From NCBI GenBank assembly GCA_041645165.1, contig JBAZQN010000011.1, positions 1,254 through 65,253 of the forward strand: 64,000 bases of DNA. The letters are read 5' to 3'. The translations under genes were made by a program, and so were the position numbers. This document shows, piece after piece, positions 1 to 64,000 of this stretch. Position 1 is the stretch's first letter, and the number at the start of each line of letters is the position of its first letter. A model generated the notes under the pieces. It had not been told where the DNA came from and made no database searches. It saw only the letters and a program-made list of their open reading frames with translations. This stretch comes from Patescibacteria group bacterium (GTDB lineage Bacteria > Patescibacteriota > Patescibacteriia > 2-02-FULL-49-11).

Positions 1-798
1 AAAATAAGCCCGGGAGGGAAATTATTAGGCATTGACCTGGATGATGAGGCTATCGCGCGCGCCAGGGAACGGCTTCGCCGATTCGGGAACAGGGTAATCC
101 TTGCACAGGGTAATTTTCGCGAACTCGCCGCATTGCGCCAGAAATTTTTCCCCTATCCTGTCTGTGCCGTGCTCCTTGACCTAGGGCTTTCAAGCGACCA
201 GTTGGATAATCCCCGTCGTGGTTTCTCCTTTCTCACGGAAGGGCCGCTCGATATGCGCCTTCGAGGGACAGGAGATGCTTCGACAATCTCTGCGCGCGAG
301 GTGGTCAATACCGCCCCCGAAGCGGATCTTGCACGCATCTTTAGGCAGTACGGTGAAGAACGATTTGCGAACGCGATTGCACATACTCTCGTAGTCGCCC
401 GGGAGCGCAAGCCCATCGAGACGACTCAGGCACTCGCTTCGCTCATTGTAAGCGCCGTACCTCCCCATGCTCGTCGTGTCTCGCGGGTTCATCCCGCAAC
501 GAGAATTTTTCAAGCGTTGAGGATTGCCGTGAATCAAGAACTCGGCTCACTCGAGGAGACCTTGCCGCAAGCGGCAGGTCTCCTCGAGCCTCAAGGCCGA
601 TGCGCGGTCATATCGTTCCATTCTTTGGAAGATCGGATCGTGAAGCACGGGTTCAATGCGCTCGCGCGAAAAAAGATCGTGCGCATCATCACTAAAACCC
701 CCCGCGTTCCCGCATCAGATGAAGTCATAAGAAATCCCCGCGCGCGGAGCGCAAAATTAAGAGTGATTGAAAGATTGGGAGAAAATTATCAATTATAA
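1..798 (+). CDS. rsmH: 16S rRNA (cytosine1402-N4)-methyltransferase RsmH/MraW, 5'-truncated at window edge
   Basis: The open frame runs from nt 1 with no stop. The translation (…GIDLDDEAIARARERL… LLDLGLSSDQLDNPRRGFSF…) matches the RsmH SAM-methyltransferase core. It sits at the head of the dcw cluster before ftsL-ftsI-murF. Confidence 0.85.
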   Translation, partial: KISPGGKLLGIDLDDEAIARARERLRRFGNRVILAQGNFRELAALRQKFFPYPVCAVLLDLGLSSDQLDNPRRGFSFLTEGPLDMRLRGTGDASTISAREVVNTAPEADLARIFRQYGEERFANAIAHTLVVARERKPIETTQALASLIVSAVPPHARRVSRVHPATRIFQALRIAVNQELGSLEETLPQAAGLLEPQGRCAVISFHSLEDRIVKHGFNALARKKIVRIITKTPRVPASDEVIRNPRARSAKLRVIERLGENYQL

Positions 799-799
799 A

Positions 800-930
800 A
801 TCTTGGAAGATTATCTGCGTTGATCTACGTTCGGCCCCGTCATTCGACGGGGTAAACCGCTTAAGTATATTGCGCTTGCCAGGTCGGATGACCTGGGCCG
901 AATATCTGCGTAGATCAGCGTGGAAACTCG
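800..930 (+). repeat. composite palindromic spacer between rsmH and ftsL
   Basis: atctgcgttgatctacg … ccgtcattcgacgg … ccaggtcggatgacctgg … atctgcgtagatcagcg. The cCGTCATTCGACGg hairpin motif recurs at 7140 and 29315. Confidence 0.6.
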
Positions 931-985
931 TCTTGTTGATTATCCATGAATCTCAAAAAATAAAAAGTGCGTCGAGAGGCTTACC

Positions 986-1363
986 ATGCTCCATGCCCAA
1001 ACGGTTACGTTAGAGCGTTTCACACCCACACGCGCCACTCAACGGCGTGCGCATGGTCGCACACGGACTGTGTCCTTGCCCTCTGCCATAGGGCTCTTGC
1101 TTGGATGCATTTCTGTAGGCATTGCCTATCTGGTTTCAGTGAGTGCGCAATCAACTACAGGATACGCCTTGCATACGCTGGAGAAGAATTATATTGTTCT
1201 TACCGATGAAGTGCGTACTTTAGAAAGGAGCATCCAAGAGCTTTCTTCCATCAGCGTAATCGAAACCGCCGCGCGGTCCATGGACCTCACAAGTATCGAT
1301 GATCCGCGTTACTTGACTCCTGATACAGGTGTGGCAGTTGGGGAGGGCGTGCAGAAACCGTGA
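986..1363 (+). CDS. ftsL: cell division protein FtsL-like (one TM helix plus coiled coil)
   Basis: 125 aa. It has an N-terminal basic region, one hydrophobic helix (LLLGCISVGIAYLV) and then a coiled-coil segment. It lies between rsmH and ftsI. Confidence 0.6.
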   Translation: MLHAQTVTLERFTPTRATQRRAHGRTRTVSLPSAIGLLLGCISVGIAYLVSVSAQSTTGYALHTLEKNYIVLTDEVRTLERSIQELSSISVIETAARSMDLTSIDDPRYLTPDTGVAVGEGVQKP

Positions 1364-1540
1364 GGAGAATAAATTAAGCTTTGCACTTTAGTGGCGTAAA
1401 CTGGCGTTGTTCTGGCGTATATTGGCTTCTATATAATGGCCATAGAAGCTATTTCGGGCTACATTGTCATCAAGATATGGCGAAGCCATACACGCTACTT
1501 TACGCTATACTATTGAAATTTCGATACGATAAAATAAGGT

Positions 1541-3304
1541 ATGGCTCGTCTCATTTCAGTTCGCTCCCGCAAGTCAGAGGATAAACGGTTGACAATATTG
1601 AAAACCGTTTTTTTTCTTTTTGGTTTGATATTAATAGGCAGGCTCTTTGAGCTTCAAGTGCTTAAAGGCAAAGCCTATTCCCTGAAGGCTGATGAGCAAT
1701 ATTCTGTGCGCAGGACCGTGGAGGCGCCGCGGGGGCTCATTTTTGTCCATGAGCGCACCCAAGAGGATGCAGATGATGAGTTGTTCCCCATCGCCCGAAA
1801 CGTAAACCGCCATTTGATTTACGCGGTTCCTAAGGATATTGAAAATCCGGAGGAAACCATCGGCATATTAAGCCCCCTCTTGGGATTATCGGCTGATGAG
1901 CTATCCAGAAAACTTAATAAACCGCTTGATCCGTTTGAGCCGCTCCTTCACGGGGCCAGTGACGAGATGTGGGCATTGCTGCAAGAGCGCAACATCACGG
2001 GAATCGGCGCACAGGTTGAATATGCCCGGGATTATCCTGAAGGGCTGCTCTTTGGGACGATTACAGGATTTATGCAAGGGGAAGGGGAGGACCGCCGCGG
2101 ACAATACGGCATCGAGCAGGCTTATGAGGATGCCCTGAAGGGCATAAGAGGATTATTTGACGTAGAGCAGGACGCAAATGGGAATGTCATTCCTATCGGA
2201 CGTGAGGATTCATACGCCGCAGTGCCGGGGAGCGATATTATCCTCACCATCGATCATGCGATCCAATATCGCGCCTGTGAGCGGCTTGACCACGCGGTAA
2301 AGCTTCATGGAGCAAAGGGAGGTTCTCTCTTGATTCTTGATCCTGTGACAGGCGCGGTACGCGCACTCTGCGTGACGCCTCGTTTTGATCCGAATAGTTA
2401 CGGATCTGTGAAAGATTTGAGCGTATACCTTAATCAGATAATTACAGCTCCATGGGAGCCAGGATCCATATTTAAAGCGATTACCATGGCTGCGGCATTG
2501 GAACATGAGGTAGTGACTCCTGATACGACGTATGTGGATATCGGGAGCGTGACCTTGGACAAAGAAACGATTAAAAATGCTGACAATAAGGTATATGGCG
2601 AACAGACCATGACGCAGGTGCTTGCGAATTCTATCAACACGGGCGCGGTGTATGCGCAGCGAAAGGTGGGAAAAGATATTTTCCGCACCACAGTGGAAGC
2701 GTTTGGGTTTGGGCGCAAGACCGGCATTGAGCTGCCTGCGGAAAATTCGGGCAATATATCTTCGCTTACCAAACGCGGAGAAATTTATGCCGCCACTGCC
2801 TCATTCGGGCAAGGCATTACCGTGACTCCCCTGCAGATGGCAGCGGCGTTTGGCGCCATTGCAAATGGCGGCGTGCTTATGAAGCCTTATATTGTCGAAG
2901 AAGTGATTGATGCGGACGGGAAAAAAATAAAAACTGCGCCGCAAGAGGTCGGGCGTGTGATTTCACAACGCACTGCGATTGTGCTGCGCGCAATGCTGGT
3001 GAACGTGGTCGAAGAAGGGCATGGCAAGCGCGCAGGCGTGCAAGGGTACTGGGTCGCGGGGAAAACCGGCACGGCCCAGGTCGCGCGGAAAGGCGGAAAG
3101 GGGTATGATCCGTACAAGACGATAGGCTCGTTTATCGGGTTTGGCCCGGTGGATGCGCCGCGATTTGTGATGCTGGTGAAGATAGACGAACCTTCCAGCG
3201 TAAAGTTTGCGGAGAGCACTGCGGCGCCGGTATTCGGCGAAATGGCAAATTTTTTGTTCCAGTATTACCGCATAAAACCGACACGTGAGGTGGTGAAGAA
3301 GTAA
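1541..3304 (+). CDS. ftsI: peptidoglycan D,D-transpeptidase FtsI / class B penicillin-binding protein
   Basis: 587 aa with the transpeptidase motifs SIFK (SxxK), NSINTG (SxN) and KTGTA (KTG), and an N-terminal membrane anchor. Confidence 0.9.
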   Translation: MARLISVRSRKSEDKRLTILKTVFFLFGLILIGRLFELQVLKGKAYSLKADEQYSVRRTVEAPRGLIFVHERTQEDADDELFPIARNVNRHLIYAVPKDIENPEETIGILSPLLGLSADELSRKLNKPLDPFEPLLHGASDEMWALLQERNITGIGAQVEYARDYPEGLLFGTITGFMQGEGEDRRGQYGIEQAYEDALKGIRGLFDVEQDANGNVIPIGREDSYAAVPGSDIILTIDHAIQYRACERLDHAVKLHGAKGGSLLILDPVTGAVRALCVTPRFDPNSYGSVKDLSVYLNQIITAPWEPGSIFKAITMAAALEHEVVTPDTTYVDIGSVTLDKETIKNADNKVYGEQTMTQVLANSINTGAVYAQRKVGKDIFRTTVEAFGFGRKTGIELPAENSGNISSLTKRGEIYAATASFGQGITVTPLQMAAAFGAIANGGVLMKPYIVEEVIDADGKKIKTAPQEVGRVISQRTAIVLRAMLVNVVEEGHGKRAGVQGYWVAGKTGTAQVARKGGKGYDPYKTIGSFIGFGPVDAPRFVMLVKIDEPSSVKFAESTAAPVFGEMANFLFQYYRIKPTREVVKK

Positions 3305-3349
3305 GATAATAACTGCTCATCTATCACCCATTTTCTGCAGGAACGCTTC

Positions 3350-3437
3350 GGGAACTGACAATTTTGTTCGGCGTCGCGATCAAGCAGCTTGATACGCCTT
3401 TCCGCCTCAAAAATTGCAGTCCCCTCGCTTTTCCATC
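3350..3437 (+). repeat. structured ~85-nt repeat family S (acaattttgttcggcgtcgcgatcaagcagcttgatacgcctttccgcctcaaaaattgc), copy 1
   Basis: Four copies lie in this window (3350, 15723, 34155, 57767). The outer inverted repeats differ between copies but stay complementary. Confidence 0.8.
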
Positions 3438-3526
3438 AAGTCTGTGTGCAGTTATTTAAGATTAGGGTAGAAAAGATTGATGGTTTGAGGTACAATTATT
3501 CTGTTCCATGTTCCATATTTTAACCT

Positions 3527-4822
3527 ATGTCACTGAAACGTAAATTAATACAACGAATCTTGGGTTGGTTCGCCCGTAAAATAATCCATAAATATCAGCC
3601 AAGGGTGATAGGGATTACGGGAAGCGTCGGCAAGACGTCAGCGAAGGAGGCGGTCGCCAAAGTGCTTGAGGGGAGTTTTGCGGTGCGCAAAAATGAGAGG
3701 AATTATAATACGGAAATCGGCATCCCGCTTGCCATTATTGGCTATGCAGGGCAGCCGAAATCTTTTTTTAATTGGCTAGAGGTGCTTCTGAATGCGATTG
3801 AGCTGCTGCTTTTTAAAGACCGCGGCTATCCCACTGTACTCGTGCTTGAGATGGGCGCTGACCATCCCGGCGATATTCGGACGCTCACAAAAATTGCGCC
3901 TTGCGATATCGGCGTCGTAACCGCAGTGGGGCCCACGCACTTGGAATATTTTAGTACGGTGGAAGAAGTGCTGAAGGAAAAATCCATCCTCGTTTCACAT
4001 TTACGAAAAGGGGGAACGGCGATACTCAATCACGATGACGCGCTTGTGTATCCCTTGCGGCACAGAACACAAGCGCAGGTGTTTACCTATGGCTATGCGG
4101 CATCCGCATCGGTACAAGCGGTCGAGGCGAAGACCTCACTTGATCCTTGGCTTCAAAATAAAAAGAGCGATTATTTGGGCGGCGTGACGTTCAAGCTGGT
4201 TTTTCAAGGCGCGACCGTGCCCATCCGTCTCCAAGGGCTTATCGGTAACCCGCCCGTGTATGCCGCACTCGCCGCTGCGGCCGTCGGCATCAACCTCGGC
4301 CTCAATCTCCATACGATCGCAGAGCGGTTGAGTGCATTGAAAGGATTGCCTGGACGGCTCACACTCATCCGTGGCGTGCGCGGCACGCTTATTATTGATG
4401 ATACCTATAATTCCTCGCCCGTAGCTGCAGTGGAGGCGTTGTCGCTCCTGCGGGATTTGGCGCCTTCTGGACATCGCACGTGGGCGGTATTGGGCGATAT
4501 GCTTGAATTGGGCGCATACACAAAAGAAGCGCATGAGGAGGTGGGGAGCGCGGTGGTGGCGAAAGCGAACGCCAGTATGCTCATAACCGTGGGAGAACGG
4601 GCACGCGATATTGCGCGCGCAGCAATGAAAGCGGGGTTAAGCAGTAATATGGTGTTTAGTTTCGCCACCCCAGAGGAGGCGGGACGATTTATCCAAAATA
4701 GACTCCAGGAGGGAGATGTGTTGCTGGTGAAGGGCTCGCGGGGAATGCATATGGAAACCGTGGTAAAAGAGCTTATGGCAGAACCCTTAAGGGCGGATGA
4801 ATTGCTTGTGCATGAGCATTGA
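3527..4822 (+). CDS. murF: UDP-N-acetylmuramoyl-tripeptide--D-alanyl-D-alanine ligase
   Basis: 431 aa with the Mur-ligase P-loop ITGSVGKTSAKE and the overall MurF domain order. Confidence 0.9.
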   Translation: MSLKRKLIQRILGWFARKIIHKYQPRVIGITGSVGKTSAKEAVAKVLEGSFAVRKNERNYNTEIGIPLAIIGYAGQPKSFFNWLEVLLNAIELLLFKDRGYPTVLVLEMGADHPGDIRTLTKIAPCDIGVVTAVGPTHLEYFSTVEEVLKEKSILVSHLRKGGTAILNHDDALVYPLRHRTQAQVFTYGYAASASVQAVEAKTSLDPWLQNKKSDYLGGVTFKLVFQGATVPIRLQGLIGNPPVYAALAAAAVGINLGLNLHTIAERLSALKGLPGRLTLIRGVRGTLIIDDTYNSSPVAAVEALSLLRDLAPSGHRTWAVLGDMLELGAYTKEAHEEVGSAVVAKANASMLITVGERARDIARAAMKAGLSSNMVFSFATPEEAGRFIQNRLQEGDVLLVKGSRGMHMETVVKELMAEPLRADELLVHEH

Positions 4823-4859
4823 GGGTGTATGCGCACATTGGGGATGTATATTCCTACAC

Positions 4860-4945
4860 AAAACCCCCTCTTTAGTCTCCCCCTTTCAGGGGGAGAACAT
4901 CCATCAATCGTCCTCCCCTTAAAAAGGGGGAGGATGAAGGTGGGG
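4860..4945 (+). terminator. pair of GC-rich hairpins downstream of murF (tctccccctttcagggggaga; cctccccttaaaaagggggagg)
   Basis: Two perfect 7-8 bp stems with no U-tract. Related C-rich palindromes occur inside the MITE-A copies. Confidence 0.4.
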
Positions 4946-5022
4946 GTGTCGATGGCCGGTGAGCATGTGCTTAAAGGTATCTTGACTTTAAAGTTATAAA
5001 CTGGTAACTCATTATTACGCAC

Positions 5023-5094
5023 GGCCTCTTCGTCTAGCGGCTAGGACATCTGGTTCTCAGCCAGAGAACAGGGGTTCAATTCCCCTAGAGGCTA
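5023..5094 (+). tRNA. tRNA-Glu (anticodon CUC)
   Basis: Manual cloverleaf: acceptor GGCCTCT/AGAGGCT (G1-U72 wobble), D arm GTCT-AGCGGCTA-GGAC, anticodon stem TCTGG/CCAGA with loop TTCTCAG, T arm AGGGG-TTCAATT-CCCCT, discriminator A. No encoded CCA. Confidence 0.8.
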
Positions 5095-5107
5095 ATTTCT
5101 AATTTAG

Positions 5108-5200
5108 GGTCAGCCATAGAACCCGGGTTCAAATCCCGGTGGCGGTAGTTGGTGCGGGGTCAGCGCAGGGACACCGGTTCAAATCCGATTGGGGCTGCCA
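5108..5200 (+). other. two tandem tRNA 3'-half fragments (anticodon-loop TCAG onward: variable region, T arm GGTTCAAATCC, acceptor 3' strand; the second ends in CCA)
   Basis: Fragment 1 is about 5108-5147 (…TCAGCCATAGAAC-CCGGG-TTCAAAT-CCCGG-TGGCGGT-A). Fragment 2 is about 5156-5200 (…TCAGCGCAGGGAC-ACCGG-TTCAAAT-CCGAT-TGGGGCT-G-CCA). No matching 5' acceptor strand, D arm or anticodon stem lies upstream of either. Confidence 0.6.
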
Positions 5201-5356
5201 TTTGAGAAAGGTCAAATTCACAGAAATCGCCTTGCTTCGCTCGACAATCAAATTATAAGGAATAATAGGCTTAAAAATCAGTTGGCGATTCTGGATTAGA
5301 AATAAAAGAAAATTTTTCATAGTTTTTATAAATTAATTTTTTAATTTACAAAATAT

Positions 5357-6130
5357 ATGTCATCTGAATTCGGACTGTCTCTCGAACAAATGGGAATAAA
5401 ACCGGAAGAAGTCAAAACTGAAACGCCAAAACAAGTTATTTATTCACCCACTTCTGTTGATAATCAACCTGACCATCGACAAGAAGAAATAGAAGTGAAA
5501 CAACGACAGGATACAGAAAAAATTAGAGAAAGTTTGAAAATAACTGAACCTACCGCGAAAATTGGTAATGCTGAAGAAAAAGGAGGTAATTCTGCAGAAA
5601 TACAAAAAGTTGATATAGCGCAAGCCACAGCTGATCTCGAACAGCAGTTTAATGATTTTCTTGAATCTTTTGCTAAGGAAAATGGGTTGGATGATTATAA
5701 TATTCATCAACTTCAGGAAGCTGCTCAAAAAATGCGGCTTAAAGGAGAAGCTGCGCTAGTAGAAAACAATATTAGAGAAAGAGATAAAGTGGAACAAATG
5801 CGCGTGGATGAGGCCACGGTTAATGAAAAAACTGAGCAACTTAATAGTATTGTTGGTAGGTGTAACAATGGATTAGATGAAATTGATGGCATAGAATTTA
5901 GGGGCAAGGTTCAGGCATTAAATGATGAGCTAAAGAAAGTAAATGAAGCTGCTGAAAGACAGGGCGAAAAGAAAATTCGGTCTTTTCTGTCAGCTGATTA
6001 TGGTGACGATTCATTTGTAAGGAAAATTTTTCGTGATAGAGACATGGCTAATGTAGCTCTCGAATCACTAAGAACAACTGTACAAAAAATTGCTGAAGGC
6101 ATAAAGCGAGGTTCGCGGTATGGTTATTAA
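5357..6130 (+). CDS. hypothetical Glu/Lys-rich coiled-coil protein (low GC)
   Basis: 257-aa ORF with AT-rich codon usage unlike its neighbours. No recognisable motif. Confidence 0.45.
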   Translation: MSSEFGLSLEQMGIKPEEVKTETPKQVIYSPTSVDNQPDHRQEEIEVKQRQDTEKIRESLKITEPTAKIGNAEEKGGNSAEIQKVDIAQATADLEQQFNDFLESFAKENGLDDYNIHQLQEAAQKMRLKGEAALVENNIRERDKVEQMRVDEATVNEKTEQLNSIVGRCNNGLDEIDGIEFRGKVQALNDELKKVNEAAERQGEKKIRSFLSADYGDDSFVRKIFRDRDMANVALESLRTTVQKIAEGIKRGSRYGY

Positions 6131-6305
6131 CTCATAAAGAATTTGCCGTCATAGAAAAACTAAAAATTGTCATCCCCGCGGCGAAGCCGCGTCAGAATTA
6201 TCAGATTTGGCGTGGTTCGGATGGCCGCCGCCTTCGGTGGCGAAATGAGTTCAAACTAATTTAAGAATACTCTATTTATAATTATAAATATTATTCACTA
6301 ATGTA

Positions 6306-7076
6306 TTGCTTATGATTATAGTATGGTCTATTCTCGGTTTTGCGTTATTATTGCTCATATCAGGTCTGCGGGTGATTGATCAGTATGAGCGGGGAGTAGT
6401 GCTTACCCTTGGAAAATATACGAGCACGCGAGTTCCTGGATTGAGATGGATATTTCCTGTGATCCAGCGGATGATCAAGATAGATCTTCGGATTACGACG
6501 ATTGACATTCCCCAGCAGGAAGTGATTACCAGAGACAACGTGCCGGTGGGGATCAATGCAGTGGTGTACTTCCAGGTAGAGGTGGCGGAAAATGCGATTT
6601 TGAATATCAAGGATTATACTCTTGCGGTGTCCCAGTACGCCCAGGCTGCTTTGCGGGATGTCATTGGCGGGATAGAGCTTGATTCGCTCCTGACGGAGCG
6701 GGAAAAGACCGCGGAGGTGATTAAAAAAATCGTGGACGAGGCCACGAAAGTATGGGGCATCAATGTCACTGACATCAAGATTCAGGATATTGAGCTGCCT
6801 GCGGATATGAAGCGCGTGATGGCCAAGCAGGCAGAAGCCGAGCGTGAACGCCGCGCCATTATCATTAAGGCAGAAGGGGAGTATTCCGCGTCAGAAAGGC
6901 TCGCACAGGCGGCAGAGCGCTTGAGCAGCGCCCCTGGCGGCATATCGCTGCGCACGCTTTCGACTATTGAAAAATTAAATCCTGATCCTTCGAAGATGGT
7001 CATCTTCACGCTGCCGGTAGAATTTTTTGAAGGTATCAAGACGCTCTCGTCATTCCTTCGCGACAAAAAGAAGTAG
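6306..7076 (+). CDS. SPFH/band-7 (stomatin/prohibitin-like) membrane protein
   Basis: 256 aa. N-terminal TM helix followed by the SPFH core (RVIDQYERGVVLTLGKY… QEVITRDNVPVGINAVVYFQV…) and a C-terminal coiled coil. Confidence 0.8.
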   Translation: MLMIIVWSILGFALLLLISGLRVIDQYERGVVLTLGKYTSTRVPGLRWIFPVIQRMIKIDLRITTIDIPQQEVITRDNVPVGINAVVYFQVEVAENAILNIKDYTLAVSQYAQAALRDVIGGIELDSLLTEREKTAEVIKKIVDEATKVWGINVTDIKIQDIELPADMKRVMAKQAEAERERRAIIIKAEGEYSASERLAQAAERLSSAPGGISLRTLSTIEKLNPDPSKMVIFTLPVEFFEGIKTLSSFLRDKKK

Positions 7077-7185
7077 AGGGGTTTATTCAAGCGTAGAGTA
7101 GCGTGGCAGTTTATCTGCCACCCACCATGTCGCAGACATCCCAGTCATTCGACGGGATAAAAGCTGCGACGCTACAGAGAGCTAA

Positions 7186-7285
7186 GGCGCCGTAAAAAAA
7201 TAACATATCCCGCCATCTACGCCGTACGTCAACAAAATAAGGACAAACCTATGGGACAAGTGAAATGTTATTTTTTTAAGCGCCC
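7186..7285 (+). repeat. ~100-bp dispersed repeat (ggcgccgtaaaaaaataacatatcccgccatctacgccgtacgtcaacaaaataaggacaaacctatgggacaagtgaaatgttatttttttaagcgcc), copy 1
   Basis: A near-identical copy lies at about 52324-52426, nested inside a MITE-A copy. Both copies generate the same spurious ORF start MGQVKCYFFKRP. Confidence 0.85.
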
Positions 7286-7301
7286 TAATGTGCTGAAGGG
7301 C

Positions 7302-8063
7302 TTATTTGATCACTTTCAAGAATCCCTCGACAAGGCTTGCCGTTTCTTCGGTGCTCTGGAATACCGATTTCCAGACCACGACAATGTCAGCGTCGTTGAA
7401 GATGACGCTCTGCGCTTCGCGGAGGGTGTCGCCGCCTGCGACCGCGATAAGCACGTCATAGTTCCCTTTGATCCTCCTGATCTCATGCAAGGGGAGCATC
7501 TTTTGCCTGTTAATCCGCTCTTCATCCACGCCGCGGTGGAGGATAACCACCGGCGGTATTTTTTTAAGCGCGCGCAGCACGGTGAGGGGAAATTCCACGT
7601 TCATCATGTCCACCATGGCGTCGAGCCCGAGCGATTGGCAGGTATCGATAAATGCATTAAGTGTTTCCACTGGCGCGTTTCCCAGTGCTACCGCGGCGCT
7701 CGCGCCGGCACGCGCCGCCATTTCGACTTCCGTGGATCCTCTGTCCATGGTTTTTAAGTCAGCAATGATATAAGGAATTTCAGTTATTTCATTTTGGAGT
7801 TGGAGAGGATGAGAGAGGGAGGAAAGTGCAAACCGGGGGTTAATCGTAAAGCGTCCGTATAATTTTTCGCTCCACCAATATACGATTTTTCTGATGCCCT
7901 CCTCGCCATACTGCTTGATAAGGGGTGTGCCCGCCTCTATCAAAATGCGGTTATCAGGAGGCAGCTGTTCAATAATACTGCGGGCTTCTTCAAGCGTATT
8001 GTTGAGCGCCACTTGCAGATAGCGCTTTTTATGGTCAAGTTTTGACTTATTCTTATTCATCAT
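7302..8063 (-). CDS. 3-hexulose-6-phosphate synthase-like protein (OMP-decarboxylase/KGPDC family)
   Basis: 253 aa. Motifs LQVALN…IEAGTPLIK…IIADLKTMDRG…GAS match the HPS/KGPDC TIM-barrel signature (LQVALD…EVGTPLI…ADxKxxDxG). Confidence 0.6.
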   Translation of the reverse strand: MMNKNKSKLDHKKRYLQVALNNTLEEARSIIEQLPPDNRILIEAGTPLIKQYGEEGIRKIVYWWSEKLYGRFTINPRFALSSLSHPLQLQNEITEIPYIIADLKTMDRGSTEVEMAARAGASAAVALGNAPVETLNAFIDTCQSLGLDAMVDMMNVEFPLTVLRALKKIPPVVILHRGVDEERINRQKMLPLHEIRRIKGNYDVLIAVAGGDTLREAQSVIFNDADIVVVWKSVFQSTEETASLVEGFLKVIK

Positions 8064-8104
8064 ACCTCATTAGTATACCAGCATTTGAATGAAAAAATAA
8101 TAGA

Positions 8105-8264
8105 GATGCATATATACGCTCACTGGCCATCGACACCCCTACCACGCCACTCCCTTTTTACGGGGAGGACATAATCGTTGTTCTCCCCCTCCGGTAGGGG
8201 GAGAATCACGAGAGGGGGTTTCATTCGGGAATACATATCCCCCCAGTGAGCGAGTACAGATGCA
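8105..8264. repeat. MITE-A copy 1: ~160-bp element with imperfect terminal inverted repeats (gatgcatatatacgctcactgg / ccagtgagcgagtacagatgcat)
   Basis: A 12-bp direct repeat gcatttgaatga flanks it. The interior contains the C-rich palindrome tctccccctccggtagggggaga. A second, larger copy lies at 52209-52502. Confidence 0.7.
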
Positions 8265-8482
8265 TTTGAATGAGAATTTAGTTTTCTTAAGAAGACGTTA
8301 AATTGTCGATCGATGATTTAACGTCATTCACTTTTATGGAATATTTGTAGGATAGTTGGTAGATGAGTGAGTTGAATGCAAAAAATCCCGTACTTGAATG
8401 TATATAAGCCGGGATTTTTTATAAGTTGACCCATATTTGGGCACCTCCTTTCCTAGGTTGAGATTAGAGGCAGTGGTCGTAG

Positions 8483-8665
8483 TTACGACCGTTTATTTTT
8501 TCTTTCTGGGTGGGCACAGGTGACTGAAGCACCCACCAATTCTTCGTAAACTGTCAAATTTTTTTTATATCGACAGTTTACCCTTTTTTGCTGCCAAAAG
8601 AACTCCCTAGTCTGCGCCGATTTCATCTCAACCAGCGGACATTTTTCTGAATGGCAGATTTCCAT
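8483..8665 (-). CDS. small Cys-containing peptide A (about 60 aa, MEICHSEKCPLVEMK…)
   Basis: Perfect SD aaaggaggtg 6 nt upstream of the ATG. Four Cys residues (C-x4-C … C … C). Paralogous to peptide B immediately upstream. Confidence 0.4.
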   Translation of the reverse strand: MEICHSEKCPLVEMKSAQTREFFWQQKRVNCRYKKNLTVYEELVGASVTCAHPERKNKRS

Positions 8666-8686
8666 GATACTCACCTCCTTTCAGGT

Positions 8687-8854
8687 TTATTTTTCATTCT
8701 TTTTTGGGAGGGGCAGTCGCTTGCACTCCCCATTCCCAGTAGGATTTGGAATACGATGTTTACATTTATTCCAAATCCACATCCACCCAACCTCTCCTTT
8801 CCCCTCAATAACAAGAGGGCAAGGCAACGAATGGCAATTTCCATACCTAGTCAA
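8687..8854 (-). CDS. small Cys-containing peptide B (about 55 aa, TTG start, …YGNCHSLPCPLVIEGK…)
   Basis: Perfect SD gaaaggaggtg 7 nt upstream of the TTG. Shares the CHSxxCPLVxE.K motif with peptide A at DNA and protein level. Its stop overlaps the SD of peptide A. Coordinates are good to about 1 nt. Confidence 0.35.
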   Translation of the reverse strand: MTRYGNCHSLPCPLVIEGKGEVGWMWIWNKCKHRIPNPTGNGECKRLPLPKKNEK

Positions 8855-8962
8855 TTTTATTCACCTCCTTTCATGGAGTTTTTAGGAGAACATTTTTTAC
8901 GCTCACACCATAGCATTGAAATCCCTGTATGTAAAGTGGTTCTGTGCAATATGGGATAGAAT

Positions 8963-9559
8963 TTGGTATACTGTTTAGAGAAGGAAGATACAAGGTACAA
9001 GAAACAAGTAACAAGAAATTTGATGTTGGATAAAAAGAGTATGCAAATTTCAGGGATAAGCGAAAAAGAATTACAAAAGAAATTGCGGGTGGGGTGGTTT
9101 ACGTTTACCTGCTGCGAGGATTCGACCATTATCATGACGGAAGTCATGAATGAGCATTGGGAAGAATGGAAGCGGTTTATTGATTTCCGCCACGCGCGGG
9201 TGTTGCGGACGGATAATATCCTCGATGAGCTTGACGTGGCGTTTGTGGAAGGCGCCATTTCGTCAGACCGTCAAGCGGCGCGCCTGAAGGAGATCCGCGA
9301 GAAAGCGAAACGCCTCGTGGCAGTAGGGGCGTGCGCGGTCATAGGGATGCCCTCATCCCAGCGCAATTTATTTGACGAGTCCACAAAGCGCGCCATCCAA
9401 TTCCTCGTGGACCGGTTTGGGCAGAAGGAATTGGTGAGGACGGTGAAGGAGCTTGTAAAGGTAGACGCAGAACTACCCGGTTGCCCGATGAATGAACAGA
9501 AATTTCTAGAAGTGTTGGAGAGGTATCTTAAGGAGTTTAATATTATCAAGGGATCATAA
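8963..9559 (+). CDS. [NiFe]-hydrogenase small subunit (NuoB-like Oxidored_q6 fold)
   Basis: Motifs WFTFTCCEDS … GACAVIGMP … GCPMNE match the proximal-cluster Cys ligands of hydrogenase small subunits. The likely true start is the ATG at 9041 (MQISGISEKEL…). It pairs with the large subunit at 11178. Confidence 0.7.
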   Translation: MVYCLEKEDTRYKKQVTRNLMLDKKSMQISGISEKELQKKLRVGWFTFTCCEDSTIIMTEVMNEHWEEWKRFIDFRHARVLRTDNILDELDVAFVEGAISSDRQAARLKEIREKAKRLVAVGACAVIGMPSSQRNLFDESTKRAIQFLVDRFGQKELVRTVKELVKVDAELPGCPMNEQKFLEVLERYLKEFNIIKGS

Positions 9560-9594
9560 CTCACCCCAGCCCTCTCTTATCCTAAGAGAGGGAG
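9557..9594 (+). repeat. HP1 palindromic element TAActcaccccagCCCTCTCTTAtccTAAGAGAGGGag, copy 1 (its TAA is the stop codon of the upstream gene)
   Basis: Perfect 10-bp stem with a 3-nt loop. Identical copies begin at 10514, 10627 and 11077. Three variant hairpins in reverse orientation lie at 14040-14165. Confidence 0.9.
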
Positions 9595-9634
9595 GTTGTC
9601 ATTCTTCATTGGTGTTTTATTAAGGAGAATTATT

Positions 9635-10516
9635 ATGAGACATAAAGGACACAATAGACCTCATGATGTAGCAAGCGAGAAACGCACCGCATGGAAACGT
9701 TCTCACCCGATAACTAAAGAATTGCTGGCCAAGGGCGCACAAAAATTTATGTCGAAAGAAAGACACCCTCAAATCGATAAGGCATTTTCCCCAAAAGTAC
9801 ATTGCGTATGCTGCATGGATGAAGGGACGGCGCATATGGAAAGAGGCAGTAAGCTGTTCATGGCAGGGAGCGGGATATTGTATCCCGCGGCAAGCTGGGA
9901 TGATCGACTTAATCGCGTGGCAGATTTGTTTATTGATTTGCATATCACAGAAATTACCAGCCATGACGGGTGCGGCGCCGCCGGCATTGCGTTTAAGCGG
10001 GATGGGGGGGGAGAAGGCACTGGATGCAAAACAGCTGATGAGTATGGGGAAAAATGGTGCAGTGATTTGCAGGCTATAATGGATACAAAGCTGGACGTGC
10101 CGGAAAATGTGGAGGGTGTACAAAACGTCCATATTCACGAACATGAAATGGAAAGGCCGGGAGAGTTCCATATCGCGAGAGTGGTCTGGTTTGATGCCAC
10201 CGGTGAATTTACCAAACCCGATATGTTGGGGGAGGAGATTCCAAAGGGATTTGCGATAAATTATCATGCGTTCGCTTCACGGGAGATGGGCGGCTATCCG
10301 CTTAGTGAATTGGAAGTGGCTATAAAAATCGCGTTCAGCGATCATGGGTTTGACAAAGAATTTACCAAAGGCCATCCTTTCGTCATTATCGTTATTGCCA
10401 AGGACGAGGATCAGAAGAAAGAAGTAACGGAATTGATTGGTGGAATCATGCAAGAGAAAGAAGAGATCTCGCAATACAAACACAGAATTCGTATTGATGG
10501 TTTTATTCATGAATAA
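9635..10516 (+). CDS. hypothetical Cys-rich protein inserted between the hydrogenase subunit genes
   Basis: SD aaggag 8 nt before the ATG at 9635 (the ORF track opens at an upstream TTG, 9596). Motifs VHCVCCMDEGTAH and SHDGCGAAG. No recognisable family. Bounded by HP1 copies. Confidence 0.5.
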   Translation: MRHKGHNRPHDVASEKRTAWKRSHPITKELLAKGAQKFMSKERHPQIDKAFSPKVHCVCCMDEGTAHMERGSKLFMAGSGILYPAASWDDRLNRVADLFIDLHITEITSHDGCGAAGIAFKRDGGGEGTGCKTADEYGEKWCSDLQAIMDTKLDVPENVEGVQNVHIHEHEMERPGEFHIARVVWFDATGEFTKPDMLGEEIPKGFAINYHAFASREMGGYPLSELEVAIKIAFSDHGFDKEFTKGHPFVIIVIAKDEDQKKEVTELIGGIMQEKEEISQYKHRIRIDGFIHE

Positions 10517-10551
10517 CTCACCCCAGCCCTCTCTTATCCTAAGAGAGGGAG
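10514..10551 (+). repeat. HP1 copy 2
   Basis: Same 38-nt element; its TAA is the stop codon of the 9635..10516 gene. Confidence 0.9.
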
Positions 10552-10664
10552 CCATTATTCCTCCTCGTGGTAAAGACCAATCTCTATGGAGTTCTGGAGA
10601 CAATTCTGCACATTCTTAAGGATTCGTAACTCACCCCAGCCCTCTCTTATCCTAAGAGAGGGAG
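10552..10664 (+). repeat. remnant of a tandem duplicate of the HP1-linker-DUF559 unit (linker stub, last 61 nt of the DUF559 ORF, HP1 copy 3)
   Basis: 10569-10629 is identical to the 3' end of the DUF559 gene (11019-11079). It is followed by a complete HP1, then the linker hairpin HP2 plus SD plus ATG of the intact gene. Confidence 0.8.
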
Positions 10665-10707
10665 CCATTATTCCTCCTCTTAAGGTAAGAGGAGGTAAGG
10701 AGGAGTT

Positions 10708-11079
10708 ATGAAGGCAACAAATCGGACATATAATGATCGAGAATTGAAATCGTTAAGAAGAACATTACGGAAGAATTTTACCGATCAAGAGAGATTATTG
10801 TGGAGTAAATTGCGCAATAGGCAATTAGACGGACATAAGTTTTATCGGCAATACGGTGTTGGTCGTTATGTGGTAGACTTTTATTGTCCTGAAAAACGAA
10901 TTGTAATTGAATTAGACGGAGGGCACCATACCGAGAAGACGAACCTTCAGCTTGATGCTGAAAGGGATAAGGCATTGAACACCCTCAACATTCGAGTATT
11001 AAGATTTTGGAACCATGAGGTAAAGACCAATCTCTATGGAGTTCTGGAGACAATTCTGCACATTCTTAAGGATTCGTAA
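10708..11079 (+). CDS. DUF559 / Vsr-like endonuclease-domain protein
   Basis: 123 aa with C-terminal motifs …VDFYCPEKRIVIELDGGHHTEK…DAERDKALNTLNIRVLRFWNHEV typical of the DUF559 restriction-endonuclease-like fold. Preceded by HP2 (cctcctcttaaggtaagaggagg) plus SD ggaggagtt plus ATG. Confidence 0.7.
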   Translation: MKATNRTYNDRELKSLRRTLRKNFTDQERLLWSKLRNRQLDGHKFYRQYGVGRYVVDFYCPEKRIVIELDGGHHTEKTNLQLDAERDKALNTLNIRVLRFWNHEVKTNLYGVLETILHILKDS

Positions 11080-11160
11080 CTCACCCCAGCCCTCTCTTAT
11101 CCTAAGAGAGGGAGCCATTATTTCTCCTCTTAAGGTAAGAGGAGGTAAGGAGGAGTTATG
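11077..11160 (+). repeat. HP1 copy 4 plus HP2-SD-ATG linker, exact duplicate of 10627-10710
   Basis: The 84-nt identity supplies an SD and ATG at 11158, opening a 10-codon mini-ORF that overlaps the large-subunit start at 11178. Confidence 0.9.
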
Positions 11161-11177
11161 ATTTATAACGTTACGTT

Positions 11178-12488
11178 ATGCATAAAATAGATTTTGATCT
11201 CTCATTGGAAGAGGTTACCAAAATAGAGGGCGCAGCGACTTTGAGCGTGAAAGTGCGGGATGCAAAGGTGGAGGAGTGCAAGTTCGGCATCGCCGAGTAT
11301 AAAAGGTTTTATACGCAGGCGATGGTGGGAAAGCCCGCCTCTGCGCTCCCGCAGCATTTGGCGCGCATCTGCGGCACCTGCTCAAACGCCCATATCATGG
11401 CGTCGCTCGATGCAGTGGAGCACGCACTGGGCATTGTCCCTTCGGCGCAAACGAAGGTGTTGCGCGCGCTTACGATGGATGGGCTCATGATCCGCGACCA
11501 TGCGCTTCATCTTTATCTTTTTTCCTTACCTGACCTTTTAGGAAAAGACTCGATTCTCGCATTGGATGAAAATGATCCGGAAGAACACCAGCTGCTCCAT
11601 GACGCGTTTGACGTCAAGGCCGCGGGTAATCACTTGTCGCAGCTTGTGGCAGGCAGGAGCGTGCATGCGCCGATGCCGGTGGTGGGAGGTTTTTTGAAAA
11701 TACCAGATTCCGCGGGCATTGAGAAATCTCGGCGGGAACTCGAGCAAATAAGGCCTGCTCTACTGCGGCTGATAGGCGTATACGGGAAAAGTACATTTAT
11801 TCTTCTTTCCAAGACCAATTATGTGGCGCTTACCGCCAATCCGTACAGTTTCTTGCAGGGAGATCTTTGCGCGAGCAATGTTGCGTGCATTCCGGAAGAG
11901 CAGTTTATGGAGCATTTAAGCCATGTGGTGGTGCCTTATTCGCAGGCCTCCGCCTACGCGTTCCAGGGAGAGCTTTATCGGGTTGGCGCTTTGGCTCGCT
12001 TGAATTTGAACAAAGATGCGCTCAATCCCCGCACGAAAGCGGACGCTGCCCAATATCTTGCACGGTTCCCTTCAGATAACGCATATGATAACAATCTCGC
12101 GCAGGCAATCGAAATCCTGCACTGCATAGATGAGGCGCTGGAGATGCTCTCTACCCATTCATTCCATGCAGAGACGCCGCAAAAGGCGAACCCTCATGCG
12201 GGCGAGGGCATTGGCGTGATTGAGGCTCCCCGCGGCACGCTCTACCATAAGGTGGAGCTGGATGAAAAGGGGATAGTCACGCACGGCGACATCGTGGTGC
12301 CCACGGGGCAGAACCAGCTCGCCATTGAATGGGATATCAAGCAGTTAGTGGAGCAGTGGTTGAAGGAGGGGAAGGAGATTGGGAATAAAAAAGCGCTCGA
12401 ACATGAAATCGAGCAGCTTATCCGCGCGTACGACCCTTGCATGAGCTGCGCGGCGCATTTTTTGGAAGTTACGTGGGATGAAGCATAG
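11178..12488 (+). CDS. [NiFe]-hydrogenase large subunit
   Basis: N-terminal RICGTCSNAH (RxCGxCxxxH, L1) and C-terminal DPCMSCAAH (DPCxxCxxH, L5) Ni-Fe ligand motifs. 436 aa fits a group-3-type enzyme. Confidence 0.85.
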   Translation: MHKIDFDLSLEEVTKIEGAATLSVKVRDAKVEECKFGIAEYKRFYTQAMVGKPASALPQHLARICGTCSNAHIMASLDAVEHALGIVPSAQTKVLRALTMDGLMIRDHALHLYLFSLPDLLGKDSILALDENDPEEHQLLHDAFDVKAAGNHLSQLVAGRSVHAPMPVVGGFLKIPDSAGIEKSRRELEQIRPALLRLIGVYGKSTFILLSKTNYVALTANPYSFLQGDLCASNVACIPEEQFMEHLSHVVVPYSQASAYAFQGELYRVGALARLNLNKDALNPRTKADAAQYLARFPSDNAYDNNLAQAIEILHCIDEALEMLSTHSFHAETPQKANPHAGEGIGVIEAPRGTLYHKVELDEKGIVTHGDIVVPTGQNQLAIEWDIKQLVEQWLKEGKEIGNKKALEHEIEQLIRAYDPCMSCAAHFLEVTWDEA

Positions 12489-12852
12489 CCGCAATTTCTT
12501 CAACGACGCGGCCATTGTCTTCGGGAGGCACACCAATAATCCGGACTTCAAGGTCCGGATTTATTTTTTTAAGCAGAAGCAGGTGGAGCCCAAGGTCGAA
12601 ATCGTGAAGGCTTACGTTGCTGCGTGTTTTTAGCGCGGCGGCAAAAGCATCAAGCGATTCGAAGCAGGACACGTCCTTGATCCCTTTCACCGTGTCAATG
12701 ATCCACCAGGGGTTTTCCGGCGGTATACATTCCTCGGTTGGGTCTTTTACTTCAAAGGTAATTTCTGGGAAACGTTTTTGAAGTTCTGGAAGAATTCTCA
12801 AGGGAAGCGAATCTTCTTCAAGAAGTGGATTGCCAAAAACAGTAATGGTCAT
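12469..12852 (-). CDS. hydrogenase maturation protease (HycI/HoxW-like)
   Basis: 127 aa. N-terminus ITVFGNPLLEEDSLPLRI matches the GNxLxxDDGxG signature. It is convergent with and overlaps the large-subunit gene by about 20 nt. Confidence 0.5.
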   Translation of the reverse strand: MTITVFGNPLLEEDSLPLRILPELQKRFPEITFEVKDPTEECIPPENPWWIIDTVKGIKDVSCFESLDAFAAALKTRSNVSLHDFDLGLHLLLLKKINPDLEVRIIGVPPEDNGRVVEEIAAMLHPT

Positions 12853-12964
12853 AGTCTTGACGGATAGCTATTTTTCTGTTAAATTTCTCTGTTTAAAAAG
12901 TCAGATGAGACTGAAAGGGCAAAAAAGTTTTCAGTCGCATCTTAAATGAAAGAGAGGAGAGGAG

Positions 12965-13162
12965 GTGAAGAAGATGAAGAAGAAAGTAAGCCTCTCATTT
13001 CAGTATAAGCATGAGCGTAAACCTTCATCAGTGAGGTTTATCGAGCTTATACCATATGGGTCGCCGGAGTTCGTTCTCTCGAAGATCGAAAGTGCATTAA
13101 GAATAATGCAAGAAACCGGTGATGAAATACTTACAATCTCCCAGGATGGGTGGTTGAGGTAG
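12965..13162 (+). CDS. small hypothetical protein (65 aa)
   Basis: SD ggaggtg 7 nt upstream of the ATG. Lys-rich N-terminus. No similarity recognised. Confidence 0.3.
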   Translation: MKKMKKKVSLSFQYKHERKPSSVRFIELIPYGSPEFVLSKIESALRIMQETGDEILTISQDGWLR

Positions 13163-13200
13163 TGTGGATGGGAGATTAGTCATAGCCCGGCTAATCTCTT

Positions 13201-14010
13201 TTATATTAATGAAAATTGTAACGAGAGTTTTGTATAATGTATCAAATTTTTAAGCTGCTGAGGATTTAATATTTCGCAGGGCATATCCCAGTGGATGGAA
13301 ATCGTGTCACCCTCCTTTACCTCTTCCATAAGCGAATCATCGTCCAGCCTGCGGGTGATGCGGTAGGGGTTGGGGGAGCCGAGGATTAAACGATTGGGAT
13401 TCCCTTTTAGTTTTTTTTGCCTGGATCCCGCATCAAGTGCGGGATGACAATGAGAAAGGATAAGCGGTTGCCGTGATACTGTGATAAATGGCCCGTCTAT
13501 GAGTATGACCTTCCCCCAGCTCACACGGCATTTGTCCATGCTTTCGAGTGTGTGTTCCGTTTCTGCGTGCCCCGTGCGCTGCCACACATTGAACACATGG
13601 AAATTATGATGAGGGAGCGGGTGATATTGTAGCGTCGCCGTGAGATGGTCGAAATTACGCGCGGTGAGGCGCTTTTTTAATTTCAGCGCGTCAGTGAAAT
13701 GGGTCAGGAGCATTTGTGGGGTGATGGGAGTGAGCAGTTCGTTGCCGAGCCAGTAGGATTCGACGATGCGTTCGTCAAAAGGATCCGCAATGCCGTTCGC
13801 ATGCGCAATCATCTCTAGGTAGGGATAGAGCGTTTTGAATTTATGGAGCAGGTTTTCAAGCCCTTGGCCGCTTTCTTTCGCGGTGAGGTAGGCGAGCACT
13901 TCGCGGTTCGCGTCAGGCCCGCACAGGTGCAGGCGATTGGGGCCGAAAGAATAACGCGCGCAGCGCGACACGCCGTCAACAGGCACAGAGGTGGATAAAG
14001 GCTGAACCAT
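13201..14010 (-). CDS. hypothetical protein (269 aa) carrying an in-frame copy of the ccgcatcaagtgcggg hairpin element
   Basis: Long ORF with no recognised motif. Nucleotides 13420-13453 (ctggatcccgcatcaagtgcgggatgacaatgag) match repeats at 25362 and 25941. Confidence 0.45.
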   Translation of the reverse strand: MVQPLSTSVPVDGVSRCARYSFGPNRLHLCGPDANREVLAYLTAKESGQGLENLLHKFKTLYPYLEMIAHANGIADPFDERIVESYWLGNELLTPITPQMLLTHFTDALKLKKRLTARNFDHLTATLQYHPLPHHNFHVFNVWQRTGHAETEHTLESMDKCRVSWGKVILIDGPFITVSRQPLILSHCHPALDAGSRQKKLKGNPNRLILGSPNPYRITRRLDDDSLMEEVKEGDTISIHWDMPCEILNPQQLKNLIHYTKLSLQFSLI

Positions 14011-14039
14011 ACGCGGAGAAATACGGTTCGTAACTCCTC

Positions 14040-14165
14040 CCCGCCTCCTCTTATCCTAAGAGGAGGAGTCGATTTTGGCCTTCCCTCTTATTTTAAGAGG
14101 GAAGATTTGATGCATCACCCTCTCTTAAAGTAAGAGAGGGATGGGGTGAGTTACGAGAAACGAGG
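14040..14165 (-). repeat. three HP1/HP2-type hairpins in reverse orientation (cctcctcttatcctaagaggagg, ccctcttattttaagaggg, ccctctcttaaagtaagagaggg) plus cgtaactcacccca
   Basis: This is the reverse complement of the ctcaccccag-hairpin unit. The DMT transporter ORF reads through it for about 23 codons. Confidence 0.8.
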
Positions 14166-15049
14166 GGAGTTATGAGTTTTCGCGTGCCCCAGATGAGGAG
14201 AGTGGAACCAAGAACGACCAATACGCCGTTATATACTTGAGGCAGCGTGATTGAATGGGTGATAAATATTCCACTCATGACGTTTGTTATGAGCGTCGCA
14301 GGCACCAGAAGCGCCGTGGCAACGGTGACGGGCAATTTTTTAAGCGCGCTATACCACGTGGTGACATACCCCAAGAGCAGCAGTGCGGTGAGCAAGGTCC
14401 ATCCCCATTGCATAGCATTCAGATGCACTATGGCGCCGCTGCCGTCCTTGAGCGCAAGAATAAGGAAAAGGAAGAGCGATCCTACTGCCATGCGCGCGCC
14501 CGCAACCGTGAGGCTTGAGATATTGGCCAATGCCTTTTTGGCAACGACATTCTCAAGCGCCCAAAATACGGTCGCCATCAGCACCAGCGCCTCACCTATG
14601 TTGAAATTAAATTTAGGAAATCCCAATGCGAGGTTACCGCCGAAAAGCAGAAGGAGGGCGGCTATCTGGGTAATGCCTATATGTTCTTTTAATAGAGGAA
14701 CAGCAAAAATGGCAGCCCAGAGGAAGAGGGTTTTATGGATGAATGCGGCACTGAGGGCGGGTATCATGGAGAGGCCTGTGAAGTAGAGGATAAAGGGCAC
14801 GCATCCGCCGATGACCGCAATGAAGAGCAGTTGGAGCGCTTGAGAAGATTTTAGTGAAATTAATTCTTTCCATCTCTTCGTGAGAAGAATAATTCCTACA
14901 AGCGTCGCGCCCACAAGCGCATTTCGTAGAGTGGTGGAGAGTATGGGATCCTTGAGCGCGGTCACTGCGATCTTTGTTAAAAAATTATTGGTGCCGGAAA
15001 AGAATGCGGTAGCAAGCGCGAGCATGATACCCTTGGTAGCATTGTTCAT
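14093..15049 (-). CDS. DMT-superfamily (EamA-like) transporter, 10 TM
   Basis: Two repeated 5-TM halves with hydrophobicity typical of EamA. The C-terminal ~23 aa are encoded by the repeat cluster. Confidence 0.7.
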   Translation of the reverse strand: MNNATKGIMLALATAFFSGTNNFLTKIAVTALKDPILSTTLRNALVGATLVGIILLTKRWKELISLKSSQALQLLFIAVIGGCVPFILYFTGLSMIPALSAAFIHKTLFLWAAIFAVPLLKEHIGITQIAALLLLFGGNLALGFPKFNFNIGEALVLMATVFWALENVVAKKALANISSLTVAGARMAVGSLFLFLILALKDGSGAIVHLNAMQWGWTLLTALLLLGYVTTWYSALKKLPVTVATALLVPATLITNVMSGIFITHSITLPQVYNGVLVVLGSTLLIWGTRKLITPLVSRNSPHPSLTLREGDASNLPS

Positions 15050-15198
15050 AGAATTGCTAGAGTTTTATCATGAATAAATTTTGATCTTCATTCTTAGGAG
15101 ACCTCCCCTCACGTGTCCCCTCCCCGTGATAAACACGGGGCAGGCTCTTAGTAGGGAGGGGATGGGGTGGTTTCCGTAATTTAAGTATTGACAGTATA

Positions 15199-17661
15199 TC
15201 ACTTTTTTAAATATACAAACACTTTTGTGGAACCAATCGTTGCCGTGTGGTCTGCGTCAAGAGAAGCGCGTGCGGATATCTTTTCTGCATCAAGCCAGTA
15301 AGAGTTAAGGACAAAATATGCGCGCGTGACACCCACAAGATCCATGGCGTTTTCCATTGTTACGCGAGATGCTTTTTGGTACACCATGTTGAGGTAGAAT
15401 TGATAGAGAGGTGAAGAGGTGGGAATGGGGTAATAGAATATAGTTTGACAGTCTGCAGTTTGGCAGTTTTTCAGTTTAAAGTATTTTTTAAAGCCGAATT
15501 CTTGCAGGGCGGCGGCGGCTATGGATTGGTTGGAAAGGACGATATGCGGCTCGTTCCCCGCGTTGGCTTCTATCCAATGCGCCGTGTCTATATCCGTTTG
15601 GGAGACAGAAAAGCCGCGGCTTTTGGAAAAGGCATCGACGCGGGGGTACGTGTAGTAGAAAGAAATGGTGATGAGGCAGGTGAATATTACGAGAGAAAGA
15701 ATTATCGATTTTGTTCCCGTTTGGGGATGGACAATTTTGTTCGGCGTCGCGATCAAGCGACCCTCGCGCCTTTCCGCCTCAAAAATTGCCATCCCCTCAC
15801 TGTCATTAATTATGACAGAATATAGTTCTCTACAGGAAAAGAGGGAGGAGATAGATCGATATAGTGTAATAATAAAGAGGGGAAGTATGGTGAGTCCTAT
15901 AAGGTCGAGGATACGTTCGGTAAACTCTGGGCGCTCATATGCGATCATCGCGGTGAGGGGAAGTGTGCGGATAAAAAGGTAATTGATGAAGAGGACCAGC
16001 GCAGTGAGCCATAAAGCGAGTGGGTATTTGTTTTCTTTGCGACGCAATAGCAGGTACGTCCCTGCCAAGGCGCCGATGAAGAAAAGGAGAGGGAGCGCTC
16101 GCATCCAGAGCTCGCTTGTGTGTGCGAGGGAGAGGAAAGGTAGGTAGTGGGGAATGAGATTGGGAAGTGGGAGCGCGTCAGCATATAAGGGTGCAATGCC
16201 CCCGTAGAGCTTGTTTGCCACCATAATCGCGGCAGGAAGCCCAAGCGAGCTCAATATGCTGATTATAATAGTTAAAACACGGGAGATACGTGGAGAAGTA
16301 TTATTCTGCACGGTTATATATGAAAGGAGCATGAGGGCAGGAATACCGGTGATGGGATGGATAAATATTATGCAAAACGCAATACCCCAGAGCAAGGATA
16401 GTGGTAAGTGGCGATGAAGGCATGATAAGGAAAGCAAAACGAGGATGAGATAAAAAAGGTTCGCAAGCGATTGCGGCACCGTGGCGATAAAAAGCGAGGG
16501 GGGGATGATGAGGAGCGAAAGAATTGTAATGAGTAAAAGATGTGTTTTTTGAAAATATTTTTTCAGTGTGAAAATTCCAATAATGGGAATGAGAATGCTT
16601 GCGAGGACAGGCAGAAGCCAGAGGTCAATGAGCGGAAGGGGAATCAGCATCACTTTTGAGAGAAAGACTACAAGGACATATTGCCCAAGATATGACAAAG
16701 GAGGCGGGGTGAGCAAGCCAGTTTCGAAGATAATTTTTTCAGTCGCACGGTGGATAAACGGATCAAAGCCATATCCGATGCGGTAGATGAGGAGCGCGAG
16801 AGAGAGGGTGAAGAAAAAATGAAATAATAGGAGTATTAGTTTGATCGAAGAAAAGGACGCGGGATCCGCTCGGGATGGTTCTCGGCGAACACGCGTCCCC
16901 GCCTCCTGCCCCGCCATGCGGGGCTCCGCCTCACCAGTCCCACTCCCGATAGTATCGGGAGACCATGCTGGGGCTGGCTCCGGAGGGTTCGCCAGAGAAC
17001 CAATCCCTCGCTGAGAGGTCAAGAACGGAAACTTCCTAGATGCTTTTATCCCCGACCAAGCCTCTTCTTTACGGGAGAAAAGAAATAAGAGAATAAAGGT
17101 AGCAAGTGCATAGAGATAAAGGAGCGAGTGGGGAAGGACTTCCCATGGTGTGCGTATTGAGGCGTCGGTGCGATGGTCGAGAATGAGGTTTATGGATATA
17201 GCGAAGAGGGTGAGATATGCAAAGGTAAGGAGTGTGGGGACAAGATATTTATTGAGCGGCAGTCGAGTATGTATTGGCTGTGATTCCGGTTTAGTATCAG
17301 CAGGGGGCTGGCGCTTGGTGCGAAGAAATAGGATTACATAACCGGCAAGAGGGATGAAGAACGTTATTGCGGTAATAGCGTACTCATTGAATGCCGCGAG
17401 GCGAAAATATGTGGATCCAGCGAGAATAACGAGCACAAGAACCGAGAGGAAGCCAAGAGTGTATTGTTCAATCCTTTCGCGGGAAGGCGCAAAAATGTTG
17501 CCCCAAAGCACGCACGAAACAACGAGCCAGAGGATGCTAAATGTAATCCCAATAATGAGAGAGTGGAAAAAGAAAAGGTTGAGCGCGAGTCCTGCAGGGA
17601 GCAGAAGCAAAATGGCGATTTTCGTAGCACGAGATTTTGTTAATATGTGGTAAGGGCGCAT
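15199..17661 (-). CDS. large polytopic membrane protein (possible GT-C-type glycosyltransferase) with two in-frame repeat insertions
   Basis: 820 aa, more than 12 predicted TM helices, soluble C-terminal domain. Repeat S copy 2 (15723-15804) encodes …INDSEGMAIFEAERREGRLIATPNKIVHPQTG…. A GC-rich composite palindrome (about 16878-17001) encodes a Pro/Gly-rich loop. Confidence 0.5.
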   Translation of the reverse strand: MRPYHILTKSRATKIAILLLLPAGLALNLFFFHSLIIGITFSILWLVVSCVLWGNIFAPSRERIEQYTLGFLSVLVLVILAGSTYFRLAAFNEYAITAITFFIPLAGYVILFLRTKRQPPADTKPESQPIHTRLPLNKYLVPTLLTFAYLTLFAISINLILDHRTDASIRTPWEVLPHSLLYLYALATFILLFLFSRKEEAWSGIKASRKFPFLTSQRGIGSLANPPEPAPAWSPDTIGSGTGEAEPRMAGQEAGTRVRREPSRADPASFSSIKLILLLFHFFFTLSLALLIYRIGYGFDPFIHRATEKIIFETGLLTPPPLSYLGQYVLVVFLSKVMLIPLPLIDLWLLPVLASILIPIIGIFTLKKYFQKTHLLLITILSLLIIPPSLFIATVPQSLANLFYLILVLLSLSCLHRHLPLSLLWGIAFCIIFIHPITGIPALMLLSYITVQNNTSPRISRVLTIIISILSSLGLPAAIMVANKLYGGIAPLYADALPLPNLIPHYLPFLSLAHTSELWMRALPLLFFIGALAGTYLLLRRKENKYPLALWLTALVLFINYLFIRTLPLTAMIAYERPEFTERILDLIGLTILPLFIITLYRSISSLFSCRELYSVIINDSEGMAIFEAERREGRLIATPNKIVHPQTGTKSIILSLVIFTCLITISFYYTYPRVDAFSKSRGFSVSQTDIDTAHWIEANAGNEPHIVLSNQSIAAAALQEFGFKKYFKLKNCQTADCQTIFYYPIPTSSPLYQFYLNMVYQKASRVTMENAMDLVGVTRAYFVLNSYWLDAEKISARASLDADHTATIGSTKVFVYLKK
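15723..15804 (+). repeat. repeat family S copy 2, in-frame inside the 15199..17661 gene
   Basis: The outer stem ggggatgg…ccatcccc covaries relative to the other copies. Confidence 0.8.
16878..17001. repeat. GC-rich composite palindrome (ggttctcggcgaac … ccccgccatgcgggg … ctcccgatagtatcgggag … gttcgccagagaacc) inside the coding sequence
   Basis: Nested perfect palindromes. GC far above the host gene. It encodes a low-complexity PPEPAPAWSPDTIGSGTGEAEP segment. Confidence 0.55.
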
Positions 17662-17867
17662 AAAAAATTACTATTTCAAGGTAATCATCATAGAATTGTC
17701 ACATTACGGTATTAATCTCATTATACATTAAAGTGGTGAATATGTTATTTTACAGCGCCTAAATGTAGCAGTACTGTGCATTCATGCAAATAGGTTTATT
17801 GATAATAAAATGAGCCCTCATAAAGGGCACATGGTGTTTAATTGTGAAATATACTAATTTGCCAACC

Positions 17868-18038
17868 CAATTCCGATTGTCATTCCAGACCGAGATCTGG
17901 AATCCAGACATAAAACAAACAAAAAGATCAATTTTCTTTTGGTTTTCCCCGATCTCGGTCGAGGACGGCGTCTGGATTCCCGCTGGAGCTTGCCCCGTAC
18001 CTTGATACGGGGCGGGAATGACGATGGAATCGGAATTG
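17868..18038 (+). repeat. MITE-B copy 1 (~170 bp, long internal inverted repeats gtcattccagac…gtctggattcc…gggaatgac)
   Basis: About 90% identical, in reverse orientation, to 53324-53497. Confidence 0.85.
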
Positions 18039-18064
18039 AATAGCAATTGAGTATAAATGATTAA

Positions 18065-18715
18065 TTATTTTATTAAAAAAACATAGTAGCCGCTTGTTTG
18101 TTTTGACTTTTGTTTTTTTAACAGGATATCGGTAGTTCTTGCGAGCGTATTGAGGAGAGTAAAGCGGCCCAAGGGGCTCAAGTGTACCCATGTCTCGAGC
18201 GGCCCTCTTACTTTTTGTATTTCTAGAGAAGAGAAATTGCGGCTTAAATACTTTAGTGAATCTTCCGTATATCTCCAAAAGTCGCCATAATATCCCGGCT
18301 GCGCGTGGTAATAGTAGAGAAATGGGACATAGAGGAAGCAATAGCCGCCTTTTTTCAGCACGCGGTGCATTTCTTCAAAAGCCTTGAACGGGTTTTCAAT
18401 GTGTTCCAAAACTGCGATACAAATAATCGCATCGGTCGATGCGTCGCCCAGTGGCATGCGATGGATGTCCCCGATAATGTCAGGGTGGTAGTCCGGCACG
18501 GGATCAAGGATTTTATAATTTACCGCATTGAGATATTGTTTTATCCACGCGCGGTGCGGGTCATACCGGTTTCCTTTTGTGTCAGAAATTCTCAATCCTC
18601 CGCCAATGTCAATAATATCCTTTTTTTGCTCAAAGATTTGTCTTATCTTTTCGTAGAAGAAAGTATCCCAGGGAGTCATACGAAGAGCATTACCAAGAGG
18701 CGCATGTATCGCCAA
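18065..18715 (-). CDS. class I SAM-dependent methyltransferase
   Basis: Motif I DIGGG, and LEHIENPFKAFEEMHRVLKKGG (Methyltransf_11-like). Confidence 0.75.
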   Translation of the reverse strand: MAIHAPLGNALRMTPWDTFFYEKIRQIFEQKKDIIDIGGGLRISDTKGNRYDPHRAWIKQYLNAVNYKILDPVPDYHPDIIGDIHRMPLGDASTDAIICIAVLEHIENPFKAFEEMHRVLKKGGYCFLYVPFLYYYHAQPGYYGDFWRYTEDSLKYLSRNFSSLEIQKVRGPLETWVHLSPLGRFTLLNTLARTTDILLKKQKSKQTSGYYVFLIK

Positions 18716-18784
18716 AGAGCCGCACTTGAACCAGAACGGTTGCTGTTGTTATTAATTGACCCCATGGCTATAGCATATTGAAAT

Positions 18785-19738
18785 TTATTTTGAAATTTTT
18801 CGCTGTCGGGTTCTATTTTTAAGGTATCGCTCGATTGCCTCTTTTGAAGTTAACCAATTCCTGCCTTCTTTGTATGCTTCGAGTTTTCCTTGTCTCGCAA
18901 GTAAGTTTAGATATTTGGCGGAAAATGGGGTATTTTTAGATATCTCTGCCAATGTTACGAACTTTTCTTGTTTTTGTGTTGCCGGAGTTAAAGTTTTTAG
19001 ATAAATATCAAGGGAGCGCTCTATGGATTGAGCGATAAATTTCACCAATGGTTCATATTTTCCACTGTCTGCCTTGTCCAACACATCGTAATATTTTTTG
19101 TGGTCATTTTTCAAAATAATAACCAGCGGATAGCCAGTTTTCATCAGCAATACATTCATGGCTAAACGTGCGGTCCTGCCATTGCCGTCAAAAAATGGAT
19201 GAATATGTGTTAGTTTATGATGCAGTAAAGCTGAAAGCTCAATGATATTAATCTTATTTTTTTGTGAATTAAGCCAGTTGATTAAATCTCTCATTTTTTG
19301 GGGCACTTGCAATGCGTCGGGTGGTGTATGTTTCGCTCCGCCAATAATTACGTTAGCGTTCCTGTATTTCCCGGCCCACTCTTTGTCAGTTTCCCGTATA
19401 ATAATTTGGTGTAAATTTCGTATGAGCATTTCAGAGATGGTGTGTTTTTTATTTTTATCTATTAAGTCATACAGATATTCCAGCGCGGCATGATGGTCTT
19501 TTGCTTCCAAATGGTCTTTTAAAGGTTTTCCCTTTACTGTTATGCCTTCGTTAATAACTAAAAATGTCTCTTTTAAAGTTAAGGAATTGCCTTCAATGGC
19601 ATTTGAGTTGTAGGTCATTTCTATTTGAAATTTTTCCCGCAGTTTTTGTACCGCAGATTTTGGTAGGGGACGAAGTTTATTTAGTTTAATGAGTTTTTCT
19701 TCCAGTCGGGTTTTTATAATTGGCGATAGATAAGTCAT
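18785..19738 (-). CDS. Fic-family protein (AMPylation/Doc fold)
   Basis: Canonical Fic motif HPFFDGNGRTARL. 317 aa with a C-terminal HTH-like tail. Confidence 0.85.
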   Translation of the reverse strand: MTYLSPIIKTRLEEKLIKLNKLRPLPKSAVQKLREKFQIEMTYNSNAIEGNSLTLKETFLVINEGITVKGKPLKDHLEAKDHHAALEYLYDLIDKNKKHTISEMLIRNLHQIIIRETDKEWAGKYRNANVIIGGAKHTPPDALQVPQKMRDLINWLNSQKNKINIIELSALLHHKLTHIHPFFDGNGRTARLAMNVLLMKTGYPLVIILKNDHKKYYDVLDKADSGKYEPLVKFIAQSIERSLDIYLKTLTPATQKQEKFVTLAEISKNTPFSAKYLNLLARQGKLEAYKEGRNWLTSKEAIERYLKNRTRQRKISK

Positions 19739-19924
19739 AGGATAATACTTAATATGGTTTAGTTAATTATTTAGAGTATACCATATTAAGGAATTGGGTC
19801 AATTTCAGATATAAATTTGTCGTTTTTGGAGCTCCGCATCAAGTGCGGGGTAAACTCCGCGGAAAAAACACTATATTTCCCCTCTAAAAATAAAAAAGAA
19901 AAAATTTTATAAAAAATAATATTT

Positions 19925-20040
19925 CACATAACATTTGCGTATATCTGATGTTTTGTGGAGCGTAGCGGAGCAAAATATGGGTGTAGGCTCACGAAAGAGC
20001 CGTAGCCAGATATACGTTGTTAGCTGATGTATATGTTTTT
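19925..20040. repeat. attC-like palindrome A (gcgtatatctg … cagatatacg, then tGTTAGCTgatgtatatg)
   Basis: Its core gcgtagc…aaatatgggtg is shared with element C at 21588. Confidence 0.45.
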
Positions 20041-20095
20041 CCTTGTCGTTTATCCACCTCCGCCGAATACTCTGCAGTTCCGCTCGAGGAGGGGT

Positions 20096-20413
20096 TCATT
20101 TTTTGATTTTGTTGAACAATGCGGCAAACAACCAAACAGCAAGAATCGTCACAATGTTCCAGATAACTAAACCTGAAATAAAGTAGCCAAAGCTAAGAAA
20201 ATCTGATTTAAAAGATACATCGGTATGCAGAGAAAATTTCATAAATAGTTCCCTGCTTGGTGGATAGATTGCTACGCCGACATAACAGATTGTATAAACT
20301 ATACTTACCCACGCTGAGGCGATTTTTATCAAATGTTTTGAATTTATCATATTTTTAAAATTAATTACCATGTAAAATAATAGTTTTTTAATTTTGTTCG
20401 CGTTTGCTGGCAA
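20096..20413 (-). CDS. hypothetical small membrane protein
   Basis: 105 aa, three hydrophobic helices, AT-rich. Overlaps the next ORF by 26 nt. Confidence 0.45.
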   Translation of the reverse strand: MPANANKIKKLLFYMVINFKNMINSKHLIKIASAWVSIVYTICYVGVAIYPPSRELFMKFSLHTDVSFKSDFLSFGYFISGLVIWNIVTILAVWLFAALFNKIKK

Positions 20414-20966
20414 GATTAATGATGCAAACGTAGAAAATGTAAGACAGAATAGTAGCGGGAATATTGATAATGTTATAGACCAAATTATTTAGCTCATTTG
20501 GATTCAAATAATGCAACCTTTGAATTATTGGTGATGTTTCTCCTGTAAGATTTACAAGTTTGAGAGCTAATAGGATAATCACACCAATTAGCACAATCAG
20601 GATAAATTTTATTATCCATCTATAAACAAAAAGGTTGATAATATTTTTAAGTGTAAGAGATCTATGAAATAATTTCAGGATCAGTTTAGTGGCCAATATA
20701 ACTATAGTGACAATAACAAGAACACTTAGTAGCATCAACAATATAGCAACAACACCACCAAATAGTTTTGTCCCTAAACCAATGTGTGCATACTGAATAT
20801 TAAATTCTGCTATTTGGTTTAGTAGTTTGCTATAACCCGTAAACAAATTTAGTAGTATGGTTATCAAATAAAAGCCGACCAACCAGAGAATTAGTTTGAT
20901 AGATATTTTATTGTCGGGCAGTTGGTGAATAAATTGTTTAGGATGGAAGAGTAGCTTTATGTTCAT
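20388..20966 (-). CDS. hypothetical polytopic membrane protein
   Basis: 192 aa, five or six TM helices, AT-rich. Confidence 0.45.
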   Translation of the reverse strand: MNIKLLFHPKQFIHQLPDNKISIKLILWLVGFYLITILLNLFTGYSKLLNQIAEFNIQYAHIGLGTKLFGGVVAILLMLLSVLVIVTIVILATKLILKLFHRSLTLKNIINLFVYRWIIKFILIVLIGVIILLALKLVNLTGETSPIIQRLHYLNPNELNNLVYNIINIPATILSYIFYVCIINLASKREQN

Positions 20967-21050
20967 ATTTTTTTCGGTCTTTAAAAAATTAAAAAGGGCT
21001 CTTATAATAAAAAAGAAAAAATTTAATAAATGAAAACCGAGTAATATGTC

Positions 21051-21127
21051 GCCTAACGTTTCGGGATCAAGCGAAGTATTTTCGCTAGAAAATATTTTGC
21101 TTATCCCGTGTTATCGGATGTAATTTT
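21051..21127. repeat. attC-like palindrome B (GCCTAAC-gtttcgggat … atcccgtg-GTTATCG-gatgtaatttt)
   Basis: 77 bp. Follows the TAA stop of the 21133..21561 ORF by 6 nt on the coding strand. Confidence 0.5.
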
Positions 21128-21132
21128 ATTTT

Positions 21133-21561
21133 TTAACGAATAAATTTACAATAAGACTTAGAGCAATCAACGTTTGTCAATTTATTTGGATAATTAGAAT
21201 ATTCTTTTTTTACGTAATTAAAATAACGATTTAGTATGGTACGTCTTGCTTCTAATGCATTTTTTGAATAATCTGGATTATGTGGTTTGCCGGGATTATT
21301 TGTATCTTCTTCGTATATTAAAATATATTCATCATCATTAATTAATCCTAATTTTTTTGCATTAGAGAAGAAGGTTGGGCATCTAGATGTGTTATGATCA
21401 AAACAACTGTCATAAGAATCATGTTCACTGGCAATTAAAAAATCAACTTTTTTCTTGTCTTGCTCAGACAATTGTTCATAATTGGAATAAGATAAGTTAT
21501 TAGCAGAGCATCCTGATAGCAAGATTGTCACTAAAATAAAAATGAGTTGTTTGTTAAGCAT
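21133..21561 (-). CDS. hypothetical lipoprotein
   Basis: Signal peptide plus lipobox LLSGC. 142 aa. Confidence 0.5.
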   Translation of the reverse strand: MLNKQLIFILVTILLSGCSANNLSYSNYEQLSEQDKKKVDFLIASEHDSYDSCFDHNTSRCPTFFSNAKKLGLINDDEYILIYEEDTNNPGKPHNPDYSKNALEARRTILNRYFNYVKKEYSNYPNKLTNVDCSKSYCKFIR

Positions 21562-21587
21562 AAGTAAAAATTAGGATTAAATAATAT

Positions 21588-21681
21588 TATTTCCGATAAC
21601 GTCCGCGTGTATGCGATGTTTGCGTAGCAAATATGGGTGGAGCGACCGTAGGGAGCGTAACCGCATACACGCTGTTAGGCG
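21588..21681. repeat. attC-like palindrome C (cGATAAC-gtccgcgtgtatgcg … cgcatacacgc-tGTTAGGC)
   Basis: 94 bp. On the coding strand the TAA stop of the 21675..22493 ORF lies inside the GCCTAAC box. Confidence 0.55.
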
Positions 21682-22493
21682 ATGTAAATTTTAGACTTTT
21701 TTAATCTCGCAACAAATTCATCTTTTGTCATCACCACTTGTCTTACCTCTGGCTTTTCTCCCGTTGTCAAATATTTTTCCAGAGATCTCTTGTTGTATTG
21801 TAATGCTAAGTGTTGAACGGCTACAACGTCGCTATCGTCTGGCAAAGTATCTTCTATTGAAATTTCATCACCCAAGAGCAGTCTGGCTTTCCCTTCCATT
21901 TTTTTATTAAGTAGCCAAGATTTCATCATAATTCTGTCTGCCGTGATTTCTCCCGTTTCTAATTTAGCACCTATCGTTTGAAAGCCATCTATGATTTTAG
22001 AAATTAATTCTGCGCTTTTCACTCCCGTTGGTCTAATATGTAATGAAATTTCATCATCACCAGCTTTTTTGTATGCGATAACATCATTGACATGAACCAT
22101 GCCAGATCCTTCCTCAACCTCATCCGCTTTTCTGTTCCATTCAGCGAAAAATAGATTGGCAATTGGTGAAGAGGCTAATCTGTTGGCGAAGTTATCTCTG
22201 GAAAAATTATTTTCTTGACATTCCTGCAGGGCGGAATTAATTATTTGATATAATTCTTGTTTTGCTTCGGAATGTTGAATCTCTTCGCCTGAGCTACCCA
22301 ATCTAGAAACATAAAGATCAGCCATTCTTTCTGTAATTGCGCTTTTGTTTTCAGCGCCCTCGGCATGGAGTAAGTTTTGATATAGTTCAAATCCACCAGC
22401 AAATCTAATAAACGCAGGGTTTGATAAAACCATCTCCTTTGTTTTTTCTATTCCTTCTTGATGAATTTGTTGCGGTTGTTCGTTTTCTCCCAT
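21675..22493 (-). CDS. hypothetical protein (272 aa)
   Basis: Long AT-rich ORF with no recognised motif. Its stop is embedded in the repeat box. Confidence 0.45.
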   Translation of the reverse strand: MGENEQPQQIHQEGIEKTKEMVLSNPAFIRFAGGFELYQNLLHAEGAENKSAITERMADLYVSRLGSSGEEIQHSEAKQELYQIINSALQECQENNFSRDNFANRLASSPIANLFFAEWNRKADEVEEGSGMVHVNDVIAYKKAGDDEISLHIRPTGVKSAELISKIIDGFQTIGAKLETGEITADRIMMKSWLLNKKMEGKARLLLGDEISIEDTLPDDSDVVAVQHLALQYNKRSLEKYLTTGEKPEVRQVVMTKDEFVARLKKSKIYIA

Positions 22494-22504
22494 ATTTAAA
22501 AAAG

Positions 22505-22722
22505 TCTAAAATTTATTTCGCCTAACGTATCTGTGTATGAGAAGTCCCGCGCCATTGTAAAACGATTAATTCGTGGAACTTCTTACACAGTTATTTTATC
22601 AAATTAAATGTGGTATTAGCAATAGCGGGATTTGGGTGAAAAAAATATGGCGACCTTAAAATTTATATAAATGCCATATTTTTTGAACCTCATACACAGT
22701 GTTGTGCGATGTAAATTTTTTA
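22505..22722. repeat. attC-like palindrome D (aaaatttatttc-GCCTAAC-gtatctgtgtatgag … ctcatacacag-tGTTGTGC-gatgtaaatttt)
   Basis: About 215 bp with an unusually long central region. Its end motifs match B and C and the attI-like site. Confidence 0.45.
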
Positions 22723-22878
22723 TCCTCGTTTTTAATGGTATAAGCTTTATCTGTTCTAAAAGAAAATTTGATTTTTTGTCTTGGCTCAAAAAAGAGGGGT
22801 TAGGGGTGAATTTTTTGAGCCAAGACACATTAAAGAATTTTTATTTCAACTGCTTTTAGGATGTAACGATAACACAAC

Positions 22879-23430
22879 TTAGTCTTTAAAATCAAATTCA
22901 ATTTGGCTATCGCCGGGACGGATATATTGGGGATGAGGCCCGGTAAGATCAAAGCTTGCTTCGCAATATACTGTGGAGTTTTTTTCTTGAGATAAACGAG
23001 GAAAAGTAGCTGTTTGGACATGAGAGACAACAACATGCCACTGACTGTATAGTATATTTTGGTTTAGTAGTTTTTTTACCTTGCCCAAGCGTTCAAAATG
23101 CATGTTAACTATTGTTCCGTCGATAGTAATTGGCTGTTGAAATTTCATATTAAACTTGGTGGTATAAAATCTATTCTCTAATCCTGCTTTAGCAATATGT
23201 TTTAAAAATGCCTCACCTATATAACCCTGTAATTTATAACCACCGACATGGTCATCCTTATCTGGATGCATATGAGTTTTAATTTGTTCATCAAACTCAC
23301 TAAACTCAGATGAAGGTAAAACTTCGCTGGCCCGATTAAACGCAAGATCTACCTTCTTCTGATGTTCAGGGGTTTTGAGTACCTGGTCCCTAGTTGAACC
23401 GTAAAAATTTTCAGTATATTCTTTTGTCAT
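22879..23430 (-). CDS. hypothetical protein (183 aa)
   Basis: AT-rich ORF. The HMHPDKDDH segment is only loosely MBL-like, so no call is made. Confidence 0.4.
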   Translation of the reverse strand: MTKEYTENFYGSTRDQVLKTPEHQKKVDLAFNRASEVLPSSEFSEFDEQIKTHMHPDKDDHVGGYKLQGYIGEAFLKHIAKAGLENRFYTTKFNMKFQQPITIDGTIVNMHFERLGKVKKLLNQNILYSQWHVVVSHVQTATFPRLSQEKNSTVYCEASFDLTGPHPQYIRPGDSQIEFDFKD

Positions 23431-23450
23431 ATAAGAAAAATTACTATTTT

Positions 23451-24320
23451 TTAATTTTTACGAAATAAATTATGCCGAAATTCCGTACAAAGAGGCAGTT
23501 TAGTTTTATTAATTAAGTCAAGATTATCAGCTGTACAAATTCTGGCCTTAATACCGAATTTATGAAAGGCATTGATTAACCTTTGAAACGCTAGAATTCT
23601 TTTTCTAAATGGTAAAGTATAACCAAGTTTGGTTGTTACTTGTCTGACGGCAGTCATTTTGCTAATGGCTTTCAAAATCAACTTATCATTTAAATCAACG
23701 ATCCGTTGTTTCTGTGGCTCCGGTAATACGCCGGTACCAATGATGCATCGTTTTACTCCAATCCCGCTTAATACCCGTGGAAGATCTTCAATACTTTCAT
23801 TTTTTTCATAAATATCAAACCACGGCATCACCACGACGATAACTGGTACGCCGCCTCTAATTAATTTTCTTATTATTTCCAGTCTTTTGATAATTGGAGC
23901 CGCACCGGGCTCTAAAAGAGAAAGAAGTCTCTGGTTTAGACTCGGTAATGATATTTGAACAACAACGCGATGTTTATTTGTTATTAACAATTTGATAGAT
24001 TTATTAGGAATCACTTGTTTAGTGACTATTAATGGCACAAAATCTTCTTTTCTTTTCCAAACATGTTCTAACAGATAATGGGTCAGGTCGCAATTGGCGG
24101 GCAAAAAACAGTCAGCGACGGCGCTAAAGTAAGTTCCCTTAAACTTCTGTAAATTTTTCAAAACCTCTTTCCGGCCAGAGACGATTATTTGATCACTATC
24201 AAATTGTTTCCGGTGAAGATCACAATACAAACAGGGTTTTGGACAACGTTTCCCGAAGACCACCACTGGTACAGCCTGACAAGGATACATTGGTTTCACT
24301 AATATAATATCGTTTGTCAT
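23451..24320 (-). CDS. radical SAM domain protein (SplB-like CxxxCxxC)
   Basis: Motif CPKPCLYC near the N-terminus. 289 aa, AT-rich. Confidence 0.55.
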   Translation of the reverse strand: MTNDIILVKPMYPCQAVPVVVFGKRCPKPCLYCDLHRKQFDSDQIIVSGRKEVLKNLQKFKGTYFSAVADCFLPANCDLTHYLLEHVWKRKEDFVPLIVTKQVIPNKSIKLLITNKHRVVVQISLPSLNQRLLSLLEPGAAPIIKRLEIIRKLIRGGVPVIVVVMPWFDIYEKNESIEDLPRVLSGIGVKRCIIGTGVLPEPQKQRIVDLNDKLILKAISKMTAVRQVTTKLGYTLPFRKRILAFQRLINAFHKFGIKARICTADNLDLINKTKLPLCTEFRHNLFRKN

Positions 24321-24435
24321 ACTATAATTTGTAAAATTAAGTCTTTAATTTGTTCCCCTCTTAAATAAAATAAAAAATCAAATTTTCTTCGTGGTTAATG
24401 GATTAAAACTTGGAATTAATAGAAAAGATAAAAAA

Positions 24436-24475
24436 TTTATTTCGTACAACTGGTTAATATGTGGAAAGATATATG
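24436..24475. promoter_or_regulatory. attI-like half-site (aaaatttatttcGTACAACtggttaat) between the recombinase gene and the first cassette
   Basis: On the cassette strand it reads GTTGTAC-gaaataaatttt, the same extended 3' box as the attC-like elements (GTTAGGC-gaaataaatttt), with no partner 5' box. Confidence 0.4.
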
Positions 24476-24494
24476 ATTAGTATACCAAATTTGT

Positions 24495-25346
24495 ATGATA
24501 TGTGGAGTGTATGATATTCTAATTGTAGATTCTATGGCTAATCTACTGGATATTTTAACTCGGGAGATGGTATTGCGCAATTATAGCCGGAAAACCATTG
24601 CGGCGTATACCAGCGCGGTCAAAGGCCTGTTTACTTTTTACAGAAAACCATTGCGTGATTTGTCATTGGAAGAGATTAAGGAATACTTGTACATCAAGCA
24701 GCAAAAGAAATTTTCCAGCCAGACGATCGCGCTCGCGGCCAATGCCATTAATTTCCTCTATACTCAGATTTACAAGAGACCTAACTTTGAAAAAATTCGG
24801 CATCCCAAACGAAGCCAGAGGTTGCCGGAAGTATTGAGCCGCATTGAAATTGAAAAAATATTGGAGCAGATTGAGAACATCAAGCATCGTTTGCTTATCG
24901 CCTGCGCCTATGGAGCGGGATTGCGGGTAAGCGAGGTGGTGCGGCTGCGCGTACAGGATATTGATATGGCAGATAAAACGATCACGGTCAGACAGGGCAA
25001 AGGCAGAAAAGACCGGCTGACCGTGTTATCAGGAAAGATCGTTAGTGACTTGGAAAAGTTCCTTGTTGGCAAAGAAGGACGAGATTGGGTGTTTGAGAGC
25101 GAACGCGGCGGACGGCTGACCGAAGCCACGGCGCAAAAAGTATTTTATGCCGCTCTTAAGAGAGCGGGGATTAAAAAGCATGCGACATTCCATTCTCTGC
25201 GGCATAGTTTTGCCACGCACCTTTTGGAAAACGGGGTAGACGTGCGTTATGTGCAGGAACTTTTGGGGCATGCGAATATCAGGACCACGCAGATTTACAC
25301 CAAAGTGACGAATCCAAGTCTGAAGAATATAAGAAGCCCGTTGTGA
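24495..25346 (+). CDS. tyrosine site-specific recombinase (XerC/XerD/integrase family)
   Basis: Catalytic residues R (AGLRVSE), K (KGRKDR), HSLRHSF, GHANIRTTQIY with the nucleophile Tyr. The likely start is the ATG at 24534 (MANLLDILT…), giving about 271 aa, which is too short for a canonical IntI. Confidence 0.85.
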   Translation: MICGVYDILIVDSMANLLDILTREMVLRNYSRKTIAAYTSAVKGLFTFYRKPLRDLSLEEIKEYLYIKQQKKFSSQTIALAANAINFLYTQIYKRPNFEKIRHPKRSQRLPEVLSRIEIEKILEQIENIKHRLLIACAYGAGLRVSEVVRLRVQDIDMADKTITVRQGKGRKDRLTVLSGKIVSDLEKFLVGKEGRDWVFESERGGRLTEATAQKVFYAALKRAGIKKHATFHSLRHSFATHLLENGVDVRYVQELLGHANIRTTQIYTKVTNPSLKNIRSPL

Positions 25347-25361
25347 TCGTGAAATTTCATT

Positions 25362-25403
25362 GTTTGTTTCTGGATCCCGCATCACGTGCGGGATGACATG
25401 AAA
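25362..25403 (+). repeat. hairpin-element family H (ttgtttctggatcccgcatcacgtgcgggatgaca), copy at the recombinase 3' end
   Basis: Perfect palindrome atcccgcatca(a/c)gtgcgggat. Other copies lie at 13420 (in-frame), 25941 (in-frame) and a partial one at 19828. Confidence 0.85.
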
Positions 25404-25410
25404 CGCATCA

Positions 25411-27114
25411 TTGGCACGCATTATGAAGCGATATTATTTCATTATTTTGCTTTGCGGCATAGGGGCTCTCTTTTTCCTGCTCTCGATCTTAAGCGCTCCC
25501 GAGCGGAAAGGGGATCCGATGTTTGATTCTCCCGACGAGACTGCGAATTATTTTTGGGCCCAAAGGGTGGCGAAGGGCGAGCCGCTGTGGTACAGCGAGC
25601 CGCTGGAAGTTGTGGGGAATTCTCTTCTCAAACCCCGGAGCATGAATGTGATCGGCACAAGGGTAGTGCCGGGGAGTTTCCTCGGCCTTCCATTGTTATA
25701 TGGTTACATGGCTCAATGGTTTGGCATATGGTTAATCCCATATCTCACGCCGTTATTTGCTTCGCTCGCAGTAATTGCGTTTGGGTTATTGATGAGAAGG
25801 TTATTCGGCGCTTCTATGGGGTTGTTGAGCGCAGCGCTGCTCGCTTTTTTGCCACCATGGTGGTATTACGCGAGCAGGGGGATGTATCATAACGTGCTGT
25901 TTGTGAGTTTGGTGATCATCGGCATGAGTTTGCTGATGTGTGCTTGTTTCTGGATCCCAAGCATCTCGGTGCGGGATGACAATAAAGCGAGGGTATTTAT
26001 ACGACAAGCGATAAGGCTGATTGCGTATGGCATCGCAGGTTTATGCATTGGATTTTCTCTCGTGGTACGTTCATCGGAATTGGTTTGGGTAGCCTTCCTG
26101 ACTGTTTTTTGTTTCATATCTGGGTGGCGGAGGGTAAGAGTATCGGGCGCGTTGTTATTTATAGCGTGCGGCCTATTCGCTTTTTTGCCGTTGTTTACCA
26201 CTAACATTGAATTATACGACGCGCCGATATCCATCGGGTATCGCGGCGTACAAGGGATGGAGTTGGGTGAGTTTATAACCAAATTGCCTGATGCGCAATT
26301 CCGCAATCTTTTCTTTGCGCCATTCGGTATTAATTTTTCACAAACGGTATTGGCGATGCAGCAATTCCTGGTCATCTATTATTGGTGGTGGTGCGCGTTG
26401 GGTGCGGCAGGCATACTCCTTATGGTTATCAGGTTTTTTAGCACTTCTCGAGATGAAAAAATGAAATGGGCAGGGTATAGCGCGTCTGCCGCGGCAGTCA
26501 CCATCTTGCTGGTGATCTATTATGGCTCGTGGGCGTTTTCAGACCGTATTGACCGGAACACGATATCGCTCAACACGTCTTTTTTCCGTTATTGGCTGCC
26601 TATTTATATGTTGGGAATACCCTTCGTGGCATATGCAATTCTTGCATTGAGCAGGTTATTGCGCCGATCGCGTATGCGTAATGCGGCGGCGTGCATGGCA
26701 GTGTGCATGCTGGCATTTTTCTCAGCGCGTTTGGCGCTTTTAGATACTGATGAAAGCCTTATGTCAGTGCGCATGAGGCTCTCTGCAGCTCATTTTGAGC
26801 TTCAAGCAGCGAAGAGCCATATGCAACCACAGGCAGTCATTATAATTTTCCCGCAAGCGGATAAAATACTTTTCCCTGCATACCGGAGGCTCATTACCGC
26901 AATGGTGACGCCTGATGATTTCCGTGCGGCAAGGAGATTGGCGGAATTGCTGCCGGTGTATTACTATACGTATGCGCCTCCGGAATATATTGGGCAAATA
27001 ATTACACCGCTATTCAAGAAATATAATCTGCAAATCGTAAACGGTAAGAAAGTGTATGCGAATCACTGGGTTTGGCAGATATTGCCGCTCACGGAAGCTT
27101 TAGTTCGTTTTTAA
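25411..27114 (+). CDS. polytopic membrane protein, GT-C-like (ArnT/PMT-type) glycosyltransferase candidate, with an in-frame family-H insertion
   Basis: 567 aa, more than 10 TM helices, acidic DSPDE motif in the first loop. Nucleotides 25941-25988 (tgtttctggatccc…gcgggatgac) encode CFWIPSISVRDDNK. Confidence 0.5.
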   Translation: MARIMKRYYFIILLCGIGALFFLLSILSAPERKGDPMFDSPDETANYFWAQRVAKGEPLWYSEPLEVVGNSLLKPRSMNVIGTRVVPGSFLGLPLLYGYMAQWFGIWLIPYLTPLFASLAVIAFGLLMRRLFGASMGLLSAALLAFLPPWWYYASRGMYHNVLFVSLVIIGMSLLMCACFWIPSISVRDDNKARVFIRQAIRLIAYGIAGLCIGFSLVVRSSELVWVAFLTVFCFISGWRRVRVSGALLFIACGLFAFLPLFTTNIELYDAPISIGYRGVQGMELGEFITKLPDAQFRNLFFAPFGINFSQTVLAMQQFLVIYYWWWCALGAAGILLMVIRFFSTSRDEKMKWAGYSASAAAVTILLVIYYGSWAFSDRIDRNTISLNTSFFRYWLPIYMLGIPFVAYAILALSRLLRRSRMRNAAACMAVCMLAFFSARLALLDTDESLMSVRMRLSAAHFELQAAKSHMQPQAVIIIFPQADKILFPAYRRLITAMVTPDDFRAARRLAELLPVYYYTYAPPEYIGQIITPLFKKYNLQIVNGKKVYANHWVWQILPLTEALVRF

Positions 27115-27188
27115 ATGTCGGAGACCCCAAGTAGTAGAAACTTCGTTTCACTACGGGGCAGGCAAGCTCCGACGCTACAATTATAAAT

Positions 27189-28391
27189 ATGTTCATACCC
27201 CCTCGGCATATATTAGAAAAGTACGCTAAAGTCCTTATACGTTTCGCGCTCAATTCAGGCAAAGGCATCAAGAAGGGGGATGTTGTGCTTTTGCAGGTTT
27301 CGGAATCAGCCAAGCCTCTCTATGTGGCGTTGAGGAATGAGGTGCTGCGTGCGGGAGGAACCTTTATTTCACAGTATGCGCCGGATGACGTTGCCCGCGA
27401 TTATTATAAGCTCGCATCTCCGGAGCAGTTGCGCGCGTTTCCCACACAATACTACCGCGGGCTTATAGACCAGATAGACCATTCGGTATTCGTGGCGGCG
27501 GAGAGCGATATGCATGAGTTGGAAGGCATACCTCCGAAAAAAATAATGCTGCGCCATCTTTCTCTGAAACCCTATCAGCTCTGGCGGGAAGACAAGGAGA
27601 ATAAAGGCAGATTTACCTGGACCATCGGCCTTTACGGCACCGAGGCAATGGCGCGAGAGGCGCATATGAGCACAAAGGAATACTGGCGACAGATTATCAA
27701 AGCCTGTTTCCTCGATTATGCGGATCCTGTGGCGCAATGGAAAAAGGTATTTTTGAAGGTGGAAAAGACGCAACGCGCGCTCAATCGTTTGCGCATTGAA
27801 TCGCTTGAGGTGAAAGGCGAAGGAGTTGATTTAAGCGTCCGTCTGGGGAAGGGGAGACGGTGGCTTGGAGGGAGCGGAAGGAATATTCCCAGCTTTGAAT
27901 TGTTCATTTCACCCGATTGGAGAGGGGTTGAGGGCACCATACGGTTTAATCAGCCATTGTACCGCTATGGGAACCTCATGGAAGGCGTTTCTTTGGTTTT
28001 CAAAAATGGCGAAGTGGTGAGTGCGCGTGCGCAGAAGAATGGAAAATTGTTGAGGGAAATGATCCGGACTGACCGCGGCGCGAAAAGGGTAGGCGAGTTT
28101 TCGCTAACCGACCGCAGGATGTCCCGCATCACAAAATTTATGGCAGAGACATTGTATGACGAGAACAGGGGCGGCAGGTATGGCAATATGCACATTGCGC
28201 TCGGGAAGGCATATAAGGATTCCTATCCCGGCAATGCGGCCAATCTTTCGAAAGCCGCGTGGCGGGCGCTCGGATATAACGAATCAGCGATTCATACCGA
28301 TGTGGTGAGCACGACGAAAAGAGTGGTGACTGCGGTGCTCAAAGGCGGGAAGAAGAAAGTGATTTATAAGGACGGGGAATTTTTAATGTAA
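27189..28391 (+). CDS. M29-family aminopeptidase (AmpS/PepS-like)
   Basis: 400 aa, matching M29 aminopeptidases in length and in the pattern of conserved acidic and His residues in the C-terminal half. This is a pattern-level call. Confidence 0.5.
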   Translation: MFIPPRHILEKYAKVLIRFALNSGKGIKKGDVVLLQVSESAKPLYVALRNEVLRAGGTFISQYAPDDVARDYYKLASPEQLRAFPTQYYRGLIDQIDHSVFVAAESDMHELEGIPPKKIMLRHLSLKPYQLWREDKENKGRFTWTIGLYGTEAMAREAHMSTKEYWRQIIKACFLDYADPVAQWKKVFLKVEKTQRALNRLRIESLEVKGEGVDLSVRLGKGRRWLGGSGRNIPSFELFISPDWRGVEGTIRFNQPLYRYGNLMEGVSLVFKNGEVVSARAQKNGKLLREMIRTDRGAKRVGEFSLTDRRMSRITKFMAETLYDENRGGRYGNMHIALGKAYKDSYPGNAANLSKAAWRALGYNESAIHTDVVSTTKRVVTAVLKGGKKKVIYKDGEFLM

Positions 28392-28404
28392 AATCTCAAT
28401 GACC

Positions 28405-28500
28405 AAATCCTCCCGCCTCAGCGGGATCCCGCTTACCTTAAGAAAATAGAATCAAGGTGCGGGACAATGACCAATGAAATTCCAAATCCCAAATTCAAAA
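28405..28500. repeat. MITE-C copy (gcgggatcccgcttaccttaagaaaatagaatcaaggtgcgggac) plus an aaatcccaaat heptamer tract
   Basis: The reverse complement recurs at 54284-54340. The tract overlaps the start of ORF 28474. Confidence 0.75.
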
Positions 28501-29076
28501 TCCAAAGTGGTAATAATTGTGACGAGGAAGATTTTCTTAAGTGTTATCATCCTATTTTTTCTTTATTTTTTTATCCGCGATTTGAATCCTTCTGGGGCAC
28601 GAGATATAAAATATGATTTTTGCAGGCCTTCCCCGTATGTCTCTGAACTCTCGCCGCTGGGAAGAGTGCTTGCTATAGAAAAGACAGAAGATTTTTGTTA
28701 CCAACGCATGGTGATAGATCCGGTGTACGTAGATGTGCGCCTGCCGCAGTCATATGATGCAGTGACCGTGAGCGCGGTATATAAAAAACCCAGGAGCCAA
28801 ACGTTGTCGCTCGGGGTGAGAGCTTCGCTCTACGAGTGGCAATGGAAGATGGAAACGCTTATCAGTGCCGTACACAATGATTGGCAAACGCAGGAGGTCC
28901 ATTTTGATATAACTGCGCTGCCGCTTGAGCGTCGCCGTATCCGTTTTATTATCTCATCCCCCGGTTTGGGGGATTCAGGCAAGGAAATTGAATTTCGTGA
29001 ATTGACATTTAAATTTAATAAGCAGCCGTTTAACTTAGGCATGGTTAAGAGATGGCTTAAGTCGTTTGTGCGATAA
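28474..29076 (+). CDS. hypothetical membrane-anchored protein
   Basis: 200 aa with an N-terminal TM helix. The annotated start lies in repeat DNA, so the true start is uncertain. Confidence 0.4.
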   Translation: MKFQIPNSKSKVVIIVTRKIFLSVIILFFLYFFIRDLNPSGARDIKYDFCRPSPYVSELSPLGRVLAIEKTEDFCYQRMVIDPVYVDVRLPQSYDAVTVSAVYKKPRSQTLSLGVRASLYEWQWKMETLISAVHNDWQTQEVHFDITALPLERRRIRFIISSPGLGDSGKEIEFRELTFKFNKQPFNLGMVKRWLKSFVR

Positions 29077-29368
29077 GACAGATAGGTTGGATAAGACACA
29101 TAAGTCGGATAAATGAATTATGGCAAGTATTTTACTTCACGAATTCACCCGTGCGCTCGGCGTTTTCACATTAGGAGGATTTGTGTTGGAGTTTATCAAA
29201 GAAGGGTTAGTGTCAAATTCCTTTGATTTGCATATCGCTGTTTTAGCCCTGATTCCTTTGCTTCTCCTTGATATTTTCTTTATACTACATAACAGCAGTT
29301 AGATTCATCCGGTCATTCGACCGGATGCCCGATCGGATGATCGGGCAGATTCTAAATTCTTCACAGGT

Positions 29369-30253
29369 ATGACTATTGTACTGTGCGCGAGCATGAGTTT
29401 TGCCAAAGAGGTGACCGAGACGGCCCTTGCGCTTGAGCGTGCAGGGCATAACGTGCTTCGCCCTTTAAGCCATGAATTGTGGCTTGAGCATGGGATGGAA
29501 AAGGGGAAAGAGGGGGAACTGGAATTTATGCGCGAGTATGATCTCATGCGGAAGCATTATGAGCATATGAAGCGCACAGATGCGCTGGTGGTATTGAATT
29601 ATGAAAAAAGAGGGACCCCGGGCTATATCGGAGGAGGCGTGTTAATGGAAATGGGATTTGCACATGTGCTCCATAAGCCAATCTATCTTTTGCAGCCTTT
29701 GCCTGAAGCGCCTTACCGTGATGAAATTGAGGTAATGAATCCCATACTCCTTCATGGGAATTTGAAAAATATTCCAATAGAGACCACCCCTCCTCTTCTC
29801 CTTACTAAGGAGGGAATCATGGGGGAGGTGAAAGGAGGGCAGATGAAGCGAGTAGCCACGTATGGCCAAAATGACAAAGAGAATGGCTTTTTAATGGAAT
29901 TATTAAAGGAGGGGAGGTTTACGAAAGCGTACCTCACCTCGGTGTTCCCTGAATCATTTAAAGGGTATCACCTCCATAGGGTGCGGGAGACCAACTATGC
30001 GGCAGTGCGCGGTAAAATGCATGTAGTACTTTATGCGATACATGGGCAAGGATGGCGCCGTACCGAATACGTGCTCGACAGCGCCCAGGGCGATACACTC
30101 CATATACCCGTAAATGTGGCGACAGGTTTTGAAAGCGCCACGAAGGAGGAGGCATGGATGATTAATTTTCCCGAACCTGCTTATGACCCGGAACTGAAAG
30201 ATGAGCAAGTTGAATATTCTCAGGAGGAGTTAATACAAGGTATAGTAAAATGA
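29369..30253 (+). CDS. hypothetical two-domain protein (N-terminal Rossmann-like; C-terminal FdtA/WxcM-like cupin)
   Basis: The C-terminal segment KGYHLHRVRETNYAAVRGKMHVVLYAIHGQ…GDTLHIPVNVATGFE resembles sugar 3,4-ketoisomerase cupins. This is a weak call. Confidence 0.35.
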   Translation: MTIVLCASMSFAKEVTETALALERAGHNVLRPLSHELWLEHGMEKGKEGELEFMREYDLMRKHYEHMKRTDALVVLNYEKRGTPGYIGGGVLMEMGFAHVLHKPIYLLQPLPEAPYRDEIEVMNPILLHGNLKNIPIETTPPLLLTKEGIMGEVKGGQMKRVATYGQNDKENGFLMELLKEGRFTKAYLTSVFPESFKGYHLHRVRETNYAAVRGKMHVVLYAIHGQGWRRTEYVLDSAQGDTLHIPVNVATGFESATKEEAWMINFPEPAYDPELKDEQVEYSQEELIQGIVK

Positions 30254-30284
30254 TATTGTTAAAATTTTTCAGTAATATTATTTT

Positions 30285-30400
30285 ATAAGCCCCAAACCCC
30301 AATACCCAATGACCAATAAAATCCCAAATCCCAATATTTCAAATTGGTTATTTGGATTTTGAGTTTTATTGGAAATTGGGATTTGGACATTGGGATTTAA
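30285..30400. repeat. heptamer-periodic quasi-palindrome (ccccaaa/ccccaat/acccaat/gaccaat/aaaatcc… mirrored by …ttgggatttgg)
   Basis: Same family as 59150-59262 (shared string ggattttattggaaatt.gggatttgg) and the tracts at 28450 and 54215. Confidence 0.8.
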
Positions 30401-30403
30401 TCA

Positions 30404-30823
30404 ATGCCTATGCCCGACTGTCTTTTTTGCAAAATCGGCACACACGAAATCCAATCGAAAGTGGTGCACGAGGATAGCGAGACGATTGCATTCCTCGACA
30501 TTCATCCCTTGTCTGCGGGGCACACCGTGCTTGTTTCGAAAACCCACACGCCTACGGTGACGACCTTACCCTCGCATGCGCTTTCTCCGCTCATCGTGGC
30601 GGTGCAGCGCGTCACCCATATTATAGAATCAGCCCTCAAACCTGACGGCTTTAATATCGGATGGAATCATGGTGAAGCAGGAGGGCAGACTATAGGGCAT
30701 CTGCATATCCACATAATCCCCCGGTGGCAGGGCGACGGCGGAGGGTCCATCCATACCATCGTGCACAATCCGCCCGCGGAAGATTTGGAGTCGATTTATA
30801 AAAAATTAAAATCAGTCACATGA
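30404..30823 (+). CDS. HIT-family (histidine triad) hydrolase
   Basis: Histidine triad HLHIHIIP and N-terminal CLFCKI. Confidence 0.85.
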   Translation: MPMPDCLFCKIGTHEIQSKVVHEDSETIAFLDIHPLSAGHTVLVSKTHTPTVTTLPSHALSPLIVAVQRVTHIIESALKPDGFNIGWNHGEAGGQTIGHLHIHIIPRWQGDGGGSIHTIVHNPPAEDLESIYKKLKSVT

Positions 30824-30921
30824 GGTATTAGGCATTATGTATCAGGTATTAGGGAGTTGAAGTGCATAATACGTAATACGAAATACGTGATACGAAACCT
30901 TTGTACTATTAATATTTTAAT

Positions 30922-32175
30922 ATGCATTCTCATATAAAGGATATATCGTTCGCGCCTCAAGGGAAACGCCGCATTGAATGGGCTTCCCGCGAAATGCCCG
31001 TATTGAAGCTGATCGCGTCGCGTTTCCAAAAAGAGCAGCCTTTGAAAGGCGTGCGTGTTTCCGCGTGCCTGCATGTGACTGCGGAAACTGCTAATTTAAT
31101 GAAAACATTGCGCGCGGGCGGCGCTGAAGTGCTCCTCTGCGCTTCCAATCCGCTCTCGACCCAAGATGATGTGGCGGCAGCGCTTGTGAAAGAGGGGATG
31201 CCGGTGTTTGCCAAACGGGGGGAGGATCGCGCATCATTCTATCGCCATCTGGTGGCGGCGCTTGACCATCATCCTCAAATCACCATGGACGATGGGGGCG
31301 ACCTTATCTACCTTCTCCATACGAAACGCAAGTCGCAGCTGAAACAGGTTGCCGGCTCGTGCGAGGAAACGACAACCGGGGTGATACGGCTGCGCGCCAT
31401 GGAGAAAGAGGGAAAGCTACGCGTGCCGGTCATTGACGTGAATGATGCCAAAACCAAGCATTTTTTTGATAACCGATATGGCACCGGGCAATCTACCGTG
31501 GACGGCATTGTGCGCGCGACTAACGTGCTCCTCGCAGGCAAGGTTTTTGTGGTTGCGGGATATGGATGGTGCGGAAGGGGGCTTGCCATGCGCGCGCGCG
31601 GCATGGGTGCCCGCGTGGTGGTGACGGAAGTGGATCCGGTTGCCGCGATTGAAGCGGTGATGGACGGATATGAAGTGAAATCCATGGCAGCAGTGGCGGC
31701 GGAAGGAGACATTTTTGTAACCGCGACCGGCGATGTGAGCGTGGTGCGCAAAGAGCACATGCTGCGCATGAAAGACGGGGCGATCCTTGCGAACACGGGG
31801 CATTTCAATGTGGAAATTGACGTCCAAGACCTTGAGAAAATAACGAAAGCGAAGAAGGCAGTGAGGGAGAACGTAGTTGAATTTACATTAAAATCAGGCA
31901 TGCGGCTCAATCTTATTGCAGAGGGCAGGCTTGTCAATTTAGCCGCTGCCGAAGGGCACCCTTCCGCAGTCATGGACATGAGCTTTGCCAATCAGTCTTT
32001 ATCAGCAGAATACCTTTGGCTTCATCGGGGCACGCTCCTGCCGAAGGTGTACCATGTGCCGCAAGAAATAGACGAACGCATTGCTACATTGAAGTTGAAG
32101 GCGATGGGAGTCAGGATAGATACCTTGACTGCTAAACAGGAGAGGTATCTCCAGAGTTGGAGAGAGGGAACTTAG
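30922..32175 (+). CDS. ahcY: adenosylhomocysteinase
   Basis: 417 aa with full-length SAH-hydrolase architecture (substrate domain, NAD domain [11 protein letters not shown]). Confidence 0.9.
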
Positions 32176-32251
32176 TTGTTTTCGTATTAGTGAACGGCTT
32201 GATTAAGAAATGTCAATCCGTAATACGTGATACGTAATACTTAATACCCCA

Positions 32252-33115
32252 ATGATCGACCTCCACACCCACTCGCTCCACTCCGACGGCACGGAGACGC
32301 CGCGGCAGCTGGTGGAGCGCGCAGAAAAAGCGCATCTTGCCTTATTTGCCATTGCAGACCATGATACGGTTGCAGGACTTGAGGAAGCGGTGGCTGTCGC
32401 GCGTGAGCTTCAAGTGCGGCTGCTGCCCGCGATTGAGCTCACGGTTGACCTTCATGGCGGCCACGTGCACATACTAGGTTACGGGATTGACTGGCAGAAC
32501 AAGGAATTGCGAGAAGCGCTTGTATGGCGGCAAGAAGGGCGGCGCGTGCAATTTTATGAGAAGGTGCGGCTCGCCAATGAACGGTTGCGCGCTGACGGCA
32601 AAAGCCACTTGGACGCAGAAGCACTCTTAAAAACCATTCAGGGGATTCCGGGAAGGCCCCACATCGCGCACGCGATTGTAGCCAAAGGGTGGGAACCGCA
32701 TTTCCGTCCTGCATTTGATAAGTATTTACTTGACTATGTGCCTGAGACCACCGCGTTTAAATCCCAGCAGGCGATTGAGCTCATCCATCGCGCAGGCGGC
32801 ATTGCGTCACTTGCCCATCCGGGTTCGAGTGAGATAGGATTGGGGAGATTTGCGAAGACCGAAAAAGAGGTAAGTGGTGCGCTTAAGGAATTGATCGCGC
32901 AAGGAATTGATGGAGTAGAAGCTTGGACTCCCGCGCATACGTTTGAAACGCGCGTATTCTATGAAAAGCTGGCGCAGGAGTTGCATCTCATCATAACCGG
33001 CGGCACCGACTGGCACGGACCCACGTTTGACGCGCCGGCGCCGGGGGAGTTTGAGATACCGGATGAGGTATGTAATAAATTAAAGAGCGCACTGAAGATT
33101 GATAATCCTTTTTAA
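32252..33115 (+). CDS. PHP-domain metal-dependent phosphoesterase
   Basis: N-terminus MIDLHTHSLHSDG (HxH) plus later His/Asp ligands. Confidence 0.8.
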   Translation: MIDLHTHSLHSDGTETPRQLVERAEKAHLALFAIADHDTVAGLEEAVAVARELQVRLLPAIELTVDLHGGHVHILGYGIDWQNKELREALVWRQEGRRVQFYEKVRLANERLRADGKSHLDAEALLKTIQGIPGRPHIAHAIVAKGWEPHFRPAFDKYLLDYVPETTAFKSQQAIELIHRAGGIASLAHPGSSEIGLGRFAKTEKEVSGALKELIAQGIDGVEAWTPAHTFETRVFYEKLAQELHLIITGGTDWHGPTFDAPAPGEFEIPDEVCNKLKSALKIDNPF

Positions 33116-33119
33116 GTAT

Positions 33120-34130
33120 ATGCGCATTTTTGTCACAGGCGGAGCAGGATTCATGGGATCGAATTTTGTTCATTACCTCCTCGGGAAATATCCGGGGTAT
33201 GAAGTATTGAATTTTGATAAATTGACCTATGCGGGAAATTTGGAAAATGTGCGTGATCTTGAAACCGATAAGCGCTACCAATTCATCAAGGGAGACATTG
33301 CAGACGAGAAAGCGGTAAGAGGCGCAATGGAGGCTTTTAAGCCAGACGCGGTGATAAATTACGCCGCGGAAACGCATGTGGACCGCTCGATCCAAGCACC
33401 GCGCGATTTTTTATTCACCGATGTGATTGGCACCTACACGCTCCTTGAAGCGGTGAGAGAATTTAACGTGACCCGTTTTATCCAGATTTCCACCGATGAG
33501 GTGTATGGCAGCACCACGCAGGGGAAATTCAGCGAAGAGAGCAGTTTTAATCCTTCAAGCCCTTATTCGGCATCAAAGGCGGGAGGGGATCACATGGTGA
33601 TGGCGTATTGGAGGACGTATAAGGCGCCCGTCATCCGCACTCACTCGTGCAATAATTTTGGCCCCTTTCAGTATCCGGAAAAAATTATTTCATTGTTCAT
33701 CACCAATATCTTGGAAGGCAAGAAGGCACCCTTGTACCAAGGCGGAGAAAAAAATGTGCGCGAATGGATTTATGTGGAAGACCATTGCCGCGCCATTGAC
33801 CACATCCTCCATTATGGGGAATTGGGCGAGGTGTATAATATCGGATCCGGCGATGAGATCGCCAATATTGACCTCACTAAGCGTCTTCTGCAGTTATTGC
33901 ATGTGGGCGAGGAGATGATAGAATATGTGACTGACCGTCCGGGGCATGATTACCGCTATGCCTTAGACTCGAACAAATTGCGCGAGCTTGGCTGGGCGCC
34001 GAAATGGTCGTTTGAGGAGGCGTTAGCGGAGACCGTGGAGTGGTATAAAACACATGCAATCTGGTGGAAGAAATTAAAAAATAAGGATTTTGATAAGTAT
34101 TATAAAAAGCAGTATGGAGAGAGAGTTTGA
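33120..34130 (+). CDS. rfbB: dTDP-glucose 4,6-dehydratase
   Basis: MRIFVTGGAGFMGSNF…, YxxxK and a TDE-type catalytic triad region. The ORF track starts at 33099, and the ATG at 33120 is the likelier start. Confidence 0.9.
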   Translation: MRIFVTGGAGFMGSNFVHYLLGKYPGYEVLNFDKLTYAGNLENVRDLETDKRYQFIKGDIADEKAVRGAMEAFKPDAVINYAAETHVDRSIQAPRDFLFTDVIGTYTLLEAVREFNVTRFIQISTDEVYGSTTQGKFSEESSFNPSSPYSASKAGGDHMVMAYWRTYKAPVIRTHSCNNFGPFQYPEKIISLFITNILEGKKAPLYQGGEKNVREWIYVEDHCRAIDHILHYGELGEVYNIGSGDEIANIDLTKRLLQLLHVGEEMIEYVTDRPGHDYRYALDSNKLRELGWAPKWSFEEALAETVEWYKTHAIWWKKLKNKDFDKYYKKQYGERV

Positions 34131-34154
34131 AATTATTGTGTGTAAAAATGCTCG

Positions 34155-34240
34155 TGATGGGACGATTTTATTCGGCGTCGCGATCTAGCAGCTTGATGCG
34201 CCTTTCCGCCTCAAAAATCGCCCATCCCTCGCTTCATAGG
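34155..34240 (+). repeat. repeat family S copy 3
   Basis: Outer stem gatggg…cccatc. The internal acgatttt/aaaatcgc change is compensated on both arms. Confidence 0.8.
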
Positions 34241-34245
34241 TTTTT

Positions 34246-35289
34246 ATGCCTATTTTAGATAAGGGGATATTACAAAAATATAAGAAAGGGGATGAGTGGC
34301 GTTGGTTGTGGAAACTCCATCCCGGGCATTTGCGGTGGAATGGAGGAGGGAAGAATAGCGTGCTAAGGGATCGAAACGCGTATCCCTGGTGGCAGCGTGT
34401 TGCCCATTGGTTTATTCCTCATGAACGAAACGGCTTCAGGCCCCATGCGGTGCGGCACAACGCGTTAATCGGCTATTCGTTTATTCTCATTGCGGCAAAA
34501 GTGGGATTAACGCTCACGCTCTTCTTGAGCGTTCCCAATGAAGCGTATTTTTCTACACTAACCGCCCAGCGGGTGATAGATCTTACCAACCAGGCGCGGG
34601 TGGAAATCGGTATCGCACCCTTGACGGTGAATCCGCTTCTTGAACGGTCTGCTGGCTTGAAAGTGGAAGATATGGCGAAGATGGGTTATTTCACGCATAC
34701 GAATCCTAAAGGAGAAAGCCCGTGGGAGGATTTCAAGCGGGCAGGGTATGAATATACGTATGCCGGAGAAAACCTCGCAATGGATTTTCGGGAAGCGGAA
34801 GAAGTTGTACAGGCATGGATGGAGAGCCCGAAACACCGCGAAAATATACTTAATCCAAAATATCAAGAAATCGGCATTGCGGTGACTACGGGCACGGTGA
34901 AGGGGAGGACGGTGAGTTTGATTGTGCAGCATTTTGGCACGTCGTATCTTGCGGGAACAAAACGCGAATTTGCGCCTGCCGCGCTTGGCGCGGCCACGCA
35001 GAGCCCCCAGGGAGAGCCTGCGCTTGCCGCCGCAGCCACCCAAGTCACGCTTACCCAAGGCGCCACGCCATTTTCCCTGAATAAGCTCATGAACGTGGCA
35101 TTATGGACTTTCGCGGTGTTTGCGCTCGGGATGATCGTACAGCTCTTGCTCACCATTGTCATCCATATAAAAATACAGCACCGCGGGACGATTTATGCGT
35201 GCCTCGCGGTGATTGCGCTCGCGGTAGGGTTGCTCTATACGAATGTCCACTTCTTGGAGCGTCTGGGCAGCGTGCCGATTATATTTTAA
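34246..35289 (+). CDS. CAP/SCP/PR-1-domain protein with a C-terminal membrane anchor
   Basis: Motifs GYFTHTNPKGESPWED … GENLA … HRENILNPKYQEIGIAV match the CAP-domain signature. Confidence 0.75.
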   Translation: MPILDKGILQKYKKGDEWRWLWKLHPGHLRWNGGGKNSVLRDRNAYPWWQRVAHWFIPHERNGFRPHAVRHNALIGYSFILIAAKVGLTLTLFLSVPNEAYFSTLTAQRVIDLTNQARVEIGIAPLTVNPLLERSAGLKVEDMAKMGYFTHTNPKGESPWEDFKRAGYEYTYAGENLAMDFREAEEVVQAWMESPKHRENILNPKYQEIGIAVTTGTVKGRTVSLIVQHFGTSYLAGTKREFAPAALGAATQSPQGEPALAAAATQVTLTQGATPFSLNKLMNVALWTFAVFALGMIVQLLLTIVIHIKIQHRGTIYACLAVIALAVGLLYTNVHFLERLGSVPIIF

Positions 35290-35423
35290 TGGTATCAGCT
35301 TTTTAATACTATTGCGTAAAGTAGCGTATCATGTAGCGCGAAGTAGCTTCTATGCCCTATCAGTAGAAGCCACTTTTCGCCAGCACATGGGCCAGTGTGC
35401 GCCACTAACGTGAAGAGTTTAAT

Positions 35424-36821
35424 TTATCGTCCTGCGCCGGAGAGAACGGTTTTAATCGTCCGCAGGAGAATTGCCGTATCGAGGACAAACGAGCGGTTCT
35501 TGATGTAGTAAAGGTCATATTGCAATTTTTCCATGGTATCTTCCGGCGAAGCACTGTGGTACGTACCCGAGATTTGATCCCATCCCGTGAGCCCTGGTTT
35601 AACCACCAGGCGTTCTTTGTAAAATGGGATTTTATCGCTTAATGCTTCCACAAATTCCGGCCTTTCCGGCCGCGGACCCACGAAACTCATATCCCCCTTG
35701 AGCACATTGATAAGCTGGGGAAGCTCGTCAAGCCTTGTTTTCCGCAGGAAGCGACCCACTTTTGTAACGCGGGGATCGCCCTGGGTCGCCCATTGCGGCC
35801 CGTTTTTTTCCGCGTGTATATCCATGGAGCGGAATTTCATGGCAAGGAACACTTTGCCATTTTTACCAACGCGGTGCTGCATGAAGAATCCTGATCCGGG
35901 AGATTCAAGCTTTATGGCAGCATAGATGAAAGGGGCAAGCGGCGCGGCCACGATAAGCGAGAAAAGAGAGAGCACAATATCGGAAGTGCGTTTGAATATC
36001 TCATAGAGCGGTTTGTGCGCGCCAGTCGCATGTTTCATGAACCACAGTTCGCCAATGCTCTCGACAGGCACTTTTCCCGTAGCTGTTTCATAGAGGGTGG
36101 GCAGATCAGTGATTTGAGTTCTTAAATTCCGATGCATAAAGAGCGCCTGTAAAAGCGTTGGGCTCATGTGCTGATCCGTGGCAGCGACAATAAGTTCGAC
36201 GCGTTCGTTCATGATGAGGGGCGCGATCTCTTCGAGCGTAGCGGTTGTTTTTACGGGCATGCCCATTCGGCGCAGCCGTTCAGTCTCCTCAAGCGAACAT
36301 TCATCAGAATTAATTACCCAATATACCAGAAGGTAGCCGAGCTGGGGGTTATGCTGAAGCGTGCTGCTTAAAGCAAAAGCATCTTTGGAATATCCAAGGA
36401 TGAGGGTGCGGATAAGGAGCGCGGTCCCCAAAATATGGTTAAGCAAACGCCGCCAGAGTGTAATTAAAAGTGCGGTAAGTGCGACAAATAGTATGAGGTT
36501 CAAGCGCGGGGTAATGCCAGGACGCACGACATAGAAAAATATGGCCGCAAGCGCGGTAGCGCCAACCATTGCCTGGATAAGAGCGCTTGAGAAGATTTTC
36601 GAATTGCGCGCAATCGAAAGCTGATAAAGTCCAGTAATGGCAAAACTCACTAAATAAATTATAAAGACGAGAGAGAAAGGGAAGAAGTGCTGCTGCCACC
36701 GTTCGGCGCTGGGAATGCTTCCATAGCGGATAAGGAGCGTAAAAAAAAGGGCGGAATACAGGACGACGATATCACCTGCGAATAACGTTAGGGTGCGCCA
36801 GCGGTGGGTAGAATAAGTCAT
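35424..36821 (-). CDS. undecaprenyl-phosphate sugar phosphotransferase (WbaP/ExoY-type bacterial sugar transferase)
   Basis: Five N-terminal TM helices. C-terminal motifs PRPERPEFV… KPGLTGWDQISG. Confidence 0.85.
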   Translation of the reverse strand: MTYSTHRWRTLTLFAGDIVVLYSALFFTLLIRYGSIPSAERWQQHFFPFSLVFIIYLVSFAITGLYQLSIARNSKIFSSALIQAMVGATALAAIFFYVVRPGITPRLNLILFVALTALLITLWRRLLNHILGTALLIRTLILGYSKDAFALSSTLQHNPQLGYLLVYWVINSDECSLEETERLRRMGMPVKTTATLEEIAPLIMNERVELIVAATDQHMSPTLLQALFMHRNLRTQITDLPTLYETATGKVPVESIGELWFMKHATGAHKPLYEIFKRTSDIVLSLFSLIVAAPLAPFIYAAIKLESPGSGFFMQHRVGKNGKVFLAMKFRSMDIHAEKNGPQWATQGDPRVTKVGRFLRKTRLDELPQLINVLKGDMSFVGPRPERPEFVEALSDKIPFYKERLVVKPGLTGWDQISGTYHSASPEDTMEKLQYDLYYIKNRSFVLDTAILLRTIKTVLSGAGR

Positions 36822-36906
36822 AGAACAAATGAGAATACCTTAATTCTGACTCATTGTCCATTGTTTTTCAAGTGCATGCGATTATGGTATTATAGTAGCA
36901 CTGTCC

Positions 36907-37138
36907 TATGCCCCGCAATACAACATCCAAGAGGGAGGCAGAGACATTAGCGCAGAGAATGGATAATATAAGGGAATCTGCATGAGTGCGCTAATAGGTA
37001 TTTTTATGGCCTCCCTCACCGATCGCCAAACGTTTTCTCCCATCATAATTATGCATCACTACTCCAAGGTCGCATTCATTCTAGGTATTTATACCATGCC
37101 AGCCGCGTTTGGCGTTGGATGTTGATATACGGGGTATG
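36907..37138 (+). promoter_or_regulatory. conserved ~230-nt structured 5' leader L, copy 1 (upstream of the Wzy-like gene)
   Basis: Shares tatgccccgYaatacaacatccaagagggaggca … gcctccctcaYcgatcgcca … ggcgttggatgttgatatacggggt(ATG) with 50649-50876. The 5' end is complementary to the segment covering the start codon. Confidence 0.6.
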
Positions 37139-39421
37139 ACTCAAAAATTGCCACACGATAAGGCCGTGCTTCATCCTCTTGCGTGGGGGGTTCTCATACC
37201 GCTTGCGCTGTGTTTGGTGACGCCGCTGTTGGTGCATTCTTCATTTATTTTCCCCTTTATCTCGACGAAGACTTTTTGGTTCCGCAGCTGGGTGGAAGTG
37301 GCCGCCGCATGCTACGCGATCCTCGCATTTAAAGTACCCGGTTACCGTCCGCGCTTTACGCCGGTCATGAAAGCGATTGCCGGATATTTTACAGTTGCGG
37401 TGATCGCGAGTTTGTTTGGAGAAAATCTCTATCGCAGTTTTTGGGGGAACATCGAACGCGGCGAAGGGCTCCTGACACTGATGCATGTATTTGTGTACGG
37501 ATTCTTATGTGCGCAGACTTTAAGGACCAAGAAGCTCTGGGAATATTTTTTTGCGGGCAGCCTAATCGTTGCTATCCTTGTGTCGCTCTATGGCATCGGC
37601 CAGCGTATGGGCGTGAGTTGGGTATTGCATTCAGGCGACACCAGGCTATCGGCGACTATCGGCAATGCATCGTTCCTTGCCGGGTACCTCCTTATGCATA
37701 CCTTCATAGCGCTTTGGTTCGCGCTGACCCCCCGTCATATCGTGTGGCAGATCACCGCGGGGATCGCGTATGTGTTTTTGTGGTACGTGACATATAATAC
37801 CGGCACGCGCGGCGCACTGATTGCAGGAATTATCGTCACCTCTCTTATGGGCTGCGTACTTGCATTCCGCGCGCGAACACGTAAAAGAGCAATACGATTA
37901 GCGACTATTGCTGCCGTGATGGTTGTTATCGGCATCACTGCAAGTATTTTTGTAAAGCGCGATGCGCCCTGGGTGCAGCAGAGCCCGACTCTGAGACGCA
38001 TAGCTTCCATATCCTTTTCAGATATAACCACGCAGTCCCGGTTGCTCACCTGGGAATCTTCGCTGAAAGGCCTGCGCGACCGTCCGCTCTTGGGATACGG
38101 CTATGAGAATTATAATATCGCGTTCAACCGTTATTTCAATCCGCTTATTTATCGGGATGCCGGTTCACAGGTGTGGTTTGATAGGGCGCATAATGTCATT
38201 TTTGATATTGCGCTTACTTCTGGCATAGTCGGTCTCCTTGCTTACTTTTTAATGTTTGGCATGGCGCTTCGCGCGGCGTGGCAATGCGCGCGGCGTGAAG
38301 AACTCGAATCCTCCGTGACAGGCGTGTTATTTGCAAGCCTCCTTATCGCGCACCTTCTCCAGAATCTTTTTGTGTTTGACATTCTCGCTACCTATATCCC
38401 TCTCATGTTGGTATTCGGATTTTTAGATGCAGTGAGCAGCAGGATCCCGTACTCAACGCAAGGCGCGATCGTACCCTCTGGCATGCCGAAATCGGGAGCA
38501 GCTCCCGCAGTGGCAACGATTATCGTGTTAATATTTACATGGTACCATTTTAACTATTTGCCTGCGTCAGTGAATCGCGAGGGGCTGGATGCGATGCGTA
38601 TGAGGATGGAAGGAAGGGGCGCAGAAGCGACTGATAAGTTTAAGAAAGTGATCGGGAGAGACACGTATCAGGCAGGCGAGATTCGGTTAAAGCTTGCCGA
38701 ACACGCGCTCGATATAAGGGCAGGCACGGGTTCAGTGACTGATGAAATTGCGGCAAATACCTTTAACGATGCGATTGATGAAGTTTTGAAAAATATTGAA
38801 GTTTCTCCCAAGGATGCACAGCTTTATTTATACCTCATGAATTTATATTATGCGGGGGGCAAGTATCAGTCAGATCGATTAGGCTTAATAGAGCGCGTAG
38901 GCAAGGAAGCGCTTGCGCTTACTCCCACAAGGCCGCAAACGTATTACCTCCTCGGTCAAGGCGCAGCGGGGAGGGGAGAGTATGAAAAAGCGGCGGATTA
39001 TTTTAAAACTGCAGTTGATTTAAACCCTGCAGTGGTTGAATCGCACTGGAACCTGTCGGTGGCATACCGCCTTGCTAACCGGAAAGACGACGAGCGGAAG
39101 GAATATGAGATCCTCGAAGGCATGGGAATGGGCTATGCGCAGAGAGAAAACCTTGCCGACATTGATCTTATGCGCCTTACGCAAGGCTATGCATCCCTTA
39201 GCGAATATGCGCGCCTTGCAGGCGTATATGAAGTGTTGGCGAGCCGTTATCCCACCAATGCGGAATATATCGCGAAACTGGCTGCCGCATACAAATCAGC
39301 AGGGGATTACCCGCGCGCGCGCGCCATTGCGGCCAAAATGCTTGAGCTTAAACCCGACATGAAAGCTGACGTAGAATCATTTCTCGCGGAAATTGAACAG
39401 GCGGAAAAGGGCAGCCAATAG
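37136..39421 (+). CDS. O-antigen ligase/polymerase-like (Wzy_C) membrane protein with C-terminal TPR repeats
   Basis: Multi-TM. Loop motif RAHNVIFDIALTSGIVGL. C-terminal TPR-like repeats. The ORF track opens inside the leader at 37109. Confidence 0.7.
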   Translation: MTQKLPHDKAVLHPLAWGVLIPLALCLVTPLLVHSSFIFPFISTKTFWFRSWVEVAAACYAILAFKVPGYRPRFTPVMKAIAGYFTVAVIASLFGENLYRSFWGNIERGEGLLTLMHVFVYGFLCAQTLRTKKLWEYFFAGSLIVAILVSLYGIGQRMGVSWVLHSGDTRLSATIGNASFLAGYLLMHTFIALWFALTPRHIVWQITAGIAYVFLWYVTYNTGTRGALIAGIIVTSLMGCVLAFRARTRKRAIRLATIAAVMVVIGITASIFVKRDAPWVQQSPTLRRIASISFSDITTQSRLLTWESSLKGLRDRPLLGYGYENYNIAFNRYFNPLIYRDAGSQVWFDRAHNVIFDIALTSGIVGLLAYFLMFGMALRAAWQCARREELESSVTGVLFASLLIAHLLQNLFVFDILATYIPLMLVFGFLDAVSSRIPYSTQGAIVPSGMPKSGAAPAVATIIVLIFTWYHFNYLPASVNREGLDAMRMRMEGRGAEATDKFKKVIGRDTYQAGEIRLKLAEHALDIRAGTGSVTDEIAANTFNDAIDEVLKNIEVSPKDAQLYLYLMNLYYAGGKYQSDRLGLIERVGKEALALTPTRPQTYYLLGQGAAGRGEYEKAADYFKTAVDLNPAVVESHWNLSVAYRLANRKDDERKEYEILEGMGMGYAQRENLADIDLMRLTQGYASLSEYARLAGVYEVLASRYPTNAEYIAKLAAAYKSAGDYPRARAIAAKMLELKPDMKADVESFLAEIEQAEKGSQ

Positions 39422-39425
39422 CTTT

Positions 39426-41600
39426 ATGGCGATTTTTATGGTTCATAAAATAAAATTAAAAATAATAGCCTGCTTTTTTGTTTTTACCATTTGCATCGGC
39501 ATTGATGGGTCAGGCACATCGCAATCAAGTTTAATGCATGACGAGCAGGAGGGGGTCATCCGCATGGCAGCAATTGCGGAAATCACTTCATCCGTCACGC
39601 GGACGCAAGCGACGGGTACCGTGGTCCCCAATGATCCTGATTTTTTTAAACAGGAATATTTGCAACGAATCAATGCGCCTGAAGCATGGGCGAGGAGCAC
39701 GGGCGCAGAGAGCATTATTGCCGCGGTCATTGATTCCGGCATTGACATCGCTCATCCGGATTTGAAGGACAATATTTGGGTTAATTACCGGGAAATACCG
39801 GGTAATCACGTTGATGACGACGTCAACGGTTATGTGGACGATGTGAACGGTTGGGATTTTATCACCAACACATCAGATCCTAGCCCGAAGTTTACCGAGC
39901 CGTATTCAAAATTAGGAATTAATCACGGCACTATAGTGGCAGGAGTGCTTGCCGCGCGGGGAAACAACAGCATGGGCATCGCAGGCATCGCATGGAAGAC
40001 GAAAATCATGGCGTTGAGAGTGCTTGATGGCGTCGGTGAAGGGCGCACTGATCAGGTAGCGGCCGCCATCAATTATGCGAGGGCAAACGGCGCACGTATT
40101 ATCAACTTGAGCTTCGTCGGACATGATTCCAGCGTGACTATGACCCAGGCGATTTCTGATGCATGGAAAGCAGGCATTCTCATAGTCGCCGCGGCCGGTA
40201 ATGAAGTGAGAGAAGGCATCAATCTTGACGTGACCCCTGCGTACCCCGTATGCCAGTCAGGCACGAATGGGGAGAATTGGGTATTTGGCGTGACCTCAGT
40301 CGATTTGGCGGACCGGCGCGCAAATTTTTCAAATTATGGCAGGCGCTGCGTGGACGTGGCAGCACCGGGCATGTCTGTGTATTCTACGGTGGTGTTTAGG
40401 CCATCGATCATGGGTTATGATGAACCTTACTCGGGCTGGTGGACAGGCACGTCTGTGGCGGTGCCGCAGGTCTCCGGTCTTGCGGCCCTTATTTGGTCCA
40501 TAAAACCTACTTTTACTCTGAGTCAGGTTCAGGATATCATAAAAGAACAGGCGCAGGATATTGATAATAATAATCCGGAAATCGGCGGCCTTTTGGGGCG
40601 CGGAAGGGTGGATATGTATGCATCGCTTGAAAAAGCGATAGCGACCACCCCTGGGTCTAGAGAGGATTATCCCAAGATTTCATCAGGTCCTGCCCCCTCA
40701 TTTATCATTGTGGCACAAAAGTCAGTGGAAGCGCCTGAGGTAAAGGTTTATAATAATAAGACAGAGCTTATAAAAAGTTTTTACGCCTACAATAAGGCAT
40801 CACGCATCGCCGTCAACATTGCGGCCGCTGACCTAGACGGTGACCGTGAGCTTGATGTGGTGACAGGGGTAGGGAAAGGCGGCGCGCCGCAGGTGAATAT
40901 TTTTTCGCTCCAAGGTGTCCTTAAGTCATCCTTTTATGCGTATAACCCGACCTATCTGCGGGGATTCAGCGTCGCCGCAGGCGATGTGGACGGTGACGGG
41001 TATAAGGAAATCGTGACCGCTCCCATGCCCGGCGGCGGGCCGCATATAAGGATTTTTTCTTTTGATGGGAGGCTGAAGAGCCAATTTTTCGCTTTTGAGG
41101 AAAGTACGCGGTATGGGACGAGTGTCGCGACTGGCGATATGGATGGCGATGGTGTGGATGAAATTATTGTGGGTTCTGGCCAGGGCAGGTCTGCAGCAGT
41201 GCGGGTGTTTACCTGGAAAGGGATTTTGAAGCGAGAACTCATTGTGTTCCCTGAATCTTTCGCGGGAGGTGTTTCTGTAGCCACTATCGATTTAGAAGGT
41301 GATAACAAAAAAGAGATTGTCGTGGGCGCGGGACCAGGCGGAGGTCCGCAGGTGAGGATCATCAATCAGGATGGCGGCGTTTTGATGCAATTTTTCGCAT
41401 TTGCGCGGGCGTTTAAAGGGGGAGTACAGGTCGCAAGCGGCGATGTGAATCAGGACCGCCGTGATGAAATAATTGTAGGCGCAGGGACGGGTGGGGGACC
41501 GCAGGTGAGGGTATTTAATTCTTATGGTTCACTCATGACCCAATTTTTTTCTTTTGCGTCTAGTTATCGCGGCGGAGTAAACGTGGCCAGCGGGCAGTGA
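39426..41600 (+). CDS. secreted S8 subtilisin-like protease with C-terminal FG-GAP/VCBS repeats
   Basis: Catalytic D (AVIDSGID), H (HGTIVAG), S (GTSVAVPQVSG). Six or more DxDGDG repeat units. Signal peptide from the M at 39426. Confidence 0.85.
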   Translation: MAIFMVHKIKLKIIACFFVFTICIGIDGSGTSQSSLMHDEQEGVIRMAAIAEITSSVTRTQATGTVVPNDPDFFKQEYLQRINAPEAWARSTGAESIIAAVIDSGIDIAHPDLKDNIWVNYREIPGNHVDDDVNGYVDDVNGWDFITNTSDPSPKFTEPYSKLGINHGTIVAGVLAARGNNSMGIAGIAWKTKIMALRVLDGVGEGRTDQVAAAINYARANGARIINLSFVGHDSSVTMTQAISDAWKAGILIVAAAGNEVREGINLDVTPAYPVCQSGTNGENWVFGVTSVDLADRRANFSNYGRRCVDVAAPGMSVYSTVVFRPSIMGYDEPYSGWWTGTSVAVPQVSGLAALIWSIKPTFTLSQVQDIIKEQAQDIDNNNPEIGGLLGRGRVDMYASLEKAIATTPGSREDYPKISSGPAPSFIIVAQKSVEAPEVKVYNNKTELIKSFYAYNKASRIAVNIAAADLDGDRELDVVTGVGKGGAPQVNIFSLQGVLKSSFYAYNPTYLRGFSVAAGDVDGDGYKEIVTAPMPGGGPHIRIFSFDGRLKSQFFAFEESTRYGTSVATGDMDGDGVDEIIVGSGQGRSAAVRVFTWKGILKRELIVFPESFAGGVSVATIDLEGDNKKEIVVGAGPGGGPQVRIINQDGGVLMQFFAFARAFKGGVQVASGDVNQDRRDEIIVGAGTGGGPQVRVFNSYGSLMTQFFSFASSYRGGVNVASGQ

Positions 41601-41700
41601 GGTAATTGAAAATCAAAATGTAAAATTCAAAACTCAAAATTATGGAGTCCCGCATTAGCGGGACGTAATACCATCATTTTGATTTTTGATTTTTGGATTT
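41600..41700. repeat. heptamer-periodic quasi-palindrome (aaaatca repeats) around the hairpin gagtcccgcattagcgggac
   Basis: Mirror arms aatcaaaatgtaaaattcaaaactcaaaat / attttgatttttgatttttggatttt. Related to 45565-45660. Confidence 0.75.
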
Positions 41701-42730
41701 TAACTTTATTTATATGTCCGTATTTTACGTTTCAGGGAGGCCAAATATTATTGTGACCGGCGCGGCAGGGTTTTTGGGATCGCATCTTGTCGAGATGCTT
41801 CTCAAAAGCGCGAACGTGATCGGCATAGATAATTTTATCACCGGAGACGAACGAAATATCGACACCTTCCTTTCTGACCCTCATTTTGAATTTATCCGCC
41901 ATGATCTGACCGTGCCCATTGATGTGCGGGTATTGCCAGAGCTTAAAAAATTTAAAGCAGCGGTTCAAGGAATCCAGCAGGTCTATCACCTCGCATGCCC
42001 GACCTCGCCAAAAGAATATAACCGCATACCGATTGAGACGCTTAATGCCAATGCCTATGCCACTAAAAATATGCTTGACTTGGCACAGCAGCATAAGGCA
42101 AGATTCCTGTTCACCTCCTCGAGTGCGGTCTATGGCGAACCGAGCGAAAATGCCCCGGTGCCGGAGAAGTGGTGGGGGTACGTCGACCCTGTCGGGCCTC
42201 GTTCGGCGTATAATGAGGGAAAGCGTTTTGCCGAAGCGATCTGCGCCAATTACCGGAATACCTACAGCATGGAGGTGGTAATTGTGAGGATTTTCAATAC
42301 GTTCGGGCCGCGGATGAAGCTCAATGACGGCCGTTTAATTCCTGATCTTATACGGGCGGCATTCAGGAACGAGCCGTTGGTGATCAATGGAGATAAAAAT
42401 GCGATTTCGACATTTTGTTATGTCACCGACATGATCGATGGCATATTGAAAGCGATGGAGGCGAATATGAATCAGCCGGTGAATCTGGGAAGCGATGACC
42501 CAAAACCGATCCGTGAAGTCGCAGAGATGATAGTGCGCCTTGCGAAGTCTACATCTATCATTGAATATCAACCGCACTTGCCCTATACCTCCCGCCAGCT
42601 TACCCCTGATATTGGGGTTGCGCGCAATGAATTAAGCTGGTGGCCCATGGTGGCGCTGGAGGAGGGATTGAGCCAAACAGTCGAATATATGCGCTCCATG
42701 ACGCATGTGTATGATATTGAAAGAGAGTAG
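41693..42730 (+). CDS. UDP-glucuronate decarboxylase (UXS-type NAD-dependent epimerase/dehydratase)
   Basis: VTGAAGFLGSHL, FEFIRHDLTVP, YHLACPTSP, YGEP…YNEGKR match UXS closely. The start may be the ATG at 41714. Confidence 0.8.
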   Translation: MDFNFIYMSVFYVSGRPNIIVTGAAGFLGSHLVEMLLKSANVIGIDNFITGDERNIDTFLSDPHFEFIRHDLTVPIDVRVLPELKKFKAAVQGIQQVYHLACPTSPKEYNRIPIETLNANAYATKNMLDLAQQHKARFLFTSSSAVYGEPSENAPVPEKWWGYVDPVGPRSAYNEGKRFAEAICANYRNTYSMEVVIVRIFNTFGPRMKLNDGRLIPDLIRAAFRNEPLVINGDKNAISTFCYVTDMIDGILKAMEANMNQPVNLGSDDPKPIREVAEMIVRLAKSTSIIEYQPHLPYTSRQLTPDIGVARNELSWWPMVALEEGLSQTVEYMRSMTHVYDIERE

Positions 42731-42734
42731 AAGG

Positions 42735-42875
42735 AAAATATAAATCGAAGTTCTAAATCCGAAACCCTAAACCCTAAACACCCCATCGACTCGGCTCAGG
42801 GTGACAAAGCGGTTGTCATGGTGAGCCGAGTCGAACCATGTTTAGAGTTTAGAGCTTAGAATTTAGAGTTTATTC
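42735..42875. repeat. heptamer-periodic quasi-palindrome (ctaaatc/cgaaacc/ctaaacc… mirrored by gtttaga repeats) with central hairpin cgactcggctca…tgagccgagtcg
   Basis: Arms homologous to 55305-55445. Sits upstream of metK. Confidence 0.8.
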
Positions 42876-42878
42876 AAT

Positions 42879-44060
42879 ATGCAAAAGTCAAAACATTATA
42901 TCTTTACTTCAGAATCAGTAACCGAGGGGCATCCGGACAAAGTCTGCGACCAGGTGTCTGACGCCGTGCTCGACGCGATTTATAAAAATGATCCCTATGC
43001 GCGCGTGGCGTGCGAATGTTTGACTACGACCGGGCTGTTGGTGGTCGCGGGAGAAATCACGACGACCACGTATGTAGATGTCCCCGGCATCGCGCGCAAA
43101 GTTATCCGTGATATCGGCTACAACGATCCTGCCTACGGATTCGATGCTGATTCTTGCGGCGTGATTACCTCCATACATGAGCAAAGCCCAGATATCGCGC
43201 AAGGCGTGGTGGACGGCGAAGGGAAAAAAGGAGAAGGCGCCAGGGAAGTGAAAGGCGCCGGCGACCAAGGGTTGATGTTTGGATATGCCATCAGGGAAAC
43301 AAAAGAGCTTATGCCCCTTCCTATCATGCTCGCGCACAAGCTCGCGCGCCGCTTGGCGCAGGTGAGGAAGGAAGGAGTGCTTCCCTATTTGCGGCCTGAC
43401 GGCAAGACAGAGGTGGCGGTTGAATATGTCAATGGTAAAGCAGTGCGACTTGCCTCGGTTGTCATTGCGGCGCAGCACAATCCCGAGGTGGATGAGTTTA
43501 CCGTGCAGAATGATGTGGTGCAGAAAGTCATTAAGCCTGTATGCGGGAAATTGTTTGACCGAAAAACGCAAGTATTTGTAAATGCCACGGGAAAATTCGT
43601 GATTGGAGGCCCTGCGGGCGATACCGGTCTCACCGGAAGAAAAATCATCGTGGACACCTACGGCGGGCACGGGGCGCACGGCGGCGGTTGCTTCTCGGGC
43701 AAAGACCCTTCCAAGGTGGATCGCTCCGCTTCCTATATGGCGCGTTACGTTGCCAAGAATATCGTAGCCGCACGGCTCGCGGACCGCTGTGAAGTGCAGT
43801 TGGCCTATGTGATAGGGGTAAAAGACCCGGTGAGCATACTCGTGGATACCAAAGGAACAGGAAAAGTGCCTGATGAGAAACTCGCAATGGCAGTGCGCGA
43901 AGTGTTTCCCTTGGATCCCGCGGGGATTATCAAGCATCTCAAACTTCGCCGTCCCATATACCTCAAAACCGCTGCCTACGGCCACTTCGGCCGCTTGGAA
44001 CCTACGTTTACATGGGAAAAGACGGATAAGGTTAATCAATTAAAGAAGAGGTTAAAATAG
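42879..44060 (+). CDS. metK: S-adenosylmethionine synthase
   Basis: Motifs [45 protein letters not shown]-type. Confidence 0.95.
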
Positions 44061-44064
44061 ATTT

Positions 44065-44640
44065 ATGTCTAAGCAAGAGATTCCAGACGGCGGAACTTAC
44101 GAGGAAGACATAGAAAAAAAAGAGCTGGAAAAACCAGTGATTCACTTTGTTTGTCAGCAAGGTAGTTCATCAGGTGAACTATGTAGAAAAGTGGAAGATA
44201 ATATGGAAAGAAATATGGCAGAATTGAAGAAATTAATAAAGTTTAAGGTAGATCCATCTGACGAAATAGGTTTATACCCCACATTACAATATGTTATGAA
44301 ATTATTAGACTCAAATCCAAATGACATTGTTGTTTTTTCCATAGGTAATATTTATGATGTTTTAAAAAAGGTAGAATCGTATAAATCCGATAAAGTCTGG
44401 TTGTCAAGTGTTGAAGAAATGGAGATTATTATTGAAAGGCTTCGTGCCGAATTGGCAAAAGAGCATAGCAGGCTTCTAAGTCTTCCAAAGTTTTATCCTA
44501 TACTAACAGGAGCAGAAGAAGAAGAAGAAAAAGAGATACAATTATTGGCGGAGAAGATAGTAAATTTAGCTGAATTTTTAGCATCACAAAAAGTGCAGAT
44601 ACTGAAGGAAGAGGGGGATACACTCAAGATCAAAGAATAA
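44065..44640 (+). CDS. hypothetical acidic protein (191 aa)
   Basis: AT-rich ORF with no motifs. Begins 4 nt after metK. Confidence 0.4.
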   Translation: MSKQEIPDGGTYEEDIEKKELEKPVIHFVCQQGSSSGELCRKVEDNMERNMAELKKLIKFKVDPSDEIGLYPTLQYVMKLLDSNPNDIVVFSIGNIYDVLKKVESYKSDKVWLSSVEEMEIIIERLRAELAKEHSRLLSLPKFYPILTGAEEEEEKEIQLLAEKIVNLAEFLASQKVQILKEEGDTLKIKE

Positions 44641-44652
44641 AATTTAAAATTT

Positions 44653-45597
44653 ATGGAAATAATTGTCACCGGCGGAGCGGGGTTTATCGGATCGCATGTT
44701 GTGGATGCGCTGATTGGGCGTGGATTTCAGGTAACGGTGATTGATAATCTTATTACTGGCAAGCGGGCAAACGTGCACAAAATAGCTAAGCTGATTAGGT
44801 TGGATGTCAGAAACCCTAAACTTAATAATTTATTTAAAACAATAAAACCTGTATACGTTTTTCATCTTGCAGCGCAAATGGACGTGAAAAAATCATTGAG
44901 AGAGCCGCTTTTTGACGCGAGTGTGAACATATTAGGATCGCTCAACGTGATTAAATCAGCTGCTGATGTTGGGGTGAAAAAATTTATCTTTACCTCAACT
45001 GGCGGCGCAGTCTACGGCGACACATCAATTATTCCCACACCCGAAACAGTACCCGAGGCGCCCATTTCACCATATGGGGTGGCAAAGCTCGCGGTAGATA
45101 AATACCTCCATCAATTTTGGCACGTTGCAGGCATGCCCTATGTGAGCTTGAGATTTGGCAACGTGTATGGACCGCGCCAGCGTGCTGACGGCGAGGCGGG
45201 CGTGGTGGCAATCTTTGCAGGAAGGCTCGTACGCGGATTGCCCTGCGCGATAAATGGGAGCGGTAAACAAACGCGCGATTTCGTATATGTGGGCGATGTA
45301 GTAGATGCGGCTATGAAGGCAATGTATAAACCTTTTGTGGGCACGGTCAACATTGCAACAGGGAAGGAATCATCGGTAAATACGGTATATATGTTGTTGG
45401 CGAAAAACATACAGACGCGTTTGAAGGCCACACATAATCCTGCGATTCAGGGGGAGCAAATGCGCAGCGTGCTAGATTGGAAAAAAGCGAAAAAAGTGCT
45501 AGGATGGAAGCCGAAGGTGAATTTAGAGGAAGGATTGAGGAGAACTATTGCATGGCATTGTCATAATGCAAAAATCAAAAATCAAAAATCAAAATGA
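44653..45597 (+). CDS. NAD-dependent epimerase/dehydratase (GalE-like)
   Basis: VTGGAGFIGSHV, YGVAK (YxxxK). 314 aa. Confidence 0.8.
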   Translation: MEIIVTGGAGFIGSHVVDALIGRGFQVTVIDNLITGKRANVHKIAKLIRLDVRNPKLNNLFKTIKPVYVFHLAAQMDVKKSLREPLFDASVNILGSLNVIKSAADVGVKKFIFTSTGGAVYGDTSIIPTPETVPEAPISPYGVAKLAVDKYLHQFWHVAGMPYVSLRFGNVYGPRQRADGEAGVVAIFAGRLVRGLPCAINGSGKQTRDFVYVGDVVDAAMKAMYKPFVGTVNIATGKESSVNTVYMLLAKNIQTRLKATHNPAIQGEQMRSVLDWKKAKKVLGWKPKVNLEEGLRRTIAWHCHNAKIKNQKSK

Positions 45598-45660
45598 TAG
45601 ATCAAAATTTATAAATTTTGTATTCTCATTTTGCATTTTGAGATTTACATTTTGATTTAT
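45565..45660. repeat. heptamer-periodic quasi-palindrome ((aaaaatc)n … attttgatttt)
   Basis: Overlaps the epimerase C-terminus (…KIKNQKSK). Confidence 0.75.
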
Positions 45661-46336
45661 GACTGTGGTAGTTGTAATTCCCGCTTTTAACGAATCTCGG
45701 ACCATTGCCGAAGTTATCCATGGCTGTTTGCAGCACGCGAGTGAGGTCATGGTCATAAATGACGGTTCGTGCGATGATACTGCGCTGCGCGCGCGTCAGG
45801 CAGGCGCTGCTGTTTTTGAGCATATGGTGAACAGGGGATATGGCGCGGCATTGCAAACCGGCATACAGGCGGCGCTTATGCGCGGTGCGGACATCATCGT
45901 GACCATTGATGCGGACGGCCAGCATGAGCCGGAAGAGATCATAAAGGTTATTGAGCCGCTCCAAAAAGGCGAAGCTGATATCGTGATAGGCGACAGGTTC
46001 GGTACGCAGTCAAAGCGCGAAGGAATGAGTTTATTAAGAAAAGCCTACATTACCGCGGGGAACCTCCTCACATGGATCCTCTACGGCGTATGGCTCTCTG
46101 ATACCCAGTCGGGATTCCGCGCTTATACGCGCAATGCGTTAAGAAATTTGCAGACTCATGCACAGGGTATGGAATTTTCTTCTGAAATCATTGGAGAAGC
46201 GGCTAGACTGGGTTTGAGAATTGCGACTATCCCCATCACAGTGCGCTATACTGACTATTCGATAGGAAAGGGGCAGAATATATCTACAGGTATTGGGACT
46301 GCATTTCGGCTGTTCTTAAGAAGAATTTTGAGATAA
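45659..46336 (+). CDS. GT2 glycosyltransferase (polyprenol-phosphate sugar synthase/DPM1-like)
   Basis: VVIPAFNESRTI … VINDGSCDDT … DADGQH. Confidence 0.8.
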   Translation: MTVVVVIPAFNESRTIAEVIHGCLQHASEVMVINDGSCDDTALRARQAGAAVFEHMVNRGYGAALQTGIQAALMRGADIIVTIDADGQHEPEEIIKVIEPLQKGEADIVIGDRFGTQSKREGMSLLRKAYITAGNLLTWILYGVWLSDTQSGFRAYTRNALRNLQTHAQGMEFSSEIIGEAARLGLRIATIPITVRYTDYSIGKGQNISTGIGTAFRLFLRRILR

Positions 46337-46337
46337 T

Positions 46338-46450
46338 ATAAAGCGTCGAGGTATAAGAAACAAGATACAAGAAACAAACATCAAGCTACAAGATACAATA
46401 ACCAATATTGGTGTTTGTGAGTTGGTTATTGGTGATTATTTGATGATTGT
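46338..46450. repeat. heptamer-periodic quasi-palindrome (aagaaac/aagatac … mirrored gtttcttgg)
   Basis: A related tract lies at 8985-9020. Confidence 0.7.
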
Positions 46451-46453
46451 TTC

Positions 46454-46858
46454 TTGGTAATTGATTATTTACATATGGTTTTCCAGATCATCGCGTGCGC
46501 GTTAATCATATTGATTGTGGGGCGGATCGCATGGCAATTCCGCCGAGGCACGATCAGCGGGAAAGAATTTTTCTTTTGGTCGTTTTTTTGGGTGCTTGCC
46601 GCGGCGGCCATACTCGTGCCCAACGCCTTAACCATGATCGCGAATATATTAGGCATCGGGCGGGGGACTGACCTCGCATTTTACGGCTCATTCGTCATCG
46701 TCGCCTATGTGCTCTTCAGAATTGTGGTACGGATGGATAAGATGGAAAGGGATATCACAAAAGTAGTGAGACATTTGGCGCTTGATGATACGCATCAGGT
46801 ATCACGTATTAAGTATCAGGGGACTGACCGCGATACGCTTGAGAATCGTGATACGTAA
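46454..46858 (+). CDS. small 4-TM membrane protein (DUF2304-like, GT2-associated); the C-terminal ~25 aa are encoded by a taatac heptamer repeat
   Basis: Hydrophobic profile. Nucleotides 46775-46875 are the cgtgatacgtaatacctaatacc repeat. Confidence 0.4.
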   Translation: MVIDYLHMVFQIIACALIILIVGRIAWQFRRGTISGKEFFFWSFFWVLAAAAILVPNALTMIANILGIGRGTDLAFYGSFVIVAYVLFRIVVRMDKMERDITKVVRHLALDDTHQVSRIKYQGTDRDTLENRDT

Positions 46859-46889
46859 TACCTAATACCTAATACTTACTATTATCACC

Positions 46890-48044
46890 ATGCCCCGCGT
46901 CGCCGTGATCATAGTCACCTATAATAGCGCCCGGTTCCTCCCGGAACTTTTCGTAAGCCTTAAGGCCATGCAGCATCCCGCCGGCGGGGTGCAGTTTATT
47001 TTTGTGGACAATGCTTCTGCCGATCACAGTCCAGAATTGGTACGCGAGGCAATGCCGGATGCGGCATTGGTTCGTGAAAAAGAAAATAGAGGATTTTCTG
47101 CAGGTGTGAATGCAGGCTTGAGGCACCCGTTGGCGCAAGGCGTGGAATTTATCGCGCTTCTCAATCCTGACACGGTGGTGCATCCGGATTGGCTCACGGC
47201 CCTCGTGAACGCGTTGGAAGGACAGCGTAAGGCTGTCTCTGCTCAATCTCTTATTCTTTACGCGCAGGATCGCGAGAAGGTAAATTCAGCGGGAAATAGT
47301 ATCCACTTTTTAGGGTTTGGTTTTAGTCAAGCTAACGGGCAGTCCCGATCTGTCATTCTGAACGAAGTCCCGATACCATCGGGACGGAATGAGGAATCGC
47401 CCACGAATGTGGGCTCGCATACGCGAGAGATCCTTCGTCCCGATGCGCTTGGGACTCAGGATGACGTTAAACTCAGCACACATTTCATCACCTACGCGAG
47501 CGGGGCTGCAGTGCTGTACCGACACAATGCGTTGAAGGAAATTGGTTTATTCGACGAAAACCTTTTTATGTACCATGATGATCTTGACGTGGGGTGGAAA
47601 TTTTTGTTACGCGGATACCAGAATATTTTAGTACCCTCCTCGATAGTTTATCATCATTACGAATTTTCACGCAGCATCCGGAAATATTACTGGATAGAGC
47701 GCAATAGGCTCTTGCTCCTGCTTACGCATTATAAATTCAGCACCCTGTTATTAATTTTACCCGCATTAATTATTCTTGAATTCGGGTTGATGTTTTTCGC
47801 GCTCTACCGCGGTTTTTTTGGCGCGCGACTGCGTGCGTACGTATGGATATTTGTTCATGTGCCTTTAATTATGAAAAAACATAAATACGTGCAGAATATA
47901 AGAACACAGCCTGATAAGGCCGTACTTGGATCATTTACCGGTGTCATTACTGACCAAGAGATAAGCAATCCTCTTGTGGAATATGTTATGAATCCGGTGT
48001 TTGCATTATATCTTGCCTTTCTCCGTTATGTTATACGATGGTAG
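46890..48044 (+). CDS. GT2 glycosyltransferase carrying an in-frame RPE-like palindromic insertion
   Basis: VAVIIVTYNSARFL … FVDNASAD … DxD region. Nucleotides 47345-47465 (gtcattctgaacgaagtcc…gggactcaggatgac) encode …SRSVILNEVPIPSGRNEESPTNVGSHTREILRPDALGTQDD…. Confidence 0.8.
   Translation: MPRVAVIIVTYNSARFLPELFVSLKAMQHPAGGVQFIFVDNASADHSPELVREAMPDAALVREKENRGFSAGVNAGLRHPLAQGVEFIALLNPDTVVHPDWLTALVNALEGQRKAVSAQSLILYAQDREKVNSAGNSIHFLGFGFSQANGQSRSVILNEVPIPSGRNEESPTNVGSHTREILRPDALGTQDDVKLSTHFITYASGAAVLYRHNALKEIGLFDENLFMYHDDLDVGWKFLLRGYQNILVPSSIVYHHYEFSRSIRKYYWIERNRLLLLLTHYKFSTLLLILPALIILEFGLMFFALYRGFFGARLRAYVWIFVHVPLIMKKHKYVQNIRTQPDKAVLGSFTGVITDQEISNPLVEYVMNPVFALYLAFLRYVIRW
47345..47465 (+). repeat. 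RPE-like palindromic element, copy 1 (gtcattctgaacg…cccacgaatgtgggctcgcatacgcgagagatccttc…ggtcaggatgac)
   Basis: Terminal arms are inverted-complementary. Copies lie at 48701-48794 and, reversed, at 50514-50573. Confidence 0.85.
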
Positions 48045-48078
48045 GGGCAGAAAATTTTCTGCCCCTACAAGTGAATTT

Positions 48079-49494
48079 ATGCCATACCGAATCGCGCATA
48101 TCACCCCCGTGTACCCGCCTTATGCAGGCGGTATTGGGGTTGTGGCGAAAAATATGGCGGGAGGGTTGGCAGGAAGAAGATGGCAAGTGGAAACGTTTAC
48201 GCCCACGTTGGATAACTCCACCCAACCTCCTCTTAAGTTAAGAGGAGGGGAAGGAGGAGTTATGGATAATAAAATAACGTATCTCAAACCATGGTTGCAT
48301 GTGGGCAATGCGGCGCTCGTGCCGCAATTAAGGAAATTAGAAGGATACGATATCATTCATCTGCATTATCCTTTTTTCGGCGGGGCTGAATTTGTTCTTC
48401 TGGGTATAATTTTTCAACGATTTAATTCCGCGTTTTTCAGCGATAAGGCCACGCGTGACGTTCCGCGTAAGTCAGCGTTCATTTTACAATACCATCATGA
48501 CGCAGACGCTAAAGGTTTGAAGGGGATGATGTTTAAACTTTATGACAGGATTGTGCTCCCGCGTTTGATCACGCGCGCCGACAGGGTGATCGTATCAGCG
48601 ATGGATTATGCGCAACATTCACGCATTGCGAAATACATAAGCGATAAGTTTGTCGAAATACCGTTTGGGGTTGATGCGAAACGATTTGAACCGTTAGGTA
48701 GTCATTCTGAACGTAGTGAAGAATCTCCCGTGCATACGGGCACACCGCTGGCATTCGCCAGAGATCCTTCCCCCGACTCGCGGGGTCAGGATGACAAATC
48801 CGTTATTGTTCTCTTCGTCGGTTCCCTCGACCGCGCGCATTGGTTTAAAGGGTTAGAGGTATTACTTCACGCGTTCGCCATACTGAAACAAGAAAATGAA
48901 CAAAATCGTTTAAAATCTACTCATTTAAACCCTACCCTAAATACCACGAGCCAACTTCGCCATAGTAGCCAAAGGCTACGTCGGCTGAATCGTGGTAATC
49001 CTGCCTGCGCAGGCAGGAGGGAGGGATTGAATTTGAAATGTTTGGTTATAGGCGAAGGTAATCTTAAAGAGAAATATAAAAAAATGGCACAAGATTTAGG
49101 GATTCAAGACCAAGTGCAGTTTTTTGGCAACGTGTCTCAAACGCAATTGCCTGATTATTACCGCAACGCGGACCTTTTTGTGTTTCCTTCGGTATCGCGC
49201 GCGGAAGCATTCGGATTGGTGGCGCTTGAAGCAATGGCGTCAGGTTTGCCCGTCATCGTAAGCGATCTGCCGGGAGTGCGGACGCTGGTGGAAGAGGGGA
49301 TAAACGGATTTAAGGTGCCTGTGAATGATCCACGTGCGTTGGCGCGACGCATTCAGGATCTGATTGAAGATAAGTCACTACGCGGCAGTATGGGACAAAA
49401 AAGCAGAGAAAAGGTTTTAGAGGGTTATACATGGGATAAGGCTATTGACAAGATAGAGAGAGTGTACTTAGATATGTTGGTAAATAAACCATGA
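48079..49494 (+). CDS. GT4 glycosyltransferase with three in-frame repeat-derived insertions
   Basis: N-terminus MPYRIAHITPVYPPYAGGIG. C-terminus EAFGLVALEAMASGLPVIVSD (Glycos_transf_1). Insertions: 48216-48273 (HP2 hairpin plus ggaggagttATG), 48701-48794 (RPE-like), about 48900-49030 (palindromes gccatagtagcc…ggctacg and cctgcctgcgcaggcagg). Confidence 0.75.
   Translation: MPYRIAHITPVYPPYAGGIGVVAKNMAGGLAGRRWQVETFTPTLDNSTQPPLKLRGGEGGVMDNKITYLKPWLHVGNAALVPQLRKLEGYDIIHLHYPFFGGAEFVLLGIIFQRFNSAFFSDKATRDVPRKSAFILQYHHDADAKGLKGMMFKLYDRIVLPRLITRADRVIVSAMDYAQHSRIAKYISDKFVEIPFGVDAKRFEPLGSHSERSEESPVHTGTPLAFARDPSPDSRGQDDKSVIVLFVGSLDRAHWFKGLEVLLHAFAILKQENEQNRLKSTHLNPTLNTTSQLRHSSQRLRRLNRGNPACAGRREGLNLKCLVIGEGNLKEKYKKMAQDLGIQDQVQFFGNVSQTQLPDYYRNADLFVFPSVSRAEAFGLVALEAMASGLPVIVSDLPGVRTLVEEGINGFKVPVNDPRALARRIQDLIEDKSLRGSMGQKSREKVLEGYTWDKAIDKIERVYLDMLVNKP
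48216..48273 (+). repeat. HP2-SD-ATG element (cctcctcttaagttaagaggagg ggaaggaggagttATG) inserted in-frame inside the GT4 gene
   Basis: Same module that precedes the DUF559 and hydrogenase-large-subunit starts. It creates an internal SD plus ATG at 48271. Confidence 0.8.
48701..48794 (+). repeat. RPE-like palindromic element, copy 2 (in-frame in GT4)
   Basis: gtcattctgaacgtagtgaagaatctccc…agatccttcccccgactcgcggggtcaggatgac encodes HSERSEESPVHTGTPLAFARDPSPDSRGQDD. Confidence 0.85.
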
Positions 49495-49532
49495 AATAGC
49501 ATTTTCACAAAATTTGAGAGGAGGTGAGGAAG

Positions 49533-49673
49533 TTGAAAAAGTTCCCACTTTTTCTAATATTTCTGTTGTTGCTAGGTGGTTGCAAGGAGGAGGAGAAGAA
49601 AGAAAAGCAGCAAGATCAGCAACAACAGCAAGAGAAGGAGCAGGAATATACGGGGAAAGAATTAGATGTGTAG
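49533..49673 (+). CDS. small lipoprotein (46 aa, TTG start)
   Basis: SD gaggaggtgagg 7 nt upstream. Signal peptide LKKFPLFLIFLLLLGGC (lipobox) followed by a Glu/Lys/Gln tail. Confidence 0.3.
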   Translation: MKKFPLFLIFLLLLGGCKEEEKKEKQQDQQQQQEKEQEYTGKELDV

Positions 49674-49886
49674 CTCCTTCTTTTAAAAATGCGGCAGGGG
49701 TAATTGACTTGCCGCGGCTTTCTTAGATGAGAATGCATTTATCCTTTAAGAAAGCTTAGGAACTTTGAAGTAGTGAGAGCTTCATGATGCAATTCAGGGG
49801 CTCTTTTATTTATGCACATTGTTGGATTATGAAGAGTGTTATAAGGTGAAGTAATAAACCAATGTAGTTGATATCGAACCTTTACA

Positions 49887-50402
49887 ATGGAGGTCATTAT
49901 GTCCCCGAGAGAGAAGATTGTTGTGAGGGGGATCGTAACATTAGTTTTATTAGTTGGGGGTGGTTGGTGTTTGGTATGTGATTACCTCATGCATAAGTAT
50001 GAGGAGTCACAAATTGGTACAACGTCGACATGGGTGGGGTCGACTGGTACCGTTAATTCACTAGATCTTCCTGAATTAGATAATTTCCAAGCACAGGAGG
50101 ATCTCGAGATGTTCATCCAGCGTCATGAGCTGGCGGACATCCTCCACCGACGGGAATGCTACAGGGTGGCGTTCCCTCATGGAGAGCGACCGGATAGTAC
50201 AGTCGAGTGGCGTGGGCACAGGTCCGATCGTGGCCTTTTCCTTCTTGGGCCACCAACGGGGAGGACCGAACTCTATGAGGAGGGCGGTGAGTGTTATTAT
50301 ATTTTCACCGTTACCTCATTTGCTTCACAACGTTACTTCCTCCCGGGAATAACGATATTCAACGGGTCGCTCTGGCCCGGAGATTACCTTTTCGTTTTTT
50401 AA
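49887..50402 (+). CDS. hypothetical protein with an N-terminal TM helix
   Basis: 171-aa ORF with no motifs. Confidence 0.4.
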   Translation: MEVIMSPREKIVVRGIVTLVLLVGGGWCLVCDYLMHKYEESQIGTTSTWVGSTGTVNSLDLPELDNFQAQEDLEMFIQRHELADILHRRECYRVAFPHGERPDSTVEWRGHRSDRGLFLLGPPTGRTELYEEGGECYYIFTVTSFASQRYFLPGITIFNGSLWPGDYLFVF

Positions 50403-50513
50403 ATCCCGCCGATTTTTTAAAGGAGGAAAACCATTTTCCTCCTTCTGCCCTAGGAGATAAGTTAATTTGTCTTTTAAGGCGGGATTTAGAGAGATGGAGA
50501 AGGTTATGGTATA

Positions 50514-50573
50514 CCGTCCTCGCGCATACGAGCCCACATTCGTGGGAGATTCTTCACTACGTTCAGAATGACG
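50514..50573 (-). repeat. RPE-like element, copy 3 (partial, intergenic)
   Basis: Reverse complement atcgtcattctgaacgtagtgaagaatctcccacgaatgtgggctcgtatgcgcgag. Confidence 0.8.
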
Positions 50574-50605
50574 ATAGGAAGGGTATAAGGGTGTTTTTAT
50601 AGAAG

Positions 50606-50632
50606 AGAGTGTAGTAAGACACTCTTTTTTGA
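50606..50632 (+). terminator. rho-independent terminator (agagtgtagtaagacactct tttttt)
   Basis: 7-bp perfect stem followed by a T6 run, downstream of the 49887..50402 ORF. Confidence 0.6.
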
Positions 50633-50648
50633 TATACAATGATAATGT

Positions 50649-50876
50649 TATGCCCCGTAATACAACATCCAAGAGGGAGGCATAAATTTGAAAAATAGAG
50701 AATGGATTTACTAGGGGAGTCTCGGCGAGTGCATTAAGTGGTTCTTTCCTCGCCTCCCTCATCGATCGCCATACTAATGCCAAGTTTTTTGCGTAACATT
50801 TCATCTTAATCTCATTTATCCATCATAATCATTTTACGCCGTTTGTGTGGCGTTGGATGTTGATATACGGGGTATG
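50649..50876 (+). promoter_or_regulatory. conserved structured 5' leader L, copy 2 (upstream of the GT4 gene)
   Basis: See copy 1 at 36907-37138. It ends …ggcgttggatgttgatatacggggtATG. Confidence 0.6.
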
Positions 50877-52193
50877 AAAGTATTACTTATTAATCATCTT
50901 TATCCCGAAGGCGGGGGCGCAGAAGCGGCGGCGAGAGGATTGGTGCAATTCCTTAAAGTACAAGGGCATGAGGTCGCGGCGCTTACCTTAGGTGATGATA
51001 CAGCAAAGGGTGGAATGAGCGGACGTGATGAAGGTGGCGTTCAAATATATTCTTATAAAACTTTAAGCCGCCGTTTTTCAGAGAAACTGATCGTTTGCTT
51101 ATTCTACGATCGCCCGCCTGCCGCCGCCTTTCATGAGGCTACTATATGTAATGATTTATCTAAAACAAAGCGTGTTAATAGAAGAACTAATAATAGGCTA
51201 TGGCGGGCAGGTAGTATATGCAAACGAGTATTTTTCAGAGCAGGGGCATTTTTGTGCGACTGGATTAATTTGAACGGCCCCTTAAAGGCTTTGCGATTAA
51301 TACAGAAATTAAAACCAGATGTGGTGCATACGCACAATCTGCGCGGGATGGGGATGCTCCTGCCTCTTTTTATCCGATTTGGCAAAGGTAATGCGCGGTG
51401 GATCCATACGCTCCATGATATCCAATTAGTTTATCCCAGCGGCGTGGTGAGGAATTCGAAGTCTGCGCAGATATATGAAATTATCAGAAAGATATATGAG
51501 CAACAGCAGAGGTTGGTTTGGGGTTCGCCGAATGTGGTGGCGTCGCCATCTGATTTTTTAAAAAAGTTTTACGCGGAAAGAGGATTTTTTAGGAAATCGA
51601 AATTTGAGGTAATTCCTAATGTGATAATGGGTGCGGCGCAAGGAGATGAAGAGATGGGGGAGGGGAAGAATTCTATTTCGTTCATTGGCGCGTTGGAGGA
51701 GAGTAAAGGAATACAGATTCTCCTTGAGGCTGCGCAAAGGGTGGGACAGGAATTTCAGCAACGCGCGTTTACCTTAGATATCGTTGGCGACGGGTCATTG
51801 AGGAACAAATTGGCAGCACAATATGCGCGATTCCCGTGGATTCGGTTTCGCGGTGCGTTAAAAGACAAATCATTAAAGGATATTTTTGCACGCGCTTTGG
51901 TCACCGTTATTCCCTCACTGACGCTGGAAAATGCGCCTATGGCAATCCTTGAGAGTTTTCATTTTGGCGTACCGGTTATCGCGAGCCGCATCGGCGGTAT
52001 TCCCGAATATGTGAAAGAAGGGGAGACGGGTTGGCTGTTTAACCTTGGGTCTGTTGATGAGTTAGCTGCATTGTTAAGAAAAATTATTAATGAAGGAGTT
52101 TCCGAAGAGATTTCCCGAAATTGCCAGCGCGTGTCGGTTGATTTGGGCGTACAGGCATATGCCGGCCATGCTGCGCTCTATAATTCGTCATAA
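50874..52193 (+). CDS. GT4 glycosyltransferase
   Basis: MKVLLINHLYPEGGGAE … E-x7-E region … FGVPVIASRIGGIPEYV. The ORF track begins inside the leader at 50847. Confidence 0.8.
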   Translation: MKVLLINHLYPEGGGAEAAARGLVQFLKVQGHEVAALTLGDDTAKGGMSGRDEGGVQIYSYKTLSRRFSEKLIVCLFYDRPPAAAFHEATICNDLSKTKRVNRRTNNRLWRAGSICKRVFFRAGAFLCDWINLNGPLKALRLIQKLKPDVVHTHNLRGMGMLLPLFIRFGKGNARWIHTLHDIQLVYPSGVVRNSKSAQIYEIIRKIYEQQQRLVWGSPNVVASPSDFLKKFYAERGFFRKSKFEVIPNVIMGAAQGDEEMGEGKNSISFIGALEESKGIQILLEAAQRVGQEFQQRAFTLDIVGDGSLRNKLAAQYARFPWIRFRGALKDKSLKDIFARALVTVIPSLTLENAPMAILESFHFGVPVIASRIGGIPEYVKEGETGWLFNLGSVDELAALLRKIINEGVSEEISRNCQRVSVDLGVQAYAGHAALYNSS

Positions 52194-52208
52194 TGCGTAT
52201 TTGGGAAG

Positions 52209-52502
52209 GTATCTCATACGTACGCGCTCACTGTCCATCAACACCCCCACCACACCTCCCCCTTTATATCATCAAGATATGGCGAAGCCATAGGGGGAGG
52301 ACAAGGCGTGTGGTCTCCCCCTTAGGCGCCGTAAAAAAATAACATATCCCGCCATCTACGCCGTACGTCAACAAAATAAGGACAAACCTATGGGACAAGT
52401 GAAATGTTATTTTTTTAAGCGCCCTTATCAAGGGGGAGATCAAGAGGGGGGTTTAAACCGCGAGGATGGCGATGCCCCCAGTGAGCGCGTACATCTCATA
52501 CC
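52209..52502. repeat. MITE-A copy 2 (TIRs ggtatctcatacgtacgcgctcactg / cagtgagcgcgtacatctcatacc) with nested 25-bp and 100-bp elements
   Basis: Its interior aligns with copy 1 except for the inserted catcaagatatggcgaagccata (also at 1466) and the 100-bp repeat (also at 7186). Confidence 0.75.
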
Positions 52503-52504
52503 TC

Positions 52505-52533
52505 TTGACAAGGGGTATAATGCTCAATATACT
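52505..52533 (+). promoter_or_regulatory. sigma-70-type promoter TTGACA-17 bp-TATACT for hrcA
   Basis: Consensus -35, 17-bp spacer and a near-consensus -10 immediately upstream of the CIRCE operator. Confidence 0.6.
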
Positions 52534-52537
52534 GCAA

Positions 52538-52564
52538 TTAGCACTCTAACCATGCGAGTGCTAA
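52538..52564 (+). promoter_or_regulatory. CIRCE operator (TTAGCACTC-N9-GAGTGCTAA), HrcA binding site
   Basis: Perfect match to the 9-N9-9 CIRCE consensus, about 50 nt upstream of hrcA. Confidence 0.9.
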
Positions 52565-52611
52565 TCCCTTAAAGAGTATAATATGCATAAGTATTTTGTT
52601 ATTTGACGGGT

Positions 52612-53298
52612 ATGGACGAACGGCAAGGCACACTTCTCTCGCATTTAATAGAAGAATATGTGGAGACCATCGAACCGGTGGGATCCAAACTGCTTGCAGA
52701 AAAATATGAGATGTCGGTAAGCCCCGCGACTATCCGCAATGACATGGCCGTGCTTGAAGAGGAAGGGTATCTCTCCCAGCCGCATATTTCTGCGGGAAGA
52801 GTGCCCACAGAACGGGCGTATCGCTATTGGATCACGCATGGGGAGGCTAAACCGGTTGAGAGAAAAGAACGGTCAATGTACGAGCGGGTATGGCATGAGG
52901 ATGGCGAAGCCGCAAGCTTCAAAGCAATCGCGCGTGCCCTGTCAGAGGTATCAGAGAATGCCGTAGTGGTCGCGTTTAGCCCCGAAGATTTTTATTATAC
53001 TGGTTTGAGCGCACTTTTTGCACAGCCGGAATTTGAAGAGCAAGGATATGCGGTGTCGCTTGCGAAAGTCATTGACCATTTGGACCAGATTTTAGGCAGG
53101 CTCGTGAAGGAGATGAGCGAACATCAGACGCTTTTGGGGAGCGATAATCCATTTGGCGATGCGTGCGGATTTGTCGGCACGTCATATTCGAGGAAGGCGA
53201 AACAGAAAGGATGTATCGGCATCTTAGGCCCTCTGCGCATGCATTATCCCAGAAATATTGCGCGGATTAGGCTGATATCGGAATTGATCAACAGTTAG
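52612..53298 (+). CDS. hrcA: heat-inducible transcription repressor HrcA
   Basis: MDERQGTLLSHLIEEYVETIEPVGSKLL… winged-helix N-terminus characteristic of HrcA. The ORF track starts at the TTG at 52603. Confidence 0.85.
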   Translation: MDERQGTLLSHLIEEYVETIEPVGSKLLAEKYEMSVSPATIRNDMAVLEEEGYLSQPHISAGRVPTERAYRYWITHGEAKPVERKERSMYERVWHEDGEAASFKAIARALSEVSENAVVVAFSPEDFYYTGLSALFAQPEFEEQGYAVSLAKVIDHLDQILGRLVKEMSEHQTLLGSDNPFGDACGFVGTSYSRKAKQKGCIGILGPLRMHYPRNIARIRLISELINS

Positions 53299-53323
53299 TA
53301 TTTTGTATAGTGCATTGCTATTC

Positions 53324-53497
53324 AGATTCCGATTTTCAACGTCATTCCCGCCCCGTATCGCGGTACGGGGCAAGCTCCGGCGGGAATCCAGACGCCGTCC
53401 TCGACCGAGATCGGGGAAAATCAAAAGAAAACACCGATTTTTTGTTTGTTTTTTGTCTGGATTCCAGATCAGGTCTGGAATGACATTATCGGAATTA
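53324..53497 (-). repeat. MITE-B copy 2, between hrcA and grpE
   Basis: Reverse complement of 17868-18038 at about 90% identity. Confidence 0.85.
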
Positions 53498-53524
53498 GGT
53501 TAACAATTTAGTATAATAAAAATT

Positions 53525-54079
53525 ATGGATGATGCACCATCTCAAAACGCAACACCACAGGCAGCTGCACAGCCGGACTCGGGCCACTCGCCATCGGACA
53601 TCATTACCATGAGCAATGAAGAATATGAAAAATTAAAAACGCAGGCCGTCGAATACCTTGACGGATGGAAACGCGCGAAAGCCGATTATATAAATTTTAA
53701 AAAAGAAACAGAGGAGCGCCAGAGTGAATTTATAAAATTTTCCGCCCAAGCCGCACTCATGGGGTTTATCCCCCTCTATGACCATTTGAAGGGCGCATTT
53801 GCGCATCTGCCGCCGGAACGGAATAAGGATCCATGGATTGACGGAGTGCTCAAGATTAAGCAGGAATTTGCTTCATATTTGCGCGATGCGGGCATAGAAG
53901 AAATTCTTACCATAGGTAAACCATTTGATCCGACTAAACATGAATCAGTAGGCATTGAGATTGAAAAAGAGGCGCCTGTCCATACGGTGGTCAAAGAAAT
54001 AAAAGGAGGTTATACCCTGTATGGGAAAGTGATTATTCCCGCGCAAGTGGTCATCAGCGAACAAGTACCGTTACCATAA
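53525..54079 (+). CDS. grpE: nucleotide exchange factor GrpE
   Basis: Coiled-coil N-terminus, …YINFKKETEERQSEF…, C-terminal beta domain. Position is upstream of dnaK. Confidence 0.9.
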   Translation: MDDAPSQNATPQAAAQPDSGHSPSDIITMSNEEYEKLKTQAVEYLDGWKRAKADYINFKKETEERQSEFIKFSAQAALMGFIPLYDHLKGAFAHLPPERNKDPWIDGVLKIKQEFASYLRDAGIEEILTIGKPFDPTKHESVGIEIEKEAPVHTVVKEIKGGYTLYGKVIIPAQVVISEQVPLP

Positions 54080-54214
54080 AGTTTTTATATAATCCTCTCC
54101 TGCAAATACCCAGTACACACTGCTTGTATGAAATGTGCCTCTCGTAAGAATTAAATGGTAACGGCACAAGGAGAGCGATCAGGCACTGCAACAACAAAGG
54201 CCGAAACAAATGAA

Positions 54215-54340
54215 AAATCCCAAACCTGAAATCCCAATATAAATTGGAATTTAAGATTTATTTGGAATTTGTCCCGCACCTTGAATCTTTTTTTCTAAGG
54301 TAAGCGGGATCCCGCCGGAGCGGGAGATATTAAGATTTGG
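54215..54340. repeat. aaatcccaa heptamer tract plus MITE-C copy (gtcccgcaccttgaatctttttttctaaggtaagcgggatcccgc)
   Basis: Reverse complement of 28405-28460. Mirror arms aaatcccaa…ttggaatttaagattt. Confidence 0.75.
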
Positions 54341-54423
54341 AATTTAATAAGGTATTTTTTCCAATTCAGTTTATTATTGAATAATCTCTCTGGCGTGCAC
54401 CAGTGAGAATTAAAGGAGGCAGT

Positions 54424-54852
54424 ATGACTCTTATTCCATGGCGTCCCATGGTCGAACCCTTCGACGATATGACGAGGTTTTTCGACGATATGTGGCCTAC
54501 GGGGACTTTTCGGTCCTTGGCAGGCATGGTTCCCGCGATCGATGTCTACGAGGATGTGGACAATGTGTATGTGGAGACACCGCTTCCCGGCGTGGATCCG
54601 GAAAAGGTTACGGTATCGGTAGAAAATGACGTCCTTACCATTGAAGGGAAATCTCAGCGCAAGACAGAGGTGGAGGATAAAAAGTTCTATCGTAAAGAGG
54701 TGAGCTATGGCAGTTTCCACCGTGCAGTGGCGCTTCCGTCCGCAGTAAAGGGCGAAGAGGCAAAAGCAACCTATGAGAAAGGCGTGCTGAAAGTTGCGAT
54801 TCCGAAAGAAGAGCGCGCGAAACCGAAGACGGTCAAGGTGGAGGTGAAGTAA
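54424..54852 (+). CDS. Hsp20/alpha-crystallin small heat-shock protein
   Basis: Alpha-crystallin domain (VDVYEDVDNVYVETPLPGVDPEKVTVSVENDVLTIEG…). SD aaaggagg 6 nt before the ATG at 54424. Confidence 0.85.
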   Translation: MTLIPWRPMVEPFDDMTRFFDDMWPTGTFRSLAGMVPAIDVYEDVDNVYVETPLPGVDPEKVTVSVENDVLTIEGKSQRKTEVEDKKFYRKEVSYGSFHRAVALPSAVKGEEAKATYEKGVLKVAIPKEERAKPKTVKVEVK

Positions 54853-54997
54853 TAGTGAGGGGTTGGAAGAGTAGAGAAGTTAGAATCTAGAAGCTGGAAT
54901 TTAGGATTTGAAATTTAATTTTCCTCGATTTCGATTTTGGCGTGCACTCTCGTGATATCCGCGGGAGTGACGGGAGGATCGAAAGAACATTTTATCA

Positions 54998-55324
54998 GTG
55001 ATCAGGCGTATGACACCAAAAGAAAACAATAAAAATGAAGCATTGATGCTTTTACGGGAATGCCCTTCATGCCGTTCGCGGTATACCCACACATCGGTAC
55101 AGGTGCTTTCTGCCAATGAGAAAGGGTCGCTGGTATCGTTTACCTGCGGTGAGTGCCGACTTGATGTCTTGGTAGCGGTATCGCCGATGCCTTTCGGGCT
55201 GGTGGGCACTGGGATGCCGACTGACTGCGCGACCGACGAAGTGATGAGATTTATGGATTCAAACGAAATTACCGAAGATGATGTGATAGAGGCGCATACG
55301 TTGCTTGAAAATCCGAAATCCTAA
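54998..55324 (+). CDS. hypothetical zinc-ribbon protein
   Basis: CPSCRS…CGECRL double CxxC. 108 aa. Confidence 0.4.
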   Translation: MIRRMTPKENNKNEALMLLRECPSCRSRYTHTSVQVLSANEKGSLVSFTCGECRLDVLVAVSPMPFGLVGTGMPTDCATDEVMRFMDSNEITEDDVIEAHTLLENPKS

Positions 55325-55445
55325 ATCCGAAATCCTAAACAAGCTCAAAACACAAAATTCGAAATATTCCTATCCCTTAATATTTCGATGATTTGAATCT
55401 CGAATTTTGGATTTGTTTAGGGTTTAGAGTTTAGAATTTAGTATT
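55305..55445. repeat. heptamer-periodic quasi-palindrome upstream of dnaK (ctaaatc/cgaaatc/ctaaaca … gtttagg/gtttaga/gtttaga)
   Basis: Homologous to 42735-42875. Confidence 0.8.
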
Positions 55446-55452
55446 TATATAT

Positions 55453-57363
55453 TTGAGTATGTCAAAAATTATAGGCATAGACCTCGGTACTACCAATTCA
55501 GCGGTTGCCGTCATTGAAGGCGGCAGCCCAAAAATATTAGAAAACAGCGAAGGCGCGCGCACCACGCCCTCCGTTGTGGCCGTCAATAAGAACGGCGAGC
55601 GGTTCGTGGGGATGACGGCGAAACGCCAGGCAGTCACCAATCCCCAAAATACCATTTACTCGGTAAAGCGCCTTATCGGGCGCAGATACGATGACCCCGA
55701 AGTGCAGCGTTCGCAAAAAACCCTGCCTTACAGAATCGTGAAGTCGGGTGAAGGCGTGAAAGTGGCCATGGCAGAGAAGGAATATTCCCCACAGGAGATT
55801 TCCGCAATGATTTTGCAGAAGATCAAGGCGGACGTGGAGGCAAGACTGGGCGAAAAGGTGACGGAGGCGGTGATCACCTGCCCGGCGTATTTTGACGATT
55901 CGCAGCGTAAAGCAACGAAAGAAGCAGGCGAGATCGCGGGATTTACCGTGAAAAGGGTGCTCAATGAACCTACGGCTGCGGCGCTGGCGTATGGATTCCA
56001 GAAGAAGAAGGATGAAAAGATCGCCGTGTATGATTTGGGCGGCGGCACCTATGACATTTCCATTCTAGAAGTATCCAGCGATACCGTGGAGGTAAAGGCC
56101 ACCAACGGGGACACGCACCTTGGAGGGGATGATTTTGACCAAAGGGTCATTGATTGGATTATTGCAGAATTCAAGAAGGATCAAGGCATCGACCTTTCGA
56201 AAGACACGCTCTCGCTCCAGCGCATCAAAGAGGCCGCGGAAAAGGCGAAGATCGAGCTGTCCACGGCCATGGAAACGGAAATTAACCAGCCGTTTATCAC
56301 CTCTGGCGCTGACGGCCCAAAGCATCTGCTCTTGAAGCTGACCCGGGCGAAATATGAGGATCTGGTGGGCGATCTGATTGAAAAAACCAAAGAGCCGATG
56401 AAGAAAGCATTGAGCGACGCAAAGCTCACCGTGAAGGACATTGATGAAATTGTCATGGTGGGAGGAATGACGAGAATGCCCAAAGTATTAGCGATGGTGG
56501 AAGAGTTTTTCGGGAAGAAGCCGCATATTGGCGTAAACCCCGATGAGGTCGTGGCGGCAGGCGCGGCGGTTCAAGCAGGCATCATGCAGGGTGAGGTGAA
56601 AGACGTATTACTGCTTGATGTGACTCCTCTTACGCTCGGCATTGAAACGCTGGGCAGCGTGGCCACGCCTATCATTCAGAGGAATACCACCGTCCCGACG
56701 AAAAAATCACAGGTCTTTTCGACCGCCGCTGACGGGCAAACCTCCGTGGAGGTGCACGTGGTGCAGGGAGAGCGCCCCTTAGCGCACGATAATAAGAGTT
56801 TGGGGAAATTCATTCTTGACGGCATTCCTCCCTCGCCGCGCGGGATCCCGCAGGTTGAGGTTACCTTTGACATTGACGCGAACGGCATACTCCATGTCAC
56901 CGCAAAAGATCGCGCCACGGGCAAAGAGCAGAAAATCACCATCACCGCGTCCACCGGCCTTTCCAAAGATGAGATTGAGCGGATGAAAAAAGAAGCGGAA
57001 GCGCATGCCGTTGACGACGCGAAAAAGAAAGAGCAGATCGAATTAAAGAATACTGCCGACAGCATGGTCTATACCACCGAAAAGACCTTGCGCGATGCGG
57101 GCGACAAGGTATCGGCAGAGGTGAAGAAGGGGATCGAGGAGAAGGTGGAGGCGCTCAAAAAGGTGAAAGACGGCGACGACACCGATGCGATAAAGAAGGC
57201 AACCGATGCTCTCTCTCAGGAAATCCAAAAGGTAGGCGAACAGCTTTATAAAGCCGCCGCGGAAGCGAAAGGAAATACGGAGGGAGAGGTGAAGGCAGAA
57301 GATAAACAGGAGGATAAAAAAACTGTAGATGCGGAGTACAAGGATGTGAAGGATGATAAATAA
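55453..57363 (+). CDS. dnaK: molecular chaperone DnaK (Hsp70)
   Basis: [18 protein letters not shown], and full-length Hsp70 domain structure. Confidence 0.95.
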
Positions 57364-57364
57364 T

Positions 57365-57450
57365 GACGTATCCCGTATTATGTATTACGTTATGTCGTGA
57401 TATCTATATACGTAATACCTAATACCTAATACCTAATACTTCAACCACTA
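57365..57450. repeat. heptamer repeat tract (cgtaatacctaatacctaatacctaatac)
   Basis: Same word family as 30835-30905, 32180-32250 and 46775-46875. Confidence 0.8.
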
Positions 57451-57755
57451 TGATTGATAATAAATCGGGACAAACACAGATTCAAATTCGTGCGTCAGAC
57501 GAGGTGTTGCGAGGCTTGTACGCCAACGCGATGCAGGTGGTGCATACTAAAGAAGAGTTCATAATTGATTTTCTTAATCTCTATCCGCACCAAGGGCTTG
57601 GAGTAGTGAATGCGCGGGTGTTGACCTCGCCGGGGCATGCGAAAAGGATTGTGGCCGCGCTCGCGGACAATATTAAGAAATATGAAGCGCAATTCGGCGC
57701 GATAGAGGCGGCGCAAGAGCCTGCGGAGGGCAAGGAGATGGGATTTAAGGCATAA
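57450..57755 (+). CDS. hypothetical small protein (DUF3467-like) between dnaK and dnaJ
   Basis: 101-aa ORF with operon position only. Confidence 0.4.
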   Translation: MIDNKSGQTQIQIRASDEVLRGLYANAMQVVHTKEEFIIDFLNLYPHQGLGVVNARVLTSPGHAKRIVAALADNIKKYEAQFGAIEAAQEPAEGKEMGFKA

Positions 57756-57766
57756 CTTCGTTCGTC

Positions 57767-57848
57767 CTGGACAATTTTCTCGGCGGCGCGATCTAGCAGC
57801 TTGATGCGCCAGACCGCCTCGTAAATTGCCAGGACTCACTTTTAGGGA
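57767..57848 (+). repeat. repeat family S copy 4
   Basis: Outer stem cctgg…ccagg. Confidence 0.8.
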
Positions 57849-58035
57849 GGATATATAGATCTCACACTATGACATGGCACTGCGCTTAAGGCAGACCGCG
57901 ATTCTTGTTGCGGAACTCGTCCCGCTATGCGGGACTCAAACAGTCCTCACGGCGAACACTGTCTCCCCGCCAAAATAAGGCGGGGAGAGTAGTTGGTGGA
58001 GGTACGATTCACAAGATTTTTAAGTGAAGTATTAT

Positions 58036-59130
58036 ATGGCAAAAGATTACTATAGTATTTTGGGTGTTTCTAAGAATGCCAGTCAAGAGGAGATCAAGAA
58101 GGCATTCCGCAAGCTCGCGCACCAGCATCATCCAGACAAGGGCGGCGGCAATGAAGAAAAGTTTAAAGAAATAAATGAGGCATATCAGGTGCTCTCTGAC
58201 ACACAGAAGAGAGAGCAGTATGACCAGTTTGGCACGACGTTTGAAGGAGGGACGGGGGGCGGTGCACAATGGCAGGATTTTGCGCAAGGAGGGCCTTTTG
58301 GAGGGTTCCGCACGAACGTGGATTTTAATGATATCGGCGACCTGTTCGGCGATATGTTCGGTTTCGGGTCTGGGGGGCGGGGAAAGCGGGGACGCAAGCG
58401 CAAGGAAGGAAGGGACTTGGAAATCGATACCACCATAGAATTCATAGATGCGGTGCGCGGAGTGACGAAGCGCATCACGCTTGAGAAATTGCAGGAATGC
58501 GAGTCGTGCCGCGGATCAGGGAGCGAGGGAAAGGGCGGAGTGAAAACCTGCAGCACATGCGACGGCGCAGGCGTGGTGGAGCAAGCCCAGCGTACCTTTT
58601 TTGGCACGTTCACTTCGCAATCAGTGTGCCCCGCGTGCCATGGCGAAGGAAGCGTCATAGAAAAGCCATGCGGCAAGTGCCGCGGTGAAGGCCGTGTGCT
58701 CAAAGAACATGCATTTGAAATAACCATTCCGCCGGGCGTGGCAGAAGGCACCACCCTGCGCATGGAAGGGAAAGGAGAGGCAGGCGTGCGGGGTGCCTCG
58801 GCGGGGAACCTTTTTATCACGGTGCATATAAAACCTGACAGCCGCTTCCGGCGGGAACATGACGATATCCACAGCGACGCGAGCATCACTTTGCCGCAGG
58901 CAGCGCTTGGCGATTCGATGAGAGTGCCTACCGTGGATGGGCTGGTGGAAGTGAAAATCCCTTCAGGCACGCAGTCAGCCACGGTGATACGCTTGAAAGG
59001 CAAAGGCATACCGCACCTTGAATCCGCGGGAAGGGGAGACCATTTATTGCATGTCACGGTTGCGGTACCCACGCGTTTAAACAGGAAACAGAAAGAGCTT
59101 TATGAGGCGCTTGCGAGGGAAGAGGAGTAA
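58036..59130 (+). CDS. dnaJ: molecular chaperone DnaJ
   Basis: J domain with HPD (HQHHPDKGG), G/F-rich linker, four CxxCxGxG zinc-finger repeats. Confidence 0.95.
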
Positions 59131-59149
59131 TACCTCGTAACTTAATGTC

Positions 59150-59262
59150 AAAATCCAAATGTCAAATAAATGTCCAATATTCAATTCCCAATGACCAATT
59201 TTCGGATTTGAGGGTTTGGATTTTATTGGAAATTTGAAATTGGGATTTGGGATTTAACGACA
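59150..59262. repeat. heptamer-periodic quasi-palindrome (aaatccaaat … cccaatgaccaat … ggattttattggaaatttgaaattgggatttggg)
   Basis: Homologous to 30285-30400. Confidence 0.8.
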
Positions 59263-59317
59263 CAGAGGAGACCATAATGATTTTGTACCTGTTATATTTT
59301 ATGGTATAATAATTATC

Positions 59318-59860
59318 GTGGACACTTTTATATCGTCACTTACCCAAGCGATACGCCAGATTGATTTAACCACGCCGTCGTGGGACGTGTTTGTACTCCT
59401 TTTTTTCCTCATAGGAGTTTTTTTGTATGGGATTGCGTTGGGGAGGAATAAGGTCATAATCATTTTGCTTTCCTTGTATTTTTCCTTGGCGATTTTCGAA
59501 GTGTCTTCATTTGTGCGGACTCTAGGCACTACGTTTTTCCATGATAATCCTTTTGGCGCGCTCTTCACCTTTTTTATCCTCTTTCTCCTTACGTTCCTCG
59601 TGGTCGGCCAGTCGGGCGCGGGCAGGTCGCTTGCAAACGATGCGGTGGGGTCATTCTGGCAGACGATTATTTTTTCAATACTCCAAGTGGGGCTTACCAT
59701 TTCCATCGCGCTGCTTCTTTTGCCTGCTTCGCTGCAGCTCAGATTCTCTCCTACGATCCTTAATGTTTTTATAAACCCTGTAGGGCAATTTTTATGGCTC
59801 TCACTTCCCATTGTGTGTCTGATTCTCACAAGAACCAAGAGCAGTGCATTGAAGGTGTAA
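59318..59860 (+). CDS. small 4-5-TM membrane protein (CvpA-like)
   Basis: Hydrophobicity profile and size only. Confidence 0.3.
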   Translation: MDTFISSLTQAIRQIDLTTPSWDVFVLLFFLIGVFLYGIALGRNKVIIILLSLYFSLAIFEVSSFVRTLGTTFFHDNPFGALFTFFILFLLTFLVVGQSGAGRSLANDAVGSFWQTIIFSILQVGLTISIALLLLPASLQLRFSPTILNVFINPVGQFLWLSLPIVCLILTRTKSSALKV

Positions 59861-59919
59861 ATTACTATTATAATAAATCTCCCCTCGTATGAGGGGAGAT
59901 TAGTATTTGTAATGAATGG

Positions 59920-61350
59920 TTACTTTCTTTTTATAACTTGTCCTTCAGGAGTATCCTCGATGATATAGCCTTTTGCAGTAAGAGTCTTCCTTAAAACGTC
60001 GGCATCGGCGAATTTTTTTTGTTGCCTTAAAAGTTCGCGTTGTGCCACCAGCTCTCTTATATCCTCTGGCAAATCCTTAAGGTCTATTCTCGCGCTTACT
60101 GCGTGTGCCAAGTCTAGTCCGAGTATAGCATCAAATTTAAGCAGGCTCGCTTTTTTCGCGGCAGCTGGATAGTCAGATTTTATAAGATCCCATACTACCG
60201 AAAGCGCTTGAGGGAGGTTCAAATCGTCATTTATCGCGTCCATAAAACGCTGCTCATATTCTGCACATCCGATTTTAGGCTCATCCAGTAGTGCTGTTGT
60301 TTCTTTTAGATTTTTAAGCGCGGTTGCAGCGGCATCGAGCGCTTCCCATGAAAAATTTAATTTCTGCCGGTAATGGGCTGTAAAGGTAAAGTAGCGGTAT
60401 ATGAGCGGATCGTAACCCTTATCTATGAGAGTCTGTAGCCGGAGGAGATTGCCTTCTGATTTTCCCATTCTCCCCTCGTTAATTTGCAAAAATTCTCCGT
60501 GCACCCACCAGCGCGCGAGGGGCTTTCCTGTAGCCGCTTCTGCTTGCGCGATTTCATTGGTGTGATGGACGGGAATATGGTCAATGCCGCCCGCATGGAT
60601 GTCAAACGTTTCCCCCAGGTATTTCATGCTCATGGCAGAGCACTCGATGTGCCAGCCGGGGAACCCTATGCCCCAGGGAGAGGGCCATTCCATTAACCTT
60701 TTGTGATGTTTTTCATTATCTGCGTTGATCTGCGTTTTCGATCTGCGTTGATCTGCGTCGTGTGAAAATTTCCACAATGCAAAATCGGTCGGATTTCTTT
60801 TGCCCTTTACCATCTCAATTCTTGCGCCCGCCCTAAGGCCTTCGATATCAAGCCGTGCCAGCGCGCCATAGTGGGGGAATTTTGAAGTGTCAAAATAGAC
60901 ACCATCGCCAGCCACATAGGTAAAACCTTTCTGCTCCAATTTTTGGATGAGCTCGATTTGTTCTTTAATATGGTCAGTCGCCTTGCACCAGATATTGGGC
61001 TCAATAATATTGAGGCTCTTCAGGTCTTCCTTGAACGCGTCCGTATAGTACGCGGCAATTTCCCAGACTGTCTTGCCTTCGCGTCGCGCCCCTTTCATCA
61101 TCTTATCTTCACCCTCATCTGCGTCTGACGTGAGGTGTCCCACATCAGTAATATTCATGACGTGGTTCATTTGGTAGCCATTTGCCGTTATGACCCTTTT
61201 AAGAATATCTTCAGTGATGTAGGTCCTCAAATTGCCGATATGCGCATAGTCATAGACCGTGGGGCCACAAGTATAAAGACCCACGTGAGGGGGATTAATG
61301 GGTTTGAATTCTTCTTTTTTACGCGTAAGGGTGTTGTAGAGCTTGAGCAT
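59920..61350 (-). CDS. cysS: cysteine--tRNA ligase with an in-frame tandem-palindrome insertion
   Basis: HIGN ([19 protein letters not shown]), KMGKSEGN (KMSKS), and [17 protein letters not shown] zinc site. Nucleotides 60718-60760 (atctgcgttgatctgcg twice) encode an extra [20 protein letters not shown] segment. Confidence 0.9.
60718..60760. repeat. tandem atctgcgttgatctgcg palindrome units inside cysS
   Basis: The same 17-mer family occurs at 818-834 and 906-922 in the rsmH-ftsL spacer. Confidence 0.75.
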
Positions 61351-61407
61351 GTATTTAAGAATAAAGAATTCAGAAGCTAGAATCTTGATACTATCATACC
61401 ACCATTT

Positions 61408-62592
61408 TTATAATTTATCTAAAGCCTGTTCTAGGTCCATAATAAGGTCCTTCATATCTTCAATCCCCACGGACATGCGGATAAGGGTGTCTGAAATGCC
61501 AAGCTGCGTGCGCAGTGCGGACGGGAGGGAAGCGTGCGTCATGCGCGCGGGGTGCTCGATAAGCGATTCCACCCCCCCGAGGCTTTCTGCCAGGGAGAAA
61601 ATGCGAAGCGATGACAAGAATTGCTTTGCATCGTCGAGGCCTCCTTTGAGTTCGAAAGAGATAATTCCGCCGAATCCTGTCATTTGCTTTTTGGCGAGTT
61701 CGTATTGCGGATGACTCGGAAGCCCCGGATAAATGACGCGGGCAATGTGAGAGTGGCGCGCTAACCGCAGCGCGATCTTCCGCGCATTTTTTTCATGCTT
61801 TTCCATACGGAGCGCGAGCGTTTTTATACCCCGCAGCACGAGCCAGCAATCGAAGGGAGAAGGCACGGCACCGGCGGCATTTTGGATAAATTTAAGCTGC
61901 TGATACACATCGCTGCGGTTCGTGATAACTGCGCCTCCTACTGCGTCACTATGCCCTCCGATGTACTTGGTGGTGCTATGGAGAGAAATATCCGCACCCA
62001 ATGAGAGCGGCTTTTGGAAATAGGGCGAGGCAAACGTATTATCCACTACCACGAGCGCGTCAGGATTTTGCTTCTTGGCGCACGCGGCGATCTTTTGGAT
62101 GTCGCAGAGTTTCAGGAGGGGATTGGTGGGTGTCTCCAACCATATCATTTTTGTTCGTTTCGAAATGAAATCCGTTATCGTTTCCGGCGATGAAAGATCC
62201 GCATAGGAAAATGTGATATCGAATTTAATGGCAATCATGTCAAACAGCCGCCGTGTGCCTCCATAGAGATCATCGCAGGCAATCGCCTCATCTCCGTGTT
62301 TTAAGAGTTTCATCACGCTATCAATCGCCGCAAGGCCTGAAGCGAAGGCAAGGCTGTGCGCGGCATATTCAAGGCTCGCAAGCACCAATTCAAGCGCATG
62401 GCGCGTGGGATTGCCTGTCCGGGAATATTCGTATCCCTGGGTAGGAGATTCCACCTCCTTGCGGGCGAACGTCGTTGCCATATGAATCGGCACCACGACA
62501 TCGCCGCTCCCTCCTTCTTTGAGGTTTGGTTCTTGGCCAATGTGTATTGCGCGGGTAGCAAATTGCATAGTGGGAGAAAGAGACCTCCCCAT
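61408..62592 (-). CDS. PLP-dependent cystathionine gamma-synthase/lyase-family enzyme (Cys/Met metabolism)
   Basis: Cys_Met_Meta_PP signature …STTKYIGGHSDAVGGAV… with the PLP lysine region. 394 aa. Confidence 0.8.
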   Translation of the reverse strand: MGRSLSPTMQFATRAIHIGQEPNLKEGGSGDVVVPIHMATTFARKEVESPTQGYEYSRTGNPTRHALELVLASLEYAAHSLAFASGLAAIDSVMKLLKHGDEAIACDDLYGGTRRLFDMIAIKFDITFSYADLSSPETITDFISKRTKMIWLETPTNPLLKLCDIQKIAACAKKQNPDALVVVDNTFASPYFQKPLSLGADISLHSTTKYIGGHSDAVGGAVITNRSDVYQQLKFIQNAAGAVPSPFDCWLVLRGIKTLALRMEKHEKNARKIALRLARHSHIARVIYPGLPSHPQYELAKKQMTGFGGIISFELKGGLDDAKQFLSSLRIFSLAESLGGVESLIEHPARMTHASLPSALRTQLGISDTLIRMSVGIEDMKDLIMDLEQALDKL

Positions 62593-62631
62593 CCCCTCCT
62601 TGCTAAGGAGGGGACTTGAGGGGCGGTTTCC

Positions 62632-63552
62632 TTAATTCGAATAGTAATTCTTTGTAAGATATGCGCGTCCTGAATCAGCGATGATAAATACGGCGAGATC
62701 ATCCTTGGCGAGCTTTCGCGCATATTGCCGTACGGCATACGCGACTGCGCCGCTCGAGGGACCCATGAGAAGCCCGAATTTTTTCGCCATCACTTTCAGC
62801 ATGCGAAGCGCCTGCTTATCAGTTATCGGTATCATTTTATCTATCACTTCAAGGTTAAGGATTGGCGTATCATGGTCTATTCCCATACCCTCGATTTGGT
62901 AGGGTTTCGGATTTCCTTTGGTAGAAAAATATGAGTGCGCCGCATCCACCCCGAACACTTTAACTTTCGGGTTTTTCTTTTTAAGATATTTTCCGGTACC
63001 GGAGATCGTGCCGGCAGTGCCTGCTGCCGCAAAAAAATGGGTAAGTCTGCCTCCTGTCTGCCGCCATACTTCCGGGCCGGTGGAGCGATAATGCGCTTCA
63101 ACATTAGTAAAGTTAAAATGCTGGTCAGGCATAAATGAGCCCGGGGTTTCGTGCGCAAGTCTTTTTGCCACAGCCCAACAGCCTTGAGGGTCGTCGTAGC
63201 GCTCTACGGCGGGGCACACCACTAATTCTGCGCCATAGGCAAGGATGGTGTTTTTCTTTTCCGCGCTTGCTTTTTCAGAGACCGTGATGATGACGCGGTA
63301 TTTTTTTATCGCGCCGATCATGGCGAGTGCGATTCCCTGGTTGCCCGAGGATGCTTCAATAATCGTTCCGTTTGGCCGCAACATTCCTTGCCTTTCGGCG
63401 TCCTCAATCATCGCAAGAGCGCTCCTGTCCTTGATGCTTCCGCCAGGATTGAGATATTCGAGCTTTGCGTATATTGCCGCACGGCTCTCAAAATTGATTT
63501 TTACAAGGGGAGTGTTGCCTATTATTGAGAGGATGTTGTCATGGTATTGCAT
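62632..63552 (-). CDS. cysK: cysteine synthase / O-acetylserine sulfhydrylase (PALP family)
   Basis: NPGGSIKDRSALAMI (PLP lysine), GNQGIALA, GTGGT-like loop. Confidence 0.85.
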   Translation of the reverse strand: MQYHDNILSIIGNTPLVKINFESRAAIYAKLEYLNPGGSIKDRSALAMIEDAERQGMLRPNGTIIEASSGNQGIALAMIGAIKKYRVIITVSEKASAEKKNTILAYGAELVVCPAVERYDDPQGCWAVAKRLAHETPGSFMPDQHFNFTNVEAHYRSTGPEVWRQTGGRLTHFFAAAGTAGTISGTGKYLKKKNPKVKVFGVDAAHSYFSTKGNPKPYQIEGMGIDHDTPILNLEVIDKMIPITDKQALRMLKVMAKKFGLLMGPSSGAVAYAVRQYARKLAKDDLAVFIIADSGRAYLTKNYYSN

Positions 63553-63730
63553 AATGGTATCAATTGGTATAAATAAAAAACACTCATTTTTAGAGTGTTC
63601 CCTTGAGAAACGGCGAGGTTCTTATCTTATGCGGGACAAGCGTTTACCTCACCCTTTTCCAAGGGAGCGCCGGAACAGCAACAGGATGAGGCTATGGGAT
63701 AATGCATAAGAGAGATCAAGCTGATGACAG
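63553..63730 (-). promoter_or_regulatory. candidate structured 5' leader with an intrinsic terminator (aacactctaaaaatgagtgtttttt) about 25 nt upstream of cysK
   Basis: On the minus strand there is a long-range stem tcttatgc/gcataaga, internal hairpins, and a terminator hairpin plus T-run immediately before the start codon. No SAM-I or T-box consensus was recognised by eye. Confidence 0.35.
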
Positions 63731-64000
63731 GTTAACACAAGTCGGGACAAGAGGCAAGCGCCGTGGTTGCATGTGTTCAGTATTTTCCAAAAAGAGCCAA
63801 ATGAAACCGCCCCTCAAGTCCCCTCCTTGCTAAGAGCTTGCCCCGTGTTTATCACGGGGAGGGGATGGGGAGGTCTCCTTTGAGAAAAGATGAATAGTTA
63901 CCTATGGTTTTAGAGCCATTTTCTTCGCTTGAAAAATACTAACATGAAGATTCCTAATACCGCCATGCCGCTGATGACATACCAAAACGCGTCGGGATGT

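Follow-up and report, generated by a model that had tools for sequence, protein, structure and literature searches.

A mobile hairpin repeat with covarying arms and an orientation that follows GC skew in Candidatus Uhrbacteria

Why should the outer arms of a short repeat differ from copy to copy, yet stay complementary within each copy? An initial annotation of the stretch of DNA analyzed here (64,000 nt, hereafter the window) described four copies of an 85-nt repeat, S, whose outermost 4 to 6 bp behave in this way, and read S as a structured RNA or DNA element rather than a plain MITE. The observation is confirmed, while the interpretation is partly supported. Below, we weigh how S is folded, where it inserts, and how it is oriented.

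A pattern search with the shared 19-nt core, allowing up to 3 mismatches, gives exactly four matches in the window, where shuffled sequences lead one to expect none. The covariance model R1, run with filters off, recovers the same four copies at 79 to 104 bits, all on the + strand, and finds no fifth copy above noise in the window. The conserved unit is about 92 nt, slightly longer than the annotated extent, because conserved boxes flank the variable stem (5' AACGCTYSG and 3' CYTCGCTT). In about half of the copies, the unit then runs into a short T tract (CGCTTTT). Pfam bears out the annotated gene contexts of the three intergenic copies, namely, PBP transpeptidase/Mur ligase, sugar dehydratase/CAP, and DUF3467/DnaJ downstream of DnaK. 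The copies and the host gene of copy 2 are as follows.

3341-3434, + strand: copy 1, whole unit, 104.4 bits with R1; begins 37 nt past the upstream stop codon, between an ftsI-like PBP gene (1541-3304) and a murF-like ligase gene (3527-4822)
15715-15806, + strand: copy 2, 78.8 bits; antisense and in-frame in the gene of an 820-aa membrane protein
15199-17661, - strand: host gene of copy 2, encoding the 820-aa polytopic membrane protein; 91 homologues
34146-34238, + strand: copy 3, 101.2 bits; between a dehydratase gene (33099-34130) and a CAP-domain gene (34246-35289)
57754-57846, + strand: copy 4, 83.6 bits; directly after the stop of a DUF3467 gene (57450-57755) and 178 nt ahead of dnaJ (58024)

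The family occurs only in a small clade of the ultra-small Candidatus Uhrbacteria (Patescibacteria). Across five Uhrbacteria sources, the window included, we count 18 distinct copies at 17 insertion sites, so that the family as a whole is described from a sample of only 17 sites.

S folds as a single long imperfect hairpin. From foot to top, it consists of P0 (2 bp), a pyrimidine mismatch loop, P1 (8 bp), a bulged A, P2 (7 bp, AT-rich), and the core. Copy 1 illustrates the arrangement, followed by the P1 arms of the other copies (all + strand).

3342-3350, + strand: 5' box AACGCTTCG at the hairpin foot, conserved in most copies
3345-3346 and 3427-3428, + strand: P0, G3345-C3346 pairing with G3427-C3428 at the foot
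3350-3357, + strand: P1 5' arm GGGAACTG, pairing with 3417-3424
3358, + strand: bulged A, extrahelical, between P1 and P2
3359-3365, + strand: P2 5' arm CAATTTT, pairing with 3410-3416
3366-3409, + strand: asymmetric conserved core, with loop GTTC/TCA, P3 GGCG/CGCC, CGCGATC..GCGCC, and a variable apex
3410-3416, + strand: P2 3' arm AAAATTG, pairing with CAATTTT
3417-3424, + strand: P1 3' arm CAGTCCCC, with one A·C mismatch
3424-3430, + strand: 3' box CTCGCTT, followed by TT, conserved in most copies
15723-15730 and 15789-15796, + strand: copy 2 P1, GGGGATGG/CCATCCCC; bulged A at 15731
34154-34161 and 34221-34228, + strand: copy 3 P1, GTGATGGG/CCCATCCC; bulged A at 34162
57763-57770 and 57829-57836, + strand: copy 4 P1, CGTCCTGG/CCAGGACT; bulged A at 57771

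The outer-arm complementarity thus extends over 7 to 8 bp in the window copies, more than had been annotated. We tested covariation on two alignments, one made with MAFFT (14 copies) and one fitted to the model (the 18 distinct copies). Each P1 position shows 4 or 5 standard pair types, and per position, both-sided changes number 5 to 10, against 0 or 1 one-sided changes. Paired cells make up 91% overall versus 40 to 47% with slid partners, and the covariation score is not matched in any of 500 shuffles. P1 is free in sequence but not in pairing: its arms are under pressure to remain complementary. The compensated change annotated in copy 3 (acGatttt/aaaatCgc, A-T to G-C) is also real: it lies in P2, whose second pair covaries, being A-T in 12 and G-C in 5 of the 18 copies. 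Of the two P0 pairs, one is GC in 13 and the other CG in 11 of the 18. In contrast to the arms, P3 and P4 show no variation across copies, 35 columns are invariant in the alignment of 14 copies, and the bulged A, present in 17 of the 18, stays unpaired in RNA and DNA folds alike. Apex pairs receive no support in the covariation alignments; copy 2 has an altered apex (AAGCGACCC), and copy 4 belongs to a divergent core subtype (GGCGGCGCG...CCAGACC...CGTAAATTG). The concern that the outer arms might be parts of longer, flank-specific sequences is answered by an identical P1 (GGGAACTG) at 7 unrelated loci and by the conserved boxes outside P1: P1 belongs to the S unit.

Sites of S are filled or empty between related species, and the same subfamily occurs at unrelated loci; S is mobile. 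The spacer orthologous to the copy 1 site measures only 7 nt in the related locus L112, with no S copy. At the copy 2 site, L113 has no insert and L112 only a remnant of half the element, and the copy 4 site, filled in L110 and L115 by orthologs, is empty in L117, L116, and L119. Elsewhere, two S copies adjoin corA in L115, and a divergent copy lies 3' of dnaK in L110 and L115; neither arrangement is present in the window. Empty and filled spacers cannot be aligned. Copies land in spacers just past stop codons or, in-frame, in protein loops. Five in-frame copies lie in genes (the 820-aa membrane protein, its 752-aa orthologue, RsmI, TatD, and an NHL membrane protein), and the reading frames used vary by copy, some relying on copy-specific indels.

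Copy 2 was annotated correctly as in-frame and antisense; it reads ..SEGMAIFEAERREGRLIATPNKIVHPQTG.. within its host open reading frame. This frame is a real gene with 91 homologues, most of them 630 to 720 aa long. Their alignment shows that two loops of the 820-aa protein carry repeat-derived, lineage-specific inserts: homologue P0003 lacks the copy 2 insert, and P0004 retains only a remnant of its 5' half. These loops are insertion hot spots used by repeats of several families.

Could S then be a MITE of the usual kind, left by internal deletion of a DDE-type insertion sequence and bounded by its terminal inverted repeats, with paired variation that only marks subfamilies from different masters? 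S is small, dispersed, devoid of coding capacity, and polymorphic between species, it has inverted-repeat ends, and short CGCT motifs resembling direct repeats stand on either side of the hairpin. Yet MITEs bound by a transposase conserve their terminal repeats, whereas in S the interior is invariant and P1 varies most; because its inverted-repeat ends are the most variable part, S is not a classical TIR/TSD MITE. The CGCT motif is the same at nearly all sites, unlike random target duplications, no parent insertion sequence is seen in the window or the related loci, and cut-and-paste DDE transposition gives no reason for the full orientation bias described below. We therefore consider this origin improbable. 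The phrase "rather than a plain MITE" holds in a narrow sense only since S, filled or empty between related species, is still a mobile and largely selfish repeat.

Copies that have remained in place show a second kind of constraint. In two orthologous pairs, copy 3 with its counterpart in L080 and copy 4 with that in L110, the cores differ at 5 of 119 positions (2 of 59 for copy 3), against a divergence of 0.26 at four-fold sites of six flanking genes (binomial, 3e-10). The core of retained S copies has thus diverged much less than four-fold degenerate sites; simple selfish dead copies would not predict this, and it hints at a host-level role or continuing correction. Conversely, P1 of copy 3 is replaced in L080 by GGAGGCAG/CTACCTCC, a difference at 11 of 16 positions that exceeds four-fold divergence in this one orthologous pair (p = 4e-4).

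Such rapid but paired change raises an explanation of the covariation that needs no selection. The correction of quasi-palindromes is a well-established source of mutation in bacteria, and template switching that copies a change from arm to arm would keep any long hairpin self-complementary. The large excess of both-sided over one-sided changes and the rarity of mismatches agree with it, and a P1 evolving faster than four-fold sites in one pair while staying paired is easier to obtain by concerted mutation. However, the features that are conserved best (the bulged A, the asymmetric internal loops, and the 2x2 mismatch loop) are ones that the same process should erase as well, and it leaves the orientation bias and the core conservation in situ unexplained. 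Template switching can contribute to P1 evolution; it cannot be the whole explanation, and we give little credence to it as the source of the pattern.

To ask which strand matters, we computed the GC skew of the ±3-kb flanks on the element strand. It is positive for all 18 copies computed, representing 16 of the 17 sites (two-sided sign test over the 16 sites, ~3e-5). Fourteen of the 17 sites are sense to the neighboring genes; the three antisense copies also have positive skew (copy 2, +0.19; L102, +0.10; L112, +0.18). Since S lies on the G-rich strand at 16 of 16 tested sites, antisense copies included, its orientation follows replication, not transcription. The other repeat families of the window, I1 to I4, occur in both orientations. 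We assume that the G-rich strand is the leading strand, based on general bacterial behavior and a gene-strand bias of 73% in the window.

These results bear directly on the possibility, left open by the initial annotation, that S is a structured RNA. On this account, S would act primarily in cis within mRNAs, as a 3'-end stabilizer, a partial intrinsic terminator, or an intercistronic RNase processing site, spread by duplication and kept by the host. The predominance of sense sites fits this account, as do eight intergenic copies starting no more than 75 nt past a co-oriented stop codon, the T run after about half of the copies, stable RNA folds (z-scores of -1.4 to -4.8), and core conservation in situ well beyond four-fold sites. 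Effects on transcripts are known for other hairpin repeats, Correia, ERIC, and SPRITE among them (PMC10969869). Still, the replication strand accounts for all tested sites and the gene strand for only 14 of 17. Mismatches in P0 to P2 comprise 6 G·T and 7 A·C; because the two are equally frequent, there is no RNA-strand signal, and both DNA strands give the same hairpin (-16 to -21 kcal/mol). The neighboring genes have no function in common (PBP/Mur ligase, dehydratase/CAP, DnaJ, superoxide dismutase [SOD], CbiM, IleRS, and GyrA), and five copies lie within coding sequences. The Rfam comparison suggested earlier returned no match, even at an E value of ≤10, and a consensus terminator scan, which permits loops of 3 to 8 nt only, was silent at copies 1, 3, and 4. 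A functional structured RNA is thus not favored, and we regard a primary role in mRNA as unlikely. Far less credible still is the idea that the copies are themselves genes, each for a short peptide or a small trans-acting RNA. The stable ~90-nt fold and a consensus open in one + strand frame and two - strand frames would allow it. On the element strand, however, neither the copies nor the sequence immediately before them shows a promoter-like site, and copies lie within coding sequences or directly after stop codons. Moreover, in-gene frames are inconsistent, P1 would make any encoded peptide hypervariable, and Rfam is silent.

Because the arms covary, insertions occur in both spacers and genes, and orientation is fixed to replication, we take S to be, most probably, a mobile DNA element that depends on its hairpin, not an RNA gene. 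The reading that we prefer, with moderate confidence in its specifics, is a non-autonomous, hairpin-forming, REP/RPE-like repeat of ~92 nt on which a putative structure-specific enzyme would act when the DNA is single-stranded at the replication fork. The G-rich strand, as the leading-strand sequence, would serve as the lagging-strand template and be exposed single-stranded at every passage of the fork; the + strand hairpin would therefore be the active form. An enzyme acting in trans would recognize the irregularities of the hairpin (the bulged A, the internal loops, and the core) and might process S at the CGCT boxes of the foot, a placement of the cleavage sites guessed from the boxes. If it reads shape and unpaired bases rather than stem sequence, changes in the stem would survive only when compensated. 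By analogy, precedents would be the Y1 HUH transposases of IS200/IS605 and the RAYTs of REP/REPIN. The TnpA of IS200/IS605 recognizes, on one strand, imperfect subterminal hairpins that carry an extrahelical base; because it inserts into the template of the lagging strand, these elements acquire an orientation bias linked to replication. Neither the window nor ~300 kb of related loci yielded a gene for a transposase, an HUH/Y1 protein, a RAYT, or a reverse transcriptase. With 14 of 17 sites sense to genes, the S hairpin is also carried in mRNAs, where it may secondarily affect 3'-end stability or termination.

Several known systems resemble S in part. The REP/REPIN repeats of Proteobacteria, with their Y1 HUH RAYTs, are likewise short non-coding hairpins, numbering in the tens per genome and persisting over long times in their clade; their stem pairing is kept, the single-stranded hairpins are recognized by a single-copy trans-acting enzyme, and the REPIN hairpin is similar in size to S. 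However, S is one asymmetric hairpin, whereas a REPIN is a doublet of two inverted REPs; S has CGCT boxes in place of a GTAG-type foot motif; and several S copies lie in genes, while REPs are extragenic. S also belongs to another phylum and shares no sequence similarity with REPs, and no RAYT gene was found in the sequence searched. The mechanism proposed for S agrees on three counts with that of the IS200/IS605 family and its miniature derivatives, the PATEs: the hairpin that is recognized, strand-specifically, is imperfect and carries an extrahelical base; activity on the lagging-strand template biases orientation relative to replication; and insertion takes place beside a short conserved sequence, with no true target duplication. 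Those elements have two different subterminal hairpins, at the left and right ends, whereas in S one hairpin spans the unit, and neither a TnpA nor a TnpB gene is seen with S.

Like S, the attC sites of integrons are imperfect palindromes (57 to 141 bp) with conserved structure and covarying stems, which act as folded single strands and in which extrahelical bases set the strand choice. S lacks the R/L box consensus, however: its GTTCGGC does not fit GTTRRRY, and its GCCGAAC does not fit RYYYAAC. Nor does it form an integrase-linked cassette array, lying instead among core housekeeping genes and in coding sequences, and, in contrast to attC, it has a highly conserved core sequence.

Correia, ERIC, and SPRITE are dispersed repeats of ~100 to 150 bp, co-transcribed with their neighbors, whose RNA hairpins can be cleaved or serve as terminators (PMC10969869). 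They have conserved terminal inverted repeats, and Correia has a TA target duplication, whereas the ends of S vary and its interior is fixed; in addition, the orientation of S follows replication. Finally, the Rickettsia palindromic elements (RPEs) are repeats of ~100 to 150 bp in a reduced genome, located in spacers and in-frame in unrelated housekeeping genes, where they insert an extra peptide into surface loops; they have no known transposase (PMC10969869). S shares with RPEs the palindromic form, the spacer and in-frame insertions, and the unrelated host genes, and differs in host phylum and sequence. For S, without any claim on RPEs, we can add that orientation tracks GC skew and that the core is kept at orthologous sites.

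The four S copies reported by the initial annotation are confirmed, all on the + strand: a 19-nt core pattern allowing up to 3 mismatches retrieved exactly these four, and none from shuffled sequences. A repeat finder placed S first among its direct families, with 0 inverted members. We also built a covariance model, R1, from 15 S copies and searched the window with filters off; the four copies scored 79-104 bits, with the rest of the window at noise. The conserved unit is slightly larger than the proposed 85 nt (~92 nt), the extra length being two boxes beyond the variable stem, AACGCTYSG on the 5' side and CYTCGCTT on the 3' side.

Copies of S in the window (conserved unit ~92 nt)
3341-3434, + strand, copy 1
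15715-15806, + strand, copy 2
34146-34238, + strand, copy 3
57754-57846, + strand, copy 4

An exact-pattern scan of 185,579 species genomes, one genome per species, returned 75 stretches, 72 of them chance matches in high-GC genomes; the sole genuine S genome was that of Candidatus Uhrbacteria RIFCSPLOWO2_02_FULL_49_11. In the metagenome scan, 10 of 36 stretches were genuine. Further copies came from contigs reached via homologs of DnaK and of the 820-aa membrane protein that hosts copy 2, itself identical (100%) to the WC659_04800 product of a Patescibacteria MAG. An 824-aa ORF beside the copy in the related locus L102 was considered as another homolog of this protein and rejected, as its sequence suggests GyrA. 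The dataset analyzed here comprises 18 distinct copies, drawn from five sources and occupying 17 insertion sites. Pattern scans of viral contigs and phage records gave no match to S. The suggested Rfam search likewise assigned S to no family, either at the gathering threshold or at E<=10 (copy 1 and four copy-bearing loci); in the window, the single match at gathering threshold is tRNA-Glu at 5023-5094.

Folding S as RNA or as DNA, on either strand, yields the same long hairpin, whose parts are listed from the foot upward.

Parts of the S hairpin
3345-3346 with 3427-3428 (copy 1), + strand, P0: two G-C pairs at the hairpin foot
above P0, pyrimidine mismatch loop, 2x2 or 3x2
above the mismatch loop, P1, 8 bp
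between P1 and P2, single extrahelical A
P2, CAATTTT/AAAATTG
above P2, internal loop GTTC/TCA
P3, GGCG/CGCC
apical part, CGCGATCAAGCAGCTTGATGCGCC, then CTTTC on the 3' side

The covariation ascribed to the outer arms is well supported: 0 of 500 shuffles reached the score of the 14 aligned copies, and an 18-copy model-fitted alignment gave the same picture. Of the cells in the 14-copy MAFFT alignment, 91% were paired, compared with 40-47% when partners were slid. Covariation is confined to P1, one P2 pair and, more weakly, P0. Positions 3-7 of P1 show 4-5 pair types each, changed on both sides in 5-10 copies and on one side in 0-1. The compensated internal change noticed earlier falls in P2, whose second pair is A-T in 12 copies but G-C in 5; the P0 pairs have both-sided changes in 1/18 and 3/18 copies. 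P3 and the lower apical stem are invariant and therefore uninformative for or against structure, and the top apical pairs are frequently unpaired. The bulged A is kept in 17/18 copies. One of the 17 sites holds a divergent relative (L110, 7311-7420) that retains the foot, P1, the bulge and P2, with a partly different interior. P1 variants can be arranged in a series of single compensated steps, e.g., GGGAACTG to GGGAATTG to GGGAATCG, indicating many independent events rather than one inherited change.

Complementary arms might also be host sequence, had S inserted in the center of pre-existing palindromes or terminators. We reject this scenario because conserved boxes lie outside P1 and because a single P1, GGGAACTG/CAGTTCCC, recurs at seven loci that are unrelated to one another: downstream of ftsI, of sodA, of a YraN-family gene and of an unnamed L079 gene, upstream of ileS, within an NHL protein gene, and in the vicinity of corA. 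The same observations dispose of the possibility, raised by the initial annotation against its own reading, that the arms are flank-specific sequence.

Next to genes, S lies sense to the neighboring or host gene at 14 of 17 sites, and eight intergenic copies start <=75 nt after a co-oriented stop codon. GC skew was computed on the element strand, over ±3 kb flanks with the copy itself removed. Each of the 18 copies computed, from 16 of the 17 sites, had positive skew (two-sided sign test over 16 sites, ~3e-5), including the three antisense copies (+0.19, +0.10 and +0.18). The G-rich strand of bacterial genomes normally corresponds to the leading-strand sequence and serves as template for the lagging strand; on this assumption, replication strand predicts the orientation of S better than gene strand does. 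Skew is positive for the window as a whole, the 13-20 kb stretch with - strand genes included, and since it persists over these genes, it is replicative rather than coding-driven. Other repeat families of the window (I1-I4) occur in both orientations.

S had been described as a structured RNA or DNA element, and our results favor a DNA-level hairpin. A selected RNA is expected to show G·U pairs on its own strand, with A·C pairs scarce. Among the P0-P2 cells, 279 are Watson-Crick, 6 G·T and 7 A·C, so the balance of G·U against A·C (6 vs. 7) carries no signal of an RNA strand. Genes adjoining S copies share no function, and a scan of copies 1, 3 and 4 found no promoter-like site within S. It is on these three observations, together with orientation, that the DNA reading is preferred. 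No terminator was called at copies 1, 3 and 4, by a scan that is blind to long interrupted hairpins. RNA folds of the - strand are more stable than those of the + strand, in keeping with purine-rich loops; it is no sign of transcription. The RNA hairpin is nevertheless present in most host transcripts and may have side effects there. Since a DNA hairpin explains the S data better, covariation alone does not identify an RNA. The family separates three signals, namely paired-stem covariation, complete replication-strand orientation and conservation at orthologous sites, and offers a practical caution to metagenomic searches for RNA motifs.

Comparison of filled and empty sites bears on the mobility of S. 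We ordered relatives by the four-fold degenerate sites of dnaK and dnaJ, which differ from the window by 0.25 in L110/L115, 0.34 in L117 and ~0.55 in L116 and L119. The copy 4 site is filled in the window and L110/L115 and empty in L117, L116 and L119, a distribution that fits a single gain. In L110/L115, dnaK is followed by a divergent copy and corA has two copies at its side; none of these three is in the window. The ftsI-murF spacer, which holds copy 1, measures 222 nt in the window vs. 7 nt in L112. The copy 2 site is empty in L113; L112 retains just TTCGGGGGTGGACAATTTT, the 5' half of S, at this site and has a full copy elsewhere in the same membrane-protein gene. These comparisons fix neither the exact ends of S nor a target duplication. 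A CGCT-containing motif lies on both sides of the hairpin, with an unchanged sequence at almost every site. The copy 4 spacer is unalignable with those of L117, L116 and L119 past the stop codon; the copy 2 site differs from L113 and L112 by 123 nt that include a second small palindrome; every close TatD homolog has a different repeat insert in the loop concerned; and the corA spacer of L115 does not align with the window.

S lies in-frame inside real genes at 5 of 17 sites. Copy 2 is indeed in-frame and antisense within the 820-aa membrane-protein gene, as is the copy in its 752-aa ortholog in L112; the sense insertions are in an RsmI-type methylase (TP_methylase), a TatD hydrolase (TatD_DNase) and an NHL membrane protein. 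Homologs of the host genes exist without the insert, and some coding copies hold small indels that keep a frame open. S has entered essential genes (rsmI, tatD) in-frame, a Rickettsia-like pattern of which a full-text literature search found no description in Patescibacteria.

Several of these sites hold other small repeats. A perfect palindrome, CTGTCATTAATTATGACAG (15797-15830, +), lies directly 3' of copy 2, overlaps its 3' box and belongs to the 123-nt difference from the empty ortholog in L113. The 820-aa protein (gene at 15199-17661, -) has a second loop (residues ~205-275) with a different repeat-derived insert (..PPEPAPAWSPDTIGSGTGEAEP..), and in its homologs P0002, P0003 and P0004 this loop carries other inserts or an S copy. 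The TatD hot spot is the loop after GLDY. The S-bearing RsmI gene of L097 (1606-2496, -) has a second in-frame insert (..CHCERSEAISGGLPRRPDEVGTPRNDI..) that appears to be the translation of another repeat family. Between copy 4 and dnaJ, 57870-57990 is another repeat (TTCTTGTTGCGGAACTCG ... CAGTCCTCACGGCGAACACTGTCTCCCCGCC), also found in L117 (3470-3660) and absent from L110/L115; therefore, lineages gained different elements in the DUF3467-dnaJ spacer.

Two copies, 3 and 4, have true orthologs in the RIFCSPLOWO2 species; the syntenic blocks that contain them are 77-96% identical at the nucleotide level. Their cores differ at 2/59 positions (copy 3 vs. L080) and 3/60 positions (copy 4 vs. L110), compared with 0.26 of the four-fold sites of six flanking genes (n=975), a combined result with a binomial probability of 3e-10. 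As the cores are far better kept than four-fold sites, retained copies are not decaying; the surrounding spacer DNA is essentially unalignable. P1 differs between copy 3 and L080 at 11/16 positions with pairing kept, faster than four-fold sites (p = 4e-4), and between copy 4 and L110 at 2/16. The former difference may reflect fast compensated change, arm-to-arm template switching or replacement.

How does S compare with known systems? The initial annotation held that it is not a plain MITE, and this stands in a narrow sense. Classical MITEs, as DDE derivatives, have conserved terminal inverted repeats, whereas in S the P1 ends are the most variable part (4-5 pair types) and the interior is invariant. 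No parent insertion sequence was found in the window or related loci. An integron attC site was also rejected: GCCGAAC and GTTCGGC do not fit RYYYAAC ... GTTRRRY, and the neighbors are core genes. The window has a single tyrosine recombinase (24495-25346), and 9 kb separate it from the closest S copy. S is therefore neither a classical TIR/TSD MITE nor an attC site, nor is it an Rfam RNA.

REP/REPIN elements consist of two inverted REPs with a symmetric hairpin and a GTAG-type foot, whereas the S core is asymmetric (loops GTTC/TCA and U/CUUUC) and its foot is CGCT, without GTAG. They are also extragenic, unlike S with its 5/17 coding sites. In genes, S behaves like Rickettsia palindromic elements (PMC10969869), sitting in-frame in unrelated conserved genes without destroying them. 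With IS200/IS605 elements it shares an orientation bias that puts the active strand on the lagging-strand template (taking G-rich as leading strand), and its imperfect hairpin, conserved extrahelical base and replaceable stem suggest a likeness, one of form only. IS200/IS605 elements, however, have two distinct end hairpins and a TnpA (Y1 HUH), whereas S is one hairpin spanning the whole unit. By the tests applied, S belongs to none of REP/REPIN, IS200/IS605 and the Rickettsia elements, the last weighed by insertion behavior, not sequence. It is a small hairpin-forming mobile repeat, an already known kind, and probably works like REP/REPIN or IS200/IS605 ends. What stands out is its complete replication-strand orientation and strong orthologous-site conservation.

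Folded single-stranded DNA elements are served by structure-specific enzymes in IS200/IS605 (TnpA), REP/REPIN (RAYTs) and, more distantly, attC (IntI). By analogy, S would be mobilized, and perhaps also continually recognized, as a single-stranded hairpin at the replication fork. This proposal draws on the strand-specific imperfect hairpin with its protected extrahelical base and loops, the sequence-free stem, the short foot motif on both sides, the lack of coding capacity and the orientation locked to the lagging-strand template; we infer a structure-specific enzyme, its cleavage sites and the absence of target duplication. Neither the 64-kb window nor ~300 kb of related loci yielded a transposase or RAYT candidate, and their Pfam annotations include no Y1_Tnp match. 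Apart from housekeeping genes, the surroundings of S copies encode just one XerC/D-like recombinase, a DUF559 protein and a Fic protein, and the L079 gene between two copies encodes a coiled-coil membrane protein. A rather improbable reading is that S is more than selfish and that its core is a host-maintained, replication-strand-specific single-stranded DNA hairpin signal. It could, for example, let a protein of priming or restart, or one associated with the fork, load on the lagging-strand template, or serve in cis a class of hairpin-specific DNA enzymes undescribed in Patescibacteria; insertions in coding sequences would then be by-products of spread. Should a mobilizing enzyme be found, single-strand hairpin transposition, or a REPIN-like long-term association of repeat and host, would reach a new phylum.

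Patescibacteria (CPR) have tiny streamlined genomes, yet the window is crowded with small hairpin repeats. A second palindromic family, TAACTCACCCCAGCCCTCTCTTATCCTAAGAGAGGG, has at least 6 copies in both orientations; a 143-nt unit is duplicated on either side of a 123-aa DUF559/MTES_1575 ORF (10708-11079). Several further families measure 50-110 nt and, in contrast to S, have copies in both orientations within one replichore; some of them are also present in L084, L092 and L102. Degenerate 7-nt tandem runs directly precede the start codons of many + strand genes; rather than chance, they suggest a recurrent leader or promoter-proximal feature.

Other repeats in the window
9554-9609, 10514-10712, 11019-11161, 14027-14156, 48212-48248, TAACTCACCCCAGCCCTCTCTTATCCTAAGAGAGGG family
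17932-18029/53334-53431, repeat family of 50-110 nt
28410-28495/54241-54326, repeat family of 50-110 nt
7182-7289/52321-52428, repeat family of 50-110 nt
15116-15162/63819-63865, repeat family of 50-110 nt
30869-30908, 32216-32255, 46851-46890, 57408-57447, 7-nt tandem runs, ATACGTAATACCTAATACC type
42839-42873, 55414-55462, 7-nt tandem runs, TTTAGAG type
8985-9015, 46341-46399, 7-nt tandem runs, AAGATACAAG type
30922, 32252, 46890, 57450, 42879, 55453, + strand, starts of genes preceded by 7-nt runs (examples)

The region 20001-24000, with a G+C of 0.34, a GC skew of ~0 and - strand genes, adjoins the tyrosine recombinase gene (24495-25346) and may be a foreign island. At 5023-5200, tRNA-Glu(CTC) (5023-5094) is followed by two fragments (~5107-5148 and 5156-5200) that look like the 3' halves of tRNAs and have a GGTTCAAATCC T-arm; tRNA-Glu is the only tRNA called here by ARAGORN and Rfam, and the fragments may be remnants of integration at the tRNA gene. 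Finally, L084 encodes a 1216-aa isoleucyl-tRNA synthetase-like ORF (8035-11685, +) in which a histidine phosphatase domain (His_Phos_1, residues 556-715) splits the catalytic domain between its two halves.

Follow-up and report, generated by a model that had tools for sequence, protein, structure and literature searches.

Genomic islands that carry tyrosine integrases insert into tRNA genes, and those in the Islander database include a class that uses the anticodon loop (PMC4383910), a class for which PMC9897764 cites Williams 2002. Homing endonucleases are also known to act on tRNA genes: I-Ssp6803I, of the cyanobacterial tRNA-fMet intron, has a pseudo-palindromic target of 23 bp (PMC3384342), and SegB of phage T4 is a free-standing GIY-YIG enzyme that acts on tRNA gene regions (PMC2330249). 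Archaeal tRNA genes can be split, tri-split or interrupted by several introns, as summarised in PMC10714607, and ordinary tRNA pseudogenes and gene fragments are covered in PMC9897764.

We discuss here a locus in 64 kb of DNA (the window) from an uncultured, Uhrbacteria-like Patescibacteria genome, in which two in-register tRNA 3' halves lie downstream of an intact tRNA-Glu(CUC) gene. The observation is real. We suggest, with a probability of about 0.6, that the two fragments are inert remnants, left as tRNA-Glu genes repeatedly broke at a specific position and replaced one another.

The tRNA-Glu gene and the two 3' halves

The features of the locus are given in Table 1. ARAGORN and Rfam agree that the window has exactly one tRNA, the tRNA-Glu(CUC) already recognised in the original prediction, which we call tRNA_new. 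Its acceptor stem is GGCCTCT/AGAGGCT with a G1.U72 pair, the discriminator is A73 and the CCA end is not encoded. The promoter-like sequence before it was not called by a consensus scan; it precedes the tRNA in relatives L010, L029, L033 and L037 with 3-4 differences, and is homologous to the promoter of the more distant L005, with a score equalled in 53 of 2000 shuffles.

Table 1. Features of the tRNA-Glu locus, in window coordinates
Feature	Position	Strand	Remarks
Promoter-like region, TTGACT ... TATTAC	4982..5022	+	abuts tRNA_new directly; orthologous in all relatives
tRNA_new, intact tRNA-Glu(CUC)	5023..5094	+	ARAGORN; Rfam RF00005, 57.8 bits
Spacer ATTTCTAATTTAGGG, 15 nt	5095..5109	+	between tRNA_new and fragment 1
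Fragment 1	5110..5147	+	positions 35-73 of tRNA_anc, from anticodon loop TCAG to discriminator; dead in the window
Fragment 1 trailer, GT + TGGTGCGGGGT	5148..5160	+	3' strand of 11-bp leader-trailer helix; 5' strand missing in the window
Fragment 2	5160..5200	+	3' half of a third, Glu-like tRNA (tRNA_x); in register with the other copies
AT-rich spacer	5201..5356	+	from fragment 2 to ORF257
ORF257	5357..6130	+	257 aa, rich in Glu and Lys; belongs to a tiny orphan family
Block, ~1.17 kb	5105..6271	+	TTTAGGG, both fragments, ORF257, GC-rich hairpins at 6160-6250

A repeat finder gave three tRNA copies in register from TCAGC, at 5057-5084 (inside tRNA_new), 5110-5137 (86%) and 5160-5187 (68%), with spacings of 53 and 50 nt, and the pattern TCAGCNNNNGNACNNNGGTTCAANTCC matches just those three sites in the window, where 100 shuffles led us to expect 0. 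All three 3' halves thus begin with TCAGC, and the earlier statement that both fragments start at one position of the anticodon loop (TCAG) is borne out. Two fragments had been placed at about 5108-5147 and 5156-5200; there are indeed two, and their bounds are refined to 5110-5147 and 5160-5200, with 15 and 12 nt between the pieces.

In fragment 2 the anticodon is reduced to TC, followed by A37. The variable region has 4 nt (GGAC), the T arm is ACCGG/CCGAT with one mismatch, the acceptor strand reads TGGGGCT and the discriminator is G; the CCA is encoded, as had been noted, so that the fragment ends in GCCA. From its xTC anticodon remainder and 4-nt variable region, in 41 nt, it would appear to be of Glu type. 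An intact tRNA_x was found neither in any fetched locus nor in viral contigs.

The fragments had been said to have no 5' acceptor strand, D arm or anticodon stem. The first two points are correct, and there is no 5' half of either fragment anywhere in the window. The third needs qualification for fragment 2, which is preceded by GTGCG, 4/5 paired with CGCAG in a pseudo anticodon arm with loop GGGTCAG, and the T arm said to be reproduced has, in that fragment, a C.A mismatch in its stem. A search of both strands of the 64 kb for the 5' half of tRNA_anc, the partner of tRNA_x or the left helix strand gave none of these, and the single 12-nt match, at 19843, sits in an unrelated hairpin. The proposed check for complete tRNAs in the region was made with ARAGORN, which gives one tRNA only and no split or permuted gene. 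Both fragments are below the Rfam and ARAGORN thresholds. They are tRNA-derived and lack elements needed for folding and charging, as for tRNA pseudogenes and gene fragments in general. Having no 5' acceptor strand they cannot mature or be charged, and today they are probably just a co-transcribed 3' trailer.

Alternative tRNA-Glu genes at the locus in relatives

A genome scan with MurF named the clade and gave the outgroup L005, but few close relatives. A 28-nt tRNA core was tried as a diagnostic and rejected, as it is a common consensus and a metagenome scan with it gave mostly ordinary tRNA-Glu(CUC) of other phyla. The contigs of the sister lineages have the locus in two states.

In state A (L033-L036) there is a clean tRNA_new allele with no fragments and the SPFH gene next, which is the empty site that had been looked for in relatives. 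The window tRNA_new is 100% identical to the sole tRNA of L033-L035. L033 also has a clear MITE-like insert with a CTAG duplication upstream.

In state B (L029-L032 and L037; five contigs from five samples) an intact tRNA-Glu(CUC), which we call tRNA_anc, lies inside the anticodon loop of tRNA_new. The order is promoter, positions 1-26 of tRNA_new, a 31-nt hairpin, TCTGGTTCT, TTACCCCGCACCACAT, intact tRNA_anc (53.9 bits), GTTGGTGCGGGG, and then TCAG with the 3' half of tRNA_new. The inserted unit of ~105 bp, tRNA_anc and its helix, is thus flanked by both halves of its target; it ends in TTTACCCCGCACC on the left and GGTGCGGGG(T) on the right. The fold is a cloverleaf within a cloverleaf at -108 kcal/mol (z = -7). 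The outer tRNA halves are pristine, and the outer tRNA could still be functional by splicing, in which case the nested state would have to be read differently. We found no description in the literature of a bacterial tRNA nested in a tRNA, in a search of incomplete coverage.

It is state B that gives the origin of fragment 1. Window positions 5110-5164 are identical to state B at 55/55 positions, and fragment 1 matches intact tRNA_anc of L029 at 38/38 and the intact tRNA of L005 at 36/38, although the flanking murF and SPFH genes have just 86-90% nucleotide identity to state B. By our own arithmetic an unchanged stretch of 55 nt at 88% identity has an expected probability of ~0.001, and the event or transfer must therefore be recent. 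The original prediction was right that the fragments are not simple duplications of the live tRNA, as fragment 1 is identical to a different gene, and for the same reason a tandem duplication of the 3' half of the live tRNA is ruled out. It had proposed a search of the genome for full-length tRNAs of which these are the 3' halves. The fragments are not halves of tRNAs from elsewhere: they come from alternative tRNA-Glu genes of their own locus, and the sister lineage has fragment 1 as part of an intact, nested gene.

When state B is folded to minimum energy, tRNA_anc is enclosed by an 11-bp helix, ACCCCGCACCA/TGGTGCGGGGT. The helix of L005, ATTTTGTATCA/TGATGCAGAAT, is also paired at 11/11 positions, with 4 double compensatory changes and 2 G.U pairs relative to state B, in a comparison of these two lineages only. 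As DNA, the unit has an 11-bp perfect inverted repeat, as a MITE or other small transposon might, but at most one base (T) that could be a target-site duplication. Inverted-repeat ends of a DNA element would yield the same compensatory pattern except for the two G.U pairs by which L005 keeps its pairing, and these favour an RNA helix. The L005 leader resembles a decayed 5' half of tRNA-Glu (93 of 5000 shuffles score equally high), while a test of the L005 trailer as a decayed fragment 2 was not significant.

The locus may also vary within a population. L010 and L029 are 99.8% identical over 3.9 kb, and the L010 contig ends with two bases of uninterrupted tRNA exactly at the hairpin insert of L029; this amounts to a single T/C difference at the end of a contig and only hints that a polymorphism is live in one population. 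More distant relatives, with 65% MurF identity, have their own tRNA-Glu debris, in the case of L012 and L016 beside a small GIY-YIG nuclease gene, an ORF of 93 aa that matches PF01541 and has no match in PHROGs or NCBIfam.

With several alleles sharing stretches of 13-55 nt, with more than one allele perhaps co-occurring in at least one sample, and with contigs of relatives that break at the locus (L010 within the tRNA, L004 where murF ends), it could be argued that the arrangement is a chimera, in which the assembler joined co-occurring strains at a short common tRNA sequence. However the window assembly (megahit, k141) and the independent Logan assembly L002 are 100% identical across 4921-5400, so that two assemblers agree on the arrangement, the common stretches are far shorter than k = 141, and NCBI, JGI, ENA, Logan and GEM all have the same ORF257 protein sequence. 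A chimera is hardly credible in the light of these data.

The position of the junctions

All junctions are at TTC(T)|(T)CAG, that is the left and right junctions of state B and both junctions in the window. The right end of the tRNA_anc unit abuts two different tRNAs at one nucleotide, tRNA_new in state B and tRNA_x in the window, and in state B the insertion is precise on both sides. In the spacer after tRNA_new the first ~10 nt resemble, by eye, the native flank 3' of tRNA_new in relatives: the aligner match to the L033/L036 flank stops at 5098, and its extension to TTTCTAA is a by-eye reading against the flank of L029. The junction of this spacer with TCAG is at the same loop position as the others.

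These data bear on the possibility that no dedicated enzyme is involved, and that DNA from diverged relatives entered with one homologous anchor (murF and the promoter) and was joined illegitimately at microhomology in the anticodon loop. The loop is the longest stretch that these tRNAs have in common, tRNA_new and tRNA_anc sharing a 13-nt identical run, TGGTTCTCAGCCA, centred on it, so that some bias of breakpoints towards the loop needs no dedicated enzyme. TCAGC is common to all three 3' halves, the locus varies between and possibly within populations, and the L010 and L004 contigs break there. However the sequence left of the junctions (GGGG, TTTAGGG and TTTACCCC) is not tRNA sequence, so the junctions are not crossovers inside common tRNA stretches, and the single-nucleotide consistency of the tRNA_anc unit end and the two-sided precision of state B also speak against it. 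For RecA-dependent exchange, an identical stretch of five nucleotides is very short. We find this explanation doubtful.

The 1.17-kb block and ORF257

The block that holds the fragments and ORF257 is absent from both sister lineages, where the order is tRNA, ~35 nt and SPFH gene, and homology to state A resumes at ~6272-6282. The right edge of the block (6131-6312) has no tRNA remnant, the test for a decayed one that could be an attR site being not significant. There may be an imperfect flanking repeat of ~10 nt, CTAATTTCTAA at 5092-5102 and CTATTTATAA at 6272-6281. It was seen by eye, would begin with the last 3 nt of the tRNA and is reported by no tool; the single short repeat found in an alignment test was not significant.

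The low-GC gene that had been noted after the fragments is confirmed, with 37-40% GC against roughly 50% in the flanking genes. Its protein matches only itself among 5.8e9 clustered proteins; exhaustive HMMER searching gave three remote relatives at 33-34% identity, two of which, when aligned, have the C-terminal ~170 residues in common, and there was no match in Pfam or NCBIfam and one marginal match in PHROG. We conclude that ORF257 is a real near-orphan gene. The 63-aa minus-strand ORF at 5129-5320 called by pipelines, which overlaps the fragments, is probably spurious.

It is of note that there is no terminator on the + strand between 5023 and 5357, and that one remote relative of ORF257 is also located ~210 nt downstream of a tRNA 3' end. 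The fragments could then be functional, either as minihelices that direct RNase P/RNase Z processing of a co-transcript of the tRNA and ORF257 or as CCA-ended decoys or primers: fragment 1 can be read as a weak acceptor/T-arm minihelix, drawn with 5/7 pairs (19.3 bits, E 0.72 in Rfam, below threshold), and fragment 2 has the CCA end. However the array is confined to the window lineage and missing from the two closest lineages, fragment 1 is simply identical to half of a working tRNA and so gives no independent conservation or covariation, fragment 2 has its T-stem mismatch and no acceptor partner, and all scores are under every Rfam threshold. A function of this kind is very improbable.

Comparison with integrase islands

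The original prediction was that the fragments are scars of two integration and excision events, with the integrase later lost. In such a history two tyrosine-integrase islands would have integrated successively in the anticodon loop, each regenerating the tRNA and displacing the old 3' half, and both islands and integrases would since have gone. There is much in the locus that is as in integrase islands. The break is in the anticodon loop, with both fragments starting at a single loop position, the orphan 3' fragments are in direct orientation downstream of an intact tRNA and have accumulated in tandem, and close relatives have an empty site. Integration in tRNA genes, and in their anticodon loops, is well established and usually leaves displaced 3' fragments behind (PMC4383910, PMC9897764). 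The low-GC block is an insertion relative to the sister lineages, and the possible repeat CTAATTTCTAA/CTATTTATAA would flank it.

Nonetheless we consider island scars unlikely. The block encodes only ORF257, with no integrase in it or near it, and the sole integrase-family ORF found, in a scan of 19 of the 59 window ORFs of at least 90 aa (span 1.5-32 kb), is a XerA-type recombinase at 24495-25346, 19 kb off. The DNA between the pieces, 15 and 12 nt, is not of the size of an element. The fragments do not fit the live 5' half, as its strand GGCCTCT pairs at 4/7 positions with TGGCGGT of fragment 1 and poorly also with TGGGGCT of fragment 2. Site-specific excision restores the tRNA and leaves no scar, and at a tRNA gene with an island the regenerated tRNA retains the resident 5' half. 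At this locus both halves of the live tRNA are together in relatives that have no island, the fragment that matches the resident tRNA of the outgroup is proximal and not distal, which is the wrong order for islands, and the far end of the block has no displaced 3' half. In the sister lineage the insert is a tRNA and helix of ~105 bp between both target halves, and not an island. Viral contigs held no phage attP candidate when searched with patterns for the end of fragment 2, the tRNA core, the junction of fragment 1 with the helix and a GGGTCAGC-fragment. What stands of the prediction is that the orphan 3' halves record recombination at the loop site; that they are scars of integrase-bearing elements is not supported. 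Insertions of IS200/IS605 type, of integron type or dependent on Xer were also considered, on the junction sequences only, and none fits.

Proposed history of the locus

We suggest instead that the array arose by turnover of tRNA-Glu genes. The starting state would have been a block with tRNA_x and ORF257 downstream of the resident tRNA. A tRNA_anc unit would then have landed in the anticodon loop of tRNA_x to give a tRNA within a tRNA, and fragment 2 would be the outer 3' half of tRNA_x because the tRNA_anc cassette interrupted it. A later break in tRNA_anc, at the same position of its loop, may have been repaired with a loss of ~100 nt to the left, a deletion that would have taken away the 5' halves of tRNA_x and tRNA_anc and, between them, the left helix strand. 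GAG would be decoded throughout, since no stage is without a complete tRNA-Glu(CUC) gene. The junction at 5103-5109 (TTTAGGG) is not accounted for by this history.

The cause would be a trans-acting nuclease or recombinase specific for the DNA of the tRNA-Glu anticodon loop, together with repair or gene conversion from alleles in the population. We think it most likely that such an enzyme, and not a resident island integrase, is responsible. We saw no excised or circular form, and in the window neither a nuclease gene nor a recombinase gene is linked to the locus.

A more far-reaching possibility, which we put forward tentatively and well short of conviction, is that the clade harbours a hitherto undescribed kind of tiny mobile unit, a promoter-less tRNA-Glu(CUC) in an 11-bp helix that homes precisely into the anticodon loop of the resident isoacceptor and takes over its promoter and function. 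A trans-acting site-specific nuclease or recombinase would drive it, and the window array would be the fossil of successive rounds. In a bolder variant the outer tRNA would still be matured, the inner tRNA being in effect a tRNA-encoding intron.

Comparison with homing and split tRNA genes

Homing of group I introns resembles the behaviour of the tRNA_anc unit in the precise insert in the anticodon loop of one tRNA species, in the homologous position in diverged alleles, in a closing helix that joins the gene halves and in the presence of intron-less alleles in the population. The I-Ssp6803I target reportedly is the tRNA-fMet anticodon region, as Bonocora and Shub are said to have found in 2001. 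In contrast the tRNA_anc unit is ~105 nt, mostly tRNA, has no endonuclease inside and itself supplies the tRNA function, and a ribozyme fold was found in neither nested state B nor the window, with no Rfam intron match and nothing beyond tRNA.

In the case of SegB, the parallel is with L012 and L016, where the small GIY-YIG gene lies beside tRNA-Glu debris, and the outcome resembles non-reciprocal replacement of a tRNA segment. However the window has no GIY-YIG gene near the tRNA, the enzyme of L012 and L016 is a short putative PF01541 protein, and SegB is active when phages co-infect a cell.

In Nanoarchaeum, tRNA-Glu is one of the tRNAs known to be split. Archaeal split tRNAs are like this locus in being divided in or near the anticodon loop, and here too the halves could be kept together by a complementary leader-trailer helix rich in GC. 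They differ in that this is a bacterium, that the halves are contiguous around another tRNA and not dispersed, and that the window has no 5' halves. Inspection of the junctions by eye gave no bulge-helix-bulge motif; in state B the junction is an internal loop of 4 nt and 1 nt, flanked by helices of 7 bp and 11 bp, which we do not read as such a motif.

Ordinary tRNA pseudogenes are, like our fragments, partial sequences with no 5' half that are rightly rejected by tRNA finders. The difference is that the origin of the fragments can be traced, and lies not in a virus or CRISPR spacer but in a nested-gene intermediate and in alternative alleles of the locus.

Implications

Orphan tRNA halves are routinely used as markers of integrase islands and to delimit them. 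Here the same footprint appears to have arisen with neither island nor integrase, by turnover of alternative tRNA-Glu genes that occupy a single locus, and this is a warning for annotation and for island-finding pipelines, which may take such fragments as att sites. If the turnover is enzyme-driven, it points to an unrecognised loop-specific DNA nuclease or recombinase, or to a self-compensating mini mobile element, in the poorly understood candidate phyla radiation. The locus also offers a definite starting point for asking if bacteria can process tRNAs that are split or interrupted.

The tRNA array of the window

The window is from an uncultured member of the Patescibacteria related to Candidatus Uhrbacteria (source contig ENA ERZ27249422 k141_110275); its MurF shares 86% identity with the MGER01000034 protein and 79% with the JBFLWV010000033 one. 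ARAGORN and Rfam find only one tRNA in the 64 kb, a tRNA-Glu(CUC) of 57.8 bits that we call tRNA_new. Its 3' portion is repeated twice directly after it, all in register from TCAGC (5110-5137, 86% identical to the tRNA, and 5160-5187, 68%, with spacings of 53 and 50 nt), and a pattern of loop end, variable region and T arm has three matches in the window, all at these copies, with none expected. The original prediction of an intact tRNA-Glu and two tandem 3' halves is confirmed with small corrections, ARAGORN giving just the one tRNA for the region. Over 4921-5400 an independent Logan assembly gives exactly this sequence.

Positions of the features discussed, in the window or in the relatives' contigs
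Feature	Sequence	Position	Remarks
158-nt element	window	4823-4980	
tRNA_new	window	5023-5094	acceptor GGCCTCT/AGAGGCT
Fragment 1	window	5110-5147	3' half of tRNA_anc
Fragment 2	window	5160-5200	3' half of third tRNA; terminates GCCA
63-aa ORF	window	5129-5320 (-)	overlaps both fragments
ORF257	window	5357-6130 (+)	257 aa, Glu/Lys-rich
Hairpin pair	window	6160-6250	right end of ORF257 block
DUF559/MTES_1575 gene	window	10708-11079	123 aa
Fic/DOC plus HTH protein gene	window	18785-19738	
XerA-type recombinase gene	window	24495-25346	
GC-rich hairpin family	window	41646-41665 (+), 57918-57936 (-)	intergenic
GC-rich hairpin family	L029	5189-5219	between outer tRNA positions 26 and 27, state B
Nested gene	L029	5163-5392	state B
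MITE-like insert	L033	1966-2121	
Contig tip in tRNA	L010	3863-3890	
tRNA 3' end and ORF257 relative	L039	1-35 and 244-918	
Degenerate tRNA-Glu and GIY-YIG gene	L012	9211-9631	
Degenerate tRNA-Glu and GIY-YIG gene	L016	7082-7363	
tRNA-Glu 5' fragment	L017	5086-5190	

Both fragments lack a 5' acceptor strand and a D arm, and a search for their missing 5' halves in the rest of the 64-kb window found none. There is no terminator between the fragments and tRNA_new, nor between them and ORF257, and they are probably an inert trailer. The seven bases TTTAGGG (5103-5109) directly before fragment 1 are not accounted for by the history proposed below. The 63-aa ORF annotated here by public pipelines is probably spurious. 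The tRNA-Glu(CUC) genes read in the clade, and unrelated metagenome matches (L019-L023, L025, L027, L028), share a G1.U72 wobble pair and A73 and do not encode CCA; fragment 2 has G73 and does encode CCA, a hint that it came from another lineage.

Clean and nested alleles in relatives

MurF and the SPFH gene further downstream served to locate the same locus in relatives, and three close lineages, about equidistant from each other (86-90% nucleotide identity over murF and SPFH), each have their own arrangement. State A (L033-L036) has murF, a conserved promoter, tRNA_new, about 35 AT-rich nt and SPFH, with neither fragments nor ORF257, and is the empty site looked for in relatives. In state B (L029-L032 and L037, from five samples) tRNA_new is interrupted by a 31-nt hairpin between positions 26 and 27 and, in the anticodon loop, by TTACCCCGCACCACAT, an intact tRNA_anc (a tRNA-Glu(CUC) of 53.9 bits with acceptor GCCGCTA/TGGCGGT) and GTTGGTGCGGGG, after which it picks up again with TCAGCCAGAG. 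Both outer halves match the uninterrupted sister-lineage gene exactly, and the composite folds as a cloverleaf in a cloverleaf with an 11-bp closing helix, ACCCCGCACCA/TGGTGCGGGGT (-108 kcal/mol, z = -7). The window is state C: intact tRNA_new, 15 nt, the tRNA_anc 3' half, GT and the 3' strand of the helix, and the 3' half of the third tRNA. Clean and nested alleles exist among closely related lineages.

Window positions 5110-5164 are identical to state B at 55 of 55 sites, for which we calculate a chance of about 0.001 at the flanking divergence, so the disruption or transfer was recent. Fragment 1 and its trailer are the right part of a helix-flanked tRNA_anc unit, whose right end is joined to tRNA_new in state B; in the window that end is joined to fragment 2. 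The L010 contig, which matches L029 at 99.8% over 3.9 kb, ends two bases into an uninterrupted tRNA, exactly where L029 carries the hairpin insert; resting on one base at the contig tip, this only hints that both alleles co-exist within one population. The L004 contig ends at the end of murF, and the two contigs hint that allele heterogeneity breaks assemblies at this locus.

The outgroup L005 (MurF 79%) has the orthologous promoter, tRNA_anc alone and then a terminator. The same 11 positions around its tRNA, ATTTTGTATCA/TGATGCAGAAT, are all paired (11/11), with four pairs changed on both sides and two pairs G.U. When the 52-nt leader from promoter to helix is aligned to a composite of 12 nt, a tRNA-Glu 5' half and TTT, it outscores 98% of shuffles (93 of 5000 reach its score), so L005 may be an old nested state with a decayed outer gene. 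Its trailer gives no such signal.

The short stretch that separates the murF stop from the tRNA promoter is a hot spot for insertions in its own right. There the window carries an element with G/C-run inverted repeats (weak, sub-threshold Rfam DUF1874-motif match, 23 bits), L033 a different MITE-like insert of about 150 nt with terminal inverted repeats of about 11/15 and a CTAG duplication, and L029 an empty site. The family of small GC-rich hairpins AGTCCCGC-N3/4-GCGGGACG has the look of REP-type mini repeats.

Relatives further away (MurF 65%) have tRNA debris of their own. In L012 and L016 a degenerate second tRNA-Glu copy, with a 50-nt two-hairpin insert in the T loop, adjoins a small GIY-YIG ORF (93 aa, PF01541), and the live tRNA follows shortly downstream. 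L011, of the same species, has another arrangement, with a T-arm/acceptor fragment bearing a 50-nt insert downstream of the live tRNA. The L017 fragment lies about 250 nt upstream of an intact tRNA and has a 69-nt palindromic insert in its D loop with perfect 10-bp terminal inverted repeats (CCCGCCTCGC...GCGAGGCGGG).

The integrase reading

The original prediction took the fragments as scars of two successive integration and excision events, a reading that fails. When an integrase excises an element, the tRNA is made whole again and no piece stays behind. While an island is integrated, the live tRNA has the resident 5' half, with which displaced fragments are compatible. The present fragments do not fit the live 5' half (4/7 acceptor pairs), the complete live tRNA occurs in island-free relatives, and the pieces are just 15 nt (tRNA_new to fragment 1) and 12 nt (fragment 1 to fragment 2) apart. 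The sole integrase-family gene among 19 ORFs scanned (1.5-32 kb) is for a XerA-type tyrosine recombinase (NF040815, 228 bits, cut-off 220), which scores 221 bits on an integron-integrase subfamily model, under that model's cut-off. The excess of the window over states A and B is a 1.17-kb block (about 5105-6271), with no tRNA remnant at its far end. The scars of tRNA-gene islands (PMC4383910, PMC9897764) have a similar footprint, but the array departs from them in three of four defining features. The predicted specificity for the anticodon loop holds: the two junctions that flank the anticodon-loop insert of state B, like the two in the window, are at TTC(T)|(T)CAG.

ORF257 and other possibly foreign genes

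ORF257 matches itself alone in a search of 5.8 billion clusters, has three remote relatives (33-34% identity) by exhaustive HMMER, with the C-terminal 170 or so residues common to the two aligned, and obtained no assignment from family searches; it is thus a real but nearly orphan gene. Its closest relative (33%) has a tRNA 3' end about 210 nt upstream of it, on a contig that begins inside that tRNA, which fits arrival of ORF257 together with tRNA_x, the Glu-like source of fragment 2. At its right end the block carries two GC-rich hairpins, CGCGGC-GAA-GCCGCG and GCCGCC-TTCG-GTGGCG, within otherwise AT-rich DNA.

Elsewhere, the DUF559/MTES_1575 gene, of a family with a Vsr-like endonuclease fold, lies amid hydrogenase-related genes (8963-9559, 11178-12488) and may be a selfish insertion. 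The low-GC patch at 18500-20000 (33-39%) with the Fic/DOC gene may be another foreign block.

Proposed history

We infer three steps. A block with tRNA_x (CCA encoded) and ORF257 would have come to lie downstream of tRNA_new; a tRNA_anc unit would then have entered the anticodon loop of tRNA_x; and tRNA_anc would later have been broken at this same loop position, its repair, with about 100 nt lost leftward, giving the present array. Each step would have been tolerated because a complete tRNA-Glu(CUC) gene was present throughout. GAG is usually also readable by tRNA-Glu(UUC). As cause we favour a nuclease or recombinase that acts in trans and specifically on this anticodon-loop DNA, the breaks being repaired from other alleles; the main alternative is illegitimate recombination at the conserved loop.

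Closest in working to the nested state are intron homing into the tRNA anticodon loop and intron-less homing by free-standing endonucleases (PMC2330249, PMC3384342), but the window has neither a ribozyme nor a linked nuclease. The closing helix is reminiscent of archaeal split tRNAs (PMC10714607), but no bulge-helix-bulge motif was seen by eye. In the literature covered, which was incomplete, we met no description of one bacterial tRNA gene lying inside a second, so novelty is not proven. We rate the finding as belonging with tRNA gene fragments that arise when recombination takes place at the anticodon loop.

What the first reader, a model, noticed from the sequence alone, without database searches (positions are those of the whole stretch)
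9557..11160. Hydrogenase small- and large-subunit genes split by two cassette-like genes bounded by identical stop-codon hairpins, with a DUF559 tandem-duplication remnant
Between the [NiFe] small subunit (ends 9559) and the large subunit (11178) lie a Cys-rich unknown gene (9635..10516) and a DUF559/Vsr-like endonuclease gene (10708..11079). Every gene boundary carries the 38-nt element TAActcaccccagCCCTCTCTTAtccTAAGAGAGGGag, with copies at 9557, 10514, 10627 and 11077. In each copy the element's own TAA serves as the stop codon of the upstream gene. Nucleotides 10552-10664 are a deletion derivative of a second [HP1-linker-DUF559] unit: only the last 61 nt of the DUF559 ORF survive. Nucleotides 10627-10710 and 11077-11160 are an exact 84-nt duplicate. 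Established knowledge: DUF559 proteins are restriction-endonuclease-fold proteins often seen as multicopy, selfish-looking genes. Inference: recent insertion and tandem duplication of a DUF559 cassette into the hydrogenase operon. The hairpin may act as an insertion target that carries a stop codon, or as a terminator.
Basis: partly seen in the sequence, partly recalled or inferred. Interest (0 to 1): 0.7.

Follow-up and report, generated by a model that had tools for sequence, protein, structure and literature searches.

The report
Triplex-motif repeats bracketing a DUF559 nuclease gene
The "stop-codon hairpins" are copies of a known dispersed repeat, the G/C-rich intrastrand triplex motif, and here they bracket a small DUF559 nuclease gene inserted in a Patescibacteria hydrogenase operon; DUF559 genes from several phyla show the same bracketing, so this orphan nuclease may be the missing partner of these orphan repeats.

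Summary
Four exact 38-nt copies lie at 9557, 10514, 10627 and 11077, and each TAA is a stop codon. The DUF559 gene and a 58-nt remnant of its 3' end are real. The "exact" 84-nt duplicate has one mismatch.

- The Cys-rich gene is a conserved beta-carbonic-anhydrase-fold gene. It sits between hydS and hydL in all four close relatives, so it is not a cassette.
- The DUF559 insertion is not recent. It is shared by relatives with 79-91% identical neighbours and is absent from an 88% hydL relative.
- The hairpin is not a terminator and does not seek stop codons. It has the grammar TAA-X / reverse(X)-TTA / loop / TAA-complement(X), which is the intrastrand triplex motif (TM, PIT, BoxC) of Holder et al. 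2015.

New here: DUF559 genes in Patescibacteria, cyanobacteria, rhizobia, Deinococcus, Neisseria and Photobacterium are flanked by such motifs. The start and stop codons are often embedded in the motif ends. The gaps flanking DUF559 carry a motif 4/16 times against 5/180 for other gaps.

My best reading is a selfish nuclease gene unit tied to TM repeats, analogous to REP/RAYT. The enzymatic link is inferred, not shown.

The parts
9041..9559 (+). hydS, the [NiFe] hydrogenase small (delta-like) subunit, 172 aa. Its stop codon is the TAA of triplex-motif copy A.
   Evidence: Pfam Oxidored_q6, E 3e-19. Best NCBIfam model is sulfhydrogenase HydD, below cut-off. Gene call.
9557..9594 (+). Triplex-motif (TM) copy A, a half element: head TAA-CTCACCCC, spacer AG, hairpin CCCTCTCTTA-tcc-TAAGAGAGGG. 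Present in relative L133, absent in L131 and L004.
   Evidence: (TM finder).
9635..10516 (+). Resident 293-aa gene with a beta-carbonic-anhydrase fold, probably a metalloenzyme. Invariant residues C60, D62, H110, C113. Not a cassette.
10514..10566 (+). TM copy B: head, hairpin 1, linker AGCCATTATT and the first 7 nt (CCTCCTC) of hairpin 2. A truncated doublet.
   Evidence: Identical over 53 nt to 10627-10679.
10567..10626 (+). Remnant of the DUF559 3' end. 58 nt exact (10569-10626 = 11019-11076), joined to copy B through GTG.
   Evidence: tblastn hit to residues 105-123.. Absent from L131 and L133.
10627..10710 (+). TM doublet C. The pyrimidine-type TM is head plus hairpin 1 (10627-10664). After the linker comes the purine-type TM: hairpin 2 CCTCCTCTTA-agg-TAAGAGGAGG (10673-10695) and tail GGAGGAGTTA (10699-10708). 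The tail supplies the Shine-Dalgarno sequence and the A of the DUF559 ATG.
   Evidence: As RNA it folds to -45.4 kcal/mol, z -4.7.
10708..11079 (+). DUF559 (Vsr-like PD-(D/E)xK) nuclease gene, 123 aa. The ATG lies in the upstream TM tail and the TAA in the downstream TM head.
   Evidence: Pfam PF04480, 122 bits. PDB 3hrl, E 5.5e-21. dN/dS 0.20-0.25 against L131 and L133.
11077..11160 (+). TM doublet D. One mismatch to doublet C (11123 T). It ends in GGAGGAGTTATGA, 17 nt before the hydL start.
11178..12488 (+). hydL, the [NiFe] hydrogenase large (alpha-like) subunit, 436 aa.
   Evidence: Pfam NiFeSe_Hases. Best NCBIfam model is sulfhydrogenase alpha. RICGTCS and DPCMSCAAH motifs in the translation.
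14027..14156 (-). A member of the same family with three hairpins, between the EamA gene and the DUF6390 gene. The EamA ORF reads through its first hairpin (...SPHPSLTLREGDASNLPS*). An orthologous element with a nested insertion exists in L004.
48212..48264 (+). Single-hairpin member (TAACTCCACCC-aa-CCTCCTCTTAagtTAAGAGGAGG-ggaa-GGAGGAGTTA) lying in frame inside a GT4 glycosyltransferase ORF. It encodes NSTQPPLKLRGGEGGV.

Best explanation
**What the repeat is.** The 38-nt 'hairpin' is the Patescibacteria version of a G/C-rich intrastrand triplex motif (TM, also called PIT or BoxC-like). It is built as TAA-X, a 2-4 nt spacer, reverse(X)-TTA, a 3-nt loop, then TAA-complement(X). The result is a homopyrimidine mirror repeat overlapping a true palindrome. 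It is a dispersed repeat that occurs as half elements, single-hairpin elements and inverted doublets.

**What the DUF559 unit is.** The DUF559 gene encodes a Vsr-fold nuclease. It sits between two inverted TMs whose third-strand segments face the gene, so the upstream TM supplies the Shine-Dalgarno sequence and the ATG, and the downstream TM supplies the TAA. This compact unit was inserted just upstream of hydL in an ancestor of the window, L133 and L131 lineages.

**Later events.** Recombination or slippage between the near-identical flanking doublets then produced the 113-nt partial duplicate (10514-10626). The Cys-rich gene is a resident beta-carbonic-anhydrase-fold gene.

**Inferred mechanism.** DUF559 is a selfish or semi-domesticated nuclease that acts on the non-B structure (hairpin or triplex) formed by its cognate TMs. 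The resulting nicks are repaired by copying from other TM-bearing loci. This would spread and homogenise the TMs and occasionally copy the nuclease gene into a new TM site. The relationship would be analogous to REP/REPIN elements and their RAYT transposase.

**Confidence by step.**
- Anatomy: about 0.9.
- TM class membership: about 0.85.
- The DUF559 unit is or was a mobile insertion: about 0.75.
- DUF559 acts enzymatically on TMs: about 0.4.
For: **Anatomy.**

**Mirror grammar.** Head and stem covary across at least six stem types: CCCTCTC/CTCaCCC, CCTCCTC/CTCCTCC, CCTCCCC/CCCCTCC, CCCCCTC/CTCCCCC and others. In a permutation test, 195 of 381 own heads match at 6/7 or better, against a mean of 82 and a maximum of 111 for swapped heads.

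**Known class.** Holder et al. 2015 (PMC4666352) describe C-stem, loop, G-stem, loop, G-stem motifs with one mismatched triplet. They occur in many copies, form inverted A+B pairs and form a triplex in vitro. The authors report 'never found ... transposases or integrases'.

**Dispersal.** Almost all carry the TAACTCACCCC head.

**Insertion history.**
- L004 lacks the unit.
- L131 and L133 carry it at the same site.
- A 70%-identical DUF559, bracketed [hairpin-GGGGAGTTA]TG...TCA[TAACTCCTCC-hairpin], lies between hydS and hydL in a lineage whose hydL is only 75% identical.
- Sister lineages carry a PDDEXK_3 nuclease gene with its own inverted repeats (L166) or a MITE-like element (L167) in the same spacer.
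- L138 has a second DUF559 unit that L139 lacks.

**DUF559-TM association beyond this clade.**
- 8 of 120 TM-seeded loci hold a DUF559 gene, and 5 of those lie within 80 nt of the seed hairpin.
- In ten unbiased 40-kb DUF559 loci from PLSDB, TM density is 0.87/kb within 300 nt of the gene and 0.096/kb elsewhere.
- Gaps flanking DUF559 carry a TM 4/16 times against 5/180 for other gaps, Fisher P 0.003.
- Pseudanabaena, S. meliloti, Deinococcus, Photobacterium and N. gonorrhoeae show the same modules. Pseudanabaena has the same doublet-gene-doublet layout.
- Annotated DUF559 proteins carry N- or C-terminal extensions that translate such hairpins, for example PPLSKGG and SPFSKGGLRG.

**Other points.** DUF559 is under purifying selection, dN/dS 0.20-0.25. 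The flanking doublets are homogenised within each genome: the linker is AGCCATTATT in the window and AGTTATCAAT in L131.
Against: - No direct evidence that DUF559 binds or cuts TMs.
- 12 of 32 DUF559 genes examined have no TM within 150 nt. These include E. coli, Azospirillum brasilense, Methylobacterium and Novosphingobium.
- The great majority of TMs are far from any DUF559 gene.
- The orientation of TMs relative to the gene is preferred, not fixed: 18 third-strand-facing against 9 hairpin-facing, from a noisy classifier.
- No target-site duplication could be defined. No empty-versus-filled pair was close enough to map exact insertion boundaries.
- The unit has been positionally stable across three lineages, which also fits a domesticated host function.
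- A different nuclease family and a MITE occupy the same spacer elsewhere. The site may simply be a permissive hotspot, and TMs and DUF559 may co-accumulate there.
- Holder et al. found no stable triplex in vivo by DMS footprinting.
- The association statistics rest on crude gene calls and small numbers.
Confidence: 0.6

Rival explanations
1. DUF559 is a free-standing homing-endonuclease-like gene that targets the conserved hydS-hydL junction, or nearby conserved sequence. The TM repeats are unrelated passengers: independently spreading, structure-prone repeats that pile up in the same permissive or unstable spacers.
For: The same spacer holds a PDDEXK_3 nuclease gene with different inverted repeats in L166 and a MITE-like element in L167. 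DUF559-family and Vsr-like folds include a proven homing endonuclease, I-Bth0305I (papers PMC3239194 and PMC3424549). About 40% of DUF559 loci have no TM. Holder et al. link TMs to local genomic instability.
Against: The DUF559 start and stop codons are embedded in TM ends in lineages as far apart as Patescibacteria and S. meliloti or Pseudanabaena. In Sinorhizobium K101 all three TMs in 40 kb flank DUF559. Gap-level enrichment is about 12-fold. DUF559 units also occur at sites unrelated to hydrogenase.
Confidence: 0.25
2. The elements are cis-acting RNA or expression signals kept by the host. These would be operon punctuation in which TAA stops the upstream gene, stable hairpins protect or process the mRNA, and the tail supplies an SD plus ATG that restarts translation. 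DUF559 would then be just one of the genes so punctuated.
For: The TAA, the hairpin and the AAGGAGG-N4-ATG layout sit at three boundaries in this operon. The doublet folds to -45 kcal/mol as RNA, z -4.7. In some loci the tail ATG is the real start of a host gene, for example L027 MCGIVG....
Against: Copies occur in both orientations, in frame inside ORFs and as half elements. There is no frame preference for the TAA (31/27/13). There is no T-run terminator and no Rfam family. L004 and L131 run the same operon without copy A, and L004 without any copy. The earlier work summarised by Holder et al. found no promoter or terminator activity for TMs.
Confidence: 0.08
3. One reading: a recent insertion and tandem duplication of a DUF559 cassette, with the hairpin acting as a stop-codon-carrying insertion target, and both intervening genes being cassettes.
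For: The unit is absent from L004. The remnant is specific to the window lineage. Four exact copies exist.
Against: The unit is shared with L131 and L133 at dS 0.16-0.31. The Cys-rich gene is syntenic in all four relatives and is a beta-carbonic-anhydrase-fold gene. There is no stop-codon frame preference. No integron-type integrase or attC-like architecture is present.
Confidence: 0.05
4. The 113-nt remnant (10514-10626) is an assembly artefact created by collapsing or mis-joining the near-identical doublets.
For: The source is a short-read MEGAHIT metagenome contig. A Logan unitig of the same gene breaks inside the repeats. The relatives lack the remnant.
Against: The junction CCTCCTC-GTG-GTAAAG is unique sequence that exists nowhere else in the window. 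The 143-nt repeat carries a distinguishing mismatch. The lookup indicates a second record with the same gene neighbourhood.
Confidence: 0.1

Closest known systems
[quoted passage not shown] 2015, NAR 43:10126 (PMC4666352)
   Same: Both have three consecutive blocks, one C-rich and two G-rich on the purine strand, with short loops. Often one triplet is mismatched. Stems are conserved and loops variable. Both occur in many dispersed copies and frequently as inverted pairs of two subtypes. No transposase or integrase lies nearby, and both are associated with local rearrangement.
   Different: The Patescibacteria stems are shorter (7 + TTA/TAA) and carry fixed TAA/TTA ends that create stop codons and an SD-ATG. 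Copies occur in frame inside ORFs, whereas TMECO is 'always intergenic'. The phylum was not covered by that survey. The linkage to DUF559 is not reported there (0 hits for endonuclease, DUF or Vsr).
REP/REPIN (BIME) elements and their RAYT (TnpA-REP) transposase
   Same: Both are short structured palindromic repeats with a conserved single-stranded tag beside the hairpin. Both occur singly and as inverted doublets. The associated small nuclease gene is itself flanked by the repeats, while most copies lie far from the gene.
   Different: RAYT is a Y1 HUH enzyme, whereas DUF559 is a PD-(D/E)xK Vsr-fold protein. REP tags are GTAG or CGTC, not a mirror repeat of the stem. No activity has been shown for DUF559.
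Free-standing and intron- or intein-borne homing endonucleases, especially the Vsr-like EDxHD enzyme I-Bth0305I (PMC3239194)
   Same: A small nuclease gene of the Vsr/DUF559 superfamily sits between conserved genes, present or absent among relatives, and different selfish nuclease genes occupy the same spacer in sister lineages.
   Different: Here there is no intron or intein, no cleavage site has been shown in empty alleles, the gene is bracketed by dispersed repeats, and its position has been stable across three lineages.
Vsr very-short-patch repair endonuclease, and E. coli YcjD-type DUF559 proteins (PDB 3hrl from N. gonorrhoeae)
   Same: Same fold and family (Pfam PF04480, 122 bits; 3hrl E 5.5e-21).
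   Different: No adjacent cytosine methyltransferase gene. The E. coli DUF559 locus has no TM within 40 kb.
Rickettsia palindromic elements (RPE) and similar coding-region MITEs (recalled from memory: Ogata et al. 2000; not checked here)
   Same: Short palindromic repeats tolerated in frame inside protein-coding genes (window 48212-48264; the EamA C-terminus at 14118-14156).
   Different: Different sequence, and RPEs have no triplex-type mirror grammar. RPEs have no associated nuclease gene.

Membership tests
Intrastrand triplex motif (TM/PIT/BoxC class; Holder et al. 2015) | Three consecutive blocks: a Watson-Crick hairpin (blocks 2 and 3) plus a third block that mirrors the adjacent arm. Stems 6-15 nt with at most 1 mismatch, loops 1-6 nt. 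| tested here: met
   CTCaCCC-(C)AG-CCCTCTC(TTA)-tcc-(TAA)GAGAGGG. My TM finder recovers all copies. The covariation test is significant.
Intrastrand triplex motif (TM/PIT/BoxC class; Holder et al. 2015) | G/C-rich, over-represented, dispersed multi-copy, with conserved stems and variable loops. | tested here: met
   13 TMs in the 64-kb window. At least 120 loci in species-representative genomes. Loops vary while stems are fixed.
Intrastrand triplex motif (TM/PIT/BoxC class; Holder et al. 2015) | Occurrence as inverted pairs of two subtypes. | tested here: met
   Doublets pair the CCCTCTC type with the CCTCCTC type at 10627-10708 and 11077-11158, and likewise in L016, L048, L071.
Intrastrand triplex motif (TM/PIT/BoxC class; Holder et al. 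2015) | The single strand actually folds into a triplex (CD/NMR). | not testable with these tools
   Only sequence compatibility was shown. ViennaRNA does not model triplexes.
DUF559 / Vsr-like PD-(D/E)xK nucleases | Full-length match to PF04480 above the gathering score, and similarity to a solved member. | tested here: met
   122.2 bits against a cut-off of 20.6, covering model positions 3-108 of 109. 3hrl E 5.5e-21. The VDF...ELDGGHH core is visible in the alignment.
DUF559 / Vsr-like PD-(D/E)xK nucleases | Nuclease activity and substrate. | not testable with these tools
   No biochemical data.
REP/RAYT system | An HUH Y1 transposase gene flanked by REPs, and a GTAG or CGTC tag 5' of the palindrome. 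| tested here: not met
   The flanked gene is DUF559. The tag is TAACTCACCCC, a mirror of the stem. The resemblance is functional analogy only.
Classical MITE (TIR plus target-site duplication, derived from an IS) | Terminal inverted repeats. | tested here: met
   (TCA)TAACTC...GAGTTA(TGA) is imperfect. CA/TG extends the ends in 62 of 192 modules.
Classical MITE (TIR plus target-site duplication, derived from an IS) | Target-site duplication and a cognate DDE transposase with the same TIRs. | tested here: inconclusive
   Flanks differ between copies. A TA duplication cannot be told apart from TIR bases. No transposase with these ends was seen in the window or the loci.
Free-standing homing endonuclease gene | Presence/absence polymorphism at a fixed site between conserved genes. 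| tested here: met
   Present in the window, L131, L133 and the L136-L145 lineage. Absent in L004, L166, L167.
Free-standing homing endonuclease gene | Cleavage of the empty allele, with co-conversion of flanks. | not testable with these tools
   The only hint is that DUF559 dS (0.31, window vs L131) is lower than that of the neighbouring genes (0.75-0.97), though hydS is 0.39.
   No integrase in the neighbourhood. The repeat has a triplex-motif grammar. The Cys-rich gene is syntenic without repeats in L004 and L131.
Beta-class (CsoSCA/zeta-like) carbonic anhydrase fold, for the 293-aa gene | Fold similarity and a Cys-(Asp)-His-Cys metal site. | tested here: met
   None of the four copies was reported by the terminator scan. 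The real candidate lies after hydL at 12538.

The most novel reading that the evidence does not exclude
DUF559 proteins are the dedicated structure-specific nucleases of intrastrand triplex motifs. They would recognise the hairpin or triplex extruded by a TM and nick at the third-strand/hairpin junction, driving copy-repair that spreads TMs and occasionally the nuclease gene itself. This would define a previously unrecognised, phylum-spanning class of selfish element, a PD-(D/E)xK counterpart of REP/RAYT. It would explain both an orphan protein family and an orphan repeat family for which 'no mobility genes' had been found.
Probability: 0.3. Interest if true: 0.85.

Novelty: new variant of a known kind. 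Interest (0 to 1): 0.6.

Why it matters
Intrastrand triplex motifs (BoxC/PIT/TM) are present in thousands of copies in hundreds of bacterial genomes. They are linked to genome instability, yet their origin and means of spread are unknown. The key survey states that no mobility functions were ever found next to them.

DUF559 is one of the larger uncharacterised nuclease families and is routinely mis-annotated as 'very-short-patch-repair endonuclease'. A reproducible physical linkage between the two, in which the gene's start and stop codons are built into the motif ends, gives a concrete and cheap hypothesis to test: purified DUF559 on folded TM oligonucleotides.

Practical consequences:
- These motifs explain contig breaks and spurious N- or C-terminal extensions in DUF559 annotations.
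- In Patescibacteria they are tolerated inside coding regions and operons.

For the hydrogenase operon itself the result is deflationary. It is a normal group-3b-like hydS-hydL pair carrying a resident carbonic-anhydrase-fold gene and one old selfish insertion.

Tried and rejected
- **Rfam.** Search of 8000-15000 at E up to 5 found nothing credible at the elements, only chance miRNA and scaRNA hits.
- **Terminator reading.** No T-run terminators at the copies.
- **Stop-codon targeting.** The frame test on 194 modules gave 31/27/13, no clear preference.
- **Tail ATG as a regular start codon.** Only 13 of 62 ATG-bearing tails open an ORF of at least 60 codons.
- **Related loci in metagenome contigs with the DUF559 protein.** Only 2 loci returned, too few for statistics.
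- **Viral contigs.** No head-plus-hairpin, no bare hairpin and no DUF559 relative, so there is no evidence for phage carriage.
- **Mapping exact insertion boundaries.** Comparing filled sites (window, L131, L138) with empty sites (L004, L139) failed because the intergenic DNA is too diverged or rearranged to align.
- **Reading short [hairpin-tail-ATGA...TCATAA-head-hairpin] pairs as internal-deletion derivatives of the DUF559 unit.** This is attractive (L012, L078, L085, L101, L125). However, TCATAA/TTATGA belongs to the general element consensus, so it cannot be shown.
- **Automated TM orientation around DUF559.** Noisy, because tblastn hits run into the repeats and nested insertions break the motifs.
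- **Sequence-level identification of the 293-aa protein.** Pfam, NCBIfam, PADLOC and PDB by sequence found nothing. Only structure comparison worked.
- **Integron cassette and REP/RAYT membership.** Considered and rejected (see the membership table).
- **Literature.** No paper connecting DUF559 with repeats or triplex motifs was found in the held library. The library is incomplete, so prior description elsewhere cannot be excluded.

Full report
**1. Checking the observation**

The region was read directly and its ORFs were listed. The 38-nt string occurs exactly four times in the 64-kb window, at 9557, 10514, 10627 and 11077, all on the + strand. Shuffles give none. Each TAA is in frame as a stop codon:
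- for the small-subunit gene (ends 9559);
- for a 293-aa gene (9635..10516);
- for a short frame that holds the last 19 codons of DUF559 (tblastn);
- for the intact DUF559 gene (10708..11079).

Pfam confirms Oxidored_q6 for hydS, NiFeSe_Hases for hydL and DUF559 at 122 bits. It finds nothing for the 293-aa protein. NCBIfam places both hydrogenase subunits nearest the group-3b sulfhydrogenase delta and alpha models, below the curated cut-offs.

Three corrections apply. The '84-nt exact duplicate' has one mismatch (10673 C / 11123 T) and is part of a 143-nt repeat (10569-10711 = 11019-11161). The remnant is 58 nt exact. Copy B shares 53 nt with copy C.

**2. Anatomy of the repeat**

Downstream of hairpin 1 (CCCTCTCTTA-tcc-TAAGAGAGGG) the complete copies continue with a linker. 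Then come a second hairpin (CCTCCTCTTA-agg-TAAGAGGAGG) and the string TAAGGAGGAGTTATGA.

The two ends, (TCA)TAACTC... and ...GAGTTA(TGA), are inverted repeats. The left end therefore carries the TAA. The right end carries a Shine-Dalgarno sequence and the ATG used by DUF559.

Two more family members lie in the window:
- A three-hairpin copy at 14027-14156 on the minus strand. The EamA ORF reads through it.
- A one-hairpin copy at 48212-48264. It lies in frame inside a GT4 glycosyltransferase ORF.

**3. Source and relatives**

The window is a 66.4-kb contig from a metagenome (ENA ERZ27249422). Its proteins are labelled Patescibacteria. Context lookups give the following picture.

| Locus | Identity to window | hydS-hydL region |
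|---|---|---|
| L004 (GCA_040757655.1) | 293-aa protein 69%, hydL 88% | hydS, 292-aa gene, then hydL only 7 nt later; no DUF559, no repeat at either boundary |
| L131 | 293-aa protein 79% | DUF559 at the same place, flanked by the same two-hairpin doublet; no remnant copy; lacks the copy after hydS |
| L133 | 293-aa protein 91% | DUF559 at the same place with the same doublet; no remnant copy; has the copy after hydS |

The DUF559 unit therefore entered after the split from L004 and before the window/L133/L131 split. The hydS-proximal copy is younger. The 113-nt segment 10514-10626 is specific to the window lineage.

DUF559 evolves under purifying selection (dN/dS 0.20-0.25). Its dS to L131 is 0.31, lower than for the 293-aa gene (0.97) and hydL (0.75) but similar to hydS (0.39).

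Within each genome the two flanking doublets share their linker: AGCCATTATT here, AGTTATCAAT in L131. That points to homogenisation by recombination. The same process would generate the partial tandem copy.

**4. The Cys-rich gene**

This gene has 57 homologues, all unannotated and mostly Patescibacteria. It is next to the hydrogenase genes only in the closest relatives. More distant homologues follow ATP synthase genes or lie elsewhere.

It is a resident gene with a carbonic-anhydrase-like fold, not a cassette.

**5. What the repeat is**

Most are Patescibacteria of many classes. A few come from MAGs of other phyla.

Nearly every hit carries TAACTCACCCC 2-4 nt 5' of the hairpin, or its complement 3' of it. 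That string was not part of the query.

Tabulating other stem types shows that the 'head' is the mirror image of the adjacent hairpin arm:

| Hairpin arm | Head |
|---|---|
| CCCTCTC | CTCaCCC |
| CCTCCTC | CTCCTCC |
| CCTCCCC | CCCCTCC |
| CCCCCTC | CTCCCCC |

A permutation test that keeps composition confirms the covariation. Own heads match at 6/7 or better in 195 of 381 cases. Heads swapped between stem types give a mean of 82 and a maximum of 111.

A pyrimidine mirror repeat abutting a palindrome is the definition of an intrastrand triplex motif. Holder et al. 2015 (PMC4666352) describe this class under the names TM/TMECO, and earlier PIT and BoxC. They report:
- the pattern CCCTCNCCC-N3-6-GGGNGAGGG-N3-GGGNGAGGG;
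- frequently one mismatched triplet;
- 3610 copies in 262 proteobacterial genomes, and high numbers in cyanobacteria and Neisseria;
- inverted type A plus type B pairs;
- triplex formation in vitro;
- association with local rearrangements;
- 'never ... remnants of transposases or integrases' nearby.

My own finder, written to those rules, recovers all copies here and 13 in the window. The element is thus a new, TAA/TTA-capped Patescibacteria member of a known repeat class.

Rfam has no family for it. None of the copies looks like a terminator. As RNA the doublet would fold into a long hairpin (-45.4 kcal/mol, z -4.7).

Across 194 modules the TAA closes an ORF of at least 60 codons in 31 cases, against 27 and 13 for the other two frames. 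There is therefore no general rule that the element sits on stop codons. The dinucleotide beyond the ends (CA...TG) is part of the element consensus in a third of copies.

**6. Link to DUF559**

*Within Patescibacteria.* Among the 120 hairpin-seeded loci, eight contain a DUF559 gene. In five of them the seed hairpin is within 80 nt of that gene. The other three have variant modules nearby. L038 repeats the window's arrangement exactly: hairpin-GGGTGAGTTATG...DUF559...TAACTCCTCC-hairpin.

*A second hydrogenase lineage.* The nearest non-orthologous DUF559 (P0060, 70% identical) again lies between hydS and hydL, in a lineage that lacks the carbonic-anhydrase-like gene and whose hydL is 75% identical. 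It is bracketed by [CCCCTCTTAaggTAAGAGGGG-cta-GGGGAGTTA]TG and TCA[TAACTCCTCC-caa-CCTCCTCTTAtctTAAGAGGAGG]. One strain of that lineage has a second DUF559 unit that a close relative lacks.

*Sister lineages.* At similar distance, L166 carries a PDDEXK_3 nuclease gene with its own inverted repeats in the same spacer, and L167 carries a roughly 100-nt MITE-like element there. The spacer upstream of hydL is a recurrent landing site.

*Outside Patescibacteria.*
- DUF559 proteins in the big protein collection mostly sit on contigs of about 1 kb. Many carry terminal extensions that are translated hairpins, such as PPLSKGG, SPFSKGGLRG and NPSPPPLILRGGG. The DNA confirms head/hairpin/tail modules.
- Five DUF559 loci from PLSDB all show such modules: Pseudanabaena, Synechocystis, Picosynechococcus, Deinococcus and S. 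meliloti. Pseudanabaena has the same doublet-gene-doublet layout as the window.
- In ten further 40-kb DUF559 loci, TM density is 0.87/kb within 300 nt of the gene and 0.096/kb elsewhere.
- With intergenic gaps as the unit, gaps flanking DUF559 hold a TM in 4 of 16 cases against 5 of 180 for other gaps (Fisher P 0.003).

*Limits.* The link is not universal. E. coli, Azospirillum brasilense, Methylobacterium and Novosphingobium loci have none. The orientation preference is only 18 to 9. No copies and no relatives were found in 2.9 million viral contigs.

*Literature.* Searches of the held literature found no paper connecting DUF559 with these repeats. DUF559 is grouped there with Vsr and the homing endonuclease I-Bth0305I. 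The closest solved structure is 3hrl.

**7. Explanation**

*Shown.*
- The element's grammar and its class.
- The old, lineage-restricted insertion of a DUF559 unit whose start and stop codons are built into TM ends.
- The window-specific partial duplication.
- The resident nature and fold of the Cys-rich gene.
- A statistical and architectural association between DUF559 genes and TMs across phyla.

*Inferred.* DUF559 acts on the structures formed by TMs. Break repair from other TM-bearing loci then spreads and homogenises the repeats and occasionally the gene. The relationship would resemble REP/REPIN and RAYT, but with a PD-(D/E)xK enzyme.

*Main rival.* DUF559 is an independent homing-type selfish gene, and TMs merely co-accumulate in unstable, permissive spacers. 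The PDDEXK_3 and MITE occupants of the same site, and the TM-less DUF559 loci, speak for this rival. The embedding of start and stop codons in TM ends in distant phyla speaks against it.

*Poorly supported.* Regulatory or terminator readings, and the 'recent cassette' reading.

**8. Verdict**

The operon itself is ordinary. The 'hairpin' belongs to a described repeat class. The DUF559-TM unit appears not to have been described and gives a testable handle on two orphan families. I rate it a new variant of a known kind, with moderate-to-high interest that depends on the enzymatic link. That link needs a genome-wide census and a simple cleavage assay.

Noticed in passing
window 8400-8900 (minus strand): Three copies of CACCTCCTTTC lie on the + strand, which gives strong GAAAGGAGGTG Shine-Dalgarno sites on the minus strand. 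Each precedes a small minus-strand ORF (MGQLIK..., MEICHSEKC..., MEIAIRC...) in the otherwise gene-poor 900 nt upstream of hydS. The gene caller used for the source contig called two of them (60 and 57 aa). A weak lysM-TM7 RNA hit lies at 8733-8891 (25.8 bits against a gathering score of 61.5, E 0.19).
   Followed up: no
window 48079-49494: The GT4 glycosyltransferase ORF carries the single-hairpin triplex motif in frame (NSTQPPLKLRGGEGGV). Its translation shows at least two more low-complexity stretches that look like in-frame repeat insertions (…SERSEESPVHTGTPLAFARDPSPDSRGQDDKS…, …NPTLNTTSQLRHSSQRLRRLNRGNPACAGRREGLNLK…). The alignment to solved GT4 enzymes was too weak at the N-terminus to prove the insertion.
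   Followed up: partly
window 14093-14160; L004 8420-8530: The EamA-family gene ends inside a triplex motif, so its last 18 residues or so are repeat-encoded. The orthologous element in L004 has another small palindrome (CGTCGAGAAGACCCAGTGGGTCTTCCGACG) nested inside its second hairpin.
   Followed up: partly
window 4863-4896, 8181-8218, 62592-62626: Three further triplex-motif-like modules with different stem sequences (TCTCCCCCT, TTCTCCCCC, TCCCCTCC), found by the TM finder. Their contexts were not examined.
   Followed up: no
L166 590-1075; L139 2495-2600: A PDDEXK_3 ('GxxExxY'-type) nuclease gene sits in the hydS-hydL spacer of a sister lineage. It is flanked by inverted repeats AGAAGCGGAA...ATCCGCG / CGCGGAT...TTCCGCTTCT. 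A gene-less copy of the same repeat type lies in L139. This would be a second pairing of a small nuclease with its own repeat, parallel to DUF559/TM.
   Followed up: partly
L167 1335-1445: A roughly 100-nt element with terminal inverted repeats (TTGTCATTCTCGCGAAGGCGGGAATCCAGA ... TCCCCGATATGGTCGAGGATGACAA) fills the hydS-hydL spacer in another lineage.
   Followed up: no
L138 622-2049: The hydL of the P0060 lineage is 475 aa long. It carries an in-frame insert of about 39 aa (…RDRNDASSRGEHPSALSSHPSQEGIPLQGRGDREAGGVGNAEERDVLRK…) near the C-terminus, where the window protein has KEGKEIGNKKAL. This is probably a repeat inserted in a [NiFe] large subunit.
   Followed up: no
L131 2590-2632 and 3095-3122; L004 4900-4975: Other families of small GC-rich palindromes are nested inside the triplex motifs, between head and hairpin and inside a hairpin loop. 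One occupies the hydS/carbonic-anhydrase-like spacer of L004. These genomes therefore carry several interleaving repeat families.
   Followed up: no
window 12469-12852 (minus strand): A conserved 127-aa ORF (131 aa in L004, 127-140 aa in the other lineages) converges on hydL and overlaps its last 20 nt. It has no Pfam or NCBIfam hit. Its constant position beside hydL suggests a hydrogenase accessory or maturation protein.
   Followed up: no
(protein collection): Most close DUF559 homologues are known only from contigs of about 1 kb, and the Logan unitig of the 293-aa gene (L002) ends inside the repeats. These motifs appear to break short-read assemblies systematically, so DUF559 units are probably under-represented in MAGs.
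   Followed up: no
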